Position numbers and translations under genes: made by a program. 64,000 nt of DNA, taken from IMG/VR virus record IMGVR_UViG_3300030098_002223, one strand, 5' to 3'. Positions 1 through 64,000 of the stretch are shown here, in pieces. The DNA comes from an uncultured virus (IMG/VR IMGVR_UViG_3300030098_002223). Its lineage: Duplodnaviria; Heunggongvirae; Uroviricota; Caudoviricetes. Within the stretch, counting starts at the first letter, position 1, and the number at the start of each line of letters is the position of its first letter. The notes below the pieces were generated by a model. The model saw only the letters and a list, made by a program, of their open reading frames with translations, did no database searches and was not told the DNA's origin.

Positions 1-131
1 CGTCTGTTAAAAATGCAGACAACGGTTTAACTTCTTTTTCATCCATTTAATCACTTCCCATAGGGGTAGGAGCAGCACACGTGCTGTCCTTCTTATATTA
101 TATTTAACTTGAGTATATAAAGTTTGTGGCA

Positions 132-485
132 TCAAAAGTCATCCAGTGTGGTTTTAGTTGGTATATTGATTTGTTTTATTCTATCGAGCACCTGTTCTTT
201 GGTGACCTCTGGATGTAAAACTTCAGTCTTACCATAAAAATGATTAGGTATACCATACTTTTCCCATTTTTTACCTACTTGTAGGTCTTGGAAAGTTTTT
301 TCAACAGCTTTAGCATCTTCTACGCTATTGTATTGTATGGTTTCTATATATTCATGGTCATCATAGGTTCTTTTGTCTTTGAATCTACGTGCTAACCTTT
401 CTCGGTCTGTGCATATTCCAGTCTTTAAATGCCAATTACCATCAGTATCTTTAACATTTGCGAAATACCAAATACTCATATCCAC
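132..485 (-). CDS. GIY-YIG/T5orf172-like nuclease domain protein with C-terminal PIP-like motif
   Basis: WYF...HLKTGIC..RERL pattern resembles the T5orf172/MUG113 GIY-YIG fold; ends KTTLDDF (PIP-box-like); overlaps the polB stop. Confidence 0.55.
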   Translation of the reverse strand: MDMSIWYFANVKDTDGNWHLKTGICTDRERLARRFKDKRTYDDHEYIETIQYNSVEDAKAVEKTFQDLQVGKKWEKYGIPNHFYGKTEVLHPEVTKEQVLDRIKQINIPTKTTLDDF

Positions 486-2707
486 TCCGCTAATGATTGT
501 TGTTTCTTATCTAACATTGTTAATGGTGGTTTCTTTTTCACATACTCTTTCAAACCGAATTTGACAAGTAGGTTAGATATTGTATCCCAGTAGTAGGTGA
601 TGTCTATTTCTTCTATGTTTTTGATTTGTTCTTTAAGACGGTATCCTTCTTTAGTCTTAGCATAAAAGTAAGTAGTTCCCTCTGCTGGTTCCATACCTAT
701 TTGTTTACCTAGGTTCATTAGTTGAACTGTTAAGTCTGTCTCTGATTTATAGTCGTCGTAGCCTCTATTAGTAGACCTACGCATTATAAAATCTTCTAAT
801 ACATACTCGTCCAGCTCGTATAATTTATCTACAAATGAATTTGTAACGGTGTTATTTAATCTGGCGTCAGATAGTTTATCTAACACCTTATTATAGAATC
901 TAGAGCGGCTCTTTGATTTGAATGTGCTTCCATGCTTCGTAACACTACCATCCAAGTTACGCAATATATAATTACCAACTTGTATCCATACACCCTCTTT
1001 GAATACATCTTTATCCATAGATATATTCTCTGCCTCAGTAAAAGGCATGTGGTATTTTAAAAGTTTACGTAAACGATTAGTTAACCAATTGACATCCACA
1101 TCCACATTAGTATTAATCCCATCAGTGTGAACATAAACCACAGCATCTTTTCCATATCGTGCACGGATGATGTCGACACCCGATAAGAGTAACCAACGGG
1201 CAACTGCCGTGATAGTAAGCCCCACACCCATATCACCGTAAGAAATATAAGGATTAGCGTTTGCACCATAGAAAGTATTCACCATTATTTTTAGAGCATT
1301 AGATTTACTCTTATCTTCTTTAGTGGTGCCTACCTTATAAGGTTTACGCATTTCTTTAAATTCTTTACACATGGTATATAAACAACTTTTCTTATCTTGG
1401 TCTATTTGTATCATTAGACGTTTGTTTACTTTGTTATCAGGAACATAGAGGATTCCATCCTTAAACTCTATGTCTGGGGTGTATTCATCATAGCCTACAA
1501 TTCTTGTGGTATCTGGTCCTAAGTTGAGAGCCATCGCTATAGAGGGATAATATGAACTGAAATCTACCTTATAGTTCTCAGCCTCATAACCCTGTCTATA
1601 TAGTTCAATGTGTGCAGCTTGGTAGTTGCCTTTATCAAACCTAAATATCTCAGGATGTCTCTCTTTGTTTCTATCAAGCGCCACTATGCCCTGCTCGAAT
1701 AAGCTCCTCCCCTGCAATATTTTAGTAATATAGCTGCTGGGGGCATTAACATAGGTGGCCAGTGGAACGCATAGGACTTCTGCTACGTATTGAATTTGGG
1801 GGAAGTAGTGGTTATACATAAACATGGTGCAATCAACATCTGACAATACATAGTCTTCTATCTCTTGTAGGGGGTAATCGAGTAGAGTTTTGTCGCCAAA
1901 GTCGAGCTCAATCGGTTCTAGTCCGAATGCTTGAGATACCTGTTTAAGACCACGGGGCAAACCTGACAGCGAGTAGTCAAGTCTTGCCCACCGTAGCAGG
2001 TCCAATATTATACGCCCACCGGCGTTCATCTTTAGTTCTCGGTTGTCCTTAGGAGGTTCATACCCCCAGTCGGAACCATCTCGGTTGAGATGTTTTTTAT
2101 ATTGGGTTTCGTTTATATGATTATAACGGACCCTGTGGAGTATTTGTGGAATATCATACCCCACAAGATTCCACCCCGCAATAATGTCAGGGTCATAGTC
2201 TTGTATATAATTTGCGAAGTCCCATAGTAGTTTGCTGTCATCTTCTTTCTCGTTGTCCCAAAGGAACACTTTGCGCTCTCCGGTAGAAGTTACAATGCCA
2301 ATGGCAACAATGGGATATTTTTCTCCAAAAGGAAAAGTCCCATCTGGGGAGTGTGTTTCTATATCGAACACAAGGCATTTTACATCTTGGTCGTTAGGGT
2401 AATCTGCAAAGAACGTTGGATGTTCTATACATAACCTTTCGAGTAATGCTTCCCTTCCACCATCAAAGAGTGCGTGAGTAGGAACGTGGTCTCTACTCGG
2501 TATATAGGTGTGTTTCTTTAAGTTGACAGTCTTATCTGATGCTATCAACTTCTTAGTCTCCCCGTTTTCGTCCTCAGTATAGAAGCATGGCTTATATGGA
2601 GAAGGCACTGCTTCAGCCTTTCCGTTTCTATACATCTTGACCATCAAAGAATTATCTTTAAGATTTATTGTGCGTTTGTTTATACTAGCAATTAGTGGAA
2701 CTTTCAT
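476..2707 (-). CDS. polB: Family B DNA polymerase with 3'-5' exonuclease
   Basis: ExoI VFDIET, ExoII GWNLVGYD, ExoIII YVLSD, motif A VDFSSYYPS, motif B KSNALKIMVNTFYG, motif C YVHTDG; C-terminal PIP box QQSLAEW. Confidence 0.95.
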   Translation of the reverse strand: MKVPLIASINKRTINLKDNSLMVKMYRNGKAEAVPSPYKPCFYTEDENGETKKLIASDKTVNLKKHTYIPSRDHVPTHALFDGGREALLERLCIEHPTFFADYPNDQDVKCLVFDIETHSPDGTFPFGEKYPIVAIGIVTSTGERKVFLWDNEKEDDSKLLWDFANYIQDYDPDIIAGWNLVGYDIPQILHRVRYNHINETQYKKHLNRDGSDWGYEPPKDNRELKMNAGGRIILDLLRWARLDYSLSGLPRGLKQVSQAFGLEPIELDFGDKTLLDYPLQEIEDYVLSDVDCTMFMYNHYFPQIQYVAEVLCVPLATYVNAPSSYITKILQGRSLFEQGIVALDRNKERHPEIFRFDKGNYQAAHIELYRQGYEAENYKVDFSSYYPSIAMALNLGPDTTRIVGYDEYTPDIEFKDGILYVPDNKVNKRLMIQIDQDKKSCLYTMCKEFKEMRKPYKVGTTKEDKSKSNALKIMVNTFYGANANPYISYGDMGVGLTITAVARWLLLSGVDIIRARYGKDAVVYVHTDGINTNVDVDVNWLTNRLRKLLKYHMPFTEAENISMDKDVFKEGVWIQVGNYILRNLDGSVTKHGSTFKSKSRSRFYNKVLDKLSDARLNNTVTNSFVDKLYELDEYVLEDFIMRRSTNRGYDDYKSETDLTVQLMNLGKQIGMEPAEGTTYFYAKTKEGYRLKEQIKNIEEIDITYYWDTISNLLVKFGLKEYVKKKPPLTMLDKKQQSLAEWI

Positions 2708-2970
2708 TCTTCTTCTTCCTTATCTGTTTCCCAAAACCTTATCAGTTGAACTGCTTCTTGGATAGCTCGGGCCCACCCTCTGTGGACCTTTGCTACTTTT
2801 TCCATATCAGAGCTTTCATCTGATGTCTTAATCTCAGGTTCAAATTGACCTGACATATCCCAATGGTAGTTAGCAGCAGCTGTGAGAATTTGAATCCATT
2901 GTTCTTTCTCATCCTCTGTGCTAACTGTTAGGGTGGGTGTTGAGGATGCAGCAGTCTTAATGATACTCAT
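2704..2970 (-). CDS. hypothetical protein
   Basis: 88-aa ORF with 4-nt overlaps to both neighbours. Confidence 0.7.
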   Translation of the reverse strand: MSIIKTAASSTPTLTVSTEDEKEQWIQILTAAANYHWDMSGQFEPEIKTSDESSDMEKVAKVHRGWARAIQEAVQLIRFWETDKEEEE

Positions 2971-3293
2971 AGACCATCCCTATAAGCTTGAGCTTGTTCG
3001 GGTGTCATCCTTTGAAATAATTTATCCATATTATTTACCATGAGTTCAGATATTTTTATATCATAAACGTCACATAATCTTTGAAGATACCACAATACAT
3101 CACCCATCTCATCTATGATGAGTTCAGTATTATCTACCCTATCTCTTATTTCTTTTTTAAATGCTCCACCGACTTCTCCAGCTTCATTCATTAAACCTAT
3201 CATTAGGTATTCTTTCTCTCTACGCTTTGGATACTTTGCTGTCTTACGAGTAAAGTCCAAATAAGTAGCTTCTATTCCTTTTACGTCTGCCAT
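2967..3293 (-). CDS. MazG-like nucleotide pyrophosphohydrolase
   Basis: GLMNEAGEV...IIDEMGDVLWY motifs. Confidence 0.9.
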   Translation of the reverse strand: MADVKGIEATYLDFTRKTAKYPKRREKEYLMIGLMNEAGEVGGAFKKEIRDRVDNTELIIDEMGDVLWYLQRLCDVYDIKISELMVNNMDKLFQRMTPEQAQAYRDGL

Positions 3294-3604
3294 ATATTCA
3301 ACTCCTCAGGTAGTATATCTCTTTTCACTACCCAATTTCTCTCAGTTGGTAGGTAACGATAGACTAAGTCTGCCTTTTCATTACCTTGTATGGGCCAAGG
3401 TTTGATTAATATTAAATCATTTTCTCTGACCCACATTCTTTTTTTGAAGCGACCACCGATACGAACCATACGTGTGTTACCATCTTCACACATAGCTTTG
3501 AGACGAGAACCACCACTCATCTCCATAACGATAGCAAACTGTTCATCCTTCACAGGAAGTTTAGTTTTCTTCGTAGTAAATCCTGACGGCTTCTTCTTCT
3601 TCAT
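3281..3604 (-). CDS. eif1a: Translation initiation factor aIF-1A (archaeal eIF1A)
   Basis: GGSRLKAMCEDG..RMVRIGGRFKKRMWVRENDLILIKPW...KADLVYRY is the aIF-1A OB-fold signature. Confidence 0.92.
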   Translation of the reverse strand: MKKKKPSGFTTKKTKLPVKDEQFAIVMEMSGGSRLKAMCEDGNTRMVRIGGRFKKRMWVRENDLILIKPWPIQGNEKADLVYRYLPTERNWVVKRDILPEELNIWQT

Positions 3605-5033
3605 CAGTATAGTCTCCTTCTGCTTCTAATAGAAAAGACTCATAGTCTTTAATCTTAGCGTCTTTTGCGCTTTTAAATACTTCAGGGTAATCAGCGTCAC
3701 TAACCTCTAACGCTGTCTTTGCTCTTTCACCCAGCTCAATGTTGTCCCCACTAAACGGGTCAACAACCTTGATACTGCCACAAGAGCGCCCAATGTATTC
3801 ATCACTGATTTCACTCCAGTTCTCTCTAACAAACTCTTTTGTTTCTTCAATTAAATCACTCCAATTAATTTTTGATACGGGCTCATTGATAAGAGGACTC
3901 TTATAGTATAGTGTTCTCTTACCATCATCTTCACTCTCTAAGAATCCTGTCATCAGTAAGCCCGATAGAACAGGTCTCAGTTTAGTAAACGGCAGCCCTA
4001 CTGCTTTAGCAGCCTTCTTCAATTCATTCTCTGACATCTTTACTGTCTCACTATCTGCAAAACCAAACTTATCTAATCTTGTCTCAGGAAATAGTTTAAG
4101 TATGTCTGTCCCATGACTTGGCATGTGTAAGCATTCTTCTACGAATGAGTTGAGGTAAATGCGTAAACCGAGCCAGTTATGTTTAGGTGTAACTAACCCA
4201 TATGTCTTACCGTCTTTCTCAGTTCGTATGATTTCATCAGGGTAGAAACGAGCAATAGCATTAATAAATCTTAATAGGTATTGCACTTTCGACCTTGATA
4301 CAGGGAATGCTGATGGTATAGCATCGAATAAAAATGGTGCACAAGGATTCTTCAATATCGTGGCGTCATCTTCATCTCTTTCATTGACTGCTCTTTGTAT
4401 ATGTGCCTTGAGTTCTTCCATTTCTTTGTCTGTCATATCAGATATACTACTGGTTGGTAGTGCTGATGCTTTCAGTTTATGTCTCAACACTCTCTCAGTC
4501 TGTTTGACTGTAGGGTTAGTGTGCATAATCATACATCTTCTTTCTAACTCTGCGTCAAAGTAAGCTGAACCTTTGTCGTTCTCTACTGCAACTGCCATAA
4601 TAACATACTTAGGCCATAACCTTTGTGTCACTGCCATGTTAATGGTCACATCAGTCTTCTTACGTTCAGCTGGTCTACCGTCTGCCCATGTCTTTATTAT
4701 TTCCATGACACCCTCAGGTAATTTCTGTGCCTCAGGTATAGCAACGAATCGAGCTTTGTTAATATCACTCTCAGTATACCACACTGCTGTCTCAGATAAA
4801 TGTTCTATAGTGTGAACATATCCATCGGGTAATAGACCTATTATAGCTTCCATCAATACAGTCTTACCTGTTCCACTGTATGCTTTGATACAGAAGTTAG
4901 TGTCTTCTAATAAATAAGATATAGATGATGTAAGGGCTAATGCATCCTCTCCTAATATAGGAAATAGAGTGCCATCTGGCTTCTTAGCATTGTGAAAATA
5001 TCTTAACAAATCATGTAATTCAAATTTTTTCAT
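3561..5033 (-). CDS. MCM-like AAA+ ATPase / putative replicative helicase
   Basis: Walker A YSGTGKT, degenerate Walker B FVAIPE, Arg finger ELERR, C-terminal wHTH-like region; start moved to ATG 5033 rather than 5135. Confidence 0.65.
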   Translation of the reverse strand: MKKFELHDLLRYFHNAKKPDGTLFPILGEDALALTSSISYLLEDTNFCIKAYSGTGKTVLMEAIIGLLPDGYVHTIEHLSETAVWYTESDINKARFVAIPEAQKLPEGVMEIIKTWADGRPAERKKTDVTINMAVTQRLWPKYVIMAVAVENDKGSAYFDAELERRCMIMHTNPTVKQTERVLRHKLKASALPTSSISDMTDKEMEELKAHIQRAVNERDEDDATILKNPCAPFLFDAIPSAFPVSRSKVQYLLRFINAIARFYPDEIIRTEKDGKTYGLVTPKHNWLGLRIYLNSFVEECLHMPSHGTDILKLFPETRLDKFGFADSETVKMSENELKKAAKAVGLPFTKLRPVLSGLLMTGFLESEDDGKRTLYYKSPLINEPVSKINWSDLIEETKEFVRENWSEISDEYIGRSCGSIKVVDPFSGDNIELGERAKTALEVSDADYPEVFKSAKDAKIKDYESFLLEAEGDYTDEEEEAVRIYYEEN

Positions 5034-5112
5034 TTCGTGCACTTCCTGTATAATAAATAGAAGAAACCTAATACTGGTCCATCCAGTATAAATATTATTG
5101 TTAGGTATTCTA

Positions 5113-5784
5113 TTAAATCCATTTCTGCCTCGCATTCATTAGGTTGAGTGTATTATGTTCACATAGTTTGACTGCATATTTCTTAAGTTCCTTTTCTGCA
5201 ATAGCAGGGAATCTATCCTTTAATAATAAATATAAATCTATCATTGTCATAGGGTCTCCGTTTTTATCCTTAAGGAATTCTACAATCTCTTCTGGCACCA
5301 ACCATGTATATGATTGTTCTTCGCTGTTAGTTAGACTTGGTCTAAACTTCTCTGCTACAAACATATCTATCTCAGTTGGTGTGATTGAATAACCATTGGT
5401 AGACTTACCTGTGGTGGTTGTCACTTTACCTTTTTTAAATTCAAAAACCATATCAGTTGGGTTAGTTCCATTCTCTATCATCGTAGCAAATAAACGCTGT
5501 GCGTTGGTATGAGATGCTATGGTAAGTGTTATGTGTTTTACTTCCTTAGTTGGTGAAACATATATACCATATGTAAACTCATTTATTTTAGGTGTGCTGT
5601 TCTTACAGAAGACACATTCACCTTCCTTTGCCCAGCATTTGTTGCGTTTCTTTGTAGTAGGATTCCAATGTTTTACCCTGTGTATGGGTGCTATAAAGGC
5701 AAACTGCCCCAAAGCTGTCATTGAGTCGTTAAGCCATACTCTCGAGCTTCGGGGTGATTGTATCCAATCGTCGTATTCACTCAT
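5113..5784 (-). CDS. Zn-binding replication protein, possible ssDNA-binding protein
   Basis: HW...C...CxxC motif reminiscent of gp32-like SSBs; lies next to the helicase. Confidence 0.4.
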   Translation of the reverse strand: MSEYDDWIQSPRSSRVWLNDSMTALGQFAFIAPIHRVKHWNPTTKKRNKCWAKEGECVFCKNSTPKINEFTYGIYVSPTKEVKHITLTIASHTNAQRLFATMIENGTNPTDMVFEFKKGKVTTTTGKSTNGYSITPTEIDMFVAEKFRPSLTNSEEQSYTWLVPEEIVEFLKDKNGDPMTMIDLYLLLKDRFPAIAEKELKKYAVKLCEHNTLNLMNARQKWI

Positions 5785-6155
5785 TCTATATCTACTTTCT
5801 TAGCTGATGTCTTCTCTTTCTTTTCTATGGTCATGTCTAATATACCATTAACCATAGTAGCTTTTACTGATTCGGGGTCAATTTCATAGTTAAATGTTCT
5901 ATCCCATGAAAAGTTCTTCCTTTCAGATTCAGCTGTGATAGTCACAGTTCTATTACTAACCTCAATGTCAACTTGGTCTTTAGATAGACCAGCTAACTCA
6001 GCTGTAATAGTGATGGTGCCGTTCTCTTCATTAACCTGAACATCTCTGTTAACAGGGTTAGTGAACTGAGAAGCAGTATTACGTGGTATACTTTCTATTT
6101 CATTGAGTAAGTCCATCCACATTTCCATCATGTTTCTTGTGTTTCTATCCCACAT
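5781..6155 (-). CDS. Small heat-shock protein (Hsp20/alpha-crystallin)
   Basis: ITAELAGLSKDQVDIEV...IDPESVKATMVNGILDMTI and C-terminal VDI (IxI) motif. Confidence 0.9.
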   Translation of the reverse strand: MWDRNTRNMMEMWMDLLNEIESIPRNTASQFTNPVNRDVQVNEENGTITITAELAGLSKDQVDIEVSNRTVTITAESERKNFSWDRTFNYEIDPESVKATMVNGILDMTIEKKEKTSAKKVDIE

Positions 6156-6157
6156 AT

Positions 6158-6364
6158 TCAGTCCTCCGTAGCTGGAGCTGATGAGCCTTCTGTCCTCTTC
6201 ATTAATCTGAAGTAGGGTTTGTTGCTTCCTTCTTTCCAGTAGGTGTTTCTGAACATAACGAATTCATCTCCACCTTCAGATTTACCTGAGTAGTAGATGT
6301 TTCCGTTCTTATCTGTGTTCCGGAACAATCCGGCTTGGAGTTCTAAACTATTTTTCTCTGCCAT
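6158..6364 (-). CDS. small beta-rich protein (DUF736-like)
   Basis: AGLFRNTDKNG..YYSG...FRN...KPYFRL pattern; SD AGGAGG upstream. Confidence 0.55.
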   Translation of the reverse strand: MAEKNSLELQAGLFRNTDKNGNIYYSGKSEGGDEFVMFRNTYWKEGSNKPYFRLMKRTEGSSAPATED

Positions 6365-6382
6365 ATTTCTTTCCTCCTTTCC

Positions 6383-6643
6383 TTATCCATGCATGTTGGT
6401 TGAGGATTGCATAGGTATCCCCTTGACATCAATCTCTAATAGTTTTTCACCATATGCTGAGATTAGTTTGTCTAATGTTTCACTAAAGAATTTTTCTACA
6501 TCAACATCTGATGTAGGATTTATCTCTAATTGAAATGTCCCGATGCGTAAAAGATGTGTCATCTTAGCGGCATCCATCTTAGCTGACATCAAATCAGCCG
6601 CCATATCAATATGCATTGGTGGTTCAGAAGATGAATCTGTCAT
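6383..6643 (-). CDS. hypothetical protein
   Basis: ORF with GGAGG SD in the minus-strand operon. Confidence 0.65.
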   Translation of the reverse strand: MTDSSSEPPMHIDMAADLMSAKMDAAKMTHLLRIGTFQLEINPTSDVDVEKFFSETLDKLISAYGEKLLEIDVKGIPMQSSTNMHG

Positions 6644-6890
6644 CTATAACCTCCAATTTAATTAATATCTTTCTTAGGTTTTTTATCATACCTGTTGTCT
6701 CTGCTATTTTATTCTCTAAGTCATCAAAACGTTCTGACATCTGATGTATTCTCTCTAAGATGTCTTCAACGTTCTGAACAAATGGAAACCAGTCCACTTC
6801 ATTTTGATACTTGGCGTTTCTTTTGTGAATTTCTTCTGCCCATCTTGCGTGGTGATTCACTACCGCCTTTCTGTCTTCTTCTATTGTCAT
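6624..6890 (-). CDS. hypothetical coiled-coil protein
   Basis: ORF track; heptad-like C-terminal half. Confidence 0.6.
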   Translation of the reverse strand: MTIEEDRKAVVNHHARWAEEIHKRNAKYQNEVDWFPFVQNVEDILERIHQMSERFDDLENKIAETTGMIKNLRKILIKLEVIDDRFIF

Positions 6891-7128
6891 TCTTTTGATT
6901 CCTTTTTAATTGTTTCATTAAAATTTTGTTCTTACGTGGGTTAACATGATAACCCTTCCCTGACCAACCATCGACATAGTATCGGATATATCCCATCCAA
7001 TAGTCTCGACAGTTTTCCTCAGTTGGTTTAAGTCCTCTTATCTTACACTTTTCCATGAGGCGTTGAACCATCTTATTGGTTTTACCCTTAGCCCATATAC
7101 GGTCAAAGGCTTCCCATCTCTCATTCAT
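6799..7128 (-). CDS. hypothetical protein
   Basis: GGAGG SD before ATG 7128 (MNERW); basic C-terminus overlaps the next ORF. Confidence 0.55.
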   Translation of the reverse strand: MNERWEAFDRIWAKGKTNKMVQRLMEKCKIRGLKPTEENCRDYWMGYIRYYVDGWSGKGYHVNPRKNKILMKQLKRNQKNDNRRRQKGGSESPRKMGRRNSQKKRQVSK

Positions 7129-7237
7129 ATCTGTCCTCCAATAACTGTATAGCATTGTTGACAGTATGGGTTGCCGTTAATATCTCTATACCTTATATAC
7201 TTAGGGTGTAAATTACACTTACACAAACCACACTGCA

Positions 7238-7573
7238 TCATCCGAACATACTCCCTGAGTAATCGGTGTTATTTTCTGGCACAGGTAGTGAATCTTTCAT
7301 CACATCCATAGCACCTGAATCTTTGGCTCTCTTAATCATTAACTCTAATGTCTTAACATAAGCCATAACTGCTACTTGTTGTGGTCTATCTAATTTATAT
7401 GTCTTTGTAATCTTCTTTAAGTCTCTACCCACATTCATAATGTCGATAGAGTCCATAGCTTTTACTAATGTCTCATAGGAAAACAATTCATCTTCAGTAA
7501 GAAGTTCCTGTATACTGAGATGAGTTTGTTCATCCTCTATCATATCTAAAAAGCTTTCTATAATCTTTGTCAT
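7238..7573 (-). CDS. hypothetical protein
   Basis: 111-aa ORF in operon. Confidence 0.65.
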   Translation of the reverse strand: MTKIIESFLDMIEDEQTHLSIQELLTEDELFSYETLVKAMDSIDIMNVGRDLKKITKTYKLDRPQQVAVMAYVKTLELMIKRAKDSGAMDVMKDSLPVPENNTDYSGSMFG

Positions 7574-7575
7574 GA

Positions 7576-7884
7576 TTACTCCGATACTACTAATCTATCT
7601 AATCTATAAGCACGTGGGTGTTGTGCGAACTGAGAAGTATATTGTTTTAGATTATATCTATTGTCTCTACCGATAACATAGAAGTTGCCTTCGGAAGACA
7701 TTTGTATATCTTCGGGTAAGATATTCCTTACAGACTCAGAGTCTTTGTCATGTTTCCATGAGTTAAACTTGAATTGAGTTCTGTTTGCAGGGTTGTATTT
7801 TATACTAACCTGTTTGTGCTGTCCTGTCTTTTGGTAATGCTTTACAGCATCCATAAGACGATTGATTTGTTTTGTTCTTTTCAT
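7576..7884 (-). CDS. stand-alone WYL-domain protein
   Basis: VSIKY...RNILP...GNFYVIG.D...RAYRLDRL matches the WYL SH3-like consensus. Confidence 0.7.
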   Translation of the reverse strand: MKRTKQINRLMDAVKHYQKTGQHKQVSIKYNPANRTQFKFNSWKHDKDSESVRNILPEDIQMSSEGNFYVIGRDNRYNLKQYTSQFAQHPRAYRLDRLVVSE

Positions 7885-7915
7885 TTAAATCACCTTGATG
7901 AATCTCACATAACTA

Positions 7916-7936
7916 CTGAGTATATAAAGCTTTCGC
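7916..7936 (-). promoter_or_regulatory. archaeal BRE-TATA promoter
   Basis: minus strand CGAAAGCTTTATATAC upstream of the WYL gene. Confidence 0.7.
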
Positions 7937-8010
7937 TATCCATACTGAGAGCTGTAAACTGAGAACCTTTATTTGGTCTCTTATAGGTATTTCTAATGGT
8001 ATAATGTCCA

Positions 8011-8106
8011 TTAAGATTCCTTGTATGGTGTGCAGTGAACACACCTCTTTTTACCATCGTATGTCCATACGAAAGCATTTCTTAAACATCTATTACATTC
8101 TGTCAT
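8011..8106 (-). CDS. Zn-finger microprotein (31 aa)
   Basis: manual translation MTECNRC...RCVHCTPYKES. Confidence 0.55.
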   Translation of the reverse strand: MTECNRCLRNAFVWTYDGKKRCVHCTPYKES

Positions 8107-8108
8107 AA

Positions 8109-8369
8109 TCATTTGAACCACAAGTAATATGCGATTACCCCCAAACAAAATAGATTGCCGATTGTATATAAGATTATGGTCTTCATATTTATATCATTCT
8201 TCTTTTTTATTACTTTCTTCGGGGTCTTTACTATAAAATGAGGGATACTTTTCCAACACTCATCACAAAGATAAGCTCTAAGGTGAGGTTCTTCACTCGT
8301 GTAGTGGGTTAAACATCTATTACATTTATGCCACAATACTTTATAGTATGGTGGTTTAACTGAATTCAC
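8109..8369 (-). CDS. Zn-finger protein with C-terminal TM helix
   Basis: CNRC...CDEC plus hydrophobic C-terminus. Confidence 0.6.
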   Translation of the reverse strand: MNSVKPPYYKVLWHKCNRCLTHYTSEEPHLRAYLCDECWKSIPHFIVKTPKKVIKKKNDINMKTIILYTIGNLFCLGVIAYYLWFK

Positions 8370-8955
8370 CTGCCACTTCCAAATATTTTTTAGTAGCCAT
8401 TATGATAGGTTGTTGTAATTCTTGAGGTATGAAATCTAATCCATCCATACCCATATCTATATCTTGATAGAATATTTCTAAGTATGCACTAAAGTTATCA
8501 GTTATGTAGTGATAACCATTAGCCACATCTTCATCATAATCTCTTATAAAATTAATAATTTGATATGCTCTACCCAAAGCTCGTGCATGTATTTCACATC
8601 GTGGGTCACAGCCTAATATCTTTGACATCATCATACCAACTGACTCAGCTGAGCCTTTGCAGTAATCTAACATAGATACAACTGAATGTTCTTTCTTTAC
8701 CATATCTTGATACATACTTATATGGAAGTCTGAGAGCCATTCACCTTCAAACTGATACTTGTCACTCACTTCATAGAATTGTTCTATAACTTCTCTCCAT
8801 TGTTTGAAATCATGTAATGTCTTCTCACCCTCAACCATTTCATCACATACTCTAAGGTATGCGTATAGTTTGTATATATCTTCTTTGATATCATCTGGCC
8901 ACGCACTCATACACTCAAAGAATGTAGTGCTGTATTCTTCCATTATCTCTTTCAT
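8356..8955 (-). CDS. Compact phytoene/squalene synthase (CrtB-like) head-to-head prenyltransferase
   Basis: YSTTF, LYAYLRVCDEMVE (first Asp-rich motif), YC..SAESVG, ALGRAYQIINFIRDYDED (second motif). Confidence 0.8.
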   Translation of the reverse strand: MKEIMEEYSTTFFECMSAWPDDIKEDIYKLYAYLRVCDEMVEGEKTLHDFKQWREVIEQFYEVSDKYQFEGEWLSDFHISMYQDMVKKEHSVVSMLDYCKGSAESVGMMMSKILGCDPRCEIHARALGRAYQIINFIRDYDEDVANGYHYITDNFSAYLEIFYQDIDMGMDGLDFIPQELQQPIIMATKKYLEVAGEFS

Positions 8956-9125
8956 AGTTTCATTTCTCTGTATTTATCATCTGATAAGAAGCCTGTAAGA
9001 GTTCCTCTACCAGCTATGTTACGTCGCATGTATCTGAGAAAATCTATTGTTACTCTCAACGCATCGTTATCTACTTCTTCGTTTAGGAATTCTAATTCAT
9101 TTATCATATCTTCAATTACTATCAT
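8952..9125 (-). CDS. hypothetical protein (57 aa)
   Basis: manual translation MIVIEDMINEL...; ATGA overlap with the crtB-like start. Confidence 0.5.
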   Translation of the reverse strand: MIVIEDMINELEFLNEEVDNDALRVTIDFLRYMRRNIAGRGTLTGFLSDDKYREMKL

Positions 9126-9255
9126 TTCTTTTTTATCCTTACCTTTTTCACTACCTTTCTTTCTATTATTTTATTAAAGTCTACAAACTGACCACCTTTC
9201 TCTGCTGAGGGTGGTAGCGTATAACCTTCGTATGGTATCTTTGTTGCTCTCTTTT

Positions 9256-9771
9256 TCATATTGCTTCTTCGTATAATTTTTGTAGGTTCCATCTTAACGG
9301 TGCTTTAAGTCTCTCAACTATGTAAGCGTGTTCTTCGAACCATGCCCACTTTACTGATTTCTTATCATATGCCTTACTATATAAATATTTCGCTTGTGCA
9401 GGGGTGATTGCATAGCATTTCTTATTACGATATTCCTCTCTTCGTATTAAAATAAAACTCATCCCACCAGCTCTTGTTAACCTTTCACCTTGTCTTATTT
9501 GGTGTTTAGCGATAGCAGGATTATTACCATAATATAAAGGAAAAGAAGTAAGATTGCGAGAAGTTTTAGCCTCGAGCATAATTGGTCTCCCTCTATACAC
9601 TGTAAAAAAATCAGCGGGTTGCTTCTCTGCAACAGCAATCTTAACAAACCTATTAATATCATTAGTATCTTGAATCCTAAACCACCATATATGACGGCTT
9701 CCTTTCAAACTTCTTCTGATTTCATTTTCAAAGTTCTTTCCTGTATCTTTTCTTCCCATTTTAATCCTCAT
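9256..9771 (-). CDS. Holliday junction resolvase, RecU-like PD-(D/E)xK
   Basis: GKNFENEI...PADF...MLEAK...IAKHQ. Confidence 0.85.
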   Translation of the reverse strand: MRIKMGRKDTGKNFENEIRRSLKGSRHIWWFRIQDTNDINRFVKIAVAEKQPADFFTVYRGRPIMLEAKTSRNLTSFPLYYGNNPAIAKHQIRQGERLTRAGGMSFILIRREEYRNKKCYAITPAQAKYLYSKAYDKKSVKWAWFEEHAYIVERLKAPLRWNLQKLYEEAI

Positions 9772-9891
9772 TGAGCAATTATAGTGGTAAATATAGAGCT
9801 ACTTATTGCATTATTAATCATGCTCTACATACCATGCTATATTATATCACCCCTTAGTGATATATAAAGCTTTGCTAAATAGAGCTTAATG

Positions 9892-9999
9892 CTATACTGT
9901 CTTCATAGAGCATAATAAACAACGCCCTTGCATCAGTCCATCCTCTGCTATTGAAATGCGTTTACCGCATTTATTACACTCAGTCCATGCTAATGACAT
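9892..9999 (-). CDS. Zn-finger microprotein (35 aa)
   Basis: manual translation with CNKC...CLLC. Confidence 0.5.
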   Translation of the reverse strand: MSLAWTECNKCGKRISIAEDGLMQGRCLLCSMKTV

Positions 10000-10109
10000 T
10001 AATATTCTGGTGGGTGTATTTGTTCCAACCCACAGTAGGGGCATGTAACTTGTTTAAGTGGAGGTATATCGTAAAGATTCTCCCTACACTTTTTGTTTAG
10101 ACACTTCAT
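9999..10109 (-). CDS. Zn-ribbon microprotein (36 aa)
   Basis: manual translation MKCLNKKC...CPYCG. Confidence 0.55.
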   Translation of the reverse strand: MKCLNKKCRENLYDIPPLKQVTCPYCGLEQIHPPEY

Positions 10110-10378
10110 TCCTTAGTCATACCTCTTTGTCTGTTCATCTCATCACGTAACATTCCTTTGGTATATTCTTCTTCCTCAGCGTCAATCTCTAAGTTTTCCT
10201 CAGCTCGTGCATAAAGCATCTCCCTGACCATCTTAATCGATTGCTTCAAAGATTCATTGTCTGTAATCTCAGCAACGTAGAAGTCTAAGTCATCCAACAT
10301 ACTTCGTGCAACCTGAGGACTACACCAATCTAAAATGATTTTCATTATGTGAACTGCTTCGGGTGTAGATGTGACCAT
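10106..10378 (-). CDS. hypothetical protein
   Basis: ORF with GGAGG SD. Confidence 0.65.
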   Translation of the reverse strand: MVTSTPEAVHIMKIILDWCSPQVARSMLDDLDFYVAEITDNESLKQSIKMVREMLYARAEENLEIDAEEEEYTKGMLRDEMNRQRGMTKE

Positions 10379-10575
10379 TATTCCTCCATCCCTTCCATTG
10401 GGTCATACAGTCCAATCTCAATCATCTTTGCTACAAATGCATCTTGATGTTTCAAAGGTAATTCCATATTTATGATGTCACAAATCTCGAAGAGGTAATC
10501 CTCTAAGTTCTTTTCAGTCAACTGTGCACCAGCTAACATCTCTTTTAGTTCCATGTTCTCTTGTTCTAAGTTCAT
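10378..10575 (-). CDS. hypothetical protein
   Basis: ORF coupled to the downstream gene. Confidence 0.6.
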   Translation of the reverse strand: MNLEQENMELKEMLAGAQLTEKNLEDYLFEICDIINMELPLKHQDAFVAKMIEIGLYDPMEGMEE

Positions 10576-10669
10576 TTTTTCTTTGCTCCATACTTACGTG
10601 GTCTAATCATAAGTTTCTTAGTTCGATTCATACCGAACATTTTATCTAACCATACTAATAATTCTCTAA

Positions 10670-11104
10670 TCATTCTTTCTCCGTTGGCCAATAGTATTCA
10701 TACTCGTTTATGATTGTGAGGTCCGTTTGTGCATCAGTATCGAAGTGCTGTTTATAAAAGTCGTAATCCTTACGAAGTAGGTTCATTCGATGTGACTTAT
10801 GCAGTTCCGGATAGCCTAACCATTGAGGGTATACTATTGGCCCTTCTATCTCATATAGTTGCATTGTGTTGTTGTATCCACGTGCAACCCACTCTTCTAT
10901 CATTACGTTAGTGTAATGTTTCAAAGCGTTTTCATAACCAACCCACATCAAACGTGCAGGGTGGTTGAGCCAACCTTTCTTATCATAGTCTGGACTGAGA
11001 GAGTTGATGAGCTGAAGGCCCTCTACTCTTTGCTTACCGAGACGACGATAGTCAAGGATTTTGGCTGATGTTCTAAAATTTTTTGTTGGTAAAAATGTTT
11101 GCAT
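10670..11104 (-). CDS. Pyrimidine-dimer DNA glycosylase / MSMEG_6728 family
   Basis: MQTFLP...LDYRRLGKQRVE...GW.NHPA..MW.GYE...SHR.NLLRKD. Confidence 0.85.
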   Translation of the reverse strand: MQTFLPTKNFRTSAKILDYRRLGKQRVEGLQLINSLSPDYDKKGWLNHPARLMWVGYENALKHYTNVMIEEWVARGYNNTMQLYEIEGPIVYPQWLGYPELHKSHRMNLLRKDYDFYKQHFDTDAQTDLTIINEYEYYWPTEKE

Positions 11105-11144
11105 ATTATCATTTCCATTTGATTATGTTTCAATATATTTGAAA

Positions 11145-11163
11145 TATCTATATAAAGGTTTGG
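11145..11163 (-). promoter_or_regulatory. BRE-TATA promoter
   Basis: minus strand CCAAACCTTTATATAG. Confidence 0.7.
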
Positions 11164-11519
11164 GTGCAACGAAGAGAGAACGGCTTCTCAGTAAGAGTCG
11201 TGTAGCTTCGCACATGAAACTATCGTGCTCTTTCTTTTCATATACCTACTGATGACTCTAATAAATCTTTCAGCATTCCAAACTCATCTGACATAACTGT
11301 CACGATAGATTTACAGGGGTATACTGAGGTATGCTTGACATATACTCGTCGCCATAATGATTAGGCTAAACGATATATTTGGTTCCTTTGTATTCAGCTA
11401 TCACCATACCGATAGCTACCTCTCTGTTCATACTGTCCTACAACAGTAGCATTACGATTAAATCGGGCTGTGCGTGGCCTGATGAACAAACTGAAATTCA
11501 AAATTCAAGTCTTCGTTGC
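11161..11519 (-). ncRNA. putative ~355-nt structured ncRNA
   Basis: no minus-strand ORF >=60 aa; perfect 10-bp terminal stem (11166-11175 with 11510-11519) enclosing many internal helices. Confidence 0.65.
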
Positions 11520-11530
11520 GATTTGGCGGA

Positions 11531-11566
11531 TGCTGAGCCGACCGACAGATGACTCAGCACCTGTCG
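11531..11566 (-). other. H-type RNA pseudoknot
   Basis: CGACAG/CUGUCG interleaved with UGCUGAGUC/GGCUCAGCA. Confidence 0.6.
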
Positions 11567-11568
11567 CC

Positions 11569-11658
11569 TCAACCGAATAGTATAAGCATCACCATCCATA
11601 TCATTATAAAGAAAGCGAATAGCATATACCACTCAGCTTCATTAACGTCTCGACTCAT
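11569..11658 (-). CDS. 29-aa single-pass membrane peptide
   Basis: manual translation MSRDVNEAEWYMLFAFFIMIWMVMLILFG; ATGA overlap with the vWA stop. Confidence 0.55.
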   Translation of the reverse strand: MSRDVNEAEWYMLFAFFIMIWMVMLILFG

Positions 11659-13766
11659 ACTTTAATTACCTTCCTGATAATCTTACTCACCTTAGTTGGT
11701 AATTCTGATGTCTCTTCACACATGATATAATTACTAAACATATCTTTCATGATACGCTCACGTGCACCCGAGATACCTATTTGTATTACATTCCAACCTT
11801 GAGTCTCAATATGTCTGACACACTTTTTAGTATGTGGCACACTGAGATGAAACCTGTATTGGTCTGCTGATGGTTCACCATCTGAAATAACAATCATAAG
11901 TTTGTTACTACCTATGGAGGGTGACTCAGCTTTGACTCTCTCAGCTGATGCGAGGATAGCCATACCATCTCTGTTTTCACTACGTGCTCTCATCGCACCC
12001 ATAGCTTTGATATCACTTTGATATGTAGGTGACCAATACACTGACATATTAGTTTCACCTTTGTTACCCCAATCGTAACCGTCAGCTGTGTGACCAAACA
12101 CCCATAAGTTGAGAGCTTGATTATCCTTGAGTGATTCACGTAAAGCAATAGCAGTTTCACGTGCTTTCCTCATCTTCCATGTTCCCATACTACCGGACTC
12201 ATCAATTAAGAGACATACATCTAATGGTTTATCTTCATCAATAATTACATTCTTGAATAAGTCGGTTCGACCGAGAGGTATTTTATGTAGCATACGCTTA
12301 TCTAACTTACCTCTTCGTTGGTTGCGAATAGTATTTACACGAGTGTCACCGTATAAGTTTATCTTACGTTTGAGTTGACCGATAGCTGACTTCATATTCT
12401 TTTCAGCATTATCATACTCATCTCTCGCCCACTCAGCTGAAGCTTTCTGATTACGCCATGTAACCTTACCACCCTGTTTCAAACCGAGAGCACGAGCTGT
12501 GTCCCAACTCTCTTCGGAGTAGTCACTGTCAGCTAATTCTTCTATCTCATCATTTAGTGTGTCTGAAATAGTGTCTCTGTCCAAACTGTAATCAGCGAGT
12601 TCCGAAGCGAACTTTTCTAAAGCTCGTGATAATTTCTCTTTACGGGCATATCTGTCACCACGTTCAGCTTCATCACGTTCTTGTTTTATCAGCCTCTCTT
12701 TGATACGGTCTATGTCTTTGTCTGACATATCATCAGCACCTTCACCCCAATCTTCTAAGATATCTTTTAATCTTTCATCAGCACGTCGAAGTATTTCTTC
12801 TTCGTCGGTGTCTTCATGTTTCTTAGCTTCTTCTTTAGCGAGTTGATTCATATAACAATATATAGAATCTATAGCCATAAAAGTTGAATGTCTATCAGTT
12901 AGTGCATCCTTCAACGCACGAGCAAAGAACTGAATGTGTTTAGCATGTTTCTTTTTACGTTCGGCTGAGATAGATGTAGGATATCTTACCATAGCTAATA
13001 AAGTATTCATTATATCGGCAATAGGATTACCGTTCATCTCATCTATCTTATGACCATGTTTACCAAAGAAATGTTCTTTGACTTTCTCAATATACATAAT
13101 ATATCCGGCATGAGTCTTAGCTAACTGAGATTCAATATACTCATCTTCTATAATGTTAGCGATGTTATGTAGTAATCTTTCCTGTGAAGGATTTAAAATA
13201 TTTTCATAAGCATAGTTCCTTTCCCACTTTGTTAGTGGTTTAGTGTGAACTAAGTGTAATTTTTCATGAATTGAGAGACCAGCTAATACATCCAACTTGT
13301 CATCATTACTCTCAATAAGAGAACCATCTACGTAGATAGTTCCATTCCTCATATTAGAATAATTCTTTGTATCAGTTGCGAAATGTAATGAGTGTTTAAC
13401 GTTTGGGTCTACTACTTTACAAAGAGAATCCAAATGTCTTTTATGTTTGAGCATACGAGCTGATGAGCTTGTAGACTGAGACCAACTACCCCATGAAGTA
13501 GCTCCACCACCTGACCAATATGAACTACCACCCCATGTGAATCCGGAACCTCTGTTCCAAAGGTCACCGTGTGCTGAGACAGTAGGTGCAGGTGAACTAT
13601 ATGTCTTTGCTATTGTTGGACTGACGAATGGGTCTACTGTGGTATAACTGTTGCCACAATCTTTACAGTTGCCATGACCGTCGGCATCAGTCCAATCGTC
13701 ACACGCATAACAAAAGTCATTGTCGCTGTCCTCAGTCCATTCATCTATTGAATCGCCGTAATCCAT
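11655..13766 (-). CDS. vWA-domain protein (CobT/NorD-like) with N-terminal Zn finger and HExxH motif
   Basis: MIDAS DESGSM...ISDGEP, HEKLH...NIIEDEYIE, CYAC..CKDC; partner of the adjacent MoxR. Confidence 0.85.
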   Translation of the reverse strand: MDYGDSIDEWTEDSDNDFCYACDDWTDADGHGNCKDCGNSYTTVDPFVSPTIAKTYSSPAPTVSAHGDLWNRGSGFTWGGSSYWSGGGATSWGSWSQSTSSSARMLKHKRHLDSLCKVVDPNVKHSLHFATDTKNYSNMRNGTIYVDGSLIESNDDKLDVLAGLSIHEKLHLVHTKPLTKWERNYAYENILNPSQERLLHNIANIIEDEYIESQLAKTHAGYIMYIEKVKEHFFGKHGHKIDEMNGNPIADIMNTLLAMVRYPTSISAERKKKHAKHIQFFARALKDALTDRHSTFMAIDSIYCYMNQLAKEEAKKHEDTDEEEILRRADERLKDILEDWGEGADDMSDKDIDRIKERLIKQERDEAERGDRYARKEKLSRALEKFASELADYSLDRDTISDTLNDEIEELADSDYSEESWDTARALGLKQGGKVTWRNQKASAEWARDEYDNAEKNMKSAIGQLKRKINLYGDTRVNTIRNQRRGKLDKRMLHKIPLGRTDLFKNVIIDEDKPLDVCLLIDESGSMGTWKMRKARETAIALRESLKDNQALNLWVFGHTADGYDWGNKGETNMSVYWSPTYQSDIKAMGAMRARSENRDGMAILASAERVKAESPSIGSNKLMIVISDGEPSADQYRFHLSVPHTKKCVRHIETQGWNVIQIGISGARERIMKDMFSNYIMCEETSELPTKVSKIIRKVIKV

Positions 13767-14131
13767 TCATCTACCTCACTTACTAAATCCTTGTCTTCGT
13801 TGGTGAACTTATACTCAAAACATTTGAGACTTCTCTTAGCTGAACCAACAACACATTTATAAATAAACATATCTTCATTACTAACTAAGCCTTCGGCTAT
13901 CTCTCTTATTTCGTTAATACTCATAGTTGGTTTATTTGGAATGAGAATATCCTCATCTTGTATTAATCTACGTTTGTATGCACCTACGTGTCTACCATTG
14001 ACCTCAGTCTCGGGAAACACATCTTTGATTATCTTTCCTATCATTGTAGGTTTATAACCATTCAGTATAAGGAACTTAGCCAACTGATGCCAATATGTAT
14101 GCTTTCTACGTAATAGTTTTTTCTTAACCAT
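13745..14131 (-). CDS. hypothetical, possible HTH DNA-binding protein
   Basis: basic helical N-terminus; sits between MoxR and vWA. Confidence 0.55.
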   Translation of the reverse strand: MVKKKLLRRKHTYWHQLAKFLILNGYKPTMIGKIIKDVFPETEVNGRHVGAYKRRLIQDEDILIPNKPTMSINEIREIAEGLVSNEDMFIYKCVVGSAKRSLKCFEYKFTNEDKDLVSEVDEWITAIQ

Positions 14132-15310
14132 TTATTCACCCATTGATTGAATAACCTGTATGATACGAACTCTCTCAGTATCGTCACCACCCTGAACAGG
14201 GTAGAACGGTAAGCACGTATGCTTTAGTGCATCGACCAAAGGCATTCCATCAACAACTAACTCAGCTGATGCTAAACACATACGTGTTGAAACAGCAGTA
14301 TTGAGTTCGTCTGAAGCATATAGGTCACGCACTCTCTTAGCAAAGTCTACAATCTTATCAGCATCGTAGTCACTAAGCTGAGGGTTTCTGTTTTGTATCA
14401 GTTCCTTTTCTTTCTGTGGAGGTAAATACTCTAATTCGTATATACCACCTGTGAATCTATCTTTCCATGCTCGGTCTAAATCATGAGATGCACCGAGATA
14501 CTCTCTACCTATGTTAGCAGTAGCGTAGAAGAACGCACCTTTACTAACTGAGACAGTATCAGCATCCTCACTCTCATCGAGAGCTAAATACTTTTGACCA
14601 TCTAATACCGGCATGAGAATGTTAGCTAAGTCACCTGTTCGGTCACGTGTAACCTCATCTAACATAATGAATGAATCACCTTGTATTGCATTGACGAACC
14701 GAGATGGTTTGAACCATGTCCCTGCTTCTTTGTCATACTTAGTGTCACCCAATAACTTAGCTGAGGGATTCATAGTGTCACCGAAGTTAAAACTATAAAA
14801 GTCCTTTGCAGTGATATCAGCTAATATCTTACCGAGACTACTCTTACCACAACCTGATGGGCCTGTGATGAGAATGTTCTTACCTCTAAATATGTTTCTC
14901 AACATAGTATAGAATGTCATGTCATCAGCGAATTTAAACTCTTCGGGCACATTAACTGACCCTCTCAGTTTAGACATCACTGTGTCTTTCTCTACTTCTA
15001 CCACTTCTTCGGGGGTAGGTTCCTCTTCTAACGTGGGACTGTCTCGGTCGAATAGACCATCGAGTCCTCCATGTCGGTCTTCTGTTTCCATTGTATCTCC
15101 AGATATATCATCCTTTATAAGCGTTTCGGTTGTTGAACTGAGAAGTTTATCCTCATCTGAACCATGATATAATCCTTTCTTCCATCTTCTCACTCCACGC
15201 TTGTCTTCACTCACGTGCCAATACCTACCGTCTCCACCTACACGTTCATGGTGTAGAGGGAAGTCAGTAGCTGACTCAGTTGGTGATGGTCTCGTTCTTC
15301 GTCTACTCAT
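14132..15310 (-). CDS. MoxR/CbbQ/CobS-like AAA+ ATPase
   Basis: GPSGCGKS, IMLDE, ATANIG.EY.G..DLDRAWKDRF, VSTR. Confidence 0.9.
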   Translation of the reverse strand: MSRRRTRPSPTESATDFPLHHERVGGDGRYWHVSEDKRGVRRWKKGLYHGSDEDKLLSSTTETLIKDDISGDTMETEDRHGGLDGLFDRDSPTLEEEPTPEEVVEVEKDTVMSKLRGSVNVPEEFKFADDMTFYTMLRNIFRGKNILITGPSGCGKSSLGKILADITAKDFYSFNFGDTMNPSAKLLGDTKYDKEAGTWFKPSRFVNAIQGDSFIMLDEVTRDRTGDLANILMPVLDGQKYLALDESEDADTVSVSKGAFFYATANIGREYLGASHDLDRAWKDRFTGGIYELEYLPPQKEKELIQNRNPQLSDYDADKIVDFAKRVRDLYASDELNTAVSTRMCLASAELVVDGMPLVDALKHTCLPFYPVQGGDDTERVRIIQVIQSMGE

Positions 15311-15420
15311 AGTTCACCTGTAATATAATCTTCTACTAAACAGTGTTCACATGAATACTTATTCACTTCATGTCCACCTGTATCATAAGTTGAATATTGT
15401 CCACAGTCTACGCAGTTCAT
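15307..15420 (-). CDS. Zn-finger microprotein (37 aa)
   Basis: manual translation MNCVDCG...CEHC; coupled to both neighbours. Confidence 0.55.
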   Translation of the reverse strand: MNCVDCGQYSTYDTGGHEVNKYSCEHCLVEDYITGEL

Positions 15421-15767
15421 TAGTTCGGTCTCCTTCTTCTAATGAGAGTGCGGTCGACTCTACTTCGGTCATACCCATAGGTTCTCTCACCTGAGATACC
15501 ACTCGAAGTGCCTTTGACTTGATACTTCCTCACAGTTCGTGTTATAGTATCTATATCTTTTTGTTCCATTGTGCTGAGGGCATCTACGAACTTTCCTAAG
15601 TTCACTGATACTGACCAAGCATTGTCTTCTACATCATCGAAGACGGAATTTAATAATTCCCTCAGCACTGTGAAACGTTTATCATCAGTTGACTGAACAC
15701 TTAACAAAGGGACTTTGTCTGTGTGCTGAGTCATGTAGTTGTTGAACTTAACGATTGCGTCACTCAC
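15420..15767 (-). CDS. hypothetical protein
   Basis: ORF track, coupled overlaps. Confidence 0.6.
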   Translation of the reverse strand: MSDAIVKFNNYMTQHTDKVPLLSVQSTDDKRFTVLRELLNSVFDDVEDNAWSVSVNLGKFVDALSTMEQKDIDTITRTVRKYQVKGTSSGISGERTYGYDRSRVDRTLIRRRRPN

Positions 15768-15985
15768 GGTAAGACCTCTCTGAACTGAGGGAAGGACTCA
15801 AAGTTATGTGGATATAATCCATTGTTCTTTACATTCCTAAAGTATGTCTCAGTTGCACGTATCTTACGAGCTTTGATTGCGGAACCGTCTCGGTTCGGGG
15901 TTGCACTTAACAGCTGTTGTAGCTGTTTGGCAGTCATGCTTTTTAGTTGTATTGCTAATGTGTCGATGTCGGTCATAGTCATCAC
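15764..15985 (-). CDS. hypothetical protein, first gene of the middle operon
   Basis: preceded by GGAAACGCTTATATAG promoter (~16005-16020). Confidence 0.6.
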   Translation of the reverse strand: MMTMTDIDTLAIQLKSMTAKQLQQLLSATPNRDGSAIKARKIRATETYFRNVKNNGLYPHNFESFPQFREVLP

Positions 15986-16159
15986 TCATACGATTAGGGA
16001 GCCACTATATAAGCGTTTCCCCTCTTGAACTGAGAGCCCAGCACGAAAAATATACTGAGAGAAAAAAAACGGGGGCTTTTTCATGCAAAACTATTTATAG
16101 TTCACCTTCTCTATATTATACTATATTAAATCATAGCTCAGTTATGCAATAACTAAGAC

Positions 16160-16576
16160 CTAAAGTAAGGAGCTTAGTTGAGCCTAACTGAGTTATGCTC
16201 TATTACTTAGTAGAGCATGGTTAGTGGAGCCTTCTTATAATATAGGGCTAAACACTACTTACTATACTTTCTTCGAACGAACACTGTTCGCATACTGAAC
16301 CCGAACTGGTTCCGGTTTGGAGGATGAGCTTTAAAGCTTTCGAACCAACCTAAGCTCCACTAAGCATTTTCTCATTGTGGCCTACCGAAGTGCTCAGTCG
16401 AGCCCTAGCCCAACTGAGACAATTTCTCATCGGGGCTGTCCGTTTCTTAATTGAGCCATAATGCTCTACTGAGACAGTTTCTCATCTGGCCCTACCGTAT
16501 CTTAGTAGAGTCATGGAGCCCAACTGAGAAGAGTTTCTCACCCGGCCCTATCGAGCTGAGGGGGGTTTAATTGAGC
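16160..16576. repeat. iteron-like array: 11-bp GCYCNACTRAG in alternating orientation, ~55-bp period
   Basis: ACTRAG cores at 16359, 16413, 16468, 16523, each followed by TTTCTCA; inverted copies at 16393, 16446, 16501. Confidence 0.8.
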
Positions 16577-16633
16577 TGAGTCCACCCGAGTGGAAAAATT
16601 TCCCCTTGAGTGGAAAAAAATTTTTGTAAAAAA

Positions 16634-16722
16634 AAGATGAGCCCCTGACTTATATACCACCGGTGGTAAAGCATTCCTTCCTCGATGTTTTCGCATTCGA
16701 TAACGGAAGTCAAGGGGCGTCA
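16634..16722 (-). ncRNA. putative small structured RNA module 1
   Basis: GCCCCuUGACUU...AAGUCAGGGGC closing stem, internal hairpins, then AUCUU and a U-tract. Confidence 0.5.
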
Positions 16723-16723
16723 A

Positions 16724-16876
16724 TGTAAGGTGGGTAGGAGGATTTAATGTATACCTCCAATGGGTTTATGCCACTACATAGTAGAACCCATACCAGTTTC
16801 GCATCCCTCCGGCAGTTGCCTCTCGGTTTGCTCAATCCTGTGCCTTAGTTCGTGGCGAACTTGTTCGGCCATACCC
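16724..16876 (-). ncRNA. putative structured RNA module 2 (~150 nt)
   Basis: GGGUA/UACCC closure; internal UGGcCGAAC/GUUCGCCA, AUGGGUU/AACCCAU and GGAGG/CCUCC helices; ACCUUACA tail. Confidence 0.6.
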
Positions 16877-16962
16877 GATAAGGAAGAGCTACTTCCTTAA
16901 GTATAAGGTGGGGAGGAATCGCCTCCCCTACGTGTTTGCTTGTTAACCGCTGTGTTCAGCGT

Positions 16963-17295
16963 TTACTTCAAGAGTCCAGCTTTCTTCATAGCTTTCTTCA
17001 AATCGGCTTCTGACATCTTACCAGATGCAAGAGCAGAAACGACTGAATCAACAGAAGGAGCTTTACCTGTTGCTCTCCTTTCGGATTGTAGTTGATGTGT
17101 TCTTGACGCAACCATAGATGCTGTCTTCTCGTTTGTGGAGATGACATCACATATTGCTACAAGGCAATCATACTTTACTCCGGTTGGATATCTACCTGAT
17201 TCTCCAACACCGGTAAATCCTAATGAGTCCAATAAAGAACTCACGAGCTTTTCATCCTTTGGAGCCCAAAGGTAATCCATCTTCGCTTTAGTCAT
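16963..17295 (-). CDS. hypothetical early protein
   Basis: leaderless-type promoter directly upstream (AAGCTTAAATAG...TGGTATAGT-ATG). Confidence 0.7.
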   Translation of the reverse strand: MTKAKMDYLWAPKDEKLVSSLLDSLGFTGVGESGRYPTGVKYDCLVAICDVISTNEKTASMVASRTHQLQSERRATGKAPSVDSVVSALASGKMSEADLKKAMKKAGLLK

Positions 17296-17324
17296 ACTAT
17301 ACCAATGAGTGTGCCTATTTAAGC

Positions 17325-17561
17325 TTATCCCCTGCTGACTATTTGTCTTAGTTCTAAGTTCTCAAAGACTTCTGGGTTAGACAAACGAATCTCACGAGCG
17401 AGTTCCATGTGTCTTCCTCTGCTACCTGTTCCGACAGGAATCATTTCTTTGTATAAACCATACTTACCGTATGGAGTCGTGCCGATTTCTACGAAGTAGT
17501 CGACCTCCTTGCTTCCATTCTTCCAAGGAAGATTGGTCTTAGTCTGAGTTGCTTGGCTCAT
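17325..17561 (-). CDS. hypothetical early protein
   Basis: operator-BRE-TATA promoter directly upstream. Confidence 0.7.
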   Translation of the reverse strand: MSQATQTKTNLPWKNGSKEVDYFVEIGTTPYGKYGLYKEMIPVGTGSRGRHMELAREIRLSNPEVFENLELRQIVSRG

Positions 17562-17613
17562 GTAATACCAAGAGGGAGTCCCTATATAAAGCTTTTTTCA
17601 CACAAGTGGAAAA
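17562..17613 (-). promoter_or_regulatory. early promoter with CAC-N4-GTG operator
   Basis: TTTTCCACTTGTGTGAAAAAAGCTTTATATAG...TGGTATTAC-ATG. Confidence 0.8.
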
Positions 17614-17614
17614 A

Positions 17615-17755
17615 TAAGATGCGACTTCACCAATGTGGTATATACTTTGAAACAAGTCACATTGGGAGCGGTCGCCACAGGGTAACGTGTTGTTAACGAA
17701 CAGAGGTTACCCATCAGGGTGTGACCTGCCACCAGACAAAAGGATATCCTTCACG
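17615..17755 (-). ncRNA. putative structured RNA module 3
   Basis: GGGUAAC/GUUACCC helix, GCGAC..CCAAUGUG/CACAUUGG..GUCGC helix, AUCUUA tail. Confidence 0.5.
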
Positions 17756-18010
17756 TAAGGTGGGCGTAAACAAGATAAAGAGAATTACTTCATAGTTTCG
17801 ACGAGGAAGTATATAACAGGGACTAAGTGAGGCAAAAGGTGATACATAATTTTAGCTACACGTCGTTAATCAACTAAGATGCGCATCGACCGGAAAGGGA
17901 TTGGTCAGCACTTGTTCAGCTTCAGTTTGTTATTGCTTATCGTCTACTTGCGTATGGTCTATTCTTGTCTTGGAACTCAGGTCACGTGTTAAGCACGTGC
18001 CTTAACTGTA
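17756..18010 (-). ncRNA. putative promoter-driven ncRNA module 4 (~250 nt)
   Basis: own TATA promoter at ~18030-18042 with no ATG at the expected TSS; AGACAAGA/UCUUGUUU long-range stem; ends CCCACCUUAC. Confidence 0.55.
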
Positions 18011-18029
18011 ATATGAGATAGGGGTGTCC

Positions 18030-18266
18030 CTATATAAGCTTTACCCCCATACTCTTAATCTCACTGACATACACGTCACCAAGTTCAAACTCACCATAGG
18101 TGTAGTCTGACTTAACAGCACAGAACCATCGAGCGTGAGGATTCTTTGCTTCGTTCTCAGGAGCTTGGTATTTTTTTAATACTCTCCATTCAAAGCCACG
18201 TGGGCCAGTCCAGACCTCATAAGGGTCATCAGTTTTGCGAGTCTTACCACATAAGTTTTTGCTCAT
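18030..18266 (-). CDS. hypothetical early protein (78 aa)
   Basis: start corrected to MSKNLCG after the early promoter. Confidence 0.7.
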   Translation of the reverse strand: MSKNLCGKTRKTDDPYEVWTGPRGFEWRVLKKYQAPENEAKNPHARWFCAVKSDYTYGEFELGDVYVSEIKSMGVKLI

Positions 18267-18317
18267 ATTATACCAACGAGTGTGTCTATATAAAGGTTTT
18301 TTCACTCTTGTGGAAAA
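18267..18317 (-). promoter_or_regulatory. early promoter with CAC-N4-GTG operator
   Basis: TTTTCCACAAGAGTGAAAAAACCTTTATATAG...TGGTATAAT-ATG. Confidence 0.8.
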
Positions 18318-18437
18318 GCGGGGGAGAGGCCCTACTCCCCCTTGAGGTGTCCGAAAAACAAACGAGCTATTTACTGGCCTTTTTGATAATCTTATTAGTT
18401 TGTTTCTTCCAACTGCGTTTGAGTGGTTTGTCGTAGC

Positions 18438-18554
18438 TCACAGGTTGCACCCACAACAGGGAGCATCTTCACACCCACAGAGGACAATATAGTCCCCTGC
18501 GCTGTCAATACCAGAGATGACCATGTCATCTAAAATATCTAAGATGCTTTTCAC
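18438..18554 (-). CDS. Cys-rich microprotein with CEDAPCCGC motif
   Basis: manual translation from GTG; GTGA overlaps on both sides. Confidence 0.5.
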   Translation of the reverse strand: MKSILDILDDMVISGIDSAGDYIVLCGCEDAPCCGCNL

Positions 18555-18694
18555 TTTCTCACATCCTCAGCCAATCCCAAACGAATTGCTGTTAGTTGGT
18601 CCAATACTCCAGAATCAACTTGATTCTTTTGCATGGTTCTGCGTGCTACTCTTCGGAAACGGTGGGCGTTTCTCATGTCTTGGATTTTACTCAT
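18551..18694 (-). CDS. hypothetical microprotein (47 aa)
   Basis: manual translation MSKIQDMRNAHRF...; GGAG SD. Confidence 0.5.
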   Translation of the reverse strand: MSKIQDMRNAHRFRRVARRTMQKNQVDSGVLDQLTAIRLGLAEDVRK

Positions 18695-18695
18695 A

Positions 18696-18845
18696 TTACT
18701 CCATTGAACAGGCCTTTATAAAGGTTTCTCTGTCAAAGCGTGGGTTGTGCTCGGCGCACATTCCGGCGAAGTCTCGGACCATGTTAAGGTCTGCGTCATG
18801 CTTGGCTAATATTTGGGCGATAGCCCTAAAGTGTTTTCTACTCAT
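18696..18845 (-). CDS. small early protein (49 aa, NPRFDRxxF type)
   Basis: start corrected to MSRKHF after the early promoter. Confidence 0.65.
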   Translation of the reverse strand: MSRKHFRAIAQILAKHDADLNMVRDFAGMCAEHNPRFDRETFIKACSME

Positions 18846-18896
18846 AATATACCAACGGGTAGGGCTATATAAAGGTTTTTTCACGCAAGTGGAAAA
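18846..18896 (-). promoter_or_regulatory. early promoter with CAC-N4-GTG operator
   Basis: TTTTCCACTTGCGTGAAAAAACCTTTATATAG...TGGTATATT-ATG. Confidence 0.8.
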
Positions 18897-18935
18897 AGGG
18901 AGCAGGGGAAAACAATAAAACCCTGCTCTTGCTAG

Positions 18936-19061
18936 TATAAGGTCGCCCAGCTGCCCCACCACCTAGGGGTGGCCGACTCACTGGGCTGGGGTTGCGTCGC
19001 TTCGTTTAACGCTCGGGCGGGCTTATGTCACTGGCCCTTCGCCATCACTTGTCAGGCGACC
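18936..19061 (-). ncRNA. putative GC-rich structured RNA module 5 (~120 nt)
   Basis: GGUCGCC/GGCGACC terminal stem, internal GGGC/GCCC and CCACC/GGUGG helices, ACCUUAUA end. Confidence 0.6.
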
Positions 19062-19067
19062 CCTGTT

Positions 19068-19171
19068 GTTATCCCATTTAATAGAGAGTTGCTTTTTAGG
19101 CTTACAATCTAACTTGCCCTTTCCGTTGGGTGCACCTACTCCTACGGCCACATCTTACAGTCTGGGATAAC
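19068..19171 (-). ncRNA. putative structured RNA module 6 (~105 nt)
   Basis: perfect 9-bp GUUAUCCCA/UGGGAUAAC closure. Confidence 0.5.
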
Positions 19172-19180
19172 TCACGGAAT

Positions 19181-19279
19181 CTAAAGATTTTTTTCCATTT
19201 CTTTGCGTATTCTTCTTAGTGCTTTTGTATTGGCGTATATCTGTTTTAAAGATAAATGCGCCCACGGGTGTTTTGCCAT
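19181..19279 (-). CDS. basic microprotein (32 aa)
   Basis: MAKHPWAHL... directly after a TATA..TGGTATAGT promoter. Confidence 0.55.
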   Translation of the reverse strand: MAKHPWAHLSLKQIYANTKALRRIRKEMEKNL

Positions 19280-19315
19280 ACTATACCATAGAGTGACCCT
19301 ATATAAGGGTTTCTC

Positions 19316-19438
19316 TCAGTCTCCTGTCCAGAATGTTGCGAACATCTCACCTTCGCAATCTTCACACAGTCCGCCGAATAGTTCGACCTCATCAAGCCCG
19401 CAGTCCTCGCAACTGCCAAATGGTTCTCCTGTTCTCAT
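19316..19438 (-). CDS. Zn-finger microprotein (40 aa)
   Basis: CEDC...CEDC; directly after the early promoter. Confidence 0.6.
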   Translation of the reverse strand: MRTGEPFGSCEDCGLDEVELFGGLCEDCEGEMFATFWTGD

Positions 19439-19490
19439 AATATACCAACTGAGAGTGTCTATATAAAGGTTTTTTCACTTGAGTGGAAAA
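19439..19490 (-). promoter_or_regulatory. early promoter with CAC-N4-GTG operator
   Basis: TTTTCCACTCAAGTGAAAAAACCTTTATATAG...TGGTATATT-ATG. Confidence 0.8.
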
Positions 19491-19493
19491 GTT

Positions 19494-19537
19494 TTTCTCA
19501 CTTTCTCACCCACGCGGGTTTCTCACCCACGCGGGTT
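19494..19537. repeat. short tandem repeat TTTCTCACCCACGCGGG x2 plus a partial TTTCTCAC
   Basis: direct reading. Confidence 0.8.
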
Positions 19538-19890
19538 AAATCCCTCGTTTTGAGGGCCTTTATAGCTTTAGTGCTTCTGCGTATACTTCAGTAGGTAGAA
19601 TTACTTTGCAGGTATCTTGATTTAACAATTTATACCTTAGTGCTCTCACTACTGCGATTTTCGTTTTTAAATCCATTTTGCTTTACCTCCATTTTTGGGT
19701 TTAGGCTGAGGTGGCCGGAGCCACCCCATACCCCCCGTTAAAGGTCCTTAATGCTCGTGCATCTGGTCAATGATATCATGGACTATGTCAAGCATATAAC
19801 TACGGGTTATGACGTTGTCATGTCCGTATCTATTCTTTAACATTAGTTTCCAATCATCATCAGAAATTGTTATTTCGAATTTCATTTATT

Positions 19891-19998
19891 TCACCTCCAT
19901 TCCCAATTACAATCCCAACATAAGAAATCGTTGGTCATCCTAAAACGGTATAATACCGTTTGTTTCTTGCAGTGTTTGCAGTTTTTTGGTTCTTTCAT
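19891..19998 (-). CDS. Zn-finger microprotein (35 aa)
   Basis: CKHC...CWDC; GAGGT SD. Confidence 0.55.
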   Translation of the reverse strand: MKEPKNCKHCKKQTVLYRFRMTNDFLCWDCNWEWR

Positions 19999-20297
19999 TG
20001 TTTTACCTCTTTTTTTGTTAATTCGTAATTTTCGTATACGTATCCGTCGGCTTTCATTTCTTTACCTTCTTCTATTGCATCATCTATTTTTTTAGTTAGT
20101 TGTTGTAATCTTTCAATTACTTCTAAACCATATTTTCTAAGTTGGTGACCTTTCATTTCATCACCTTTGAAATCTGTGATTTCACTTAGATATTTTACAT
20201 GGGTTCTTAATTCCCAAAATGCATTTGCTTCATGTCTGTATTGGTCTTTAGACATTGGCTGACTTGTTTCGGCTCTTATCATATGTGTTCTTATCAT
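19995..20297 (-). CDS. hypothetical protein
   Basis: start moved downstream of the UCCG hairpin (MIRTH). Confidence 0.6.
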   Translation of the reverse strand: MIRTHMIRAETSQPMSKDQYRHEANAFWELRTHVKYLSEITDFKGDEMKGHQLRKYGLEVIERLQQLTKKIDDAIEEGKEMKADGYVYENYELTKKEVKQ

Positions 20298-20360
20298 ATT
20301 TTTTTTCCTACCAAATTTTTGGTTTGACTCGACCGGTCCGGAGACCGGCCGTAGCCCCAA

Positions 20361-20696
20361 TTATTTGTTCCCTCCGTATTTGTATCCCTTGTTGCCTACT
20401 CCGGCCATGCCTTGAAATTTTGGTGCCTCACCGTATTTCTGGACATGGTCCCAAACTAACTTAGCTTCATGAGCTAAGCCTTCGTATACGTTCTCAAATT
20501 CAGCCATAACTATTAGGCTGATATCTTGACCCTTTCGGGGTCTGTGTTTTGATAACCTCATTTGAGGGTCTGAGGTTATACCGTAGTATACAGCTTCTTT
20601 AGTTGCTTCGCTATCGAAATCAACATCTACGAAGTGATAAGAAGATTTTTCTTCTTGTTGGGCTAATCGATACACGAAATACTTATCTTCCTGCAT
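20361..20696 (-). CDS. GIY-YIG nuclease family protein
   Basis: YFVYRL...VYYGITSDPQMRLSKH...E. Confidence 0.7.
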   Translation of the reverse strand: MQEDKYFVYRLAQQEEKSSYHFVDVDFDSEATKEAVYYGITSDPQMRLSKHRPRKGQDISLIVMAEFENVYEGLAHEAKLVWDHVQKYGEAPKFQGMAGVGNKGYKYGGNK

Positions 20697-20887
20697 TATT
20701 TCATACCGTCCGTGACTTCATAAAAACACTCGGTGCATAACTCAGCATTGAAAACCTCACGGGTTGCCTCAGTCCAAATACCCGATGATGCACAAGACTC
20801 ACACCATATGGTGTGGTCATCCTCGATAGAGGATTCTTCATACCCTAATTGGATAAGCTCACTTTCAGTCAAATTGTTTTCCGACAT
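20696..20887 (-). CDS. Zn-finger small protein
   Basis: CESC...CTEC; first gene of the minus arm. Confidence 0.6.
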   Translation of the reverse strand: MSENNLTESELIQLGYEESSIEDDHTIWCESCASSGIWTEATREVFNAELCTECFYEVTDGMK

Positions 20888-21140
20888 ACACTCTTAACCC
20901 CATACCCCTTTATAAAGATTTTAAGCCAATTCGTGCTTAGCTCCCTTTTAGATAGCTTCAAAATACAACCCGTCCCCCGTCTAAAAAATAGGCCTCACTT
21001 CATACATTCTCTGCACTACCCCCTTAAACAAATCGAGTGAAATTTTGAACCTTCTCTATATATCTTAATATAGATATAGTAGGTATCTCTATTAACAACA
21101 ATATTAAGCTCTACTAAGCACTCCTCAGTTCGAGGACAGT

Positions 21141-21153
21141 AACCTTTATATAG
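21141..21153 (+). promoter_or_regulatory. BRE-TATA promoter of the plus arm
   Basis: AACCTTTATATAG ~24 nt before ATG 21177. Confidence 0.7.
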
Positions 21154-21176
21154 GCCAAAAGGTTAAAATATACTGT

Positions 21177-21665
21177 ATGACAAAAAGTACGCAGAACTCC
21201 ATAAAGTGGACATGTAATGAAATCAGGGATTTGCTATTAGCCAAGAACAAAGCGTATGGCGACAGTGCATTAGAACCTGACAATATTTTTAGTAAGCTCG
21301 ACTCAGCACAGGCTATCTGTGCAAGAATCGATGACAAGCTCAGCAGGATAAAGAATGTAGGGCTTAACGACAAGACAGAGGATACACTTGATGACCTCAT
21401 AGGGTATTTAATTTTGCTCAAAATTGCGCGGGAGCAAGACGGCAGCAAGGCTACATTGTGGACTAGCTGTACTTGTGTCCATGGGTGGCATAATTGTACA
21501 TGCCAAGATGGAGGCGTTTGCTCAGTAGAGCTTAATGAAGAGGATGATGGCTACGTGCCTCCATGGAGCTTAGAGCTAGAGAAAGAAGTAAGAGTCTTTG
21601 TTAGTGACCCCGGCGACGAGATGAAGCCTATTGAGAAGAATGCGGAGTTGTGTGACAATGAGTGA
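21177..21665 (+). CDS. Nucleotide-modification-associated domain 1 (DUF1599-like) protein
   Basis: KNKAYGDSA...RIDDKLSRI...EDTLDDLIGYLIL; Cys-rich C-terminal extension. Confidence 0.7.
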   Translation: MTKSTQNSIKWTCNEIRDLLLAKNKAYGDSALEPDNIFSKLDSAQAICARIDDKLSRIKNVGLNDKTEDTLDDLIGYLILLKIAREQDGSKATLWTSCTCVHGWHNCTCQDGGVCSVELNEEDDGYVPPWSLELEKEVRVFVSDPGDEMKPIEKNAELCDNE

Positions 21666-22626
21666 TTGGACAGCAAGCCATATGCGGCTAAGTCCTTCTA
21701 AGATAAATACTTATTTGAAGTGTCCCCGTGAATTTTACTACAACTATATAGCTAAGCTTCCTCAGAAAAAGACTATACATCTATTCCGTGGTACGTTGGT
21801 GCACCAGATATTAGAAGACTTGTTTAAGAAACAATTTAAAACTTTACCTCAGTGGGAGAAAGGAGTCCCAAAATTATGGGTACAACGCCAGTTCGAAGAT
21901 GGATGGGAAGAAAAGATAGCTAAACACAAATGGTTGTGGGAAGTACACACTGACGCAGAGATGGATGCGATGTACAAAGAGACAGAAGCATTACTACAGA
22001 ACTTCGTCGCCTCAGTAAATAAGAAACTTGGTGAAATGGTTGATTGGAAGATATTCAAAAACAAGCAACAGGCTTGGAATGCTGTAGCACCTAAGTATGC
22101 TGAGAAGTGGGTTAAGTCAAAAGAGTACGCTATAGTTGGAGTTATTGATGTTGTTTGTAATGATTTCGATGGTGGCACTACCTTGTTAGATTATAAGACC
22201 TCCAAAAGATATGGACCATACCTACCAGAAGAATACTACAGACAACTTATTATTTACGCTTTCCTATACACATTAGAGATGGGAGAGATGCCTAACTTCG
22301 TAGGTGTAAACTATCTACGATTTGACGATACCTTTTTTGTAAAGGTTGGTCAGTCTGAACTTGATGAGGCTAGGGACCTTATTAAGATGGTACACGACTG
22401 CATAAAGGAACGAGAGGAATATGAAGATAGATATGAACAGAAGCCGCAAAACCTGTGTAAGTGGTGTTCATTCCATAAATCACAGGGCGGCCCATGTGAT
22501 GCAGAGATACCTAAATGGGAACCCACGTTCAAGAAGCGTAAAAAAGAAAACTATTCTGACATCGATTCATCTTTAAAGAAAGATTTAGATGTAGAGTCTC
22601 AAGCCCAGTTTCCAGACTTCGATTGA
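21658..22626 (+). CDS. PD-(D/E)xK nuclease, Cas4/RecB-like with Fe-S cysteines
   Basis: LSPSKI..YLKCP, GTLVH, GVID...LDYKT, QL..Y, CKWC...C. Confidence 0.85.
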   Translation: MSDWTASHMRLSPSKINTYLKCPREFYYNYIAKLPQKKTIHLFRGTLVHQILEDLFKKQFKTLPQWEKGVPKLWVQRQFEDGWEEKIAKHKWLWEVHTDAEMDAMYKETEALLQNFVASVNKKLGEMVDWKIFKNKQQAWNAVAPKYAEKWVKSKEYAIVGVIDVVCNDFDGGTTLLDYKTSKRYGPYLPEEYYRQLIIYAFLYTLEMGEMPNFVGVNYLRFDDTFFVKVGQSELDEARDLIKMVHDCIKEREEYEDRYEQKPQNLCKWCSFHKSQGGPCDAEIPKWEPTFKKRKKENYSDIDSSLKKDLDVESQAQFPDFD

Positions 22627-22664
22627 GGGTAATCTTTAAATAGAAGCGTCATGTAAATAAATAC

Positions 22665-23672
22665 ATGGCGCGCGATGATTATGGTGCTATTTCCGTAATC
22701 TCTGATGAAGAACGAGAAGCATTAGGATTAGGAGGTAGAAAACCAGACGATGAAGAAGAAGGTCTATTTGAAACTTTAGGTAAAGCAGCTGACAAAGCAG
22801 GCGATACTAAAGTAGGACAAAAGATAGGTTCTATACTCACGGTTTTAATTCTCGCGTTTTTTGGTAGTGGTACTGGTGATATAGGTATGCTACAAGATAT
22901 TTTTGGAGGAGAAGAAGAGGAACCCATGTTAAAGGGTGGATGCATGGACCCAACTGCTATAAATTACAAACCGGATGCAGATTTTGATAACGGCAGTTGT
23001 ACTTTTCCTCCTCCTGTAAAATATGGTTGTATGGATTCATCGGCTACTAATTACGATAATCAAGCTACCCATGATAATGGTAGATGTCAATACTTAAATC
23101 AGAACGGTACAGGTAATGAAACTCAAACTAATGAAACAGTTTATGGATGTATGGACATTGAAGCTAACAATTACAATGATAGAGCCACAGAAGATGATGG
23201 TTCTTGTGACTATGAAAACGAAGAGAACCACTGTAACCATACACAGTTAGTTCTATGGAATGGGCTACAGTATGGTAACTACTCGAGGGAAGATAATACT
23301 TTAGATATATATGTCGATATGGACACTAATTGTGATGACCCTGACGAGCCTCTACCTGTGTTGGTGTATTATGACGTGGGTCACTTTTTCCTTGACGAAG
23401 AGGGAAACGAAACGACCTTAATATATGACACCTTCGTATATGGAGAGACATTCTTTAATGTGTCAGGTTGGGTTGAAGATACTCATTGGTTAAACTCAGG
23501 AGCAGAACCATATGAAGAAACGTTCGATAATTATACGGACGGCGTTTATTATTTTTATGCAAGTTTCTTAGCTGATTGGAATAATACGGGAGAATATGAA
23601 TGGGTTACAAGCATTACAAATTACCCGTACTACAGCGATGAAGATGAAGCATTTAGACTGGAGGAGGAATGA
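22665..23672 (+). CDS. Membrane-anchored acidic protein with three GCMDxxAxNY repeats
   Basis: one TM segment, three GCMD..A.NY...DNG/DDG.C repeats, many N-x-S/T sequons. Confidence 0.75.
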   Translation: MARDDYGAISVISDEEREALGLGGRKPDDEEEGLFETLGKAADKAGDTKVGQKIGSILTVLILAFFGSGTGDIGMLQDIFGGEEEEPMLKGGCMDPTAINYKPDADFDNGSCTFPPPVKYGCMDSSATNYDNQATHDNGRCQYLNQNGTGNETQTNETVYGCMDIEANNYNDRATEDDGSCDYENEENHCNHTQLVLWNGLQYGNYSREDNTLDIYVDMDTNCDDPDEPLPVLVYYDVGHFFLDEEGNETTLIYDTFVYGETFFNVSGWVEDTHWLNSGAEPYEETFDNYTDGVYYFYASFLADWNNTGEYEWVTSITNYPYYSDEDEAFRLEEE

Positions 23673-23794
23673 AGGCTAGCGAAATGCTAGTTTTAACGAA
23701 TATGTTAGGAAAAATAATCTCTGAATTGGATGATGTAAAAGCAATGATAAAAAAGAATACATTTGAAGAATCATATGGGGATGAGGAGGAGTGA
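23669..23794 (+). CDS. hypothetical (41 aa)
   Basis: manual translation MKASEMLVL...; GGAGG SD; overlaps on both sides. Confidence 0.5.
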   Translation: MKASEMLVLTNMLGKIISELDDVKAMIKKNTFEESYGDEEE

Positions 23795-24315
23795 TAGAAT
23801 GGATAGGAGTGTTAGAGATACTAGCAGTGGTAATGGCGAGCATAGCAGTTGTTATTGCTTTCGCGGTACTTGTCAATTTTGCGCGCCAAGCATTAAGACA
23901 AGTAAAACCAAAACTAGTACCTTTAAAAAAACAGAGACAGGAGAAAACACAAATGAGTAAAGAAAAAGGAGAAGGTGTAACATTTAACGATATTTTTATG
24001 TTTATGATTGCAGTACCTTTAGTATTACTCTGGGTAGGTTTTGCAGGTTTTGTTATACACAGCGGGCTGCAAGACGATTCTGTTCTTGAACAAATCGAAG
24101 GTTATACAACTTTGATAGCTATCCTAGGAGGACCAGCCCTGCTGATTATCAAAGATGCTTTAGATGTCTGGAAACAAGAACAAGCTGAGAAAACCGCATT
24201 TTATAAAGTAAAAGCACAAGCTGTTATTGATTATAATGATGCTGCTCAGAAACAATCTCAGATGATAGAAGCCAAGGCACAAGAACAAGAACATAAGATG
24301 GAGAACAAAAAATGA
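23791..24315 (+). CDS. three-TM membrane protein (holin-like topology)
   Basis: three hydrophobic segments; possible internal start at 23953. Confidence 0.65.
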   Translation: MIEWIGVLEILAVVMASIAVVIAFAVLVNFARQALRQVKPKLVPLKKQRQEKTQMSKEKGEGVTFNDIFMFMIAVPLVLLWVGFAGFVIHSGLQDDSVLEQIEGYTTLIAILGGPALLIIKDALDVWKQEQAEKTAFYKVKAQAVIDYNDAAQKQSQMIEAKAQEQEHKMENKK

Positions 24316-24470
24316 ACGACTTTGAAGGAGAAAGAGTGCTAGAACAGCTAGAAGGTATACATGAACTTCTAGCTTATCTAGTAGAAGCACTCGACACAGA
24401 GAGCTGCTGTTGCAGCGTAGAAGAAAACTGCTGTTGCAGTAAAGACAACGAATGTTGTGAGGAAGAATAA
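24312..24470 (+). CDS. Cys-cluster microprotein (52 aa)
   Basis: manual translation ...SCCCSVEENCCCSKDNECCEEE; ATGA overlap. Confidence 0.55.
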   Translation: MNDFEGERVLEQLEGIHELLAYLVEALDTESCCCSVEENCCCSKDNECCEEE

Positions 24471-24471
24471 C

Positions 24472-24735
24472 ATGGTAGAAAAAATAACAAAAGGGGAACA
24501 TTTCCACGGGAATAACCCAGATATGAAGCTATACTTCGAAAAACCAGACAAAGCTCAAATCGATGAGATGAATTACAAAAAGCCCACTACATCATTCAAA
24601 GATGTACAAAAACCAGAAGCCGCAGAAGGTAAACCTATCTATATGGATGGTTCAGACGTAATGTCTACTCCTAATGCAGATTTCATTGGTGACAAAGCAA
24701 ATTTTGCACCGGGCTCAAAACGTAATACATTATAA
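24472..24735 (+). CDS. hypothetical protein
   Basis: MVEKITKG...; SD GAGG. Confidence 0.6.
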   Translation: MVEKITKGEHFHGNNPDMKLYFEKPDKAQIDEMNYKKPTTSFKDVQKPEAAEGKPIYMDGSDVMSTPNADFIGDKANFAPGSKRNTL

Positions 24736-24860
24736 ACTGAGTAATCTTTATATAGTAGGCTGTCCTACTATGTATAGGCTCTCGCTGTAGGGCCATGGCA
24801 TCACAGGATTCTTATCGCAAGTGTCTTTGTGAGAGCCCCCAAATATGGAGATATCAACAT

Positions 24861-25304
24861 ATGAACAATACAAATAATGAAACAGCTGGAAATGAGACAG
24901 CAACTAACGAAACCTCTGATGATGGTAACGTTACTGCAATCATCGACACTGTAAAAGAGTCTGGAATGTTAGACACAATAATGGATGAACCATTACTAAT
25001 GGCACTTTGTGCTGTTGTATTAGGTATGGGTGGTTATATCGCTTATACTGTACCAGCAGTCAAAGAATTAGTTTTTAAATATATTAAGAACAATGAAGCT
25101 GAGTTAATGGACATGCTAGATAAAAATCTAACAAAAGCCCAGATGAAAGCTTTTGAAAAGCTAGACGAACAAGCGCAAAAGCACGTCAAAGATTCTTTAG
25201 TCCGAAATGTACTAATTACAGCTTGGGACGAGAAAGATGACGAGCTAGCAAGCCTTGTAAAATCTAAAGTCAAAGCAGCCCTCGATGAAGGGAAAGAGCT
25301 TTGA
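24861..25304 (+). CDS. single-TM protein with sequon-rich N-terminus
   Basis: GGAG SD before ATG 24861; NNT/NET/NVT sequons, TM helix, helical C-terminus. Confidence 0.7.
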   Translation: MNNTNNETAGNETATNETSDDGNVTAIIDTVKESGMLDTIMDEPLLMALCAVVLGMGGYIAYTVPAVKELVFKYIKNNEAELMDMLDKNLTKAQMKAFEKLDEQAQKHVKDSLVRNVLITAWDEKDDELASLVKSKVKAALDEGKEL

Positions 25305-25636
25305 ACGTAGAGGAATACGAGCAAAGATTAAGGCAGAGGGTTGGAGAAGCTGAATATGAACGTCATAAAGAGCTTGTCCGCCTTCTGGCGCGCAATCTTG
25401 CTCTTGAAGATATACTTTGGGAGGAAATTCTTATATGTATTCGGGATGTTAACGCTAGAACAGAGCTCTTGCGCCAAAGAAATACAATCGTTAAAGACAT
25501 ACATACAGAATTCCGAGCGTTAAATATTGAAGTGCCAACAACTGTAGAGAAAAACACTGAAGCATTTGCTTCTTTCTTAGGAGAATTATCGGATGACGAC
25601 AACAAAACCAAGTCTGAAGGGCCTACTGACAGGTAA
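25301..25636 (+). CDS. probable terminase small subunit
   Basis: helical 111-aa ORF directly upstream of and overlapping TerL. Confidence 0.6.
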   Translation: MNVEEYEQRLRQRVGEAEYERHKELVRLLARNLALEDILWEEILICIRDVNARTELLRQRNTIVKDIHTEFRALNIEVPTTVEKNTEAFASFLGELSDDDNKTKSEGPTDR

Positions 25637-27260
25637 AGGCGGTATAGATTCAAGAAGTCTAGAAGATATATTCCAAAACTGTAGAAACGATAAAGACAAG
25701 ATGCGTAAATTAATACGTGCCTTTTGTTCTACTTACCTAATAGATGGTAAACAAAGACCATTACTCCTAAGACCATTACAAGAAGATATAGTTTTAGAAT
25801 GTCTAATGACAAGAACAGATGATAAACAAACTAAATTAGCAATTTTAGCTCCACGAGGCAGTGGGAAATCATTCGCTTTGTCTGTAGCAGTAACTATATA
25901 TATGTTTTTTAATAGATTTAGAGATTTAGTATTTATACTGGCTCCTACAGAAGACCAAGCTGCATTAATCTTTAATTACGTTTATAGACATTTTGCTGAT
26001 AATACTTTCCTAAATGGGTTAGTAGCTAATTATAGATTTCATAATAAGCCCAACATAACACTTAAGGGGGGCACCATAATGCGTAGGGCTCCATTAGCGC
26101 CTAGTAACCAAGGTCAAGCTATACGAGGACAACACCCTACATTCTTAGTAGTTGATGAGTCTCCACTCATCGACGATAGATTATTCATTGATAATGTAGA
26201 GCCTGCTATTGTAGCGAATAAAGCTCCTTTTATTAATCTCGGTACACCAAAATCTAAAGATAATCATATGTATAGATATTTATACGATGATGGCTATGCA
26301 GATACGTTTAAGAGATTACATTATACATGGAGAGACGCCGTAAAGAAAGGGGATGCTTATTCTGCTCCCTATACTGATGAAGAAATGTTAGATAAGATGA
26401 CTGAATGGGGAGAAGATTCTATCTACTGGAGGACAGAATACGAGTGTGAGTTTGTAGAGTCTGTATCGAGTGTATTTAATCCAGAAAAAATTAAGGCGTG
26501 TTACGATGATTACCAAATTACTAGACTTGATGGGGATGGAGAGCAGGGAGGAGGCAATATTACTGTTGGTGTTGACATTGGCAAATCTGTTAACTCTACT
26601 GTTATTAGTGCATGGTCCCTTGAAAAGTCTGATACAGAAAATATTGCTAGACTTATATACGTTGAAGAAATCAACGCCAGAACTGGTGGACATGATATTC
26701 CATACCAACGTAGACGTATCATGGACGTTACCAATAAGCTGGGTGCTAGTCGGCTCATTGTTGATTGTACTGGTATTGGGGGTGCAGTTGAGCAAGATTT
26801 GCGGCTGGCGTGCTTAGATTCTAATGTACATTTCGTACCATTCGTATTTACAGGAGGACCAAAAGGAACTAAAACACAAATGTATAGAGATTTTCAGTCC
26901 TACATACAACAAGGACGAGTAAAAGTACCAAATCCAGAGAATTTAGAACCAGATATGGCTAAGTTAATACATAAATGGACTAGAGAACATATAGATTTAG
27001 AATTTACTATGGATGCTGCTAACAAAACTGAAAAGATTTCTGCCCCATCAGGTAAACATGATGATTATTGTGATAGTTCAGCTATGGCGTTACATGCTAC
27101 ATTAAGTATGTTACCTATGTCTGGGAACTTTGGACAGAGTATTATATCATCTCCTATTAATAAACAAAATTATAGTGGAGGAAACCATAGTTCTCAAAAA
27201 CTTTTTACTACGCGACAACGAAAAGTTACACTAAATAAGCAACCTTTAAGGGGTTTATGA
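25593..27260 (+). CDS. terL: Terminase large subunit
   Basis: LRPLQ, APRGSGKS, LVVDE, GTP, GVDIG, HDDYCDS. Confidence 0.95.
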   Translation: MTTTKPSLKGLLTGKGGIDSRSLEDIFQNCRNDKDKMRKLIRAFCSTYLIDGKQRPLLLRPLQEDIVLECLMTRTDDKQTKLAILAPRGSGKSFALSVAVTIYMFFNRFRDLVFILAPTEDQAALIFNYVYRHFADNTFLNGLVANYRFHNKPNITLKGGTIMRRAPLAPSNQGQAIRGQHPTFLVVDESPLIDDRLFIDNVEPAIVANKAPFINLGTPKSKDNHMYRYLYDDGYADTFKRLHYTWRDAVKKGDAYSAPYTDEEMLDKMTEWGEDSIYWRTEYECEFVESVSSVFNPEKIKACYDDYQITRLDGDGEQGGGNITVGVDIGKSVNSTVISAWSLEKSDTENIARLIYVEEINARTGGHDIPYQRRRIMDVTNKLGASRLIVDCTGIGGAVEQDLRLACLDSNVHFVPFVFTGGPKGTKTQMYRDFQSYIQQGRVKVPNPENLEPDMAKLIHKWTREHIDLEFTMDAANKTEKISAPSGKHDDYCDSSAMALHATLSMLPMSGNFGQSIISSPINKQNYSGGNHSSQKLFTTRQRKVTLNKQPLRGL

Positions 27261-27301
27261 GAAAAGCTTTATATACTCATCACAGTTAATATTAAATAGC
27301 C

Positions 27302-28606
27302 ATGTCGTTTATAGATAGAGTTAGACGTACTTTCGCCAGAGTTGGTGGAAATCCGTCATATAAAAAAGACGACCCTAGAAGTTACGGGGAAGGAGTTATT
27401 AAACGTCTTAAAATCAATAGAGGTTTTAGTCTTAACAAAGATAAGAACTATGAACCACATATAGGTCAAAACAGAACTTATATGAACGTTTATTTATCAG
27501 ACCCTATTGTTAGAAGTTTAATTGACTTACCGTGCTTATACGCTGTTAAAGATAATTTTGATATTGTTACAACAGACGATGGAATTAGGGAAGAGTTAGA
27601 AGAAATGTTCCGCGATATAAATATTGAACATATTTTATATGGTTGGTTAAGAAATGCTAGAATTTTTGGTACAGGTTATTTAGAATGGACTGGAGACAAT
27701 TTAATTTTAAGGTCTAGTCAAAACATGTACGTAAAGAGGAATGAGCACGGTCAGATAGAATACTATTATCAAAAAGTAGGAGACGATGATGAGAATATCA
27801 GATTCGAGGAAAACGAAATAATAGAATTGAAAAATAATCAATTCGATGATTATGCATATGGTTTATCTGACATACACCCAATATTATATTTAGTTGATTT
27901 AAAGGATTATGCAGAAAGAGATATAGGAGCAGCATTAAATAAATATGCATCTAGTAGATTTGATGTTAGTGCTGGTTTACCTGATATGCCTTATGGTCCT
28001 GATAAGATTAATGAAATTGTCGACGCATTTAATACTCTAGCACCCGGTGAAGATATAATTCACGGGAACGACATAGTAATCAAAGAACTACAAGGTACTC
28101 AACGTGCTTTTGAGTATGGTAAATATACAGATGATATATTAGATAAAATACATGTAGCTTTGAAAACACCACGCACTATGTGGACAGACCCAGAAAAAGC
28201 ACGACCTATTTTTGAACCATACGTAAGATACTTACAAACTATGGTAGAGGGAGCACTTAATTCCCAGCTTATGCCTCAATTAGAAAAGGGAGAAGCAAAA
28301 TTTAAGTTTAGGCAAATTAACGTTGAAGACGCATTCACTAAAGCCAAGACTGATATGATTTATCTATCAGAAGGTGTATTATCACCCGGCGAAGTTAGAG
28401 AGGAAAGAGGACTTGACCCTGAAGGAGTTGCAGAATTAGATATGGAAACTTCTGAAGATATAAAGGCTTCACCAATAAAACGAGAACAGAGTGATAAGAA
28501 TGCTAACATATCTGGAGGAAAGAACCAAGATAAAAGGGAAGAATCCTCTAGAGCACAAAATAGGGGCAACAAGCCCTCCGCAAACGCAACAGGAGATAGA
28601 GCATGA
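27302..28606 (+). CDS. Portal protein
   Basis: position after TerL; IFGTGY, YGLS, GVLSPGEVREERGL motifs. Confidence 0.9.
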   Translation: MSFIDRVRRTFARVGGNPSYKKDDPRSYGEGVIKRLKINRGFSLNKDKNYEPHIGQNRTYMNVYLSDPIVRSLIDLPCLYAVKDNFDIVTTDDGIREELEEMFRDINIEHILYGWLRNARIFGTGYLEWTGDNLILRSSQNMYVKRNEHGQIEYYYQKVGDDDENIRFEENEIIELKNNQFDDYAYGLSDIHPILYLVDLKDYAERDIGAALNKYASSRFDVSAGLPDMPYGPDKINEIVDAFNTLAPGEDIIHGNDIVIKELQGTQRAFEYGKYTDDILDKIHVALKTPRTMWTDPEKARPIFEPYVRYLQTMVEGALNSQLMPQLEKGEAKFKFRQINVEDAFTKAKTDMIYLSEGVLSPGEVREERGLDPEGVAELDMETSEDIKASPIKREQSDKNANISGGKNQDKREESSRAQNRGNKPSANATGDRA

Positions 28607-29859
28607 CATTTGAAAAATGTATGATACAAACTAAATCAAACCTGAAGAAGAGGGGTTTTGAGAACCCTGAAGAGATTGCAGCTGGCATGTGTAGCATGTG
28701 GGCGCAAGAGAATGGCGTAGAGCGGGAATTTGCAGAGGGCAAATCTACTGAACCTGTTCGTAGGTCATTCGCTTTAGAAGTGGCTGAGGGTGAAGATATG
28801 ACATTTTCCAGCGATGAGGGAATCGACTCTGTATCATTCCCAGTAATCGCTATTACCTCCGGACCTCATGAATATGAGGTTGATGGAGAGCAACATAAAG
28901 TTTATATTGAGGGAGGACAGTTAAAAGATAATTTACATCAATTTACTGAACTACCGATTTATATTGACCATCAAAGAACAGAAGAGGACTTAATCGGCAT
29001 GGCTGCTAATCCCGAACTGTTTGAGATGGATAATGGAAAGACCGCTATTAAGATGCTAGCAACAGTATCTAATAAATATGGCCGTGGTCAAGAAGTAATG
29101 GAGAAAGTTAAGGAAGGAGACATGACACATGTTAGTATCGATTGGTTTTCAAACGATATTGATGTTATGGGTGACAATTACGCCACCAATATTCGTCCTA
29201 CAGAGGTAAGTTTCATTGACAATGAAAAGATGGACCCAGTCTGTAAAGAATGTACTATAGAAACGAAATGTGATTCACAAGAACCGGAAGACGACCACGA
29301 CTGTGGTTGTGGTGGCCAAGAAGGAAATTGTGGATGTGAGTCAGAACAAACAGAGGTAAATATGTCAGAAGAGACAAAAGAAACAACTGTAAAATCCGAC
29401 GCAGAAAGCATTGTCGAACGCGAGTTCGCTTCCCTACGCTCACAACTTGAAGCAGCAGAAGCATCTAAAAAGGAAATCGAATCTGAATTCAAAGCAGCTA
29501 TGAAAGAATTAGAAACTTTCAAGAAAGCAGAAGAAGAAAGATTAGAGAAAGAAGCAGAAGCAAGAAAAGTTGAAACAGTAGAAGCAATTATATCCAAAGA
29601 AATCTTATTCGGTTCAATCGAAGAAGATAAAAAGGATGCTCGTGTCGAAGAACTTTCCGCTTGGGATGAATCCAGATTGACTGGATTTAGCGATGCTCTA
29701 GCAGCAATGCCAGAGCCAAGCAACGACGTCGAACGTTCTTTCGGAAAAGGTAAATCAGCTGATGAAGGTGAAGTACCAGAAACCAAAAGAGAGTTCGGTA
29801 TGAAAGTAGAGGACGGTAAAATTAGAATAAACCGTGACTACTACCTAAAAGGTGATTAA
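28603..29859 (+). CDS. Prohead protease fused to scaffold
   Basis: PIYIDH...VSID...EVSFI protease motifs followed by an acidic coiled coil. Confidence 0.85.
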   Translation: MTFEKCMIQTKSNLKKRGFENPEEIAAGMCSMWAQENGVEREFAEGKSTEPVRRSFALEVAEGEDMTFSSDEGIDSVSFPVIAITSGPHEYEVDGEQHKVYIEGGQLKDNLHQFTELPIYIDHQRTEEDLIGMAANPELFEMDNGKTAIKMLATVSNKYGRGQEVMEKVKEGDMTHVSIDWFSNDIDVMGDNYATNIRPTEVSFIDNEKMDPVCKECTIETKCDSQEPEDDHDCGCGGQEGNCGCESEQTEVNMSEETKETTVKSDAESIVEREFASLRSQLEAAEASKKEIESEFKAAMKELETFKKAEEERLEKEAEARKVETVEAIISKEILFGSIEEDKKDARVEELSAWDESRLTGFSDALAAMPEPSNDVERSFGKGKSADEGEVPETKREFGMKVEDGKIRINRDYYLKGD

Positions 29860-29861
29860 AC

Positions 29862-30278
29862 ATGGCAACAGAAATTTTAGTAAACGACGGAGGAGCACCA
29901 GCTCGTATTCTTCCTTTCTTAGCAGGGGAAGATATAAGTGCCGGTGAAGCTCTCACAGCTAGTGCTACCGCAGACATGACTGCTGTACTAGCAACACAAG
30001 CAAACATCAATATCATAGGTTTTGCTCTTACCGATGCCGCATCTGGAGACATGTGCAGCGTTATCACAGGTAAAGGAGTAATACTCAATGTACAATGTTT
30101 ACCAACCACAGGTGGATACCCACAGATGATTGGTGCAGCAGCATCTGGTCAGTTGGCCAAACAAACCGCAGCAGAAGCAGCAAAAGGAAACGGTCCTGTC
30201 GCAGTTCCTGTTAAGGTTACCAACGAAGCTGGAAGTGGACTTGCCGTTGCAGGTCTTTGGAGATGTCTAATAATTTAA
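29862..30278 (+). CDS. capsid cement/decoration protein
   Basis: AGEDISAG...IGFALTDAASGD...V..G; precedes the MCP. Confidence 0.7.
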   Translation: MATEILVNDGGAPARILPFLAGEDISAGEALTASATADMTAVLATQANINIIGFALTDAASGDMCSVITGKGVILNVQCLPTTGGYPQMIGAAASGQLAKQTAAEAAKGNGPVAVPVKVTNEAGSGLAVAGLWRCLII

Positions 30279-30289
30279 GGAGATAAGAT

Positions 30290-31414
30290 ATGGTTCAACC
30301 CGGTCCAACTAGTGGTCTTTTGACCAGTCTGAACTCAGGTTCATACGCCAACACTGGCGGAACAGGAGAGCGAGTACTCATTGATTATAAAGATGCAATT
30401 ATCGACTACAAGGTCACAGACCTTCCAGTCATGCAATTCTTTGCAGACCCAATGACTACAGATACAGGCGGTAATATTGATATTACTTTCGCAAAACCAT
30501 CTATGACGATGGAACAAATAGAAGAAGGAACAACTCCTCAATACCAACACACAAAACTACGCTCCGAGAGAGTAGCAGTTAAAGAGTGGGGTATTGCAGT
30601 AGGTGTAACCCGAAGAATGATTGAAGATTCAAGATTCAACGAAGTAGAAATGGCTCTTAACGAAGCACGTCGCGCTGTCGACAGACACTTGACCGAACAC
30701 GTTACAAATGTCATTTTCGGTATTGGTAGCACTACACTAGGAACTGGTGTAGACGTAGGTGCAGGTTTTACTGACATCTTAGCTGCCGGTGCAGCTTCTA
30801 CTGAAGCAAACATCTCTGATTTCTCAAAGGCACCTAATGGAGCTTTCTTAGGAACAGCCGCAACTTTTGCAGGCAGATTGGATGAATATGCTAATCAATC
30901 ATTAGCTACCTTACAAGCATGCAGTTCTTATACAGCAGCTTCATCAAACGGTACAAGCTCTTTCGCTTTAGTCGATGTTGCAGCAGCAATTAGTAGGATG
31001 AGCAAGCTTGGTTACAATGCAACTCACTTATTCATTTCACCTTCACACTATGAAAATATGTTGAAGATGGCTGATTTTGTAAGTGCATTCACCAACGCAC
31101 AAGGAACTAATGGAAGTATCCAAGGTGGAGGTAACTTTATGCCTACAACTGGAGACAACCCATTCAGCTCCATGCTAGCAACAGGTGGTTTAGTTGGTTC
31201 ATTATATGGATTAGCAGTAATTGTGAATCCATGGGTTCCAGCAGGAAGATTTGGTGTATTCGACCTTTCAGTTAAGCCAATGGCTTATGTAGAAAGACGC
31301 GGACTCACTGTAGAAGAAGCCAATCCCGGATTCGGAATTGTCGGTTCCTACATGTCTATGAGATACGGATTGAAGGTCGTTAGACCAGAAGCCGGTCAAA
31401 TCGTCATCAGTTAA
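30290..31414 (+). CDS. Major capsid protein (HK97 fold)
   Basis: IEEG, VKEWG...VTRRMIEDS, GSLYGLAVIVNPWVP, RYGLKVVRPEA. Confidence 0.92.
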   Translation: MVQPGPTSGLLTSLNSGSYANTGGTGERVLIDYKDAIIDYKVTDLPVMQFFADPMTTDTGGNIDITFAKPSMTMEQIEEGTTPQYQHTKLRSERVAVKEWGIAVGVTRRMIEDSRFNEVEMALNEARRAVDRHLTEHVTNVIFGIGSTTLGTGVDVGAGFTDILAAGAASTEANISDFSKAPNGAFLGTAATFAGRLDEYANQSLATLQACSSYTAASSNGTSSFALVDVAAAISRMSKLGYNATHLFISPSHYENMLKMADFVSAFTNAQGTNGSIQGGGNFMPTTGDNPFSSMLATGGLVGSLYGLAVIVNPWVPAGRFGVFDLSVKPMAYVERRGLTVEEANPGFGIVGSYMSMRYGLKVVRPEAGQIVIS

Positions 31415-31446
31415 AGTTAATTGATTAATTTTAATAGATAAGGCCC

Positions 31447-31483
31447 GAAGGGAGCCTGCGTTAGCAAATCCCTTCACCTTACA
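31447..31483 (+). terminator. stem-loop plus ACCTTACA after the MCP gene
   Basis: GAAGGGA/TCCCTTC 7-bp stem. Confidence 0.55.
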
Positions 31484-31494
31484 TTTATTTAATT

Positions 31495-34400
31495 ATGGCC
31501 AGATACACAAAAGTACTGAAGAGTTTAGCTCATAATGCAGTGGGCTCCAAACGCATAGAAGCAGTGTCCACAAGTGGTTCTTCTATATCTTCACTTACTT
31601 ATGTACCGGGCAGTTATCATTATGTAGCAACTCAATCCAATGGAACTAATATTACAGGAAATAGTCAAAACCTATTTGGTAATCAAATTAAACTAAGCGG
31701 TAGTAGTGCTGGAGGTGTACAACTATATGAAGCTACTAGTAATGGCTCTAACTATTTACAACTCAATGCCCCTGCGGCAATAACTACTAATTTTGTTCTT
31801 ACATTACCCAATGGTCCACCATCTACAAGTGGTTATGCTTTAGTTTCCACAGATGCTGGAGTTATGTCATGGTCTGCATTCTCAGGGGGTAATACTTACA
31901 TTACAGGTTTAGCTTATGCCCCTAGTACTCAAAAAATTACAGCTACATTAAGTGACTCTTCTACAGTTGTACAATCTCCATCTTTAGAAGAATTTGGAGA
32001 CTCTATATCTATAAAAGGTACCAATGAAGGTCATGTAGACCTTTATGAAAAAGCAGTTAATGGCTCTGCTTATGTTTCATTAAGAGCTCCTGTAGATATG
32101 GGAACTAACCCTTCTTATATTATTTCTTTACCTGTAGCCGATGGTACTACTGGCCAAGTTATGGCTAGAGGTTCTGGAGGACAATTAACATGGGTAAACA
32201 ATGATGATGCTAATTATTATGTAACAGGGGGTACATATGATTCAAGTAATGATGAAATAGATTTTAGTGGTACTACTGGATTTCCAGCGTTTAGTGTAGA
32301 TACCAGCGATTTCGCAAAGGGTTCAATAGCTGGTGCAAGCACATACGTTCCTTATTTTACCGCAGCCTCAGCTCTTACAGGGACCAATACCTTTAGGTGG
32401 GACAATGCTAATGGATTCTTAACACTAAGTAATGCCACAGCTTCTACAGTTACACATACAGGTCACCCTTTACTTGTTTTAGAAAACACCAACGCTGATG
32501 CATTTCCCGCAGGTATTAAATTATATAAAAACTCTGCATCATCAGCAGCTAATGATTTAATAGGTTTAATTAGGTTTTATGCTAATGATAATGCAGGTAC
32601 ACCTGCCGAAGAAGAATATGCACGTATAGAAGGAGAGGTAGAAAGTTCTACTGCTGGTGCAGAAATAGGTAAATTAAGTTTCTATACTGTCAATAATGGA
32701 ACTAGAGCTCGAAGACTATGGATGTCTGGAGCCACAACCACAATCAACAGTAACACAGAAATTACAGGAACACTGTCTACAACAGGAGTAGCAACACTAG
32801 GAAACAATTCAGTAACCAACACACAATCAGCAGGTAATGATTCAACCCGTATCGCTACCACAGCCTTTGTATCCACTGCCGTAGATAATGCTGTAGCATC
32901 TTCTAGTCAATATTATAATACCTTCTACAATTCTTCTCAAGGATTAGTAGGAAGTGCTCGGTTACAAACAGACGCTTCTAATAATATTATTCTTAGTGGA
33001 GCTAGTAACATAGCCAAAACAGCAGCAGATTTCCAAAGCACACTAGGAGTTAGTGGGGCTTTGACAGTCAGTGGTAATTCATCTCTAAAAGGAACATTAG
33101 GTGTAGCAAGTACAACTACTTTATCTGGTGCTACAACAATAGAAGCTGCTACTGATATAATAGGAAACCTTACTATAAAGGATGGAGGTTATGCCACACC
33201 AATGTGGAAGATGACTGCTACACAAGGTGCTGGTAAAGTAGCAATGATAGATTCTGGTTCTAATGTAAGCACACCTCAATTTTTCCCTATATTACAATTA
33301 CACAATGAAGCTCAGGATGTAGACCCCGGTGGAGGAGGTGCTGTTGTTTATGCAGATATGCCTACTATTCACTTTAGAAAACTAGGTCCAAGAAATGCGG
33401 TTAATAGCGCAAATACTACAGCAGGGTTTAGATTTTTAGCTTCAGGTCTTTCAACCGCTGCTGCAACAACAACACAAAAACAATTTTTAGTTTATACTTA
33501 TCAACCTGATGAATCTACTGGTACACCCAGTGAAATAGCAAAATTAGATAGCACAGGTATATTTACAGCAACTACATTTGCTGGAGAATTAGATGGAACA
33601 ATAAGTTCAACAACTACAGCAACTACACAAAGTGCTTCTAATAACTCTACAAAAGTAGCTACAACAGCATATGTCGATGCTGCTGTAAGTGCAGGTGGTG
33701 GAGGTACTATCGGTGGTTCTATAGCAGACAACCAAGTAGCCTTTGGAGCTACTACAGCAGACAGTATAGAAGGTAGTGATAATTTTACATATGATGGAAC
33801 AGATTTATCTTTAACAAGTGCTACATCAAACAAACCAGTTTTTACTTTAGAAAATACTAACTCTGACGATGCTCCTGCTTTTTTAGATTTTAAAAAGAAT
33901 GTAGCAGATGGACAACAAGCAGCAAGTGATACATTAGGTCAGATAAGATTTTATGGTAAAGATTCTGCAAACAATTTAGATAGTTTTGTTGATATGTATG
34001 TACAATCTCCAACTATAACATCTACTTCTGAAAATGGAGCGTTGTTTATGCGAACTAGGGCAGCAGGAACTATGACTCAAACATTAACATTAAATGCTGG
34101 TAATGTAGGTATAGGCACAACTGCACCTGCTAGAAAGTTACACGTTTATTCAGGAAGTAATGGATATGCGGCTAGATTTGAGGATGGTATCGAATTAGAT
34201 GGTACTAACGTTCAGTTGTTAGGTTACGGTCAAGGTAACCTTTGGCTTATGGGTAACAGTGGTAATCCTAAACTTACATTAGGGTATTCACACAATTGGG
34301 ATTTTGCTGTATCTTTAAGATACTTAAGAGGAGCTACAACTGGTTCTAGCTATGTTGGAGATGGTGAATTTAGATTAGGACAAACAGATAAAAATAACGC

Positions 34401-36396
34401 TAATTATGACCACGGTATAACTTCATTTTATGTTAGTGGTTCTGAAGCTATGCGTCTTAATAAAGCTGGATATTTAGGTATAGGTACAACTAATCCTTTA
34501 GCACCATTACACGTGTATAAAGCTGATGGATGGAGTACTGGTCAAAACTGGATGCAATGGATACAAAATGCAGAAGCAACTGACGATTCTAACTATGGAT
34601 TAAGAATATCTGCTGGTTCTACTGGAAATGACACAGCTTTCTTTGTTCAAGACCACGATGCTTCTAATGATTACTTTGTTATTCGTGGCGACGGTGATGT
34701 CGGTATAGGCACAACATCACCCGCCAGAAAGTTAGAAGTTAATTATGGTTCAAGTTCTGGTTATATGAGAATCGTTGGTCAAAGTAAAAGTTTGCTTTTA
34801 GGCCAAGATAGTGTAGGAGCAGCTATTTATCAAGAAGATAATGCTCCAATGTATTTTGCTACCAATAATGCTGAACGTATGCGTATTTTAGCTGATGGTA
34901 AAGTAGGTATAGGCACAACTGGACCTGATGGTAAGTTAGAGATTATTGGTTCAAATGGTACTGTTAGCCAAACTCCTGAGAGTGATGCAGAAGAATTAGT
35001 AATAAGAAATAATCATAGAGCAGGTATATCTATACTATCTAGTGAGTCATCTGGTAGGGGTGGATATATAGTATTTGGTGGTGCAACAGATAGTAATGCT
35101 GCTAACATACATCACGATTTTGATAGTAAAGAATTTTCTTTCCAAGGACAAAATCCATCTATGGAATTACGTTTTGCTAGTGCTAATAACGTAGAAGCTA
35201 TGCGTATAGATACATCACAGAATGTAGGTATAGGCACAGATTCACCAGCCTATAAATTAGATGTAGTTGGAACAACCCAATTATCAGGTAATACAGTTAT
35301 AACAGGTACACTCGCAACGACAGGGGTAGCTACATTAGGAAATAATTCTGTAACTAATACACAGAGTGCAGGAGATAATTCAACAAAAATAGCTACAACA
35401 GAATTTGTAACTGCGGCTTTGGCAGCAGGAGGATATGGTAATGTTACTAAAGTAGGAACCCCTGCAAACAACCAAATAGGTGTATGGACTGGTGACGGTA
35501 CTATTGAAGGTGATACTAACTTTACTTATGACGGAACTGATTTAACCATAGGTAACTCTGGTAAACTAAAAGTAGTTAATGCTTCTAGTAATTATTGGGC
35601 TATATATAATCAATCTAATGGTAAGATGAGAATAGACCAAGGCACTACACAAAGAGTACTTGCCTCATCTGGAGAGTTTCAATTTGCTAATGATATTATA
35701 ATTGATAATGATTTAATAATTAATACTTCTTCACAACTTGCTAGTGGTAGAGCTACTGTATTAGACACTGCTAACCCTCAATTGACACTTGCTTATGACG
35801 GTTCTAATTATGTAACACACCAATACACTAGCGCAGGTAATTATAAAATTATTACAGCAGGAGGTAATAGATACATAGATATAGAATCTAACTATTTAAA
35901 CATAGGAACTGGACAAGATGTAGATATTAGACTTCAATTTAATGCTAATACTAGTGTAGGTTATCAATACTGGATGGAAGATGAAGGTAGGTTTGACTTT
36001 TTAAGTGGTTCTACTAGTATGGCTTCATTAGACACTACTGGCCTAACTGTAACAGGCACAGTAAGCGCTACAGCGAAAAGCTTTAATATAGCACATCCCC
36101 TATATAAAGATAAGAGACTAGTGCATGGGTCTTTAGAAGGCCCTGAGCATGGTATATATATCAGAGGCACTATAGAGGCAATAGAAGGGTGCGAAATAGA
36201 GCTTCCTGAGTACTGGAGTGCTATGTGTGAGGACTATACAGTGCAACTGACGCCTCATGGGCCTTACACAGTCTTTATTAGAGAAAAGCAAAAGGATAAA
36301 GTTATGGTAGGTTGTTCAAGTAAAAATTACAAATTTGATTATTATATTGTTGGTTCAAGGACTGACGAAACTTTAGAGGTGGTACAGGATGCCTAG
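31495..36396 (+). CDS. Large fibre/spike protein
   Basis: repeated VGIGTT and TQSA..NST.IATT.FV motifs; C-terminal KSFNIAHP...LEGPE domain. Confidence 0.8.
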   Translation: MARYTKVLKSLAHNAVGSKRIEAVSTSGSSISSLTYVPGSYHYVATQSNGTNITGNSQNLFGNQIKLSGSSAGGVQLYEATSNGSNYLQLNAPAAITTNFVLTLPNGPPSTSGYALVSTDAGVMSWSAFSGGNTYITGLAYAPSTQKITATLSDSSTVVQSPSLEEFGDSISIKGTNEGHVDLYEKAVNGSAYVSLRAPVDMGTNPSYIISLPVADGTTGQVMARGSGGQLTWVNNDDANYYVTGGTYDSSNDEIDFSGTTGFPAFSVDTSDFAKGSIAGASTYVPYFTAASALTGTNTFRWDNANGFLTLSNATASTVTHTGHPLLVLENTNADAFPAGIKLYKNSASSAANDLIGLIRFYANDNAGTPAEEEYARIEGEVESSTAGAEIGKLSFYTVNNGTRARRLWMSGATTTINSNTEITGTLSTTGVATLGNNSVTNTQSAGNDSTRIATTAFVSTAVDNAVASSSQYYNTFYNSSQGLVGSARLQTDASNNIILSGASNIAKTAADFQSTLGVSGALTVSGNSSLKGTLGVASTTTLSGATTIEAATDIIGNLTIKDGGYATPMWKMTATQGAGKVAMIDSGSNVSTPQFFPILQLHNEAQDVDPGGGGAVVYADMPTIHFRKLGPRNAVNSANTTAGFRFLASGLSTAAATTTQKQFLVYTYQPDESTGTPSEIAKLDSTGIFTATTFAGELDGTISSTTTATTQSASNNSTKVATTAYVDAAVSAGGGGTIGGSIADNQVAFGATTADSIEGSDNFTYDGTDLSLTSATSNKPVFTLENTNSDDAPAFLDFKKNVADGQQAASDTLGQIRFYGKDSANNLDSFVDMYVQSPTITSTSENGALFMRTRAAGTMTQTLTLNAGNVGIGTTAPARKLHVYSGSNGYAARFEDGIELDGTNVQLLGYGQGNLWLMGNSGNPKLTLGYSHNWDFAVSLRYLRGATTGSSYVGDGEFRLGQTDKNNANYDHGITSFYVSGSEAMRLNKAGYLGIGTTNPLAPLHVYKADGWSTGQNWMQWIQNAEATDDSNYGLRISAGSTGNDTAFFVQDHDASNDYFVIRGDGDVGIGTTSPARKLEVNYGSSSGYMRIVGQSKSLLLGQDSVGAAIYQEDNAPMYFATNNAERMRILADGKVGIGTTGPDGKLEIIGSNGTVSQTPESDAEELVIRNNHRAGISILSSESSGRGGYIVFGGATDSNAANIHHDFDSKEFSFQGQNPSMELRFASANNVEAMRIDTSQNVGIGTDSPAYKLDVVGTTQLSGNTVITGTLATTGVATLGNNSVTNTQSAGDNSTKIATTEFVTAALAAGGYGNVTKVGTPANNQIGVWTGDGTIEGDTNFTYDGTDLTIGNSGKLKVVNASSNYWAIYNQSNGKMRIDQGTTQRVLASSGEFQFANDIIIDNDLIINTSSQLASGRATVLDTANPQLTLAYDGSNYVTHQYTSAGNYKIITAGGNRYIDIESNYLNIGTGQDVDIRLQFNANTSVGYQYWMEDEGRFDFLSGSTSMASLDTTGLTVTGTVSATAKSFNIAHPLYKDKRLVHGSLEGPEHGIYIRGTIEAIEGCEIELPEYWSAMCEDYTVQLTPHGPYTVFIREKQKDKVMVGCSSKNYKFDYYIVGSRTDETLEVVQDA

Positions 36397-39300
36397 TGCA
36401 ACTGATGTATACATAACACCTGCCAGTAGAAAGATTGAATGGTATCAGAGTAGTGCGGTAAAAGCAGAGATAAGTGGTTCTGGTGGAGATTTATATGTTT
36501 CAGGTTCTGGAGATTTACAATTAGACGCAGAAGGTAATAATATTAATTTACGCTCTGCTGGAGTTAAATGGGGTGCAATGAATAATAACAACGCTTACTG
36601 GGATTTTGATGGTAATGCAGGTAGCTCTTATCTTAGATTTATTCCGTGGAATAGTGGTGCCGGTACAACTGCATATACTTACTGGGGAGATACAACACAC
36701 GACCAAAATATTATTATACAGGGTGCAGGTGGCGGCGGTAACAACGAGACAACACTAGCAAACAACTTTTTTAAACAGAAAGACGGCGCTGGTAATACAG
36801 ACACCTATATTCAAGCAGGTGGAGATTCTTATATTCTTAATCAGTTCGGATTAGGTACAACCTCACCTACTAAACAGTTACACGTGCAAGGAGCTATAGC
36901 AGTATCTGGAGCAGAGTCTGGTGGCAACTCAGGTTATGGTAATTCTTTTTATCAATACAATCAGTCAGGCGCTCAAACTTTGCGTTTATATTCAGATTCT
37001 AGAGGTGTTTCAGGTGGTAAAAGACAACACATATACGCAACAGCAAGATTAAATATAGAATCTACTGAGCATATGGGAATAGGTCCATCTACATCAGGAG
37101 AATATTTACATTTATATTCCGCAGCTACAGCCCATATGTATTTAGATGCTGGTGGTGATTTTCAATTTAGAGATGCAGATGATAGTAGTGCAGTTAGAAT
37201 GAGGTTGGCTTCCGCAGATGGTGCTTTGGGAGTTGCTGGATTAATAACAGCATCTGGTGGTGCAACTATAGCTTCCTCTCAAAATTTTACAATGGGAGGT
37301 CAGGCAACTAGTGATATTTTAATTAGTACAGACGCTTCGTCCGTTTCAGACACTGTATTAGTTACGGCAGGATATGTAAATGCTCACGCTGGAGGAGGAG
37401 GAGGAGGTACGATTGCTGGTTCTCTTTCCGACAATTATATTCCTATCGGTAGTGCTGCTAATACAGTATCTAACTTCGTTTTAGGTTTAACAGAGGATGA
37501 TTCTATTTATATAGGGACTGACCCTTCTGCTACAACAAACTCAGCTGGTAACAACACAAGTTTAGGTATAAACGCTTTAGCTGCTATAACTACGGCTGAT
37601 GATAATACTGCTATAGGTTATAGGTCATTGTACACACTCAATACTGGAATTAATAACGTAGCTGTAGGAAGTAATGCTGGAAGTGGTGTAACCACAGGAG
37701 GACAAAACACAGTTATTGGTAAGGAAGCAGGAGTGAGTGTTGGTACACATAGTCACAATACTTATGTTGGTTATAATGCTGCTATTTATCATTCAGGAGA
37801 TAATAACGTAGGTTTAGGAAGTAATGCTCTACGAACTGGTTCTAATGATTACAATGTAGCTGTAGGAATGTCTGCTATGACTAAAGTGTCCGGTGGAGCT
37901 GGAGGAGTAGCTGTAGGTTTCCAATCTGGGTACCATCCAACTGGGAATTACAATACTTGGTTAGGATACAACGCTGGATTTGGTAGTAGTGCAGCTTCGT
38001 CTCAAGCTGCTTATACTAATGTAGGTATAGGCAAAGAAGCTCTAATGTCTATTACAAATGGATATGATAATACAGCTGTGGGTGTATTGGCAGGTGCAAC
38101 CCTTACAACAGGATATTACAATACTTATATAGGTAAGGCAGCTGGGTCAGGTGCTACTACTGCGGCTCATAGTAATGTAGGTATAGGATTATCTGCATTA
38201 TCTTCTGCTCATGGAGCAGGTAACGTGGCTATTGGTAGAGGTGCACTCAGCAATACTACAGATGCTAATCAGGTTGCAGTAGGATATAGTGCTTTAGAAT
38301 CTAATACAGCTGGAGAGAAAAATACTGCTGTAGGTTATAATGCACTTACAGCAAACACTACTGGTAATTATAATACTGCTATGGGACACCAAGCACTTGA
38401 TGCTAATGTTCATGGATATTATAATGTAGCTATTGGATATCAAGCTTTGACTGCTAGTAATGCTGCTGATACTACTGGTGGTAATACTGCTGTAGGTGGA
38501 TATATGGCTTTAGGGTCTGTCACTCAAGGTATCCGTAATAATGCTTTTGGTCATTCTGCTGGACACACTTTAACTACAGGTAATTATAATGATTATATGG
38601 GGTATTCAGCTGGATATGAAAATGTTCATGGAGATTATAATGTAGGAATAGGAAGGTCAGCTTTAGAAAAGAATGCGCCGGGAGACGGTGCAGGTAAAAA
38701 TGTAGGAGTAGGTGCTTTTGCAGGTAGAGGAGGAGCGACACATGCTATGACAGGTAGTGTGTTTATTGGTTATGCTTCTGGATATTATACTACTGGTAAT
38801 GCTAATGTAGCAGTAGGGTATGGTGCATTGGAAGGAGGTTCTTCTACTTATTCAGCTACTAAAAATGTAGCTATTGGTTATCAAGCTTTGAAGAGTGCTA
38901 CTACTGCTGAGAATATTGTTGCTATAGGTTATTTAGCTGGTGATGCTCAGACTACTGATGACGAAGGTTCTATTTACATCGGAAGTTCGGCTGGAGGTTC
39001 AGATTATGGTACTAACAGAAATATATTTATTGGTTTTGATGCTGGTAATAAAAATACAACAGGGGCTAACAATTTAGCTATAGGGCATAAAGCTTTAGAA
39101 GATATGGTTAGTGGTATACATAACGTAGCCATTGGTCGTGAAGCAGGAAAAGAATTAACAGGTAATCAAAATGTTGCCTTAGGTACTTTTGCTCTGCAAG
39201 ACCGTGTAGCAGGATATTATAATACAGTTGTTGGTGACCAAGCTATGAGAGATAGTACTGCTGGAGATAAAAACGTTATATTAGGAACTTCAGCTATGGG

Positions 39301-41533
39301 TAATGATACTGTGGGAACTGGCGGTGGTGAAAACGTTGTAGCAGGTTTTGCTGCACTTAGAAAAAACACAGGTCAATATAATGTAGTTGTAGGCTCAGAG
39401 GCTGCTACTGCTGCTACTGCACTAGGTAATTCAGTTGTCATAGGTAGACAGGCTATGGGAGGTGCAGCAGCTACAGGTGATGAGAACGTAGCAATAGGTT
39501 ATTTATCAATGCTTGATAATACTTCAGGTCTTCGTAACACAGCTATAGGAGCTTATGCTGCAACAGGTAGCACAACTGGACAAGACAATGTAGCTGTAGG
39601 TCATTCAGCCTTACAAGAAAATCAAGAAGGTGACGATATGGTTGCTATTGGTAGATATGCAGCGTATAATACAAACCCCACAGCAGGTACTGGAGACTCA
39701 GTAGCAATAGGAAGCTCAGCAGCTTTTACTAATACAACAGGTGTGCAGAATGTAGTAATAGGTAGAAGAGCTGCTTATAGTGGTACTAGTGCTAATAATC
39801 TTGTAGTAATAGGTAGAGAAGCTGGAGAAAAAATAACAACTGGTTCAAGTAATGTTGCGATTGGTGGACGAGCTGGTTACAACATCACTAAAGGAGCTGA
39901 AAATGTAATGATTGGTCAAAATGCTGGATACAATTATGCTGGTACTACCTCTGGAGTTTATGGTGCTTTTGGGGTTTTCGTAGGACATGCTGCTGGTTAT
40001 GCTGTAACGGGTGGACATTCTTATGGTTCTGTGATGGCTATAGGTCATCAACCTATGTATAATGCTACTGGAGCTAAAAAGACAATAGCTATTGGTCAAT
40101 CTGCGGTGGTTAGTGGTACTAATGTTGAAGAAACTGTAGCTTTAGGTAATGGAGCAGGTGCATATGCTAATGCAACAGGTAGTGTATATGTAGGTAACAA
40201 AGCTGGTTTTAGGTCTTCTGGTAATTATAATGTAGTTGTAGGGTATCAAGCTTTATCAGGTGCTTCGTCGGGGACAGGTTTTGGAACAGCACATAACAAC
40301 GTAGCAATAGGATATCAATCTATGCTTAATGTAACTAGTGGTGGAGAAAACGTAACTATTGGAGACCAAGCTGGTTATGGTATAACTACCGCAGACTATT
40401 GTGTTGCTGTAGGTTCAGACGCATTACGCAATGTGACGACTGGTTTTGGTAACATAGGTATAGGTCGGTACGCTGGAGCTTCTTTAGCAACAGACCAATA
40501 TACTATAGCTATAGGAAGTAGTGCTGCACAAGATGCTACAACTTCAGAATCAGTTATAATAGGACAAAACGCAGGATATAGTTTGACAGGAGACCAAAAT
40601 ATAGCTATAGGTAAAAGTTCACTATTTACTGCTACAAGTGCTGGCAGTAATATATCTATAGGTGTTAATGCTGGTAACGCACATACTACTGGGGACGATA
40701 ATGTATTTATAGGAACTAGCGCAGGTAAAGCAAGCACTACCGCAGCTGGTAACATAGCCATAGGTAAAGATGCTATGAAAATTGGTGCTCAAACTTCTAG
40801 CGACGGTGGTCAAAATACTGTAGTAGGATATGCAGGATATGTCGACGGAACTGGTCTACGTAACGTTGTTTTAGGTTATCGTGCAGCATACACAGCTACA
40901 TCAGCAAACTCGAATGTTAATATAGGATATGAAGCAGGTCAAAAGAATACCACAGGTGATGGTAATATTTTTATCGGTAATAAAGCAGGACCATCTTCTA
41001 CATCCACTGCTTCTAATGAACTCTATATACACAACGACGAGGGAACTCCACTTATCAAAGGTGACTTTAGTTCACCATCTTTAACAGTTAACGGTGATTT
41101 AGGAGTTACAGGTTCTTTATCAGTCACTGGTTCGACACTAGCAGTTCAAAAATCAATAAAGAATGACATTGCCGGTAATCACACAATATCAGATAGTTAC
41201 AGTCATTATATGGCTACAGCTGATAATCAAGGTACTGCTACTTGTACAATAACTTGTCCAGCTAGTCCTTCAATAGGTGATGAATATTTCATAGTAGCAC
41301 AATGTATATATGCCTCTGCTATGCCTAGTAATGCTTTAGTTCAAATAACTCCTAATACAGGTCAAACAATAAATCAAGCAGTCAATGCTGGTAGTAACAT
41401 TGCTCTACATCAAGTAAGTTCTGGTACTGGAGCTGGTGGACAACCACTTGTAAGTTATAAAACAGCTCATTTAATTTGTGTTGATACTGGTCAATGGGTA
41501 TTGACTGTAAGTGACGTAGGACCTACATCTTAG
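36389..41533 (+). CDS. Fibre protein with long YadA-head-like (N.A.G..A) beta-roll repeats
   Basis: dozens of ~14-aa NTAVG/NVAIG repeats. Confidence 0.8.
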   Translation: MPSATDVYITPASRKIEWYQSSAVKAEISGSGGDLYVSGSGDLQLDAEGNNINLRSAGVKWGAMNNNNAYWDFDGNAGSSYLRFIPWNSGAGTTAYTYWGDTTHDQNIIIQGAGGGGNNETTLANNFFKQKDGAGNTDTYIQAGGDSYILNQFGLGTTSPTKQLHVQGAIAVSGAESGGNSGYGNSFYQYNQSGAQTLRLYSDSRGVSGGKRQHIYATARLNIESTEHMGIGPSTSGEYLHLYSAATAHMYLDAGGDFQFRDADDSSAVRMRLASADGALGVAGLITASGGATIASSQNFTMGGQATSDILISTDASSVSDTVLVTAGYVNAHAGGGGGGTIAGSLSDNYIPIGSAANTVSNFVLGLTEDDSIYIGTDPSATTNSAGNNTSLGINALAAITTADDNTAIGYRSLYTLNTGINNVAVGSNAGSGVTTGGQNTVIGKEAGVSVGTHSHNTYVGYNAAIYHSGDNNVGLGSNALRTGSNDYNVAVGMSAMTKVSGGAGGVAVGFQSGYHPTGNYNTWLGYNAGFGSSAASSQAAYTNVGIGKEALMSITNGYDNTAVGVLAGATLTTGYYNTYIGKAAGSGATTAAHSNVGIGLSALSSAHGAGNVAIGRGALSNTTDANQVAVGYSALESNTAGEKNTAVGYNALTANTTGNYNTAMGHQALDANVHGYYNVAIGYQALTASNAADTTGGNTAVGGYMALGSVTQGIRNNAFGHSAGHTLTTGNYNDYMGYSAGYENVHGDYNVGIGRSALEKNAPGDGAGKNVGVGAFAGRGGATHAMTGSVFIGYASGYYTTGNANVAVGYGALEGGSSTYSATKNVAIGYQALKSATTAENIVAIGYLAGDAQTTDDEGSIYIGSSAGGSDYGTNRNIFIGFDAGNKNTTGANNLAIGHKALEDMVSGIHNVAIGREAGKELTGNQNVALGTFALQDRVAGYYNTVVGDQAMRDSTAGDKNVILGTSAMGNDTVGTGGGENVVAGFAALRKNTGQYNVVVGSEAATAATALGNSVVIGRQAMGGAAATGDENVAIGYLSMLDNTSGLRNTAIGAYAATGSTTGQDNVAVGHSALQENQEGDDMVAIGRYAAYNTNPTAGTGDSVAIGSSAAFTNTTGVQNVVIGRRAAYSGTSANNLVVIGREAGEKITTGSSNVAIGGRAGYNITKGAENVMIGQNAGYNYAGTTSGVYGAFGVFVGHAAGYAVTGGHSYGSVMAIGHQPMYNATGAKKTIAIGQSAVVSGTNVEETVALGNGAGAYANATGSVYVGNKAGFRSSGNYNVVVGYQALSGASSGTGFGTAHNNVAIGYQSMLNVTSGGENVTIGDQAGYGITTADYCVAVGSDALRNVTTGFGNIGIGRYAGASLATDQYTIAIGSSAAQDATTSESVIIGQNAGYSLTGDQNIAIGKSSLFTATSAGSNISIGVNAGNAHTTGDDNVFIGTSAGKASTTAAGNIAIGKDAMKIGAQTSSDGGQNTVVGYAGYVDGTGLRNVVLGYRAAYTATSANSNVNIGYEAGQKNTTGDGNIFIGNKAGPSSTSTASNELYIHNDEGTPLIKGDFSSPSLTVNGDLGVTGSLSVTGSTLAVQKSIKNDIAGNHTISDSYSHYMATADNQGTATCTITCPASPSIGDEYFIVAQCIYASAMPSNALVQITPNTGQTINQAVNAGSNIALHQVSSGTGAGGQPLVSYKTAHLICVDTGQWVLTVSDVGPTS

Positions 41534-41615
41534 AGAAACCTTTATATACTATCAACGATTAATTTTATAATATATACAACGTATGGCATCGAGCCAGCGA
41601 AGTGAGGTATAATAT

Positions 41616-41987
41616 ATGGCAAATTTTAAATCAGCAATACTAACCACAGGCACATACACAGGAACTTCTACTTCTCAAGTAGCTTTGATAGTGCCCGTGG
41701 ATGTCAAAAATGAGGACCGTTTATCATTTCAATTTATAAATAATGATACTACACCTAGCAATACAGATACCCTAAAAGTATTTGGTAGACTAGCCACCAC
41801 ATCTGGTACTCTTGGAGCAACCAGTGAAGGATGGACACAGATAGGTGACGATGTTGTAGTGAGTGGTTCATCGAGCTCATTAAAGTCAATTTCAACAACT
41901 GGCTTATATTGGGTTGGTGTAACAATAAACCCTACTGCTACACACGCTTCCTTATCTCATGACTGGTCAATGCTTAGACAGGCATAA
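41616..41987 (+). CDS. small beta-rich virion protein
   Basis: own promoter (GAAACCTTTATATAC ~41535) and GAGGT SD. Confidence 0.65.
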   Translation: MANFKSAILTTGTYTGTSTSQVALIVPVDVKNEDRLSFQFINNDTTPSNTDTLKVFGRLATTSGTLGATSEGWTQIGDDVVVSGSSSSLKSISTTGLYWVGVTINPTATHASLSHDWSMLRQA

Positions 41988-41991
41988 GTAG

Positions 41992-43878
41992 ATGACAACA
42001 GTAACTGTTTGGGGTGGAAGTTCGAGCACCGATTGGCACACAGCAGCTAATTGGACTAATGGAGTTCCAACAACTTCTTTAATCGCATCTATTCCAAGTG
42101 CTCCAAGCAATCAACCAAATATGAGTAGTGATGGAACAGCTCACGCTCTTCAGTTAGATTCAGGGGCTACCTTAACAGGTGGAAGTAACATTACATTATA
42201 TATTACAGGTGAGAGTGCAGGAGAAACAGATGCACCACCTAACGGTATGGCGGTTAATTTAGATGGAGCCATTTCAGGGGAATTAAGCCTTAATATTACA
42301 ACAAATGCAACAACAAGTGTAGATTTAAACCCCACCAGTGGTGATGTTCATGATTTAACACTTGCTAGTACTGGAACTAGTTTGATAATTAATTCTGAAA
42401 ATACATGTACATTAACTGGTGACCTCACAATTACAAAAGGAAAATTTAATGCAAACAGTAATAACCTTTCAGTAGCTGGAACTATAACAGTTAATAGTGT
42501 AGCAGGAGGGGACGCTGAAATAGACATAGGAGACGTTGTAGCAGATTGTGCAAAGATAGCTGTTGAAAGTGGAGATACCATAACAGCAGCGCATAGTAGT
42601 AATGCCCTTACAGTAGATGGTAATGGTATAGGCACCGGTAGAAGTATAGATTTTACTGGAATTATATCAGGTACATTGGATATAATATGTACACATCCTA
42701 ATACAACTGAGGCAGACCTCTCAGCTTCTTCAGGAGTTATAAATCATTTGACATTAAATCACGCAAGTTTAGTTATGAAGATGAACTCTTCTGCTACACT
42801 TGGAAAACTTACAATAACGGCAGGAGAATTTAGTACAGTAGATAGTAGTGGTAATTCTAAAGACCTTACAGTAACAGGAGAAGTAAGTATAGCAGGAACA
42901 CTTACAGGTAATGCTTCAGCTATTACTATAGGAAAAATGCTTGAGATAACAAACGGAGGAACATATAATGAAACAAGTGGAACTACGTTAATATCAGGTC
43001 AACCAGATGGAGATTATGTTCTTAGAAATCACGATGGAGGAACATATACTAAACACACTACAGGTATCTTAAAAATTGCACGTACATCAGCAGCAGGAAC
43101 TAAATATGCTAAATTTGGTGAAGATGTTTATAATGATTTAATATTAGAAAATACATCCAGTTCTTCAGCAGTAGCAATAGTTGGTGTTATGAACTTAGCA
43201 GGAGATTTAACTGTTGTAGAGGGAGAATTAAGAAGTTACGGAGGCACTGGAGCAATAGATGTTGATGGTCATGTTTCAATAGAATCAGGTGGTAAATTTT
43301 CAACAGAAACTTCACAATTAGCAGCAGGTGGAGTTAATGCAGATTTTGGAAGTCTTACAATAGCAAGTGGAGGAGAATACTCTGCAACACCGTTAACTAC
43401 TACACTTACTGGTAAGAACGGTTCTAATTATATGCTACAAAATAGTGGGACATTTACACACAACAAAGGCACAGTAAGATTTGAAGCAGATACAAGTTCA
43501 GGAACTTGGTATGCTACTAGTGCTTCAAATGTAGAAGCCAATTCTATTAAATTTTATAATCTTGAAACAGTAAGAACAGGCTCCGCAGGTTCATACAGAT
43601 TTTTTGTAGGTGGTAATAGTTTCTATTTAGTAGTTTTAAATAATTTAACTATTGGAGTAAACACTTCAATTTATTCAAGTAATGGCACAAGTATATTGAG
43701 ACATTATGGACCGTGTTTTAATATTGAGGGTGCAGCAGCTTTTGATAATGTAAAAGATGTTGAATGTGGATTTATCACAATAGGAAGTGCAGGAGAGTTA
43801 GAATTTAATGACGGCGACCAAACAATTAATTGCACAGGAATAAGAAATTTAAGAGGAGCAGCGGGGATATCAGCATGA
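41992..43878 (+). CDS. beta-helix/autotransporter-like virion protein
   Basis: W.G.SSTDWHTAANW..GVP start; G.LTI..G repeats. Confidence 0.7.
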   Translation: MTTVTVWGGSSSTDWHTAANWTNGVPTTSLIASIPSAPSNQPNMSSDGTAHALQLDSGATLTGGSNITLYITGESAGETDAPPNGMAVNLDGAISGELSLNITTNATTSVDLNPTSGDVHDLTLASTGTSLIINSENTCTLTGDLTITKGKFNANSNNLSVAGTITVNSVAGGDAEIDIGDVVADCAKIAVESGDTITAAHSSNALTVDGNGIGTGRSIDFTGIISGTLDIICTHPNTTEADLSASSGVINHLTLNHASLVMKMNSSATLGKLTITAGEFSTVDSSGNSKDLTVTGEVSIAGTLTGNASAITIGKMLEITNGGTYNETSGTTLISGQPDGDYVLRNHDGGTYTKHTTGILKIARTSAAGTKYAKFGEDVYNDLILENTSSSSAVAIVGVMNLAGDLTVVEGELRSYGGTGAIDVDGHVSIESGGKFSTETSQLAAGGVNADFGSLTIASGGEYSATPLTTTLTGKNGSNYMLQNSGTFTHNKGTVRFEADTSSGTWYATSASNVEANSIKFYNLETVRTGSAGSYRFFVGGNSFYLVVLNNLTIGVNTSIYSSNGTSILRHYGPCFNIEGAAAFDNVKDVECGFITIGSAGELEFNDGDQTINCTGIRNLRGAAGISA

Positions 43879-46800
43879 GTAGTACAATAAACATAGTAGG
43901 CACGGGCGGAATAATAGAAGGAGACTTCGATGATGCAAACGTTAATGTAAATCTTGACGCTGCTTATAATTTTGTTGGGTCTGATGATGAGCATATTACT
44001 ATTGCCGATAATTCTGCATTAGATTTAGGTGCTGGTGATATGACACTTTCCTGTTGGACAAATGCAATATATACAAATCAGGGCAGTAGTTATAATGCAT
44101 TAATAACTAAAGGAGCTGCTGGCACTTCAGATACAGCTTATGGATTATCATTAGAAGGAAATGGAGTAGTTAGATTTAAAGCAGGTGCCAATCAAGTTTT
44201 ATCAACTTCTTCAGGCGCATACGCAAATGACGGTTCTTTTGCACATATAGCAGGAGTAAAAAATGGAACTACATTTAAAATATATATTAATGGTGTAGAA
44301 GCAGCCAGTGCAACAAAATCAGACGTAGATACAGATAATAACGATGCACTAATACTTGCAGGAGACACAGGTGCAGTAAGGCATATAACTGGTAAACTTG
44401 GTGATGTGCGTATTTATAATACTGCGTTGAGTGCAAGTAATATTCAAGTCCTTGCTTCAAAAATAAATGTAAATCAAACACTAGGAGCAGGAACAACTAA
44501 TCTTGTTGGGCGTTGGCCGATTATTGGAACTTCTATAGACATTACAGACAATTCAAGCAATTCAAATAACGGAACTGCTGTAAATTCACCAACAACAGTT
44601 TACGATGCCTTTAGTGTAAATGTTCAGGACAACAGCACAACGACAGATGGGACGTTTACAGTAACACAAGGAAAGGTAGAGGGTTTGTCACTTACTTGTG
44701 TAGATTTAGATGGAACTAATGATTACATAACTTTCCCTTCTTCAGCTTCAGTAGGTGCTATTGGAGCTGCTGATTATACTATTGCTGGATGGTTCAATAC
44801 AGATTCGTCAAACCAACAAGTTTATTTTACTACTGGACCTAATGCTGCCAACGGAGGTTCAAATGATAATCTATTTATTAGCATAGACCCCGGAGGAAAC
44901 TATTTGGGATTAGGTTCCGCAGTTGCGTGGAAACATCAAGCAACTACTACTATAACACAAAATGTATGGCATCAATTTATTTTAACACGGGTTGGAACTG
45001 TAAGTAAATGGTATTTGGATGGAGTTTTAGTTGGAACAGGTACAGATTCGACAACTTGGACAGCAAGTACATTAGGTTATTTAGGACAGAATGGTGGTGG
45101 TACTCAAGATTTTAATGGAGAAATGAGAGACGTCCGTATATATGATTACGGGCTTTCTGAAGACCAAGCAGCTTCTCTTTATGCTGGAAATTATAATGTA
45201 ACTCCTGACCATTGGTGGAAGATAGACGATGCAACACAAACTGCAACAGCCACAATAGAAGATTATGGTACTGGAACGGACGCAGATGGGACTGGAGTAA
45301 GTCTTGGTACTTGGGTGAACGGCACTCTTGACCTTGACGGAACACTTACGATAGCAGCTAACGGAACTTTGTCAGCACCAAGAGGTAATTTAACGTTAGC
45401 AAGTTTCTTTGGAAATTCAGGTACTTATACACATAATAATGGAACTGTTGTAACAGATGGTGCAAGTACTTGGGTAAATTCTGCTGCGTCAGTAGACCCT
45501 GTTTTTTACAACCTTCAACAATCGTCAGGTCAATTAAGATTTTACAATGATATAACTATAGAAAGACAATTACAATTAGATGCAGGAGCTACTCATTTTT
45601 ACATTTGGGCAAACAGAACATTAACAATGGGTTCTACAACAAGCCCTGAAGCAAATTATCCTAAACTTATTAACAATATGAATACTGGAGATAAACAATT
45701 TTGGTTTTACGCAGGAGATGGACAAACAACTACACTACAAGGTGTAAGCGAATTGTATCCAATTATATTTACTAACACTAATGGAAGTAGCATTGAATGG
45801 GGATATCACGCTAATGGAGTAGCACAGATTAAGAATATAGATTTTCAATTCGGTATAACAACAGATACTCCTACTACAAACAATATAAAACTTACAGGAG
45901 ATTGTGAGTTTGATGCCGTAACAGTAAGTAGTGGAGATACTTTAGATTTGAATGGACAGAGGGCTGAGTTCGGTGGTAATTTCGAGTTAACTGGAGGAGG
46001 TACGCCGGGCGTACTTGATTGGGCAAGTTCTATGTTTATTTGTAAAGGAACTATAAATTTAAACGGTCGATTTCCAACTTCTGATGCTAACACTATAATT
46101 ATACACGACCCAACATCGGCTTCTGAAAAAGCAGTAACTTCTATGTATAGTAACGGCACATTTTTCAATCAAAACAATGAAACTGAAATAACAGGATATG
46201 GTTGGACTTCAGGAACGCCAGATTATGTGTTAGAAAAAGTGTTTGTAGGCGGTACTTTAGATTGTCAACAACATTTACAAGCAGGTGATATACAAACAGC
46301 AACAGGTGGGGACTTAAGAGGTGTTGACAGAACAATTACTTGTGAAGGAGATTTTACTACCAGTGGTGGTCTGCTTGGCACAAGTTGTCTTACACTAAAC
46401 GGTTCTGATGAGTTTGCAGCACAGACCTCTGCAACTACTTGGGGAATCAATAATGCTTATACTATAGAAATGTGGTTAAAAACAAGCACAGATTCTGATA
46501 TGGTTTTGTTTGATATGGACAATGGTTCAGACAATGCCAATAGAATTGTATTAGCTTGTAATGCATCTACTAATGAAATAAAGTTAAGTGCTTTTGCTAG
46601 TAACGGAACTGAAACTGGATTATTTACAGGTAATGTTTTTGGTCAAGATTTTCACGATGGTAAGTGGCATCACTTAGCAGTTACAAATAGTGGTTCAGAA
46701 ATCAAGATATATGCTGATGGTAAATTAAACAAGCAGTTAACAGCTACAGTTAGTAGAAGTTCAGACCCAAGTATGAGATTATTTATTGGTAAAAAGAAGA

Positions 46801-47852
46801 ATGATTCTGAGTTTTTTAATGGAGAGATAGAAGAAGTTAGAATATTTACTGATGTAAGAACAGAGGCAGAAATAAGGGCAGATATGTTTCAAGGTGGAAC
46901 ATTAGCAAACTCAGGTAATTTATCTGCAAGGTATTCGTTTGATGAGGGTTCTGGAACGGCAGTAGATAATTCACAAGGAACTGATGGAAGAGATTTAGTA
47001 GCTTCTGGGACAGGAGTATGGGCAGGAGCAGGAACATTTACCTATGGTACTTCCACAGTAGATTTAACAGGAACAGGTGATTTGAGTTATGAAGGTAATA
47101 CAAGCTTTTATAATTTAAAATGTGCTGCTTCTACGAAAACTACTACAGTAAATAGACGTTCTTCAGGTGCTATTCAGATTCGCAATAATTTATATCATGG
47201 GGGAGGTACATTGGATAGAAGTGGTAGTGTAACCTATTCTTTCATGGCTAGTGCTAGTGCCCCCCTTTCGGGTGCAACTTCTCCTATAGTTATGGATAAA
47301 TGTTATGTAGTTTATTGGAGTTCAACAGGTGTAGTACCTGCCTCTACGTGGGAATATTTTATTAGCGATGTATCTCCCGTTACTCTCGGAGCGGATGTGA
47401 CTTCTAATAATTATTTTAATACGAGTACTTATGAAACAGCTCTTGCAGGGAATACATTAACAGTTAATGAGATGAAATTTGGAAACAGCGCTAATGCTCA
47501 TTTAAATATAGGAAGTGGTTCATTGGTATTAGCTAATGTTTTAGGGCTCAGTACAAGTTATGCTGGTAATCAATTATCGGCAGGTCCGGGTTGTACAATT
47601 AGCGGAACTAACGCAGCAACTACTTTTAAATCTCAGAACGACTGGAATGTTGTAGGTAATGTAGAAAACTTAAATGTTACTAACGAAGAACTTAAAGTAA
47701 CTGGGTTAGTTACAAACTGTACTGGTGATATACATCAATATTTCCCAACAATTGACCACGACCAACAAATAGATGCAGATACTGCTGACGACAGAGATAT
47801 ACAATTACATGGTGATAAATTAGATAGAGATACGGAGTTGATTAACTCATAA
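43875..47852 (+). CDS. LamG/concanavalin-like multi-domain virion protein
   Basis: three LamG-type repeats (HxA..K.Y.NG/DG...F.G..EVRI); start corrected to 43875. Confidence 0.8.
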   Translation: MSSTINIVGTGGIIEGDFDDANVNVNLDAAYNFVGSDDEHITIADNSALDLGAGDMTLSCWTNAIYTNQGSSYNALITKGAAGTSDTAYGLSLEGNGVVRFKAGANQVLSTSSGAYANDGSFAHIAGVKNGTTFKIYINGVEAASATKSDVDTDNNDALILAGDTGAVRHITGKLGDVRIYNTALSASNIQVLASKINVNQTLGAGTTNLVGRWPIIGTSIDITDNSSNSNNGTAVNSPTTVYDAFSVNVQDNSTTTDGTFTVTQGKVEGLSLTCVDLDGTNDYITFPSSASVGAIGAADYTIAGWFNTDSSNQQVYFTTGPNAANGGSNDNLFISIDPGGNYLGLGSAVAWKHQATTTITQNVWHQFILTRVGTVSKWYLDGVLVGTGTDSTTWTASTLGYLGQNGGGTQDFNGEMRDVRIYDYGLSEDQAASLYAGNYNVTPDHWWKIDDATQTATATIEDYGTGTDADGTGVSLGTWVNGTLDLDGTLTIAANGTLSAPRGNLTLASFFGNSGTYTHNNGTVVTDGASTWVNSAASVDPVFYNLQQSSGQLRFYNDITIERQLQLDAGATHFYIWANRTLTMGSTTSPEANYPKLINNMNTGDKQFWFYAGDGQTTTLQGVSELYPIIFTNTNGSSIEWGYHANGVAQIKNIDFQFGITTDTPTTNNIKLTGDCEFDAVTVSSGDTLDLNGQRAEFGGNFELTGGGTPGVLDWASSMFICKGTINLNGRFPTSDANTIIIHDPTSASEKAVTSMYSNGTFFNQNNETEITGYGWTSGTPDYVLEKVFVGGTLDCQQHLQAGDIQTATGGDLRGVDRTITCEGDFTTSGGLLGTSCLTLNGSDEFAAQTSATTWGINNAYTIEMWLKTSTDSDMVLFDMDNGSDNANRIVLACNASTNEIKLSAFASNGTETGLFTGNVFGQDFHDGKWHHLAVTNSGSEIKIYADGKLNKQLTATVSRSSDPSMRLFIGKKKNDSEFFNGEIEEVRIFTDVRTEAEIRADMFQGGTLANSGNLSARYSFDEGSGTAVDNSQGTDGRDLVASGTGVWAGAGTFTYGTSTVDLTGTGDLSYEGNTSFYNLKCAASTKTTTVNRRSSGAIQIRNNLYHGGGTLDRSGSVTYSFMASASAPLSGATSPIVMDKCYVVYWSSTGVVPASTWEYFISDVSPVTLGADVTSNNYFNTSTYETALAGNTLTVNEMKFGNSANAHLNIGSGSLVLANVLGLSTSYAGNQLSAGPGCTISGTNAATTFKSQNDWNVVGNVENLNVTNEELKVTGLVTNCTGDIHQYFPTIDHDQQIDADTADDRDIQLHGDKLDRDTELINS

Positions 47853-47866
47853 GGAAAGGTTTATAT

Positions 47867-48073
47867 ATGGATACAACAGATAAAGAACTATTGATTCGCA
47901 TAGACGAACGCGTCAACACCATTTTTAACAGGATGGAAAAATTTGAAACACTCTTTACGAATCACTTAGCTCATCATGAAATGTGGGAAGAAGACATCAA
48001 AAGACAAGTAAGATGGTTAGTTGGTTTCGCCCTTTCCGCAGCTACTGGTGTAGGCGCATGGGGGATGATGTAG
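47867..48073 (+). CDS. coiled-coil plus C-terminal TM protein (XhlA/holin-like)
   Basis: LLIRIDERV...RWLVGFALSAATGVGAW. Confidence 0.5.
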   Translation: MDTTDKELLIRIDERVNTIFNRMEKFETLFTNHLAHHEMWEEDIKRQVRWLVGFALSAATGVGAWGMM

Positions 48074-48123
48074 ATGGTATATAAAAAGAAAACTAAGAAA
48101 CAAACAAAAAGGAGAAAGAAATA

Positions 48124-48585
48124 ATGGTAGATGTAGCATGGAACGTAGGTTTTCGTAACAGAGTTCGACTTTTAGCTGGTATAGAACAAGAGGAATTGGA
48201 TAATGATTCTTTAGATTTATTAATGGATATATCGGCTGAGTGGTATTACGAACAAATGGGAGTAGCATTTACTTTAGATGCAAATGATACAGACAATAAT
48301 GCTGTTATGTATTATTCATGTTATTTAGCTTCTATTGCACAAAACGGAATGGGTATAGAGAGAATTCAAGTTGGAGATTTAGCAGTTTATTATGAAGGAG
48401 ATGCCTTTATACATTTCAAAGAACTAGCAGAACAACAACTTGTTATGAAAAATGCCCTTAGCATCAAGACTACAACATACAATGCAGACCCATACCTCGG
48501 AGAGGTCAACTGGGATGAAAACGTTACAGGCGTTAACTCTACTAAAGATATGTATCCAAGGCCAAGAGGGACTGGAGGCGAATAA
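48124..48585 (+). CDS. head-tail adaptor (putative)
   Basis: size, IQVGDLAVYY strand, position. Confidence 0.6.
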   Translation: MVDVAWNVGFRNRVRLLAGIEQEELDNDSLDLLMDISAEWYYEQMGVAFTLDANDTDNNAVMYYSCYLASIAQNGMGIERIQVGDLAVYYEGDAFIHFKELAEQQLVMKNALSIKTTTYNADPYLGEVNWDENVTGVNSTKDMYPRPRGTGGE

Positions 48586-49562
48586 TGCCGGGTCTTATTG
48601 GTTCACAAGGCGTCCGACCCGGTGCTTTGAATATGAATCGAGTGTTTCGTGCACTACGATATAGAACCGAACAAGCCCAAAAAGTAACTTATCACAGACC
48701 AGCTATATACAAAACAGATGCTTATGGAGTACCTTCTGGAACTATAGGTTCTAATGAACTTTTAATACCTGATTTGCCTGCAATTATAAGACCTGCCGTT
48801 ACAGCAGACTATCAACAACAGAGACAAGGAAGTAACATTATTGGAGCTGCTAGGATATACACCCCAAACATAACAACTATCAAAAAATATGATAATTTTA
48901 ATCAAAATAATAATGGTGATTTTAATGAAATTGAAGGTTGGGATAGACTAATTACAAATTATAGAACAGTATATAGTGTTTTTACTAGTGGGAATAGTAA
49001 TCCTAATCCGGAATGGGTAAATACAGGTGGTAATACACCTATTTCAGATGGAGAATCTATACTAGTTAGCGGTAATTCTACCGCAGTAACTTACACTACT
49101 ACTGGTAATAAAAATGTACTAGAAGCAGACCGTCTTCGCTTCAAAATTAAAACTAACGATAATAATGTAGCACTTACATCAGTAGTAATAACTAATACTA
49201 ACGGAGCACAAACATTAACTTATACTCCTGCGGCTTTAACGCTTACCCAAAATACATGGTTAACTGTAGATTTACCATTTTTATCAGGTACAACATCGAC
49301 TAGCGTATACCAAGGAGGTACACGTTACGCAACTACAGTAGCAGGAACTTATGATTATGAAAAAGATTTAGCATCTATTAAATTTAACTACACAGGACCA
49401 GCAACTAATGCAGACATAATATATTTAAAAGAAGTTGAGTTTTATAAATCAGTATCATGGCACGTACATTCCTTAAAAGACATGACTGATGGGTATATAA
49501 TTTTTGATTGCGTAAGAACTCAAGGACGCAATGATTCTAGGAGGAGGGCTTACGACGAATAA
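48585..49562 (+). CDS. head-closure (stopper)-like protein with inserted beta domain
   Basis: position; ARIYTP..GWDRL and C-terminal WHVHS halves separated by ~170 aa. Confidence 0.5.
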   Translation: MPGLIGSQGVRPGALNMNRVFRALRYRTEQAQKVTYHRPAIYKTDAYGVPSGTIGSNELLIPDLPAIIRPAVTADYQQQRQGSNIIGAARIYTPNITTIKKYDNFNQNNNGDFNEIEGWDRLITNYRTVYSVFTSGNSNPNPEWVNTGGNTPISDGESILVSGNSTAVTYTTTGNKNVLEADRLRFKIKTNDNNVALTSVVITNTNGAQTLTYTPAALTLTQNTWLTVDLPFLSGTTSTSVYQGGTRYATTVAGTYDYEKDLASIKFNYTGPATNADIIYLKEVEFYKSVSWHVHSLKDMTDGYIIFDCVRTQGRNDSRRRAYDE

Positions 49563-50140
49563 TGCCAACTAATCCACCAGACCATCTAAATAATATAGAA
49601 CGAGCTCTAATAGACAAGCTCCGTTTAGGCACCTACAATACTGTAGGGGGCACAGACACAGCATGGGCTGACACAGACGTCACAGTTTATGGTCAATTCC
49701 CAACTACAGACGATGTTAGCTATCCTTGTTTAATTGTAGAAATGGTCGCAAATGGGATAGAAACTCAGTTTATGGGACAGAACATTACTAAGAATGATGG
49801 AACTGCGGCAAAAGGGGAGCTCTATGGTATAGGCTTTAATATATATATCATGGTAGATAGAGCAAGCTCTATAGATATTACCAATACTATAGCAGGGCCT
49901 AGTAATGTAACTCAGCCCTATAAAGAGAGAAGGTTGCTTAATTATCTCATGCTTAATGGAGCTAATGTGCTTATGGACCTTGATTTTGCTGATATTGTAA
50001 AGGGTGCCGCTGGTACGCCTGCTGCAACTGAGGTTGATGAACGTCACTTCAGTGGTTTTAGAAACATTGGTTATGACCCTGCATTGGAATTGTGGACTAG
50101 TCAAGCTTCGATGGTAGTAACGTTCAAGAATAGTAGATAG
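49562..50140 (+). CDS. tail terminator (putative)
   Basis: VYGQFP....YPCLIVE motif; position. Confidence 0.55.
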   Translation: MPTNPPDHLNNIERALIDKLRLGTYNTVGGTDTAWADTDVTVYGQFPTTDDVSYPCLIVEMVANGIETQFMGQNITKNDGTAAKGELYGIGFNIYIMVDRASSIDITNTIAGPSNVTQPYKERRLLNYLMLNGANVLMDLDFADIVKGAAGTPAATEVDERHFSGFRNIGYDPALELWTSQASMVVTFKNSR

Positions 50141-50141
50141 T

Positions 50142-51881
50142 ATGGCTCAAGTTACTTGGGCAACTCAGTTCCAAAAACAAGATGTAATGAGAACCATTAC
50201 GGTTGGATTCCAACCATATATGCCGTTTTCACAACAGTACGCTATGTCGCTACGCCCAGAAGCAGAACCCGGTTATTTTGAACTTACACCCCAGCCTGAA
50301 GGAGATGAAATGCTTCCTACAACAGGAAAGGGTAAAGAGTATAGTTTTGAAACTCGTATGAAAACTTATATGGGAAAGGGTGAAGAAGGACTAGCTTATA
50401 TGAGTCGATATCATAGCCCAGATAGAGCAACTCAAGTTGCTAATGCACCTCCACAAGGTGCGGCTACAGCTACCTCTACAGCAGCAAAACAACTTGCTAA
50501 TATGTTTAAGAGTAGGATGGATGTACGAGCAACTCCCAAGGGAATGAGTAGAGATGTGGGTGAGTTAACTTTAGGTAAGCTTACAAGAATGTTAGATAAA
50601 GAATTAAAAATGTCTAGGACGCAGGACCAAATAGACCGAGGCCCTAAAAGAGGTGGTAAATTCTGGGGTAATGATTTTGACATTCAACTAGAAAGAACAG
50701 GAGGGACATTTAGAGAGTTTTTAAATACCAAAATAGGTAAAAAAGATATGGAAGGTGTACATTCTTTGGAAATGACGCGTGCCGCTGGTAACTCAACTAC
50801 TTCAAAACTTTTAAGTATGAGTCAAAAAGAGATGAACGATAGAAGTGAAAAGGGTACTGAGGCTAAATTTAAAGCTCATGTGAAAGATAAATTAACAGTA
50901 CTTAACGAAACAATAAAAGATGTTGTTTTGAAGATGAGTAAGGAGGAAAGAGAATTATATAATAAAACTGAGGCAACTATGCTTGGAAAAGGTGCAGGAA
51001 CTGCTGGGTCAGGGATGTTAGCAGCTAGAGCTTTGGTTACAGCAGGTAGTGATGTACTTTTAAATAGAACCTTGAGAGATTTTATAGGTAAAGTTAGTCG
51101 TTCTGCTTTAATTAACGAATTAAATGGGTTAACAGGATTAGCTAAACATCTGTACCAAGTAAGGTTGGGTAAAAAAATGTTAGGTTTTGCGATGATATCA
51201 GCTAAACCTATTACTGTAGGGGAAGTAACTTACCCTAGATTTGACCCAGAGCCTCATATTATAGTTATGGAAGTAGGTGCTGGCGCAAATCATTTAGTTA
51301 ATGCTTTTGGTGAGTGGGTAGTTGAAAATAAAGGAGTTGATTCTAAGATAATGAGTGGATATATTGCAGATGCTGAGACTTATGCAAGTAGTCAAGCTAT
51401 ACTTACTCAGGACCGTGTAGACCATATGTATGAATCTTCGTCTGTTAATGCTGCTCAAATGGTAATAGACAGCACAGGTATAGCTGTAGGAGAGACTGTA
51501 CTGAGTAATGTTAGACTGATGCCTATGGATATAGCTGAAAATATAAGACAACAGATGATTTTACATTTTAGAGAAGGAGGAGCGTCGAAAAGATTTGCTC
51601 AATGGTATCAACGTTTGTTTGACAAAAGTAACTTATTAACACGAAGTTGGTACAATAGCATCAGTATGGTGGGTAAACGAGGAGGTAGCTTCTCAGAAGA
51701 ATGGACATATGGGGATGACAAAGGAAATCCCAACAAAAGATTCTTGGGTGTTTGGAGTAAAGCATCACAAGATACGTGGAAAAATGACGTTGGAAGAAAT
51801 GTATCTATTTCTCCATTTATTATATCTAGACGTAAAGGCGTCGCTGCTTTCAGAACTGGTGGTGATTATGGTAAGGATTAA
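50142..51881 (+). CDS. hypothetical virion morphogenesis protein
   Basis: 579-aa ORF in the neck/tail operon. Confidence 0.6.
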   Translation: MAQVTWATQFQKQDVMRTITVGFQPYMPFSQQYAMSLRPEAEPGYFELTPQPEGDEMLPTTGKGKEYSFETRMKTYMGKGEEGLAYMSRYHSPDRATQVANAPPQGAATATSTAAKQLANMFKSRMDVRATPKGMSRDVGELTLGKLTRMLDKELKMSRTQDQIDRGPKRGGKFWGNDFDIQLERTGGTFREFLNTKIGKKDMEGVHSLEMTRAAGNSTTSKLLSMSQKEMNDRSEKGTEAKFKAHVKDKLTVLNETIKDVVLKMSKEERELYNKTEATMLGKGAGTAGSGMLAARALVTAGSDVLLNRTLRDFIGKVSRSALINELNGLTGLAKHLYQVRLGKKMLGFAMISAKPITVGEVTYPRFDPEPHIIVMEVGAGANHLVNAFGEWVVENKGVDSKIMSGYIADAETYASSQAILTQDRVDHMYESSSVNAAQMVIDSTGIAVGETVLSNVRLMPMDIAENIRQQMILHFREGGASKRFAQWYQRLFDKSNLLTRSWYNSISMVGKRGGSFSEEWTYGDDKGNPNKRFLGVWSKASQDTWKNDVGRNVSISPFIISRRKGVAAFRTGGDYGKD

Positions 51882-52021
51882 GCAAAAGCTTTATATAGTA
51901 AGCCGAGCTAATTTAAAGGTAACGAGTGGAATGCAAAGTACCGAAGGTCTAGACAACAAAAAATAAAGGTGAATAAAATGGTATATACCCACAATAAAAA
52001 CGAAAAAGGAGGTGAATTCTA

Positions 52022-52708
52022 ATGGCTTACTTTTTAGGCAGAGACGTAAACGTCTATATAACTACAGAAACTGGAGTTACTAATAAAGCAATCGGTGCAA
52101 CCGGTTCAGCAGCATCCGACGCAACGTTGGTAGCTGGAGCTCCTTCAGGTATAGTAAATCTATTTGCAGATGATATGAACAGTGGAGCAGCAATAGCTGG
52201 TTATACTGCTTACGCAGATATTACTGGTGTTGAAGTTGCTTTAGGAACCATGGATGAAGACACTTCTTTTATAGGACAAGTACAACCGGGTAAGGTTGAG
52301 ATTAAGAAGGAATACACAGTATCCTTAACACGAAAGAAGAAAAATAATCTTTGGGACATTATCTTTAATGGTGATGGAACAAATACTGGTAGATTTGGAT
52401 TAGGTAACGGAACCTCTGGTTTAGGTACCGGTAAAGTAAATCCTAAATCTATAGTAGACAGTAGTGTTACAACTGCATCATGTTATGGCTACAGAGTACA
52501 CTTACAATTTAAAACTGGTTCAGCAGGAAGTCAAGCTAACGAAGAGATGATATGTATGACAAACTGTTGTATTACAGGTTACACAACTACGCTTAACGCT
52601 GATGGCGTTCAAGAAGAGACACTAGAGTTTACATCATATCAACCAGCTAGATATCCACAACAAGCTGATGAGATATATGTAACACTAACACCAACAGCGG
52701 GGTTCTAA
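52022..52708 (+). CDS. major tail tube protein 1
   Basis: GGAGGTG SD, own promoter, C.ITGY...LNADG..EETLEF. Confidence 0.75.
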   Translation: MAYFLGRDVNVYITTETGVTNKAIGATGSAASDATLVAGAPSGIVNLFADDMNSGAAIAGYTAYADITGVEVALGTMDEDTSFIGQVQPGKVEIKKEYTVSLTRKKKNNLWDIIFNGDGTNTGRFGLGNGTSGLGTGKVNPKSIVDSSVTTASCYGYRVHLQFKTGSAGSQANEEMICMTNCCITGYTTTLNADGVQEETLEFTSYQPARYPQQADEIYVTLTPTAGF

Positions 52709-52710
52709 GC

Positions 52711-53304
52711 ATGGTTTTTTACTTAGGAAAAGATGTCTCAGTTTACTTATCAACTGAGAATGAAGATATAGGAGTTTCTCCAGCAACAGGAAGTACAAGT
52801 GTAGTTAATACATCTACAGCAACATTTGCTGTAAAACTTCAAAACACAGGTTCTGCTGTAACTGAGACTGAACAAACAGACTTAACAGCAGTCGATTTGA
52901 GTATTGGAGCTTTGGATGAAGACATTACATACTTCGGTATGAGAACAGCATTAAAGGCAGAAATTAAAAAGGAAACTACTTTAACACTAACTCGTAAAAA
53001 GAGTGACCCTTTATATGAATATGTTTTTGACAAATTAAGGTATGGATTAACAGGTACGACTACTGACGATACATCTATCAACGATGGTCTATCTGAACCT
53101 ACTGTAGAATACGGATACCGTGCTTACGTGCACTTGTCTGGTACTTCAGAGGTTATGACAATACCTAACTGTGTAGTATCAGCACATACTGTTAGCTTAA
53201 ATGCCGACGGTACAACTGAAGAAACACTCGAATTAACATCTATGGTTACACCTGTTATCAGTGGTGCAAACTACGTAGCAGCTACAGACCCAGCTAACTT
53301 ATAG
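52711..53304 (+). CDS. major tail tube protein 2 (paralog)
   Basis: shares LG.DV.VY..TE, EIKKE...LTRKK, YGYR..., NADG..EETLE with the upstream gene. Confidence 0.75.
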   Translation: MVFYLGKDVSVYLSTENEDIGVSPATGSTSVVNTSTATFAVKLQNTGSAVTETEQTDLTAVDLSIGALDEDITYFGMRTALKAEIKKETTLTLTRKKSDPLYEYVFDKLRYGLTGTTTDDTSINDGLSEPTVEYGYRAYVHLSGTSEVMTIPNCVVSAHTVSLNADGTTEETLELTSMVTPVISGANYVAATDPANL

Positions 53305-53320
53305 ATAATATAATTTAATA

Positions 53321-53344
53321 TGAGGGGGGCTTGAGCCCCCTTCA
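53321..53344 (+). terminator. GC-rich hairpin after the tail tube genes
   Basis: TGAGGGGGGC-TTGA-GCCCCCTTCA. Confidence 0.6.
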
Positions 53345-53355
53345 GGAGATAAATA

Positions 53356-53718
53356 ATGACAGAAAAGAAAATTTGGTCTATGGACGAATTAGTCGCACTC
53401 ACTGATGAAGTGCAAAAAGAAGAGGTAGAATTTAGAGGAAAGGTAGTGGAGTTTCAATTTTGTGAATTAACAGAAAAAGAAGAACCAAAATTTACTGGAA
53501 TATCTGAAGAACTACCAGAAGAAGAAAAAATGGCAATGTTTCAAGAAATTGGCTCTAATAGAGTTATAAAAATGTTACAGAAAGCTAATGAAAAGGCCCC
53601 AGATGGACCTGTTATAACAGAAGAACAATGGGCGCTTTTACCAACCACCTTAAGATATAACATCACCAACAAAATATTAGGCGCAGAGGACGACGCAAAA
53701 GAAAATTTTCGCGACTGA
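53356..53718 (+). CDS. tail assembly chaperone (G-like)
   Basis: position between tube and TMP; slippery heptamer at the 3' end. Confidence 0.75.
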   Translation: MTEKKIWSMDELVALTDEVQKEEVEFRGKVVEFQFCELTEKEEPKFTGISEELPEEEKMAMFQEIGSNRVIKMLQKANEKAPDGPVITEEQWALLPTTLRYNITNKILGAEDDAKENFRD

Positions 53719-54008
53719 TGCTAGAATCGCCTGATGCGGTGTTATTATATATACCATTAATGAAAGAAATTGGTATGAGTTGGAACGAAATTAAAGGCAC
53801 ACCTCGAAGAGAATTGGATGGTTTGTTAGCTGCATGCTACGAATACAAAGCATTACATTCAATGGACGGGTATACTGAAAAACAAGTGTCTGAAATGGCA
53901 AAAGAAAACCCTCAAGTACGCTCTCAGTACATCAAGTACTTAGAGAAAAAACGTAAATTTGAGGATAAAATAGGAAAGAAACGCATACAAAGCTTTAAAG
54001 GAGTATAA
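53718..54008 (+). CDS. tail assembly chaperone C-terminal part (T-like, -1 frame)
   Basis: -1 frame relative to the upstream ORF; G.SW.EI motif. Confidence 0.7.
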   Translation: MLESPDAVLLYIPLMKEIGMSWNEIKGTPRRELDGLLAACYEYKALHSMDGYTEKQVSEMAKENPQVRSQYIKYLEKKRKFEDKIGKKRIQSFKGV

Positions 54009-56605
54009 TGGGTTTTGCAGGACAAGTATTCGCAGCGCGTGTCGCTATAGGTTTGGCTGTTCCGAGTCGAAAGGCTCTTCAACAAACAGGTGGAATACTT
54101 GCTACTGGTATTAAAAACATACATCAACGTATAAAACAACAAGCTATGGCATCTAATTTAGATAGTGTTCATAGAGAAAAATTAAGAAAGTTAAATACGA
54201 TGACTACTACTTCTGCTGCAAGAACAGCAAATTTACTTAGGGTGCGTTTAGAACAGAATTTAAAACAACTTAACCAACAAACAAACAATTCAATCCGAAA
54301 ATCTTTTAAAAATGTAGAACAAAATTATGCTAGATTGAGGGCTAAATTATCTAAACCTCTTCGTCAACAACTTTTTGCTGGAACTGCTGGTTTAACTGGT
54401 ATGAAGGCAGCTCAACAAATGGCTAGAAATATGGCTGCAATGTCTAAAAAAGACCGTGCAGACGCTATAGCTGGTCAAAGGCGTATTGTTAACCTGATGC
54501 AGGAAGAGTTAAACCGCAAAAGAAGACTTTTAGAAACCTCTAAACAGAAAACTAAAAAAGAAAAAGAAGCTTATCGCGAACTTGTAAAGACTGTAAAAGC
54601 TGAAGATAAGGCTCTAACTAAAGAAAAACAAAGGTTAAAGGTTCTTAAAGAAATTGAAGGCGAGGTGTCAGAAATAACACAAGAGATGAAAGAACAAGAT
54701 GCCGTAAGTACTGATATGGGTGAGACAATATCTGGCGCAGCTACTACTTTGAAAGATAATTTTATGGATGCTTTACGTAACTCAGTAGCACTTTTAGCTG
54801 CTTTTGGTTATAAATTACAACAAAGCACAAGTGATTTAGTTGAGTTCGAAAGAGAGCTACTTAATGCTAACTCTGTGTTTAATTTAACTAACGATTCTTT
54901 ATTTAACGTCGGTAACGAGATTATCAAATTCGGTAACGAATTCGGTATTGCCACTCAAAACGGCGCTACTGGGCTCTATCAGCTCGCTTCAGCAGGTTTA
55001 AGTGCTGCTGATTCTATGAAAGTATTACCTGAAACTTTAAAATTATCCATGGCTGTACAAGGAGACCACAATACTATCTCAAAACTTACAGCTCAAACAT
55101 TGTTTGGTTTTGGTATGAATATGAACCAAGCAGCAGAAGTGACTGATAAATTCGCTTTTGCTATTCAGAAGTCTCTTATTGAGTATCAAGATTTATCAAG
55201 CGCTGTTAAGTTTGCTCTACCTTTCTTTACCTCTACAGGGCAATCTATAGACCAATTGTTAGGGGCTTTACAGATATTGACTAATAGAGCTTTAGAGGCT
55301 GGTATTGCAGGTAGGGGTCTTAGACAAGCATTGGCTGAATTTGCTGAGAGTGCTATGGATGCTGAAGTAGGATTCCGTAAGATGGGTGTTGAAATATTAA
55401 ACGCCGAAGGAGAGATGAAACAATTAACTGAGATAGCTGCTCAGTTTGCTGCCGCAGTTGGACCTGAGACTGCTTCGAATACAGAATTATTAACTACTTT
55501 AATACAAGACTTGAATGTGCGTGGTGCTACGGCATTTATTCACTTAGTTCAAGCTTCTGATGAATTTACTGAAGCAGTTCAAAATACTGCTAATGCTGGT
55601 GGGCAATTAGATGAAATGGTTCGAATACAGAATCAATCATTGTCTGCTCAAATTCAAATTTTAAAAACAAATATATTTTCTATTTTTGCATTGAGAGATG
55701 CTTCTTATGAGGGAACTGAATTTATTAACGCTTTCCATGAGTCTGTAGTTAATATGGTACAAGGATTGAAAGATTTAATAGTTGTGGAAGAAGATGGTAT
55801 ACAAAAATTAACAGAATTTGGTCAATCAATTCAAGATGCTGCGATTGTATTTATTGAAAATTTTGATGAAATTTTACACAACGTGATAGAAACTTTACAA
55901 GGTTTAGCAGAAGAAGGTAAAATGATTACAAATGTTTTCGAATTATTGTATTTACCTCTAAAGCTTATAACAGATGTGATGAGTATATTACCAGCGGGTT
56001 GGTTAGAAATGATAGTTTATTTCAAGATGTTTAATTCTGTGATACCACTTACAACACTGGCTTGGTGGTCTTTATCTAGAGCAATAGCCGCAGCAACTGC
56101 TTCACAAATTGCCTACAATGCAGCTTCTCTGGGGGGCGGTATGGGTGGTGCTGGGTTAAGTGCTGGTGCTCAAATGAGTGCAGCCTATGCAGCTCAAAAG
56201 GGTACAAAAGGTGCTCTTGGTTGGAATGCGTTCCAAAAGGCTAATAAAGGAAAATTTGTAACAGCAGCTCCAGCGGCTGCTAGAGCAGCACCTTGGTTAG
56301 GTAGAGCAGCACTGGGTATGACTGGTGTTGGTCTTCTTGCTCTAGGAGCTAGTGTAGCAATACCATGGTATCTGAAAAAGAGAAACGAAGGAAAGGCTGG
56401 TGGAGGATATTTAACTCCAATGGCTCAAGGAGGATTCCCATCTGGTGGTGCTCCATACCTTGTAGGAGAGCAAGGACCTGAGTTATTTGTACCAGAGGCA
56501 GCAGGACAACTTTTAAATAATGGCGCAACCCAGAATAATATGGGCAGTGGTATGAAGCTTAACAATGTTACAATAGGAATAGACTCTTTCGGAGGATTGG
56601 TATAA
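54008..56605 (+). CDS. Tape measure protein (TP901 family core)
   Basis: GLYQLASAG, AGRGLRQAL, G.E..NAEG..K.L..I, YLVGEQGPELFVP. Confidence 0.9.
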   Translation: MGFAGQVFAARVAIGLAVPSRKALQQTGGILATGIKNIHQRIKQQAMASNLDSVHREKLRKLNTMTTTSAARTANLLRVRLEQNLKQLNQQTNNSIRKSFKNVEQNYARLRAKLSKPLRQQLFAGTAGLTGMKAAQQMARNMAAMSKKDRADAIAGQRRIVNLMQEELNRKRRLLETSKQKTKKEKEAYRELVKTVKAEDKALTKEKQRLKVLKEIEGEVSEITQEMKEQDAVSTDMGETISGAATTLKDNFMDALRNSVALLAAFGYKLQQSTSDLVEFERELLNANSVFNLTNDSLFNVGNEIIKFGNEFGIATQNGATGLYQLASAGLSAADSMKVLPETLKLSMAVQGDHNTISKLTAQTLFGFGMNMNQAAEVTDKFAFAIQKSLIEYQDLSSAVKFALPFFTSTGQSIDQLLGALQILTNRALEAGIAGRGLRQALAEFAESAMDAEVGFRKMGVEILNAEGEMKQLTEIAAQFAAAVGPETASNTELLTTLIQDLNVRGATAFIHLVQASDEFTEAVQNTANAGGQLDEMVRIQNQSLSAQIQILKTNIFSIFALRDASYEGTEFINAFHESVVNMVQGLKDLIVVEEDGIQKLTEFGQSIQDAAIVFIENFDEILHNVIETLQGLAEEGKMITNVFELLYLPLKLITDVMSILPAGWLEMIVYFKMFNSVIPLTTLAWWSLSRAIAAATASQIAYNAASLGGGMGGAGLSAGAQMSAAYAAQKGTKGALGWNAFQKANKGKFVTAAPAAARAAPWLGRAALGMTGVGLLALGASVAIPWYLKKRNEGKAGGGYLTPMAQGGFPSGGAPYLVGEQGPELFVPEAAGQLLNNGATQNNMGSGMKLNNVTIGIDSFGGLV

Positions 56606-59600
56606 TGCCTTCAACTAATTTAAAAGTTAAACCAAATAGATTTTATGTAGAACAACCTATCACCGTTGGTCAAACACTTTTTGATGGGCATGGGGATTTT
56701 TCTAATAAAAAAGATACCTTTTATAATGTAAGAAGTGGTAATAATTCTAATTATATAGTGTTGTCTGGTAGTGTAGATTCAAGCGACCATATAGCACGAG
56801 GTAAATATTCACTAATGGATGGGTATATGAGAACATATACTTCATCAATGAATTTAGATGATAGTGATGGTTCAATTCCTACGTTACAATTATTTGCTTT
56901 ACATAACCATTATGACATTAGTGAAGGAGGTATGAATTTTGCTCGTACAACAATAGCAGGTACAATAACAGCTACTTCGGGTTCAGCTACTATTACTGGA
57001 GTAGGAACTGATTTTGATGGTACAACTGGTGATTTTAAAGAATATTTCTATTATGGTACATATCAAGGTGGCGCTAAGGTATGGATAGGTCCAGTAGGTT
57101 CTAGAGAACAATATGAAGTACTTAGCATAGCAAGCGACACTTCTCTAACACTAACGTCTAATTATACTGGAACTACTACTAGCACTACGCAATTACAAAA
57201 AGACGACATAATGGGAGCTGATGTCACTAGTTTTGTAAGTTCATATACACAACCTTCTTTAAATTTTGAAGAAAATTTTGATGGTTTAGATGCGAAACTT
57301 TCTTCAGTAACTGAATACCGAAGAGAAGGAGCTAATGCTGTTGTTAAAAATGGAAATCCTTTTGTTAATTGTGCTGATGAAGAATGGTGGTATTTTGTAA
57401 AGGCAGATGCCAGTCGCAAATATATGGCACCTGTAGGTCAAAAGAAAGTTAAACAGTTAATGGAAGACCATGCGTGGTATCCTGCTGCGGCTATGAATAC
57501 ATATGAAGCTAGGGCGGAAGCTGGTGGTGGAGGTACTTACACGAGTGCGGCTGTCTCAACTTACGGAACGCCAATTTCAAGGCAAATGAACAATCCAAAT
57601 GCTCCGGGAGTATTGTCTGACGGTGACCTGCTTATAAATTCATATACTAGGGAAGGTGCTGCTGCAAGAGGATTTGGTGCTGGAAGGATGTATCTTTCAA
57701 AATTGGAAGACACTTATTATCGAATATTAAAACATGATGGAAGTTTCACTGGGTATGGTATATCACTTTCTGAGGATAGAGTGAGAAGAGTTATAAAATT
57801 TGACAGTCAGCAAGCGTTTAATCCCGACCCTGAAAATACAGTAAATACAACAAACAATAATACTATTTTTGATAAACTTTACACTTCCTTTAGTTTTGAA
57901 AACCCATTTACCGCAACAACAGAAGTACCTATTGTAAATTCTACTATTGAATTACAATCAGACGTTGTTAAAAGTGGAGCTAACGCAGCCCGTATATACC
58001 ATCTGTGGGATTACTCACCTGATAATGAAGATGTACAAAAATATTTAGGTAGAGATAATTCTTTAAATTCTCAAACAGCTTATATGGCTAAATATAATTT
58101 ACCATATCCAATAACTCAAGATATGTCTTTAGATAGGCTTGGAGATAGACGCACTTATTTACCTTATGTAAGTATGGATATGAACATAAGCAAATTACAA
58201 CCAAGTGTATTATACAATTTACAAGATTATGCAGGAGGAAGTACTTCTATTACTGGTAATATGATTAACGACCCCAGCGTTCTTTATAGTGGTAGTGATT
58301 TTCAAGCTGCTAATTGGGGTAATGGTTCTACCACTAGAAAAAAGGCTATGACATTCTTACGTAGTGTGGTAGTTACTTTTTCAAATTATAAACCATTAGA
58401 TTCTCATACTTGTCTTGAGGACTTTTTACAATATGGTTTTGATAATGCTTATGGAACTTCACAAAATAGAGAATCTATTGTTGGAGGAGTTACATTCAAT
58501 AGGTTAGGTATGGATGGTGCAGATATAGAAAATGAGTTTATCTATGCTCAAGCTTTACCTATTGTCAAAGAAGATAGTACTCTGTCATATAATGAACAAT
58601 GGTATAATTCCCTCACCAATAGAGGATTTGGGTTAGCTAAAATTGTAAGCGGGTCAGGAGCAGGAAAAATGCAGCAAATGATAATGAAACCCGCAAATAT
58701 TAATAACACTATAACAGCTACTAACTCAGATACTCCTAGGGTAGTTAAAATACCTATGAATCAATTTTTCAATATGAAGTTTTATATCGATAGTGAAGCT
58801 AGACAAGGTACAACTATAAATTCAAGAAATCCTTATTCAGGTTTTCCTGCATCTAGTAATGGTGTAACTATGCGATGTGTTTTTGAAACAGACACTGTTT
58901 CTGAAGATTCAGATAGTCAAGATTTGTATACTGATATGCCTTATCTCGATGTAAATTTCAGTGTTTCCGGAGGTAATGCAAATTCCGGAGCTAGTACTGG
59001 AGGTACTACACCCTCTTTTGGTATGGGTGATTATTTTTTAGATACTCATGATGTGACTGCCATGTACCCTAAACATATGATTATATGGGTACAAAATTAT
59101 AGGTTTGTTTCAAGTACTGAAACAGAGTTTGCTTATGGTGATAACCAAATTTTAGATACTGCTGATGGTGCAGCTATAGAAGCTGAAGTGTATATAGACG
59201 ACATAAAAGGAGTAGATTTCTATAAGGATTTAAATAATTTAACTGTTAAAGATAATACTCCTTCTACACTAATATTTCCACAAGGTGAAACTGTCGATTC
59301 TCCACTTAGGTATTTAGAAAACGGTTCTATAGATTTAACTTCGTTTAATGCAGGAACAACTTCAGCTAGTGTTAACGCCAATACCACCATACAAAATTAT
59401 TCACCTGCTACATATTGGAGTATTGGACTTGATAGTAAATTAGATTTACCAGTTAGTGGTTCTTCGACTGCACGTCGGGGTTATTTTTTAATAAGTGATT
59501 TTTACTCCGCTGCTGCTGAACAAGTTGATACTATTGTACCAGATTTGTATAGTGGTGCTACTCTCAGTTTAGTTGATAGTACACAGGTAGGTGGTGGCAG

Positions 59601-62163
59601 ACCAAATAGATTGGGATATGAACTTTTTGGTTCTCCTTATGCTAGTGGTACAGTGGGTTCATTTTATTATGACCCTGCTGTAGGTAATAATCAATATCCT
59701 GTCACAGGTGGTAAAGATGTAACAACAAAGATATGTATGGGAACTGGTTCACAAAATAATTTTATGTCTACTGATGGATTAACACAAAAAGGATTTATAC
59801 AAGTTAATATATCAGATTCAGGAAGTACTACTGCTATAACTGATGTTACACAGGATGACCCTGCTGTAGTAACTGCCAATTCACATGGTTTTAGTAATGG
59901 TGATAAGGTGGGTATAGTTGATGTAGTTGGAATGACGGAATTAAATGGAAATACATATATTGTCGCAAATAAAACAGCAAATACATTTGAATTAACTGGA
60001 GTAGATTCATCTGGTTATTCTGCTTATACTTCTGGAGGAATTGTAAGTTTAACTTGGGATAATTATTACCAAAACTGGGGTCAAAAAGAAAACATATTAT
60101 GTTCTACTAAAGTTGTAGATGTACCTCAGGGTGGTAACGATTTAGCAACAAATCAACTCCGTTTAAGTGATACAACTGTAATTAACCCCTACAATAAAAA
60201 CGAACAATATATTTTATTTTCTTATGGATTTACGTATTCTGCTGCTAATTATAAGATATTAACATTACAAGGTGGTAAAGCTGGTATAGGTGATGATGGT
60301 TTGGTTACTTTCAATGAAAATGTCACTACTGGAACTTCTGGACAACCTATAGGTCAAGAAACTCAACTTTCATACTTATATTTATCTCCTTATAAATATT
60401 GGATTAATCTAAATGTTAAAGGAGACCAGAATTATAAACCACGTGCCTATTCAGGAGTTGCCCTAGTTAATAATAACATGTCAGGAACTAGCACTTCACC
60501 ATCAACTATAACTGGAACTACTTACAATGAGGCTACCTATACATGGAAAAATGGTTTAGTACAAACAAGGGGTAAATCTGCTACATCAGATAATGAGTGG
60601 AATTTTTTATTAGACCCTGAAGGTGGTACCGCTATAACTCTTAATAAAGATTGGGGTTATGGGATGTATGATACTGAGACTAAAAAAGGTGGTTATATAA
60701 GTTATTTAAGTCCTACGTTAGATTCTTACAATTACATGTCTATTGGAACCTTAATAACTGATGCAACTGTACAGGAAAATGGTAGTTTTAATTTAATGCT
60801 ACGCCAACTACCAAGTGGTTATACTACCGAAATTAAACTTATAGGTGATGAATATGATTCTACAAATAAAGACCAGTATAAACCAACTTTTATATTTGAA
60901 TATGGTGACGCCCCACCTTTTATTAATAATTTTAATGTTAAACCTGCTGTTGATTTATTAGAAAAAGATGTTAATTTATATGAACTAACTACTGAAAATT
61001 TAAATGCAGTTAAATTCAATTGGAGTATAGGTGATGATGATATATGGTATAAAATGATACATATAGATAAAGATGGATACATAGAAAATAAATATCAACA
61101 TGCTAAATTATGGATTCCTTGTAATGAAGAACCACCAAATCTAACTACAGCCCCTGCTATTAATTGGTATAATAAAATAGATAATACTAGTGGTACTGCT
61201 ACTGTGGGTGCTAACGTTAGAAGCTTTATTGATGGTATACAAGGTTATTCTCCACAAATAAGTGGTAATGCAGGAGGTACAGCTTCTATTAGAGTACCAT
61301 ACCGAACTCAAAAAACTATAACTGGAATTACAAAGGCTAATCCTGCCGTAGTAACTGCTACTTCGCATGGTTTTAGTAATGGTGATGAAGTAGATATAAG
61401 CGGTGTGGTTGGAATGACGCAAGTAAATGGAAATACATATACTGTCGCAAATAAAACAGCAAATACATTTGAATTATCTGGAATAGATTCAACTGGTTAT
61501 TCTACTTATACTTCTGGAGGAATTGTATATTTAAACAATAGTAATAGTGCCTTTAATGGTTTATCTGAATTTACTTTTGTAGTGCATGTGACTTTTGACG
61601 CTAGTGAAAAAGGTAGTAATACGATAATATTAGGTCAAGGACTACCGGGAGCTGGAGTTCTACTAAAGAAAAACGCTAACGATTGTATAATTTTTGAACA
61701 TGACCATGGTGTAGGTCCTGATTCTTGTACTGGTTCTAAAGTAGTTAATTGTGACGGAAAGACTCCATATGCAATTGCAGTCACTTATAAATACCAGAGT
61801 GAAGCAGGTCCAGATGTCCAATTGTTTGTTGATGGTACGTTAGATGCATATATAACAGACGCTCAATCTGCCCCTGACACAACTGACCATTTTGAATTGG
61901 GGTGGTATATTGCTACACTTCCTACCGGTTGGAATTATTTCCAAGGAAGGATTGAAGAATTTGTATTATGGGATAAACACTTTATAGTTACTGATAATGA
62001 TGAATATATTTATAATACCGCAGATTTAACGGATTTAACATCGTCAAAAACAAATACATGGTCTGCAAGAATGTTTGCTTATGACTATCATAACATTAGA
62101 GGTAGTACATATAAAGAGGTAGCTTCTAGTAAAAATATTTCATGGAGGACTACGCCAGTATGA
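56605..62163 (+). CDS. Large tail-tip/receptor-binding protein with two PAVVT..HGFSNGD repeats and C-terminal LamG
   Basis: follows TMP; repeats and LamG motifs visible. Confidence 0.75.
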   Translation: MPSTNLKVKPNRFYVEQPITVGQTLFDGHGDFSNKKDTFYNVRSGNNSNYIVLSGSVDSSDHIARGKYSLMDGYMRTYTSSMNLDDSDGSIPTLQLFALHNHYDISEGGMNFARTTIAGTITATSGSATITGVGTDFDGTTGDFKEYFYYGTYQGGAKVWIGPVGSREQYEVLSIASDTSLTLTSNYTGTTTSTTQLQKDDIMGADVTSFVSSYTQPSLNFEENFDGLDAKLSSVTEYRREGANAVVKNGNPFVNCADEEWWYFVKADASRKYMAPVGQKKVKQLMEDHAWYPAAAMNTYEARAEAGGGGTYTSAAVSTYGTPISRQMNNPNAPGVLSDGDLLINSYTREGAAARGFGAGRMYLSKLEDTYYRILKHDGSFTGYGISLSEDRVRRVIKFDSQQAFNPDPENTVNTTNNNTIFDKLYTSFSFENPFTATTEVPIVNSTIELQSDVVKSGANAARIYHLWDYSPDNEDVQKYLGRDNSLNSQTAYMAKYNLPYPITQDMSLDRLGDRRTYLPYVSMDMNISKLQPSVLYNLQDYAGGSTSITGNMINDPSVLYSGSDFQAANWGNGSTTRKKAMTFLRSVVVTFSNYKPLDSHTCLEDFLQYGFDNAYGTSQNRESIVGGVTFNRLGMDGADIENEFIYAQALPIVKEDSTLSYNEQWYNSLTNRGFGLAKIVSGSGAGKMQQMIMKPANINNTITATNSDTPRVVKIPMNQFFNMKFYIDSEARQGTTINSRNPYSGFPASSNGVTMRCVFETDTVSEDSDSQDLYTDMPYLDVNFSVSGGNANSGASTGGTTPSFGMGDYFLDTHDVTAMYPKHMIIWVQNYRFVSSTETEFAYGDNQILDTADGAAIEAEVYIDDIKGVDFYKDLNNLTVKDNTPSTLIFPQGETVDSPLRYLENGSIDLTSFNAGTTSASVNANTTIQNYSPATYWSIGLDSKLDLPVSGSSTARRGYFLISDFYSAAAEQVDTIVPDLYSGATLSLVDSTQVGGGRPNRLGYELFGSPYASGTVGSFYYDPAVGNNQYPVTGGKDVTTKICMGTGSQNNFMSTDGLTQKGFIQVNISDSGSTTAITDVTQDDPAVVTANSHGFSNGDKVGIVDVVGMTELNGNTYIVANKTANTFELTGVDSSGYSAYTSGGIVSLTWDNYYQNWGQKENILCSTKVVDVPQGGNDLATNQLRLSDTTVINPYNKNEQYILFSYGFTYSAANYKILTLQGGKAGIGDDGLVTFNENVTTGTSGQPIGQETQLSYLYLSPYKYWINLNVKGDQNYKPRAYSGVALVNNNMSGTSTSPSTITGTTYNEATYTWKNGLVQTRGKSATSDNEWNFLLDPEGGTAITLNKDWGYGMYDTETKKGGYISYLSPTLDSYNYMSIGTLITDATVQENGSFNLMLRQLPSGYTTEIKLIGDEYDSTNKDQYKPTFIFEYGDAPPFINNFNVKPAVDLLEKDVNLYELTTENLNAVKFNWSIGDDDIWYKMIHIDKDGYIENKYQHAKLWIPCNEEPPNLTTAPAINWYNKIDNTSGTATVGANVRSFIDGIQGYSPQISGNAGGTASIRVPYRTQKTITGITKANPAVVTATSHGFSNGDEVDISGVVGMTQVNGNTYTVANKTANTFELSGIDSTGYSTYTSGGIVYLNNSNSAFNGLSEFTFVVHVTFDASEKGSNTIILGQGLPGAGVLLKKNANDCIIFEHDHGVGPDSCTGSKVVNCDGKTPYAIAVTYKYQSEAGPDVQLFVDGTLDAYITDAQSAPDTTDHFELGWYIATLPTGWNYFQGRIEEFVLWDKHFIVTDNDEYIYNTADLTDLTSSKTNTWSARMFAYDYHNIRGSTYKEVASSKNISWRTTPV

Positions 62164-64000
62164 GTTTAGTATGGGAAGATAGTAATGACCCTTCTATTAG
62201 TAGTGTTAATACGGAAAAAACAGCAACACTTACTTTTGATGATGGAGATGTAAGAGCTATTTATATTGACTGGGGTGATGGTACTAGTAATAAAAAGAAA
62301 GAGGCTAATTATCAATGGGTAGAATTGACTGAACCAAAGTCAACTATTAGCGTATCACATACTTATAATAAAGTTGATACGTTTTATCCAGTAATACAAA
62401 CTGTTAATTCTAAGGGGTTTGTTTCTAGATATTATAGTAGACCAGCTTCAAATACTGACTTAGTTCCATATAGTAGTAACTCAGCTATAGCTGGTGCTCA
62501 GATTAATGACATAGCACCTAGTGCAATTATGAAAATTGAAAATACTGAAAATAATTCAGGTATAGATAATTCTATATTGCGTGAACAAGGTGCTAAACAA
62601 TTGTATATTGCTATAGCTCCTACACTAACTCGAACTGAGTTAACAGGAACTATAAAACAAGTAACACTCTCAGTTGAAGGTGTGACTCATATTAATTCAT
62701 TAGTACAGAATTCTACTGATGACACAGAAGCTCAGTTTGGTTTAGGTTCTATGTCTAAACTACAAACTTTAGAGTTTGATATAGATTTTACAACCGCAGC
62801 TAACCAGTATGGTGTATACGATTTCTATGGCGAAGCAAATAGTAATACAGTAGGTTTATGGTCTCAAGTATTAAAGTTTACCTATGTGAGTTGTAAGGCT
62901 ACAGGAACCACTGCGGCAGCTGTAGATACTGATTATACTACCAATGAAGTATTTAATAGATTAAAAATATTCTTGGTTACCAAAGCGGCCGATGGTAAAT
63001 ATTATCCTATTTCTTATGTTAGCGCTGGTTCACCGATAAAAATTGCTGATGACAGTACTAGATACAGTACTTTAGATATGGGACAAAGTAGGGCAGCAGC
63101 TTCTAATAAAACTATATCTAATTATAGATATGATAGTGGTAAAGGGTGGTTAAGCCCTATTAAGCAATGGGATTTAGAAACCATAGTAGGCACTACTAAG
63201 ACCTTGGGTTCTGGAACTAAGCAAACTTCTTCTATAGTAACACAACATTACTCTTATTTAATCAATCCTATTGGGTTGAACAATGTAGCAGCACAAGCCT
63301 TATTTGGCTCAGGTGGCGCTAACATATATCCTTGGTATAACCCACCCATTGGAGGAGCTACTACTTCAGGTAATCTCAGAGAAGACTCAGTAGGGCTCGA
63401 TGATTTTGGAAGGTTATATGACCAATATTATTGCACAAGAACTTCTGTGCAGGCTTCTTCTAACTCAGGTAGTTCGATTAATAGTAATCAACCAGAAGTA
63501 TTTAGAATATCTCCTGCACCAGATTGGTCTACACCACAGAGTATAACTGAAACTCCCGTGAGTGACCATACCTCTGCTATGTTAAATAATGGTAGTGGTA
63601 ATTCTTTTAAATTAAGTTCTGTTAATGCTGAAACTCAAAAGGATATTAAAAATGCAGACTCTTTAACGCAAGAAGCAGAATATTTATTATTAACGTTTGA
63701 TAGTAAAACTAATAAAATATTTTTTAATGCTACTAATTATACAAACGGATTACAATCTGGTTTAGATGGTTATACTAACAATAGTGGTTTAAAGGTAGCA
63801 GGTGTTGAGTATTTACATATAGATGAAAGTGGTACTAAAAAACAAAATGCTTATTGGAAAAATGTAGACTTTGTTGATACTACAAAAATATATAGAGAAA
63901 AAAGAAATACTAGTACTAAAAAATATAATAGTTTCCATACTTCATTTGCTAAATCTGGTTTTATTAGTTTTGATATGCCAAATGATTGGTCTAACACTTC
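62160..64000 (+). CDS. tail protein with N-terminal PKD-like domain (truncated by window end)
   Basis: ATGA overlap; MSLVWED...IDWGDG...SHTY; frame appears to run off the window. Confidence 0.7.
   Translation, partial: MSLVWEDSNDPSISSVNTEKTATLTFDDGDVRAIYIDWGDGTSNKKKEANYQWVELTEPKSTISVSHTYNKVDTFYPVIQTVNSKGFVSRYYSRPASNTDLVPYSSNSAIAGAQINDIAPSAIMKIENTENNSGIDNSILREQGAKQLYIAIAPTLTRTELTGTIKQVTLSVEGVTHINSLVQNSTDDTEAQFGLGSMSKLQTLEFDIDFTTAANQYGVYDFYGEANSNTVGLWSQVLKFTYVSCKATGTTAAAVDTDYTTNEVFNRLKIFLVTKAADGKYYPISYVSAGSPIKIADDSTRYSTLDMGQSRAAASNKTISNYRYDSGKGWLSPIKQWDLETIVGTTKTLGSGTKQTSSIVTQHYSYLINPIGLNNVAAQALFGSGGANIYPWYNPPIGGATTSGNLREDSVGLDDFGRLYDQYYCTRTSVQASSNSGSSINSNQPEVFRISPAPDWSTPQSITETPVSDHTSAMLNNGSGNSFKLSSVNAETQKDIKNADSLTQEAEYLLLTFDSKTNKIFFNATNYTNGLQSGLDGYTNNSGLKVAGVEYLHIDESGTKKQNAYWKNVDFVDTTKIYREKRNTSTKKYNSFHTSFAKSGFISFDMPNDWSNT

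Follow-up and report, generated by a model that had tools for sequence, protein, structure and literature searches.

The stretch of viral DNA analysed here (64,000 nt, hereafter the window) encodes, at 11519-11166 on its minus strand, a member of a family of conserved, covarying, non-coding viral RNAs without any Rfam match. The RNA is thus real and constitutes a novel large ncRNA. We regard it as almost certain that it is a structured ncRNA, and it very probably carries a modular cargo, differing from virus to virus and drawn from a shared pool. About 50 nt of scaffold are constant among members, the remainder being exchangeable. As judged from sequence, the family is one of uncultured marine tailed viruses of archaea. 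An earlier note on this DNA had proposed a novel, multi-domain viral ncRNA at 11161..11519. An RNA does lie there, and its novelty stands, as it is conserved, covarying, non-coding and without Rfam match, but the unit reaches 50 nt further 5', and it lacks the single, invariable architecture of several domains seen in tmRNA or RNase P RNA.

A family of structured non-coding RNAs

The family comprises 32 complete loci with 31 distinct RNAs, which range from 54 to 734 nt. Several searches contributed to this collection. The search with the neighbouring glycosylase gene returned 19 loci, the element being directly upstream in 10, and of the 21 loci found with an alignment of the VWA gene, 19 carry the element, one stops at the gene and one lacks the element. 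A pattern scan of metagenomes gave 31 matches, of which 27 belong to the family and four are due to chance; 11 of these members were used, after exclusion of 10 duplicates and six truncated copies. Finally, a module scan contributed L143 and L146. The VWA proteins of the family viruses are 47-90% identical to that of the window. The RNA occurs as one copy per record where found, and no second copy was detected in 23 records searched with one long member as query. Among cultured phages, the window RNA and the 734-nt member yield only chance matches of 24-38 nt. In scans with patterns of single modules (see below), family members account for three of 23 matches to module C in viral contigs, the others lacking the stem, and for seven of 11 matches to module A, the other four being due to chance.

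All complementarities listed in the earlier note are present where it placed them. The region also forms a better fold than each of 100 shuffled sequences (z = -3.4). Folding z-scores are negative in all 21 members of up to 360 nt, and below -2 in 18 of them. There is no conserved reading frame in the family, as the longest closed frames span 3 to 74 codons without any common size. Stems of the RNA show compensatory changes among the homologs (see below). We found no description of this RNA family in the literature or in Rfam 15, although the supplementary motif tables of RNA-discovery papers might contain one and most subscription papers lay outside our search.

The features of the locus are as follows (all on the minus strand).

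11655..15310: upstream operon, presumed parent transcript, with a MoxR/CbbQ-type AAA ATPase (14132-15310), a 128-aa ORF and a CobT-like VWA protein (11655-13766)
11569..11658: hydrophobic ORF of 29 aa that overlaps the stop of the VWA gene; the base following its own stop codon is the first of the processing hairpin
11520..11570: bulge-helix-bulge hairpin, with outer pairs 11570-11569/11521-11520, central 4-bp helix 11568-11565/11528-11525, 3-nt bulges 11564-11562 and 11524-11522, and inner stem-loop 11561-11529
11510..11519: P1, terminal stem, 5' strand (fold and homologs)
11491..11509: scaffold 5' side, with 3-nt pyrimidine loop 11509-11507, P2 11506-11503, internal loop 11502-11496 and P3 11495-11491
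11425..11488: module A, with closing helix, conserved internal-loop core and variable arm; 16 rows among 29 distinct RNAs
11326..11422: module C, a multiway junction; the loop (11406-11403) of hairpin 11417-11396 pairs with 11383-11380, forming a pseudoknot
11351..11366: module D, which lies here within one arm of C and consists of a 3-bp stem and a 10-nt loop that is near-invariant; 13 rows and two variants among 29 distinct RNAs
11240..11324: module E, with junction, bulged helix and small hairpin
11252..11270: module O, a small hairpin nested in E here and in C in L008 and L078
11195..11230: module S, a hairpin with a symmetric 5x5 internal loop; six rows, one two-sided change
11176..11191: scaffold 3' side, with P3 11191-11187, internal loop 11186-11182, P2 11181-11178 and 2-nt pyrimidine loop 11177-11176
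11166..11175: P1, terminal stem, 3' strand (fold and homologs)
11161..11165: unpaired tail
11149..11160: promoter box of archaeal type, which belongs to the next gene and adjoins the 3' end of the RNA
10670..11104: pyrimidine dimer DNA glycosylase gene, the downstream neighbour, which is not fixed across the family

Genomic context and host

The window represents most of a tailed-virus genome, with genes for a family B polymerase, a terminase, a portal and an HK97-type capsid protein, and the closest record is a 63-kb marine virus contig, identical across the RNA element. On the minus strand, the CobT-like VWA gene and the 29-aa ORF precede the element, which is followed by the promoter box of the glycosylase gene. 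The upstream gene differs from clade to clade, but the RNA always sits at the end of a coding run, and no promoter of its own was seen. ORFs similar to the 29-aa one are found upstream in many homologs and are absent from L008, L009 and L061. The hydrophobic peptide accompanies the RNA in most members, even where the RNA has left the VWA gene, but the shortest members lack it.

Two lines of evidence indicate that the host of the window virus is archaeal. The virus encodes an aIF-1A (3281-3604, minus strand) which scores 107.9 bits against an NCBIfam cut-off of 91, and an archaeal-type promoter motif occurs 11 times in the window, versus 0.13 times in shuffled sequences, with a start codon 20-70 nt downstream in five of the 11 cases. 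The host lineage was not reached through comparisons of Hsp20, polymerase, capsid protein or aIF-1A: the polymerase is 22-23% identical to those of cultured viruses, the capsid protein had no match in the host-lineage search, and the best aIF-1A match among 301 genomes of one archaeal phylum is 57% identical. The VWA gene was not found in cellular genomes. Such a CobT VWA gene is among the features reported for the Krittikaviridae (Magrovirales) in the cited account (PMC11706807), which is to be read as a lead only.

Several other features of these genomes deserve mention. A manA RNA scoring above the gathering threshold is located at 16727-16899 (minus strand), about 5 kb from the RNA element, in this apparently archaeal context. 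More GC-rich and hairpin-rich non-coding DNA lies among early small genes at about 18920-19200 and 17600-18020 (minus strand). Four early promoters (19471, 18877, 18298 and 17594, minus strand) combine an archaeal box with a short inverted repeat just upstream, which is likely a regulator site. The long non-coding stretch at about 16000-16600, with short motifs repeated in both orientations, is possibly an origin or a genome end region. A short squalene/phytoene synthase-like gene (8356-8955, minus strand) also has a counterpart in a distant relative. The complete relative L116 carries a tRNA-Glu (1226-1301) and, about 0.7 kb past the RNA, an ATP-dependent ligase (11084-11944) best matched by DNA ligase, with the RNA ligase model just at cut-off.

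None of 24 RNA sequencing runs screened contained half of the sequence words. Four contig sets covered 23, 2, 5 and 6 of 30 bins, coding genes included; these contigs are shallow and uninformative for expression, and they show no ends or joints at the RNA. One RNA-library contig (10887-11638) runs unbroken across the processing hairpin.

The ends of the RNA: rod versus cloverleaf

Two folds compete for the RNA ends in the window's clade. One is a rod, which runs from P1 through a 3x2 pyrimidine loop to P2, and from there through an internal loop to P3 and the cargo. The other is a cloverleaf with D-like and T-like hairpins, the latter being an alternative fold of the scaffold 3' side (11176..11191, minus strand). 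Covariation was counted over the 18 distinct scaffolds present among 24 members of this clade. The 10-bp terminal stem of the earlier note (P1, 11519-11510 with 11175-11166) is upheld by the homologs, with 144/144 cells paired, a count that is partly circular because the member search required P1. P2 is paired in 72/72 cells with 13 two-sided changes and P3 in 86/90 cells with five, versus 67/72 cells without any two-sided change for the T-like stem and 59/72 cells with two for the D-like stem. When 16 members are aligned independently with MAFFT, 64/64 cells of P2 are paired, 13 two-sided changes are counted and none of 500 shuffles scored as high, although this control is inflated by relatedness; four different P2 helix sequences occur. 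The wobble pairs of the scaffold define one strand.

The cloverleaf stems break in four members (L013, L092, L093 and L101). Furthermore, the seven second-clade members and L146 possess a different inner rod without T-like hairpin, while keeping P1 and the pyrimidine loop, which follows P1 in 28 of the 31 RNAs; these two other scaffold types (eight members) pair the tail into a stem. The stacked 3' hairpin with T-arm/acceptor-like geometry that had been proposed earlier is thus missing from eight members and, in the others, has no two-sided change against 13 for the helix competing with it. Yet minimum-energy folding of the window RNA gives the cloverleaf, as does consensus folding of nine short members; among these nine, both folds fit equally (98.7% and 99.3% paired), and single short members fold as rods. 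As P2 covaries while the cloverleaf stems barely do, we dropped the idea of a tRNA-like cloverleaf whose anticodon arm is replaced by cargo. The rod is taken here as the putative conserved end fold, and a switch between rod and cloverleaf is possible. The ACCCA tail noted after the terminal stem corresponds to a tRNA-type 4-nt tail in 19 of 30 members, but it is altered in the window itself. One member (L101) shows an additional hairpin (7144-7176) in the 33-nt leader that separates the processing hairpin from P1.

Exchangeable modules between the rod strands

The cargo located between the two P3 strands measures 3 to 475 nt in the window's clade. It is optional, since cargo-free forms of 54-56 nt exist (L061, L009 and L080). 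At least a dozen modules recur, which we label A, B, C, D, E, F, G, H, I, J, K, N, O, S and others (the letters are our own). Their order in the window is A, C holding D, E holding O, and S.

Module C illustrates how these units are conserved. Its hairpin is found in 18 of the 31 RNAs, and its pseudoknot comprises at least four Watson-Crick pairs in 15 of these 18 and three pairs in the remaining ones (as read by eye, a scripted count being an underestimate). L006 and L092 gain one base on both strands of this pseudoknot, which was no part of the earlier note. The linkers are conserved and purine-rich, and the module is circularly permuted in three of 17 cases (L006, L013 and L092). More generally, the unpaired sequences of module cores are kept while their stems vary with compensatory changes, a putative mark of binding sites.

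The same modules appear in various contexts. Module D, whose loop contains a near-palindrome, is hosted by A (L006, L110), by C (window, L004, L103, L107) or elsewhere (L010, L013, L101), and module K is nested in A (L093, L106) or in E (L107). Module B occurs seven times, with 24 identical nucleotides in L007, L010 and L107, although these viruses are divided by a VWA-tree split supported at 100/100; both B and K are nearly unchanged across the deepest, fully supported split of this tree. Conversely, sister viruses may differ, as L008 (137 nt) has module C and L009 (56 nt) has no module at all. Modules are thus seen to be present or absent, nested and permuted in different members, a pattern that probably arose through gain, loss and rearrangement by recombination. 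The pool must be larger than our catalogue, as the cargo of L062 is mostly uncatalogued sequence. Module A matches in seven of 301 archaeal genomes, fewer than does a reversed control, and is thus no host-derived copy.

This modularity sheds light on the inner helices described in the earlier note. Homologs support the 7-bp helix closing 11488-11425, the hairpin 11417-11396 and a small hairpin near 11303-11290, but none of the other long-range pairings listed. Both partners of the 7-bp pairing between modules E and O occur together in one of 31 RNAs, as do those of the 6-bp stem around the proposed pseudoknot loop. The two crossed helices have both partners in two and one of 31 RNAs. Single partners of these pairings are found in many other members. 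The 8-bp pseudoknot is intact in two of 31, and its 3' strand takes part in a local hairpin for which L005 provides a two-sided change. These long-range helices and this pseudoknot, which are not conserved, join parts of different modules.

A bulge-helix-bulge hairpin upstream of the RNA

The 50 additional nucleotides at the 5' side, also outside the earlier note, form the bulge-helix-bulge hairpin at 11570-11520, which folds with a z-score of -4.3. It adjoins P1 on the 5' side in 30 members, and its start is never more than a few bases away from a stop codon. The hairpin also emerges when 18 homologs are folded to a consensus without constraints, 11 of its 17 pairs showing two-sided changes; the central 4-bp helix is paired in 18/18 homologs and shows such changes in three of its four pairs. 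This helix is also present in 30/30 members of a wider set, a partly circular figure because the search required it. A helix closes the inner side of the bulges in all members. At least one pair follows the second 3-nt bulge on the outer side in 24/30 members (which was not a search requirement), while this side is unpaired in 6/30. The outer helix comprises only 1-2 bp in most members, and 5 bp in L146. This member (650-780, minus strand; polymerase 64% identical), which has the third scaffold type, carries the hairpin 3' of the RNA, before a gene without promoter box. From this placement, the hairpin appears to behave as a movable cutting site. Its loop (11561-11529 in the window, and homologs) is rich in U in long forms, and most clade-1 members keep a 6-nt motif there.

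The hairpin matches the definition of the archaeal splicing-endonuclease substrate as given in PMC4090602, and cuts at such motifs yield circular RNAs, according to PMC12558985. The short or unpaired outer helix speaks against cleavage, since PMC4090602 describes the euryarchaeal enzymes as strict, as does the RNA-library contig that crosses the hairpin unbroken. On balance, processing of the hairpin by a splicing endonuclease is probable, and the excised hairpin circle may have a role of its own. Host enzymes are implied, as we found no reverse transcriptase, TROVE protein, splicing endonuclease or RtcB among the 57 window proteins or the 76 proteins of a complete relative.

Comparison with known RNA classes

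At the gathering threshold, manA is the only Rfam family detected in the whole window, and at E-values up to 10 the RNA region and 16 homolog loci give chance-level matches only, including none to riboswitch or ribozyme families. None of the families suggested for checking in the earlier note (tmRNA, RNase P, SRP, ROOL, GOLLD and group I introns) matches. This holds for the models of tmRNA, bacterial and archaeal RNase P RNA (with its conserved P4 core), SRP RNA (helix 8 and Alu domain) and ROOL, GOLLD and OLE. ARAGORN found no tRNA-like domain in the window and no tmRNA in 37 loci. The tmRNA acceptor stem has a wobble pair at position 3, but the third pair of the stem is Watson-Crick in 18/18 scaffolds here; nor can there be a conserved tag frame, because the 54-56 nt members have no room for one, and the closed frames share no size. 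A group I intron was rejected, as the catalytic core has no Rfam match and the RNA is intergenic rather than interrupting a gene. Resemblances to pistol and hatchet ribozymes, the c-di-AMP riboswitch, the L1 stalk, 5S loop E and T-loops were considered, but no analysis supported them.

More partial likenesses are instructive. tmRNA, tRNA-like elements and engineered tRNA-scaffold RNAs have paired ends, a tRNA-type tail and a large insert replacing one arm. The family shares the paired ends, the insert and, in many members, the tail, but it lacks covarying T or D arms, the alanine identity pair and a tag frame, and it is ARAGORN-negative. Known large viral ncRNAs have, to our knowledge, one fold per class. 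ROOL, GOLLD and OLE, as presented in PMC12286853, resemble our RNA in measuring several hundred nucleotides, in their many helices and pseudoknots and in being virus-encoded. Each of these classes keeps a single conserved fold, however, and occurs in bacterial hosts, while our family fixes only a 50-nt rod, carries a combinatorial cargo, appears to have an archaeal host and lacks an Rfam match. manA (Rfam RF01745) is likewise a marine, virus-borne structured RNA, but its fixed 190-nt fold, for which PMC2864571 proposes a 5' regulatory role, is not matched here. UG27 reverse-transcriptase ncRNA arrays also consist of phage ncRNA units gained and lost among close relatives, as described in bioRxiv 10.64898/2026.09.22.753630, but they are tandem repeats of one fold, serving as cDNA templates beside a reverse transcriptase, while unlike modules nest here in one closed RNA and no reverse transcriptase was found. 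Finally, archaeal bulge-helix-bulge introns and processing stems share the 4-bp helix, the two 3-nt bulges and the excisable, circularisable stem-loop (PMC4090602 and PMC12558985). Those introns reside in tRNA or rRNA, unlike our hairpin, which lies between an mRNA and a viral ncRNA and has an outer helix of 1-2 bp, and therefore looks less like an intron awaiting splicing than like a site of release.

A possible decoy scaffold and its alternatives

We propose, tentatively and at somewhat less than even chances, that the RNA is a scaffold which the host processes and on which decoy or ligand RNA domains are displayed. The RNA would be transcribed as the tail of the operon, and the host tRNA splicing endonuclease would cut the bulge-helix-bulge hairpin, as its motif suggests, releasing the RNA from the mRNA and probably leaving the excised hairpin as a small circle. 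The ends would then zip into the rod indicated by covariation, holding a multiloop open and perhaps shielding the RNA from exonucleases. Each virus would place its own set of folded modules from the shared pool into this multiloop. These modules would most likely be ligands of host factors, acting as decoys or sponges for defence or RNA-binding proteins, and diversifying selection would act on them, as on the small anti-defence genes of variable loci. Such a decoy function is a reading by analogy to which we give just under one chance in two, because optional, individually conserved and freely exchanged units resemble accessory anti-host functions. We know of no previous viral use of the host splicing endonuclease to excise an ncRNA from an operon. 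Adenovirus VA RNA and RNA anti-CRISPRs are structured RNAs that soak up a host factor. They share the proposed decoy mode, but each has a single target, unlike a multi-module carrier, and no such carrier is known to us.

Other explanations account for parts of these observations. The unit could be a cis-acting 3' element which stays on, or ends, the AAA-VWA mRNA, with the cloverleaf recruiting RNase P, tRNase Z or a tail-adding enzyme and the cargo tuning mRNA stability or translation. This would fit the invariable location at the end of a coding run without visible promoter, the tRNA-type tail of 19 of 30 members and a cloverleaf compatible with most clade-1 members. We nevertheless consider it unlikely, given that the cloverleaf stems have zero and two two-sided changes and are broken in L013, L092, L093 and L101, that these stems are absent from the other scaffold types, where the tail is part of the stem, that the upstream gene varies by clade, and that a 3' stabiliser has no need for a dozen exchangeable modules. 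It is less likely again that the cargo is an array of small-molecule aptamers or small ribozymes, binding nucleotide messengers or metabolites or cleaving themselves. Small ribozymes and aptamers do occur circularly permuted, as does module C, a junction that contains a pseudoknot and conserved linkers rich in purines, and the same genome harbours the riboswitch candidate manA; but the searches at E-values up to 10 (window region and 16 homolog loci) returned no riboswitch or ribozyme family, and self-cleavage within nested cargo would cut the carrier apart.

About as improbable, or slightly more so, is an RNA that self-assembles like ROOL and GOLLD, its modules providing the tertiary or intermolecular contacts, such as kissing loops and A-minor docks, by which a multimer or a cage would be assembled. 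The near-palindrome in the loop of module D would suit such contacts, and the phage or bacterial RNAs ROOL, GOLLD and OLE multimerise through loops of this kind in the account given by PMC12286853. These RNAs keep one architecture, however, while sister viruses here have RNAs of 56 and 137 nt (L009 and L008) or unrelated module sets, a variation that a defined cage would not tolerate, and Rfam provides no match. Lastly, the locus might be a tolerant landing site, a functionless structured accretion or a feature of single-stranded DNA, which would agree with the dispensability of the cargo in 54-nt forms. We deem this very unlikely: loops are near-invariant and stems compensatory across viruses whose VWA proteins are 47-90% identical, wobble pairs fix one strand, and the bulge-helix-bulge motif is a signal for RNA processing.

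Implications

Returning to the decoy or ligand scaffold, one may go further and view the element as an RNA-level accessory locus, in which a universal rod, released by the endonuclease, carries recombining domains that each inhibit or hijack a different archaeal protein or messenger; we see this extension as possible, and as a little more doubtful than the scaffold itself. RNA domains evolve here like protein domains, by insertion into arms, nesting, exchange between clades and circular permutation. The modules are small enough to be synthesised and tested, so that a dozen candidate natural aptamers become accessible, and the empty 54-nt form is a ready natural scaffold for RNA engineering. 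If true, modular cargo on a fixed stalk would give viruses a new means of equipping themselves with anti-host tools, amounting to a natural multivalent aptamer platform and to the first catalogue of RNA-based counter-defence in archaea. The family also opens a path to the means by which abundant marine archaeal viruses manipulate their hosts, which so far escape cultivation.

Follow-up and report, generated by a model that had tools for sequence, protein, structure and literature searches.

A cassette of conserved structured RNAs, including manA, in a marine virus with archaeal-type transcription signals

To our knowledge, the function of the manA RNA has not been known since its description in 2010. 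The family was first put forward as a candidate riboswitch (Weinberg et al. 2010, PMC2864571); most published members lie in 5′ UTRs, and they were drawn from T4-like cyanophages, two gamma-proteobacteria and marine metagenomes. According to a recent preprint, manA RNAs of other origins form RNA-only, pentamer-based cages in vitro, as 60-mer and decamer assemblies (10.64898/2026.07.01.735769, 2026). For OLE and GOLLD, switching between palindromes has been used as support for intermolecular kissing loops (PMC12286853). Here, we describe a manA RNA beside several uncatalogued folded RNAs in a small-gene region of an uncultured head-tailed marine virus (IMG/VR record IMGVR_UViG_3300030098_002223; the whole stretch analysed, 64,000 nt, is called the window). 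Between 16.6 and 19.2 kb, the minus strand carries conserved non-coding modules interspersed with short leaderless ORFs, whose TATA promoters are of archaeal type. The original prediction, a cassette in which diverse structured RNAs sit among microgenes, holds, and the RNAs are conserved in relatives, where the helices are kept by covariation; each of the modules it listed was recovered on the minus strand, close to or exactly where it had been placed. Its view that none of them was recognisable did not survive, since manA (RF01745) is a catalogued RNA with an Rfam covariance-model match. The remaining modules make up four to five uncatalogued families (M1, M2, M3, M4b and M7) matched by no Rfam family, and manA was the only family seen between 15900 and 19900, even at E up to 10. 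ARAGORN and Rfam searches of the window found no tRNA, CRISPR-repeat or rRNA likeness, as had been anticipated.

Fourteen related viral loci align to this region, at about 70-85% identity. The region had been called locally GC-rich, which is right in direction but mild in extent (0.485-0.55 vs about 0.41-0.44). Every unit begins either at a TATA box or immediately 3′ of a microgene, and terminates in a U-run adjoining the next promoter (Table 1). The motif TTTATA(T/A)A lies exactly 20-21 nt upstream of the ATG in five cassette promoters, which agrees with the archaeal-type promoters already proposed for this DNA, and such geometry suggests an archaeal host. The cassette itself had no blastn match among GenBank phages, and the best tblastn matches of the polymerase, to cyanophage, Salinibacter phage and haloarchaeal virus polymerases, were only 22-23% identical. 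A capsid protein search gave no match, the large protein search returned 927 relatives, none carrying an informative name, and a term search in three magrovirus papers found no mention of non-coding RNAs.

Table 1. Positions of the RNA modules, promoters and small genes of the cassette in the window.
Feature	Position	Strand	Basis or detail
TATA box of the M1-M2 unit	19300..19307	-	21 nt before ATG at 19279; geometry as in the five promoters with TTTATA(T/A)A
32-codon ORF or non-coding leader 5′ of M1	19181..19279	-	ORF list
M1 structured RNA	19068..19171	-	closing stem 19166-19171 with 19068-19073; covariation, 16 sequences
M2, four-way junction and 3′ hairpin	18945..19063	-	covariation, 14 sequences
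Candidate K-loop in M2 (possible L7Ae site)	19040..19058	-	4-bp stem closing CUGA-CAA-GUGAUG
Terminator-like hairpin ending the M1-M2 unit	18893..18928	-	18900-18907 with 18921-18928, then U5 run; fold z = -3.27
Four-microgene block	18030..18848	-	ORFs 18696-18848, 18551-18694, 18438-18554, 18030-18266
TATA boxes of the microgene block	18866-18873, 18715-18722, 18287-18294	-	TATA-to-ATG spacing 20 nt
TATA box of M3	18031..18038	-	about 24 nt 5′ of the RNA-library contig's 5′ end
M3, ORF-less RNA of ~290 nt with own promoter	17717..18006	-	RNA-library contigs, covariation, homologues
8-nt self-complementary loop word in M3, candidate symmetric kissing-loop site	17879..17886	-	loop closed by 17887-17890 with 17862-17865
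M4b, optional two-hairpin module 3′ of M3	17621..17712	-	helices 4 and 5 of the M3+M4b alignment; U5 run at 17610-17614
Two conserved small genes 5′ of manA	16963..17561	-	78 aa at 17325-17561; 110 aa at 16963-17295
Short GC hairpin 3′ of the 110-aa gene and 5′ of manA	16903..16935	-	fold z = -3.29
manA RNA (Rfam RF01745), full length	16727..16899	-	covariance-model match
M7, three-way-junction RNA directly 3′ of manA	16639..16722	-	covariation; U8 run at 16628-16635 ends the unit
Fully palindromic hairpin in M7	16656-16667	-	sequence

The wobble share of substitutions is 0.53-0.65 in ORFs vs 0.27-0.42 in modules, and M3 holds no minus-strand ORF of at least 30 aa and shows no codon periodicity, so the modules behave as non-coding. 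The two genes 5′ of manA have wobble shares of 0.60 (78 aa) and 0.53 (110 aa), and the 110-aa protein is 67-100% identical across the 14 loci; neither protein matched Pfam. Substitutions in the four-microgene block are also in excess at the wobble position, with two of its ORFs showing the excess in a frame shifted from the initial assignment, and its proteins hit no Pfam family at the curated cut-off. The ORF 5′ of M1 is of doubtful coding status: its phase-3 share (0.36) reveals no wobble enrichment, and in relatives it is heavily gapped, with 0.35 substitutions per site.

When single sequences were folded and compared with shuffled sequence, z scores were -1.15 for M1, -1.73 for M2, -1.96 for M7, -2.38 for the manA core, -3.14 for M4b, -3.05 for hairpin 16879-16899, -3.29 for hairpin 16903-16935 and -0.45 for 17750-18015. 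The idea that the stems would beat shuffled sequence is thus borne out only modestly, and weakly for M1, M2 and M3, so that stability is insufficient alone for the claim. The expected conservation and covariation is clear, as helices are held by matching mutations in 8-16 related viral contigs. Counts were made on RNAalifold structures built from the same alignments, which favours those structures, and gave 97.4% of cells paired for M1 (16 sequences, 27 pairs, 15 of them changed on both sides), 99.0% for M2 (14, 30 and 8), 99.1% for M3+M4b (13, 38 and 17), 97.7% for M7 (8, 16 and 7) and 96.6% for manA (13, 45 and 21). In each of these five alignments, the observed covariation score was reached by none of 500 shuffles, and the pairing fell to 26-58% in a control where partners were slid by 1-3 columns. 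Comparative analysis of this kind shows the modules to be conserved, folded, non-coding RNAs.

The manA copy scores 67.3 bits, where the gathering score is 55.2 (E = 5.9e-15), spans model positions 1-192 of 192, and passes in 11 of the 14 related loci. What had been listed as two units, 16732-16876 and the hairpin 16879-16899, are parts of this one RNA. Just upstream, the short GC hairpin (noted earlier as 16910-16928) was seen only in three near-identical loci, too alike to judge conservation. Downstream, manA is followed by M7, the U8 run and the repeat region; there is no ORF in the manA unit, so it has no 5′ UTR position, a placement that is a contextual trait of manA lying outside the covariance model. 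M7 adds a hairpin that is palindromic in all nine distinct copies, a small sample with five spellings and an apical CCGG, GCGC or GGCC; a pattern scan recovered only 11 M7 stretches, with these nine distinct sequences including that of the window.

This layout bears on whether the modules are cis-acting parts of microgene mRNAs, working as riboswitch-like sensors, 3′-UTR stabilisers or terminators that tune the neighbouring small genes. Such a role would fit the first proposal of manA as a 5′-UTR riboswitch candidate (PMC2864571) and the terminator-like hairpins with U-runs that end the units, and M1-M2 and manA-M7 sit directly 3′ of ORFs with which, as no TATA box stands between, they are probably co-transcribed. 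We nevertheless find it unlikely. No module lies 5′ of a gene within its own unit, four-way and three-way junctions far exceed the needs of a terminator, and the presence of a module varies from locus to locus regardless of the genes beside it (M4b is missing in two loci, and M7 and M1/M2 in others). Cis-regulation is disfavoured because manA precedes M7 and a U8 run, not a gene, and because M3 has its own TATA box, lacks an ORF and may precede a U-run directly. That manA stands alone here, in a virus whose transcription signals are archaeal, also argues against the riboswitch reading of manA, and would extend the range of hosts from which the family is known.

In the case of M3, a unit with its own promoter had been placed at ~17760-18010; the unit and its TATA box are real, and its true extent is larger (Table 1). 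A TATA-like octamer occurs within 130 nt upstream in all 55 M3 homologues having enough upstream DNA. A long-range stem of 8 bp (17978-17985 with 17721-17728) closes the RNA, and the main helices of M3 reappeared when column pairs were scanned separately across 58 distinct sequences. M3 is widespread in ocean metagenomes, with 83 homologous loci and 56 distinct cores, counts that exclude chance pattern matches (L039, L046 and 18 of 101 metagenome stretches). The M4b core follows M3 in 48 of the 56 distinct homologues; in 7 of the 56, and in the two related loci where M4b is missing (L008 and L011), M3 is directly followed by the U-run and the next promoter. The M4b internal loop was considered as a K-turn and rejected, as its sequence departs from the layout of K-turns. 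Two marine RNA libraries contain contigs over 17717-18006 and 17717-17997 with no differences from M3; both runs belong to one study, the strand and true RNA ends cannot be read from the contigs, and the ends may mark strain divergence. Within 16000-20000 only the M3 stretch was present in such contigs, and absence elsewhere is neither evidence on expression nor an abundance ranking.

The loop word of M3 is self-complementary by Watson-Crick pairing in 56 of 58 distinct homologues, and in all 58 when the G-U pair needed in only two copies is admitted, through 14 spellings at a constant offset. Shuffled M3 loops were palindromic in 263 of 58000 cases, and an ordinary hairpin of M3, taken as a comparison, in only 27 of 58. 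On these counts, the palindrome is shown to be under selection, and it has, very cleanly, the pattern that marks RNAs pairing symmetrically with one another. It occurs once per locus, with no second copy in 56 loci. The loop of the M3 5′ hairpin was discarded as a second palindromic contact, given that common variants form an 8-bp stem with an AUC loop. A plus-strand 37-aa ORF inside M3 (17879-17992) was likewise dismissed: the palindrome contains its ATG, which ACGGCCGU variants lack, indels break the frame, and periodicity is absent.

The palindrome is symmetric as DNA too, and only two of its 58 copies need a G-U pair, which leaves room for a DNA-level reading. The signals could then act as operator palindromes, replication-origin or packaging elements, with the RNA structures as by-products. 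Repeat arrays do bracket the cassette (55-nt repeats at 16366-16553 and a duplicated 17-mer near 19497-19535), and TTTTCCAC-N4-GTGAAAA palindromes lie upstream of promoters, at six sites in the window vs 0.62 expected. We give this DNA-level explanation very little credence, as 14 spellings of one palindrome would require 14 matching proteins, helices that are long-range and nested, contain G-U pairs and change in a compensatory way suit RNA and not duplex DNA, and M3 sequence is present in RNA libraries.

M1 and M2 are separated by a few bases only. The GGUCGCC/GGCGACC pairing, previously taken as the closing stem of 18941-19061, is lost in relatives; the conserved closing helix of M2 is formed by 19059-19063 with 18988-18992, and the 3′ hairpin follows. 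The four-way junction of 77 nt has a cloverleaf-like outline and, together with the head-to-tail tiling of units mostly closed by terminal stems, recalls processing substrates or guide RNAs (tRNA-like, box C/D, H/ACA-like or ribozymes) cut from long precursors, like the stable RNAs of the T4 tRNA cluster. This origin seems highly improbable: ARAGORN found 0 tRNA or tmRNA genes in the window, manA was the sole Rfam match, with no snoRNA or sRNA family in 15900-19900 at E up to 10, and the M2 alignment holds an internal D′/C′-like pair only, its terminal C and D boxes and an ACA box being absent.

This internal pair is a candidate site for the archaeal K-turn protein L7Ae. Its CUGA/GUGAUG arrangement is compatible with the archaeal D′/C′ K-loop, of the K-loop/K-turn type that L7Ae binds in box C′/D′ motifs: M2 has CUGA, a 3-nt spacer, GUGAUG and a 4-bp closing stem, a layout in which a U-U pair and tandem sheared G-A pairs could form. 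M2 differs from archaeal box C′/D′ RNAs in having no terminal C and D boxes or guide regions. Along the lines of the original prediction, which supposed expression from the earliest promoters and also named translational takeover, the modules might be decoys or sponges for host factors, as when the M2 K-loop titrates L7Ae from ribosome, box C/D, H/ACA or RNase P assembly, or when they distract host defence. The element stands at the tip of a conserved stem and is identical in 14 of 14 M2 copies except for two positions, and M3 sequence occurs in RNA libraries. Still, the bare K-loop motif is at chance frequency (3 in the window vs 2.36 expected), CRISPR-repeat, tRNA-like and rRNA-like elements were not found in the window, and nothing in the present results links the cassette to defence or translation. 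Decoys are in our opinion improbable as the main explanation, and they are compatible with self-association, as an oligomer could be a decoy.

The explanation that we consider, with some reserve, probable is a cassette of stand-alone, self-associating viral ncRNA units acting in trans. These RNAs would most likely be folded particles binding their own copies, not switches for a downstream gene. M3 would pair with a second M3 through its loop word in a symmetric kissing loop, M7 would contribute a hairpin palindromic through its tip, manA might self-associate by analogy with the in-vitro cages of other members, and M2 may additionally bind L7Ae. Self-association is favoured because of the M3 palindrome, the M7 palindromic hairpin and the published manA cages; that dimers or oligomers form inside cells, that L7Ae is bound and that the RNAs have a role in infection is what we infer. 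A bolder version, which we hold to be possible rather than probable, is that marine archaeal viruses draw on a set of short, exchangeable RNA genes to make particles in the infected cell, either of RNA only or decorated with L7Ae. In this version, M3 would dimerise by a strain-specific palindrome, a self-recognition code like the retroviral dimerisation site, M7 and manA would add homotypic contacts, and the assemblies would sequester host factors or organise infection. If this were true, there would be natural RNA quaternary assemblies in the archaeal virosphere, and a trans-acting role for manA, an orphan since 2010. With such a cassette, short transcripts are enough to ask directly whether viruses use RNAs that self-assemble in cells, and M1, M2, M3, M4b and M7 are candidate families for Rfam.

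Compared with the described manA family, the window copy fits the whole covariance model above the gathering score, and its helices covary in relatives; it differs in its setting, a virus whose promoters are of archaeal type, and in its place, 3′ of a gene with another RNA and then a terminator following, whereas the published members are mostly in 5′ UTRs. A second parallel is the wcaG-manA-abiF cluster of the T4-like cyanophage S-CREM1, which likewise gathers several structured RNAs, manA included, within about 800 nt of a marine virus (PMC9964418). Its partner RNAs wcaG and abiF were not found by Rfam in the window, and the host domain and promoter type also differ. OLE, ROOL and GOLLD had no Rfam match in the window, in 15900-19900 at E up to 10, or in 34 related loci at the gathering score; M1, M2, M3, M4b and M7 fall outside these families, are shorter (84-290 nt) and have no tRNA island nearby. 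Assembly of the cassette RNAs is inferred from sequence, whereas OLE, ROOL, GOLLD and the manA cages are seen to self-associate by kissing loops, and these are likewise virus- or phage-borne, ornate RNAs whose function is not known (PMC12286853; 10.64898/2026.07.01.735769). The signature of OLE and GOLLD, a loop word switching between palindromes, is common to M3 (PMC12286853).

The 64-kb window carries the genes of a head-tailed virus (family B DNA polymerase, large terminase, portal, HK97-type capsid and tail proteins, all by Pfam); also present are a gene resembling squalene/phytoene synthases and an AAA ATPase of CbbQ/MoxR type beside a VWA-domain protein (8356-8955 and 11655-15310; Pfam). 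Across the stretch flagged for small RNAs the minus strand is the direction of the genes, and at five promoters TTTATA(T/A)A lies exactly 20-21 nt upstream of the ATG, with no space for a leader. Such spacing is that of leaderless transcription in archaea; since no host name came out of the protein searches, an archaeal (magrovirus-like) host is what we infer. Upstream of each TATA box there is a TTTTCCAC-N4-GTGAAAA palindrome together with a U-run, the palindrome standing between the U-run and the next TATA box. Its six sites in the window amount to 12 matches on the two strands, against 0.62 expected, a number that none of 100 shuffles reached, and they could act as repressor operators or as part of a terminator. 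The cassette itself is made of three RNA blocks.

Features of the cassette (minus strand) and pairing statistics of its RNA modules, where the covariation figures are generous because each structure comes from the alignment on which it is scored and the aligned sequences are relatives
Feature	Coordinates	Sequences	Pairs	Changed on both sides	Cells paired (%)
Block 1: TATA box	19300-19307
Block 1: 99-nt ORF (32 codons) or leader	19181-19279
Block 1: M1	19068-19171	16	27	15	97.4
Block 1: M2	18945-19063	14	30	8	99.0
Block 1: hairpin and U5 run	18893-18928
Block 2: TATA box	18031-18038
Block 2: M3	17717-18006
Block 2: M4b	17621-17712
M3 and M4b together		13	38	17	99.1
Block 2: U5 run
Block 3: 110-aa gene	16963-17295
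Block 3: short hairpin
Block 3: manA	16727-16899	13	45	21	96.6
Block 3: M7	16639-16722	8	16	7	97.7
Block 3: U8 run	16628-16635
TTTTCCAC-N4-GTGAAAA sites	16599-16616, 17595-17612, 18299-18316, 18878-18895, 19472-19489, 61593-61610

The original prediction recognized no tRNA cloverleaf, CRISPR repeat or rRNA identity in these modules; one of them is a catalogued RNA. The manA RNA (RF01745) is the sole Rfam family at gathering thresholds in the whole window; its score is 67.3 bits where the cut-off is 55.2, over the full model. Its match spans two units that had been drawn separately (16732-16876 and 16879-16899), which are therefore a single known RNA; the flagged modules stand, their boundaries corrected. 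manA also scores above the cut-off in 11 of 14 related viral contigs. Beyond it, a permissive Rfam search of 15900-19900 produced just two sub-threshold chance matches, ARAGORN found no tRNA genes in the window, and no Rfam family matched in another 20 loci, of which 14 are M3 loci from metagenomes. The family is on record for marine metagenomes, T4-like cyanophages and two gamma-proteobacteria, where it lies mostly in 5′ UTRs and was put forward as a candidate riboswitch (PMC2864571), and a cyanophage cluster of small RNAs is described where manA accompanies wcaG and abiF (PMC9964418). Term searches of three magrovirus papers returned no mention of non-coding RNA. An established RNA family thus occupies a new kind of setting here, next to four to five uncatalogued modules.

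Single-sequence folds are only moderately more stable than shuffled sequence (z -0.45 to -3.3), and the case for structure thus rests on the relatives. Fourteen viral contigs, retrieved with the 110-aa protein as query, align along the whole cassette at ~70-85% identity; each module was aligned with its distinct homologues, and the pairs of the RNAalifold consensus were counted. Double changes are clearly many in closing stems and junction helices, the covariation score was reached by none of 500 column shuffles in any of the five alignments, and sliding the partners by 1-3 columns lowers pairing to 26-58%. Codon periodicity is absent from the modules, whose third-phase substitution share is 0.27-0.42, whereas ORFs reach 0.53-0.65 (in two of them with the excess in a frame shifted from the first-guess one). 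Ahead of M1, the promoter of the 32-codon ORF is a normal leaderless one; substitutions in this ORF show no excess at wobble positions, and its relatives differ by many indels. Lacking a coding signature, it may be a non-coding leader. At 18395-18554, the substitution pattern favours the frame of a 38-codon GTG ORF (18438-18554), Cys-rich as read from sequence; a 44-codon ATG ORF (18395-18529) has no support from that pattern.

M2 combines a four-way junction with a 3′ hairpin. Of its arms, one (19040-19058) is nearly invariant, with CUGA-CAA-GUGAUG on a 4-bp stem, a layout that makes it a candidate archaeal K-loop and possible L7Ae site; the bare motif occurs at chance level (3 found, 2.36 expected). 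Modules come and go independently among relatives. M4b is optional, and in two related loci (L008 and L011) M3 runs directly into a U-run and then the next promoter. In a divergent, ~90% identical relative, a contig of run X3, M4b is replaced by 135 other letters, and three short segments in all (window 17614-17772, 18553-18635 and 18960-18982) are swapped for unrelated letters of similar length. These replacements, one of which covers M4b, point to an exchange of modules. Just past the U8 run that ends M7, a 55-56-nt unit occurs in four tandem copies (16366-16553; also 16173-16512), each holding a short TGAGA...TTTCTCA inverted repeat as read from sequence. The array resembles iterons or operator arrays and may be an origin or control region. 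At the opposite edge of the cassette, a 17-nt word starting TTTCTCAC stands in two tandem copies (19497-19535), and since it has the TTTCTCA core, related repeats bracket the cassette.

The sequence of M3 is present in RNA libraries. In a single study, two marine metatranscriptome runs have one contig apiece on the 4-kb stretch around the cassette; they cover 17717-18006 and 17717-17997 and are identical to it. The 5′ end falls ~24 nt past the TATA box, and the 3′ end lies one base beyond the closing stem, which is also the termination point in L008 and L011; as such contigs reveal neither the strand nor the real RNA termini, and may be interrupted at points of strain divergence, they give a weak hint on the RNA ends. 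A pattern of three conserved M3 words retrieved 101 metagenome stretches, 83 true homologues and 18 chance matches, the latter left out of the counts. Together with the viral loci, these homologues yield 58 distinct cores, 45-99.6% identical, and a TATA-like octamer lies within 130 nt in all 55 with enough upstream DNA.

The M3 loop closed by the helix 17887-17890 with 17862-17865 begins with eight self-complementary nucleotides (17879-17886). At this exact offset, the word is a Watson-Crick palindrome in 56 of the 58 cores, and in all of them if G-U is allowed, through 14 different spellings; shuffled loops are palindromic in 263 of 58000 cases, and an ordinary hairpin of M3, taken as comparison, in just 27/58. 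No second copy of the word appeared in any of 56 loci (~1 kb examined in each). Such an 8-mer is unable to pair with itself in one chain, so the partner would be a second molecule; alternatively, the symmetry would act at the DNA level. A palindromic loop in the 5′ hairpin of M3 was also considered, and fails for the commonest variants. Further along the M3 loop, 30/58 cores, all in the more distant branch, carry a second, 6-nt palindrome (AGCGCU, UUCGAA, AUCGAU or CGGCCG; L051, L052, L055, L088 and others), and two symmetric sites per RNA would permit chains or rings. The M7 hairpin is palindromic through its tip in 9/9 distinct copies, a small sample, with five spellings and apical CCGG, GCGC or GGCC.

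The best-supported reading is that the modules are trans-acting, self-associating RNAs, most strongly suggested for M3 by its loop sequences and tentatively for M7. For manA it would hold by analogy, as manA RNAs are reported to build an RNA-only 60-mer cage and decamers via kissing loops (2026 preprint 10.64898/2026.07.01.735769). The M3 loop word switches between palindrome spellings as the loops of OLE and GOLLD do, where this switching is presented as evidence for intermolecular kissing loops (Kretsch et al., PMC12286853).

Follow-up and report, generated by a model that had tools for sequence, protein, structure and literature searches.

The window, a 64-kb stretch of DNA from an uncultured tailed virus, carries on its minus strand a full-length match to the manA RNA (Rfam RF01745), which has a leaderless 110-aa gene on one side and, on the other, a second folded module with U8 at its end (Table 1). 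The match covers model positions 1-192 with a score of 67.3 bits and an E value of 5.9e-15, above the gathering score of 55.2; among related loci, 15 of 17 exceed the same threshold. A consensus fold with 14 relatives contains 46 predicted pairs, 16 of which show compensatory changes; the 5' hairpin P1 is among the helices so supported, and the closing helix contributes one such pair. manA has been an orphan RNA and riboswitch candidate in listings since 2010, and we found no paper on manA in archaeal-type viruses. The virus group to which the window belongs, oceanic and with archaeal-style promoters, is very common: at least 120 terminase relatives at 85-94% identity are present among the matches listed.

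manA does not occupy a potential 5' UTR here: the 110-aa ORF precedes it, and downstream of it come module X and U8, with no gene. The ORF has homologues at 14 viral loci, matched no Pfam or PHROG family, and its transcript most likely carries manA. The outer stem of module X begins 3 nt past the manA tail. In the related genome G005 the module is 97% identical and stands directly behind the gene, and in G003 its outer stem persists, with a C/G insertion that compensates. The U run that closes the unit is kept in relatives, whereas the ATCTT in front of it is not.

Table 1. Features of the manA unit and sites of the ACCTTA motif and its variants
Feature	Coordinates	Strand	Basis
AUCUU + U8, oligo-U terminator-like unit end	16628..16638	-	sequence and relatives
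Module X, three-way-junction RNA	16639..16721	-	MFE fold
ACCUUACA, single-stranded manA 3' tail after closing helix GGGUA/UACCC; linker to module X	16724..16731	-	alignment and folds
manA RNA (RF01745), middle domain of the gene-manA-module X unit	16727..16899	-	cmscan
ACCUUAUA, linker from the 3' hairpin of the 110-aa gene to manA P1	16902..16909	-	column conservation
3' hairpin GGGGAGG-cgatt-CCTCCCC after the 110-aa gene	16910..16928	-	sequence and fold
Leaderless 110-aa ORF	16963..17295	-	canonical promoter, ATG 19 nt after TATA end
ATCTTA variant in a T-run terminator ahead of the next promoter palindrome	17615..17620	-	relatives
ACCTTA in helix 5' strand and loop, not tail	17756..17761	-	covariation
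44-nt insertion starting with ACCTTATA (18943-18936), with hairpin GAGCAGGG/CCCTGCTC	18900..18943	-	relatives
Hairpin after the capsid gene + ACCTTACA	31447..31483	+	relatives
ACCTTACA	16731-16724	-	sequence check
ACCTTATA	16909-16902 and 18943-18936	-	sequence check
ACCTTA	17761-17756	-	sequence check
ACCTTACA	31476-31483	+	sequence check
ATCTTA	17620-17615	-	sequence check
ATCTT	16638-16634	-	sequence check

Distribution of the motif in the window and in relatives

A preliminary description of this DNA had proposed that a helix followed by ACCUUA is a 3' signature common to several RNA modules and the capsid gene. All of its letters and coordinates are confirmed, and three sites do sit after a hairpin: GGGGAGG/CCTCCCC (16928-16910) and GAAGGGA/TCCCTTC (31447-31475) abut the motif, and GCTGGGC ends 1 nt before 18943. 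In the window as a whole, ACCTTA is under-represented, with 33 occurrences against 49.0±7.6 expected from shuffles. A stem precedes A[CT]CTTA by 0-2 nt at 4 of 89 sites, compared with 1.55±1.25 in simulated sequences; enrichment over these controls is weak, as 25 of 300 first-order Markov simulations reach four sites. Hairpins of at least 6 bp followed by ACCTTA within 0-1 nt number 3 against 0.37 expected, which ranks the hexamer 12th of 1093 by count, and other hexamers are equally enriched. The window alone does not show an above-chance pattern of stem and ACCTTA. What does stand out is local clustering: exact CCACCTTA occurs five times in 64 kb, with three copies falling between 16726 and 17763 on the transcribed strand, and four of the ten occurrences of ACCTTA[CT]A are intergenic and on the transcribed strand.

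Comparison with relatives separates the sites. The idea that stems vary while the tail is kept holds at 16902, where 12 of 15 genomes have ACCTTAT behind hairpins of unrelated sequence, and a helix with its ACCUUA tail is conserved at 16724, where 13 of 16 manA copies have CCTTA; it fails at 17756, 18936, 31476 and the ATCTT(A) variants, none of which is conserved as this motif. The site at 17756, thought to lie a few nucleotides past a stem, is itself a helix strand: CCACC (17763-17759) pairs with GGTGG (17733-17729), and the pairing covaries as CCGCC/GGTGG in G006 and CTCCG/CGGAG in G002. The site at 18936 is the edge of an indel, since the 44-nt insertion is missing in G002 and G006; G003 has ACTTTACA. 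At 31476 the tail is lineage-specific: the stem after the capsid gene covaries in G002, G005 and G006, and the tail letters are replaced by ACTAAGAT, ACTATATA and AACATTTT. The ATCTT(A) variants are ordinary U-run terminators, with CCACTTTTT, CCAATTTTT or CCTGTTTTT in relatives at 17615-17620.

The loops of the capsid-gene hairpin in G002, G005 and G006 contain (A/G)CCTTAA. All four lineages have single-stranded CCUUA at this hairpin, placed in the tail in the window and in the loop in the other three, which a composite origin of the motif would leave to coincidence.

The two copies that flank manA

Both ACCUUAYA stretches flanking manA are unpaired in the MFE and consensus folds. The downstream one, ACCUUACA, is manA's own 3' tail: its ACCUU aligns to positions 188-192 of the RF01745 model ('aCcuu'), and the Rfam consensus ends CCuCCCaCcuu. 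Every one of the 14 aligned relatives has an A after the closing helix, with CCTTA following directly in seven, after one extra base in four and absent in three. Over all manA tails, 5 of 16 read AUCC or AACC, with an extra base ahead of the CC, and three more lack CCTTA, such counts over relatives being phylogenetically non-independent. Among 15 further manA-like loci the tails read ACCTTA in five, ACTTAA in four and ACCTTTT, ACTTTTT or ATTTTTT in three, with two others and one not resolved; of 76 mostly cyanophage-type loci, 42 have tails beginning ACC, and a T run or a tRNA gene comes next in many. An AC(C)UU(A/U) tail after the closing helix is common to this clade, more distant manA-like RNAs and the Rfam consensus. 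It leads directly to a U tract in several relatives—into T8-T9 in L251, L260 and L262—and would mark the 3' boundary of the manA unit.

The upstream copy, ACCUUAUA, belongs to an unpaired 9-nt linker between the hairpin and P1. The columns of the motif are conserved in 13-15 of 15 relatives, compared with 5-11 of 15 for many hairpin columns, and no indels separate hairpin and P1; the two columns after ACCTTAT are less conserved (10 and 9 of 15). The heptamer lies behind four unrelated hairpin types, with GGGGAGG replaced in relatives by GAGCA/TGCTC, GGGCA/TGCCC, GGGTA/TACCC, GCGGGGG/CCCCCGC or GGGGTAA/TTACCCC, and it also occurs in L253, whose next module is not manA.

The letters of the upstream octamer equal the 5' half of the TATA box of this virus family, present also in the manA promoters of sister genomes, where a complete promoter stands at the linker position, spaced for transcription to start at manA nucleotide 1. 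In G005 (loci L126 and L160), ACAACCTTATATAGG and a 19-nt spacer precede manA nucleotide 1; counting 19 nt from CTTATATAG leads to L126:381, where the Rfam match begins. L264 and L273 have AAGCTTATATAG and 19 nt before P1, and L193 carries a canonical-looking TATA directly 3' of manA. The 46 canonical leaderless promoters place the end of the TATA box 16-22 nt, mostly 19-21 nt, from the ATG. The location of manA differs between G005 and the window, and the breakpoints are the two octamers.

We also considered the five sites as working BRE/TATA promoters. Against a profile of 31 unique leaderless promoters of the virus (A-rich BRE + CTT(T)ATA(T/A)AG; training minimum 7.2, median 21.6 bits), they score -15.2, -4.7, -15.9, -7.1 and -12.3 bits, all below the training minimum, and this candidate was rejected.

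The upstream octamer most likely represents the remnant of a promoter and the junction of a cassette, still under some constraint, because a deletion between the two TATAT repeats of such a promoter would yield its letters: loss of 20 bp would leave exactly ACCTTATAT-TTA, although a 20-bp indel can be read as deletion or insertion. Loss of the promoter would turn manA from a self-standing gene into a passenger on the transcript of the upstream gene. We give about an even chance to the reading in which a single dedicated signal of helix and ACCUUA is absent and what is seen is composite, with one known RNA, manA, at its centre. Judged from sequence comparison, this ocean virus, whose promoters are archaeal in style, has two conserved ACCUUA copies that bracket manA, and the remaining copies appear to be look-alikes. 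The motif is not evidence for a new processing system.

A mere scar should decay, yet ACCTTAT outlasts the next two linker columns and many columns of the hairpin. P1 covaries within the fused (gene-manA) type; the octamer is therefore transcribed and could act as RNA, which speaks against the composite reading.

Alternative readings

CCUUA held single-stranded beside a G+C-rich helix might be an RNA-level site at which a host or viral protein or an endonuclease trims or marks unit boundaries. We consider this unlikely. It would account for CCUUA in unpaired linkers of 9-10 nt at both manA flanks, for its persistence behind unrelated hairpins and without manA in L253, and for its presence in loop or tail at the capsid-gene hairpin. 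According to a 2026 preprint (10.64898/2026.07.01.735769), manA builds closed RNA cages or multimers in vitro, which might favour discrete units. On the other side, the 5' copy is untranscribed where manA has its own promoter; L118, L254, L263 and L289 carry ATATTATG, CATCTGATG or ATTTATG instead; and CCTTA is missing from some manA tails. The motif is not enriched in the window, the small ORFs nearby yielded no candidate nuclease, and a similar tail (ACUUAAU) in bacterial-type manA-like RNAs makes an archaeon-specific factor unneeded. That CCUUA is a true recognition element, in tail or loop, whose factor cuts or caps unit boundaries, is a rather improbable extension; such a factor would free cage-forming manA from a precursor that comprises gene, manA and module X, and would also mark where the capsid mRNA ends at its 3' side.

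Helix and ACCUU(A/U) might instead be the terminator grammar of the family, in which versions with a U run stop RNA polymerase, and those with UUAYA act as pause sites or as terminators of reduced strength, allowing partial read-through into manA and module X. In the 9 nt after intergenic hairpins of five genomes, the most enriched 5-mers are CTTTT (11 against 0.88 expected), ACCTT (11 against 1.2), CCTTT (10 against 1.04) and CCTTA (6 against 0.86), in a count that takes in overlapping registers as well as sites homologous between related genomes. G002 and G006 carry CCCCCC-ACCTTTTCCAC, module C ends in ACCTTATA, ACTTTACA or (C/T)CCTTTTCC depending on the relative, and some manA tails enter T8-T9. 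Archaeal intrinsic termination requires oligo-U. The hairpins in the window have tails of UUAUA or UUACA, with only two consecutive U, whereas 16628-16635 and 17610-17614 are true U runs. Transcription must also pass through the sites to make manA P1 and module X. We regard this reading as improbable too.

The preliminary description had offered two hypotheses of its own. That the helix and ACC form a tRNA-like acceptor end (discriminator and CC), cut by RNase Z or completed by the CCA-adding enzyme, is very improbable: a 5-bp hairpin stands directly before the manA closing helix, as a T arm does before the acceptor 3' strand, the invariant A is usually followed by CC, and ACC begins 42 of the 76 cyanophage-type tails, but ARAGORN finds 0 tRNA genes in the window, the hairpins at 16902 and 31476 are simple 5-7-bp stems, spacing is not fixed (A(U/A)CC in 5 of 16 tails, CCTTA absent in three), and the 76 tails include 13 starting with CCC, seven starting with T and only two with ACCA. 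Mimicry of the 16S rRNA 3' end, pairing with UAAGGUG-type Shine-Dalgarno sequences, is close to refuted: CCUCC adjoins the motif at 16916-16912 and in the last hairpin of manA, but as base-paired 3' arms, and is missing from the GAGCA/TGCTC and GGGCA/TGCCC hairpin types, the motif itself contains no CCUCC, only ACCU is common to ACCUUA and the anti-SD, and the regions upstream of 56 ORFs contain GGAGG 8, AGGAG 11, GGTGA 5 and TAAGGT 0 times.

Comparison with known systems

The sites recall a tRNA 3' end in the succession of helix, A and CC, but the terminal A is absent, the spacing varies (AUCC, AACC) and the other sites have no cloverleaf. They share with intrinsic terminators a G+C-rich hairpin followed by a pyrimidine-rich stretch, and relatives carry T5-T9 at the same positions, whereas the stretch in the window is UUAYA, with no oligo-U tract. 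T4-type PeSL elements are promoter-stem-loop cassettes of hyperplastic early regions, and the small early units here are likewise bounded by a hairpin or palindrome and a conserved promoter. TTTCCAC-N4-GTG, with 13 copies where 3.2 are expected, clusters at 16583-19489, and modules are swapped between relatives at hairpin/palindrome-promoter junctions. Unlike PeSL-type cassettes, the ACCTTAYA junctions have no A-rich BRE and ATAG end and lie inside a transcription unit.

In this group of ocean viruses with archaeal-style promoters, manA is a discrete unit rather than a 5'-UTR element; either a promoter of its own drives it or it travels behind a small gene, and conserved letters mark both its ends. 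This narrows the possible roles of manA and shows which RNA ends to make. In full-length match, multi-branch fold, P1, closing helix and unpaired AC(C)UU tail, the RNA agrees with the manA motif (RF01745). The original account (Weinberg et al. 2010, PMC2864571) drew manA from marine sequences, T4-like cyanophages and two gamma-proteobacteria and placed it in potential 5' UTRs; here, by contrast, its carrier is a tailed virus whose genes are leaderless and whose promoters are of the BRE/TATA type. In the window manA follows a gene, and in sister genomes a promoter of its own precedes it; module X and a U run come next, and the tail, CCUUAY, is clade-specific.

The manA RNA and its 3' tail

The window contains a full-length manA RNA (Rfam RF01745), scoring 67.3 bits where the gathering threshold is 55.2. 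The RF01745 consensus ends in ...CCuCCCaCcuu with its final five positions unpaired, and ACCUU of the window (16731-16727) aligns to exactly these five. The ACCUUA at this site, which the preliminary description had taken as one instance of a helix-plus-ACCUUA signature shared by several RNA modules and the capsid gene, therefore corresponds to the 3' tail already known for this RNA family. The minimum free energy fold of 16965-16625(-) (z-score -3.6) runs 5' to 3' from the stop codon through two hairpins, unpaired ACCUUAUACU, P1 and the multi-branch manA core closed by GGGUA/UACCC, to unpaired ACCUUACAUU, the three-way-junction module X and U8.

Positions of the RNA elements, promoter-associated features and selected ORFs
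Feature	Position	Strand	Context
manA RNA	16727-16899	-	RF01745
manA tail	16724-16731	-	3' end of manA
Upstream octamer	16902-16909	-	between 3' hairpin of 110-aa gene and P1
Module X	16639-16721	-	three-way junction, 3' of manA
110-aa gene	16963-17295	-	leaderless ORF
Tandem units (four, ~55 nt)	16366-16553	-	directly downstream of U8 terminator
Promoter palindrome	16583-16616		
Promoter palindrome	17595-17612		
Promoter palindrome	18299-18316		
Promoter palindrome	18878-18895		
Promoter palindrome	19472-19489		
Promoter GCTTATATAG	about 18043-18034		no ATG at usual distance
ORF-free region (~390 nt)	18010-17615	-	downstream of GCTTATATAG promoter
ORF-free module (~235 nt)	19180-18945	-	after 32-aa ORF
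111-aa ORF	20361-20696	-	cassette-shuffled early region
Phytoene/squalene-synthase-like ORF; MoxR/CbbQ-type AAA ATPase with VWA partner	8356-8955; 14132-15310, 11655-13766	-	among replication genes

Contigs of relatives were gathered by pattern scans and one protein-anchored scan; a metagenome scan with a 15-mer returned mostly chance matches, manA-like loci making up 2 of 120. Aligning 14 manA copies together with their flanks yields 46 consensus pairs, 16 of them with compensatory changes, and both octamers are unpaired in its consensus fold. The base after the manA closing helix is A in all 14. CCTTA follows this invariant A directly in seven tails, comes after one extra base (AT/AA) in four and is replaced in three, two of which read ATCCTAT... 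before a T run and one ACCCCAAT before a canonical-looking TATA. Once two further copies (L251 and L254) are added, CCTTA is present in 13 of 16 tails. The tails of 15 more distant manA-like loci, some of them behind bacterial-type promoters, read ACCTTA (5), ACTTAA (4), ACCTTTT, ACTTTTT or ATTTTTT (3) or another sequence (2), with one unresolved. Among 76 loci, mostly of cyanophage type, 42 tails start with ACC, and many then continue into T6 or longer or adjoin a tRNA gene. The tail counts across these three sets thus indicate that the AC(C)UU(A/U) tail is a property of the manA family, and that CCUUAY is its form in the window's clade. On paper, the tail CUUA could pair with an internal-loop UAAG, but neither side varies within this clade, and the pairing is lost in tails of cyanophage type (ACCC, ACAC, CCC, TTTT). 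Many cyanophage-type copies (L001-L076) end in a T run or have a tRNA gene no more than about 10-20 nt downstream, ends more in keeping with a stand-alone or 3'-terminal RNA than with a 5'-UTR switch.

The upstream octamer and its relation to promoters

The gene-hairpin-manA order is found in 15 genomes, where the octamer carries exact ACCTTAT in 12, GCCTTAT in one and ATATTAT in two (one of these shifted by a base), with zero indels in the interval from hairpin to P1. The hairpin before it takes unrelated forms (GGGGAGG/CCTCCCC, GAGCA/TGCTC, GGGCA/TGCCC, GGGTA/TACCC and GCGGGGG/CCCCCGC), and P1, on its 3' side, occurs in four covarying forms that combine freely with those of the hairpin. A further locus, L253, has another hairpin (GGGGTAA/TTACCCC), then ACCTTACA and a different module. 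Pairing of the octamer with UAAGG of the P1 5' strand was rejected, being lost in relatives with P1 AUGGAAG or AACGGGG. The ACCTTAT columns are better kept than neighbouring linker columns across the 15 genomes, whose sequences are related and whose counts are dependent events; by this alignment, the degree of conservation exceeds what would be expected of a neutral scar.

Relatives point to the origin of this junction. In the related genome G005 (L126 and L160), manA stands at another place, after the homologue of the ~235-nt ORF-free module. On its 5' side lie ACAACCTTATATAGG and a 19-nt spacer ending in TTGTATATT, immediately after which the Rfam match begins (L126:381), a spacing equal to that of leaderless genes; L264 and L273 have a like design, AAGCTTATATAG plus 19 nt. 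With this spacing, manA in these genomes therefore looks like a self-standing gene, its transcript presumably starting at P1. The G005 promoter has two TATAT repeats, and loss of the 20 nt separating them would leave ACCTTATAT-TTAAC, the arrangement in the window's clade. Module X, 97% identical in G005, there directly follows the 110-aa gene, so the manA cassette is bounded by the two octamers; in L081 of G005, 15 N (~2130-2144) occupy precisely the interval from the 3' hairpin of the gene to module X, and the manA-less junction is read in part. The upstream junction is most likely promoter-derived, and the manA tail is conserved in a clade-specific form.

ACCTTAYA as a functional promoter was rejected: the five sites score -15.2 to -4.7 bits against the virus's own promoter profile (31 unique promoters; training minimum 7.2, median 21.6 bits), and have neither an A-rich BRE nor an ATAG end. 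Two covarying helices, P1 and the module X outer stem, begin 3-5 nt past the motifs, so transcription must start upstream. The promoters themselves are highly uniform and archaeal-type, with small leaderless early genes behind them; their form, an A-rich stretch and [C/G/T]CTT(T)A(T/A)A(T/A)A(G/A) with ATG 16-22 nt later, occurs at 46 sites in the window and four relatives. Directly before the BRE/TATA of early promoters lies a palindrome, TTTTTCCAC-N4-GTG(G)AAAAA; its TTTCCAC-N4-GTG form occurs 13 times where 3.2 are expected, with a cluster at 16583-19489. The arrangement suggests that it can act as a compact terminator-promoter cassette, the T run ending the upstream unit and the A run being the next BRE.

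Other copies of the motif and candidate mechanisms

All strings quoted in the preliminary description are present where it placed them. Within the window, ACCTTA is rarer than expected (33 against 49.0±7.6 in shuffles), and hairpins of at least 6 bp followed by ACCTTA after 0-1 nt number 3 against 0.37 expected, a count ranking only 12th of 1093 hexamers, several of them enriched to an equal degree. In the stem+AYCTTA comparison that had been proposed as a check, a stem is present at 4 of 89 sites versus 1.55±1.25 in 300 first-order Markov simulations, 25 of which reach 4. Taken from the window alone, the motif enrichment statistics are weak. The clustering is unusual, with 3 of the 5 exact CCACCTTA copies on the transcribed strand within 16726-17763, and 4 of 10 ACCTTA[CT]A copies are intergenic on that strand.

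The tail after the capsid-gene hairpin (31476) is not kept: the hairpin covaries in four lineages and its tails read ACCTTACA, ACTAAGAT, ACTATATA and AACATTTT, and the loop in the three relatives contains (A/G)CCTTAA. At 17756, ACCTTA is part of a helix 5' strand (CCACC with GGTGG) that covaries to CCGCC/GGTGG in G006 and CTCCG/CGGAG in G002. The octamer at 18936 opens a 44-nt insertion with hairpin GAGCAGGG/CCCTGCTC; the insertion is missing from G002 and G006, and G003 reads ACTTTACA. The ATCTT(A) variants are starts of T-run terminators, of which relatives keep the T run and not ATCTT. The claim that helices differ while the tail is kept thus stands at 16902, with ACCTTAT in 12 of 15 genomes behind unrelated hairpins, and falls at 17756, 18936, 31476 and the ATCTT(A) variants.

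Two readings stay alive because ACCTTAT is better kept than the adjacent linker columns and the capsid-gene hairpin again has a single-stranded CCUUA, either in its loop or in its tail. Recognition of single-stranded CCUUA at the RNA level is the better placed, and itself unlikely; that the motif is a weak terminator is somewhat more doubtful still. In five genomes, the 5-mers with the strongest enrichment behind intergenic hairpins are ACCTT, CCTTT and CTTTT, homologous sites being counted repeatedly. A tRNA-like end had been suggested for the whole set; ARAGORN finds no tRNA in the window, the sites at 16902 and 31476 have simple hairpins with stems of 5-7 bp, and 5 of 16 tails depart from the usual A-to-CC spacing. 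The manA helix topology resembles an acceptor/T-arm stack, and the tRNA-like reading is therefore kept for manA only, as very improbable. Mimicry of the 16S 3' end is contradicted by the regions upstream of ORFs, which have GGAGG, AGGAG and GGTGA and TAAGGT in none of 56, and by the CCUCC beside the motif, which is a paired hairpin arm missing from other hairpin types.

Genomic setting and comparison with known manA RNAs

The window belongs to a tailed dsDNA virus encoding a family B DNA polymerase, large terminase, portal, HK97-type capsid protein and tail tape-measure protein, with minus-strand genes from 1 to ~21000 and late genes on the plus strand. The large terminase has at least 120 relatives at 85-94% identity among the matches listed, and the virus therefore belongs to a common ocean group; its capsid protein has no tblastn match in the phage collection. 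The host is putatively assigned, from promoter style only. The nearest record, G001, has no match to 15700-21300 and none to manA, and appears to start downstream of this region because its capsid gene lies at 8240, versus 30290 in the window. The 110-aa protein, considered as a candidate binder, has no relative in Pfam, PHROG or PDB, and its AlphaFold model has a mean pLDDT of 57. The 111-aa ORF has a weak GIY-YIG nuclease match (E 0.002, under the Pfam cut-off). The phytoene/squalene-synthase-like ORF, which has no relative in genome_contigs, and the MoxR/CbbQ-type ATPase with its VWA partner are possible auxiliary genes.

Further modules surround manA. The tandem units share a minus-strand core, ...GAUGAGAAA(n)UGUCUCAG..., and have no Rfam match; related ~55-nt units occur in G005 and G006. 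The ~390-nt ORF-free region, driven by the canonical GCTTATATAG promoter and probably a further non-coding RNA gene, is conserved over its first ~240 nt in G002, G003 and G006; its last ~150 nt are swapped among relatives and in run X1, whose contigs represent a relative in which modules are exchanged. The ~235-nt module is conserved in G002, G003, G005 and G006, in G005 as the unit before the manA promoter.

The element thus belongs to a known family, though its context is unusual, and is not a new signal class. A 2026 preprint reports manA assemblies of 8, 10 and 60 RNA subunits in vitro (10.64898/2026.07.01.735769); its accessible part does not discuss manA tails or termini, nor was discussion of the tail found in the accessible text of literature citing RF01745. 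No literature combining 'manA RNA' and 'archaeal virus' was found. In the available portion of its description, manA comes from marine sequences, T4-like cyanophages and two gamma-proteobacteria, as a candidate 5'-UTR riboswitch (PMC2864571). Whereas manA as described there is a bacterial and cyanophage 5'-UTR candidate, the copy in the window lies in a tailed virus with archaeal-type promoters.
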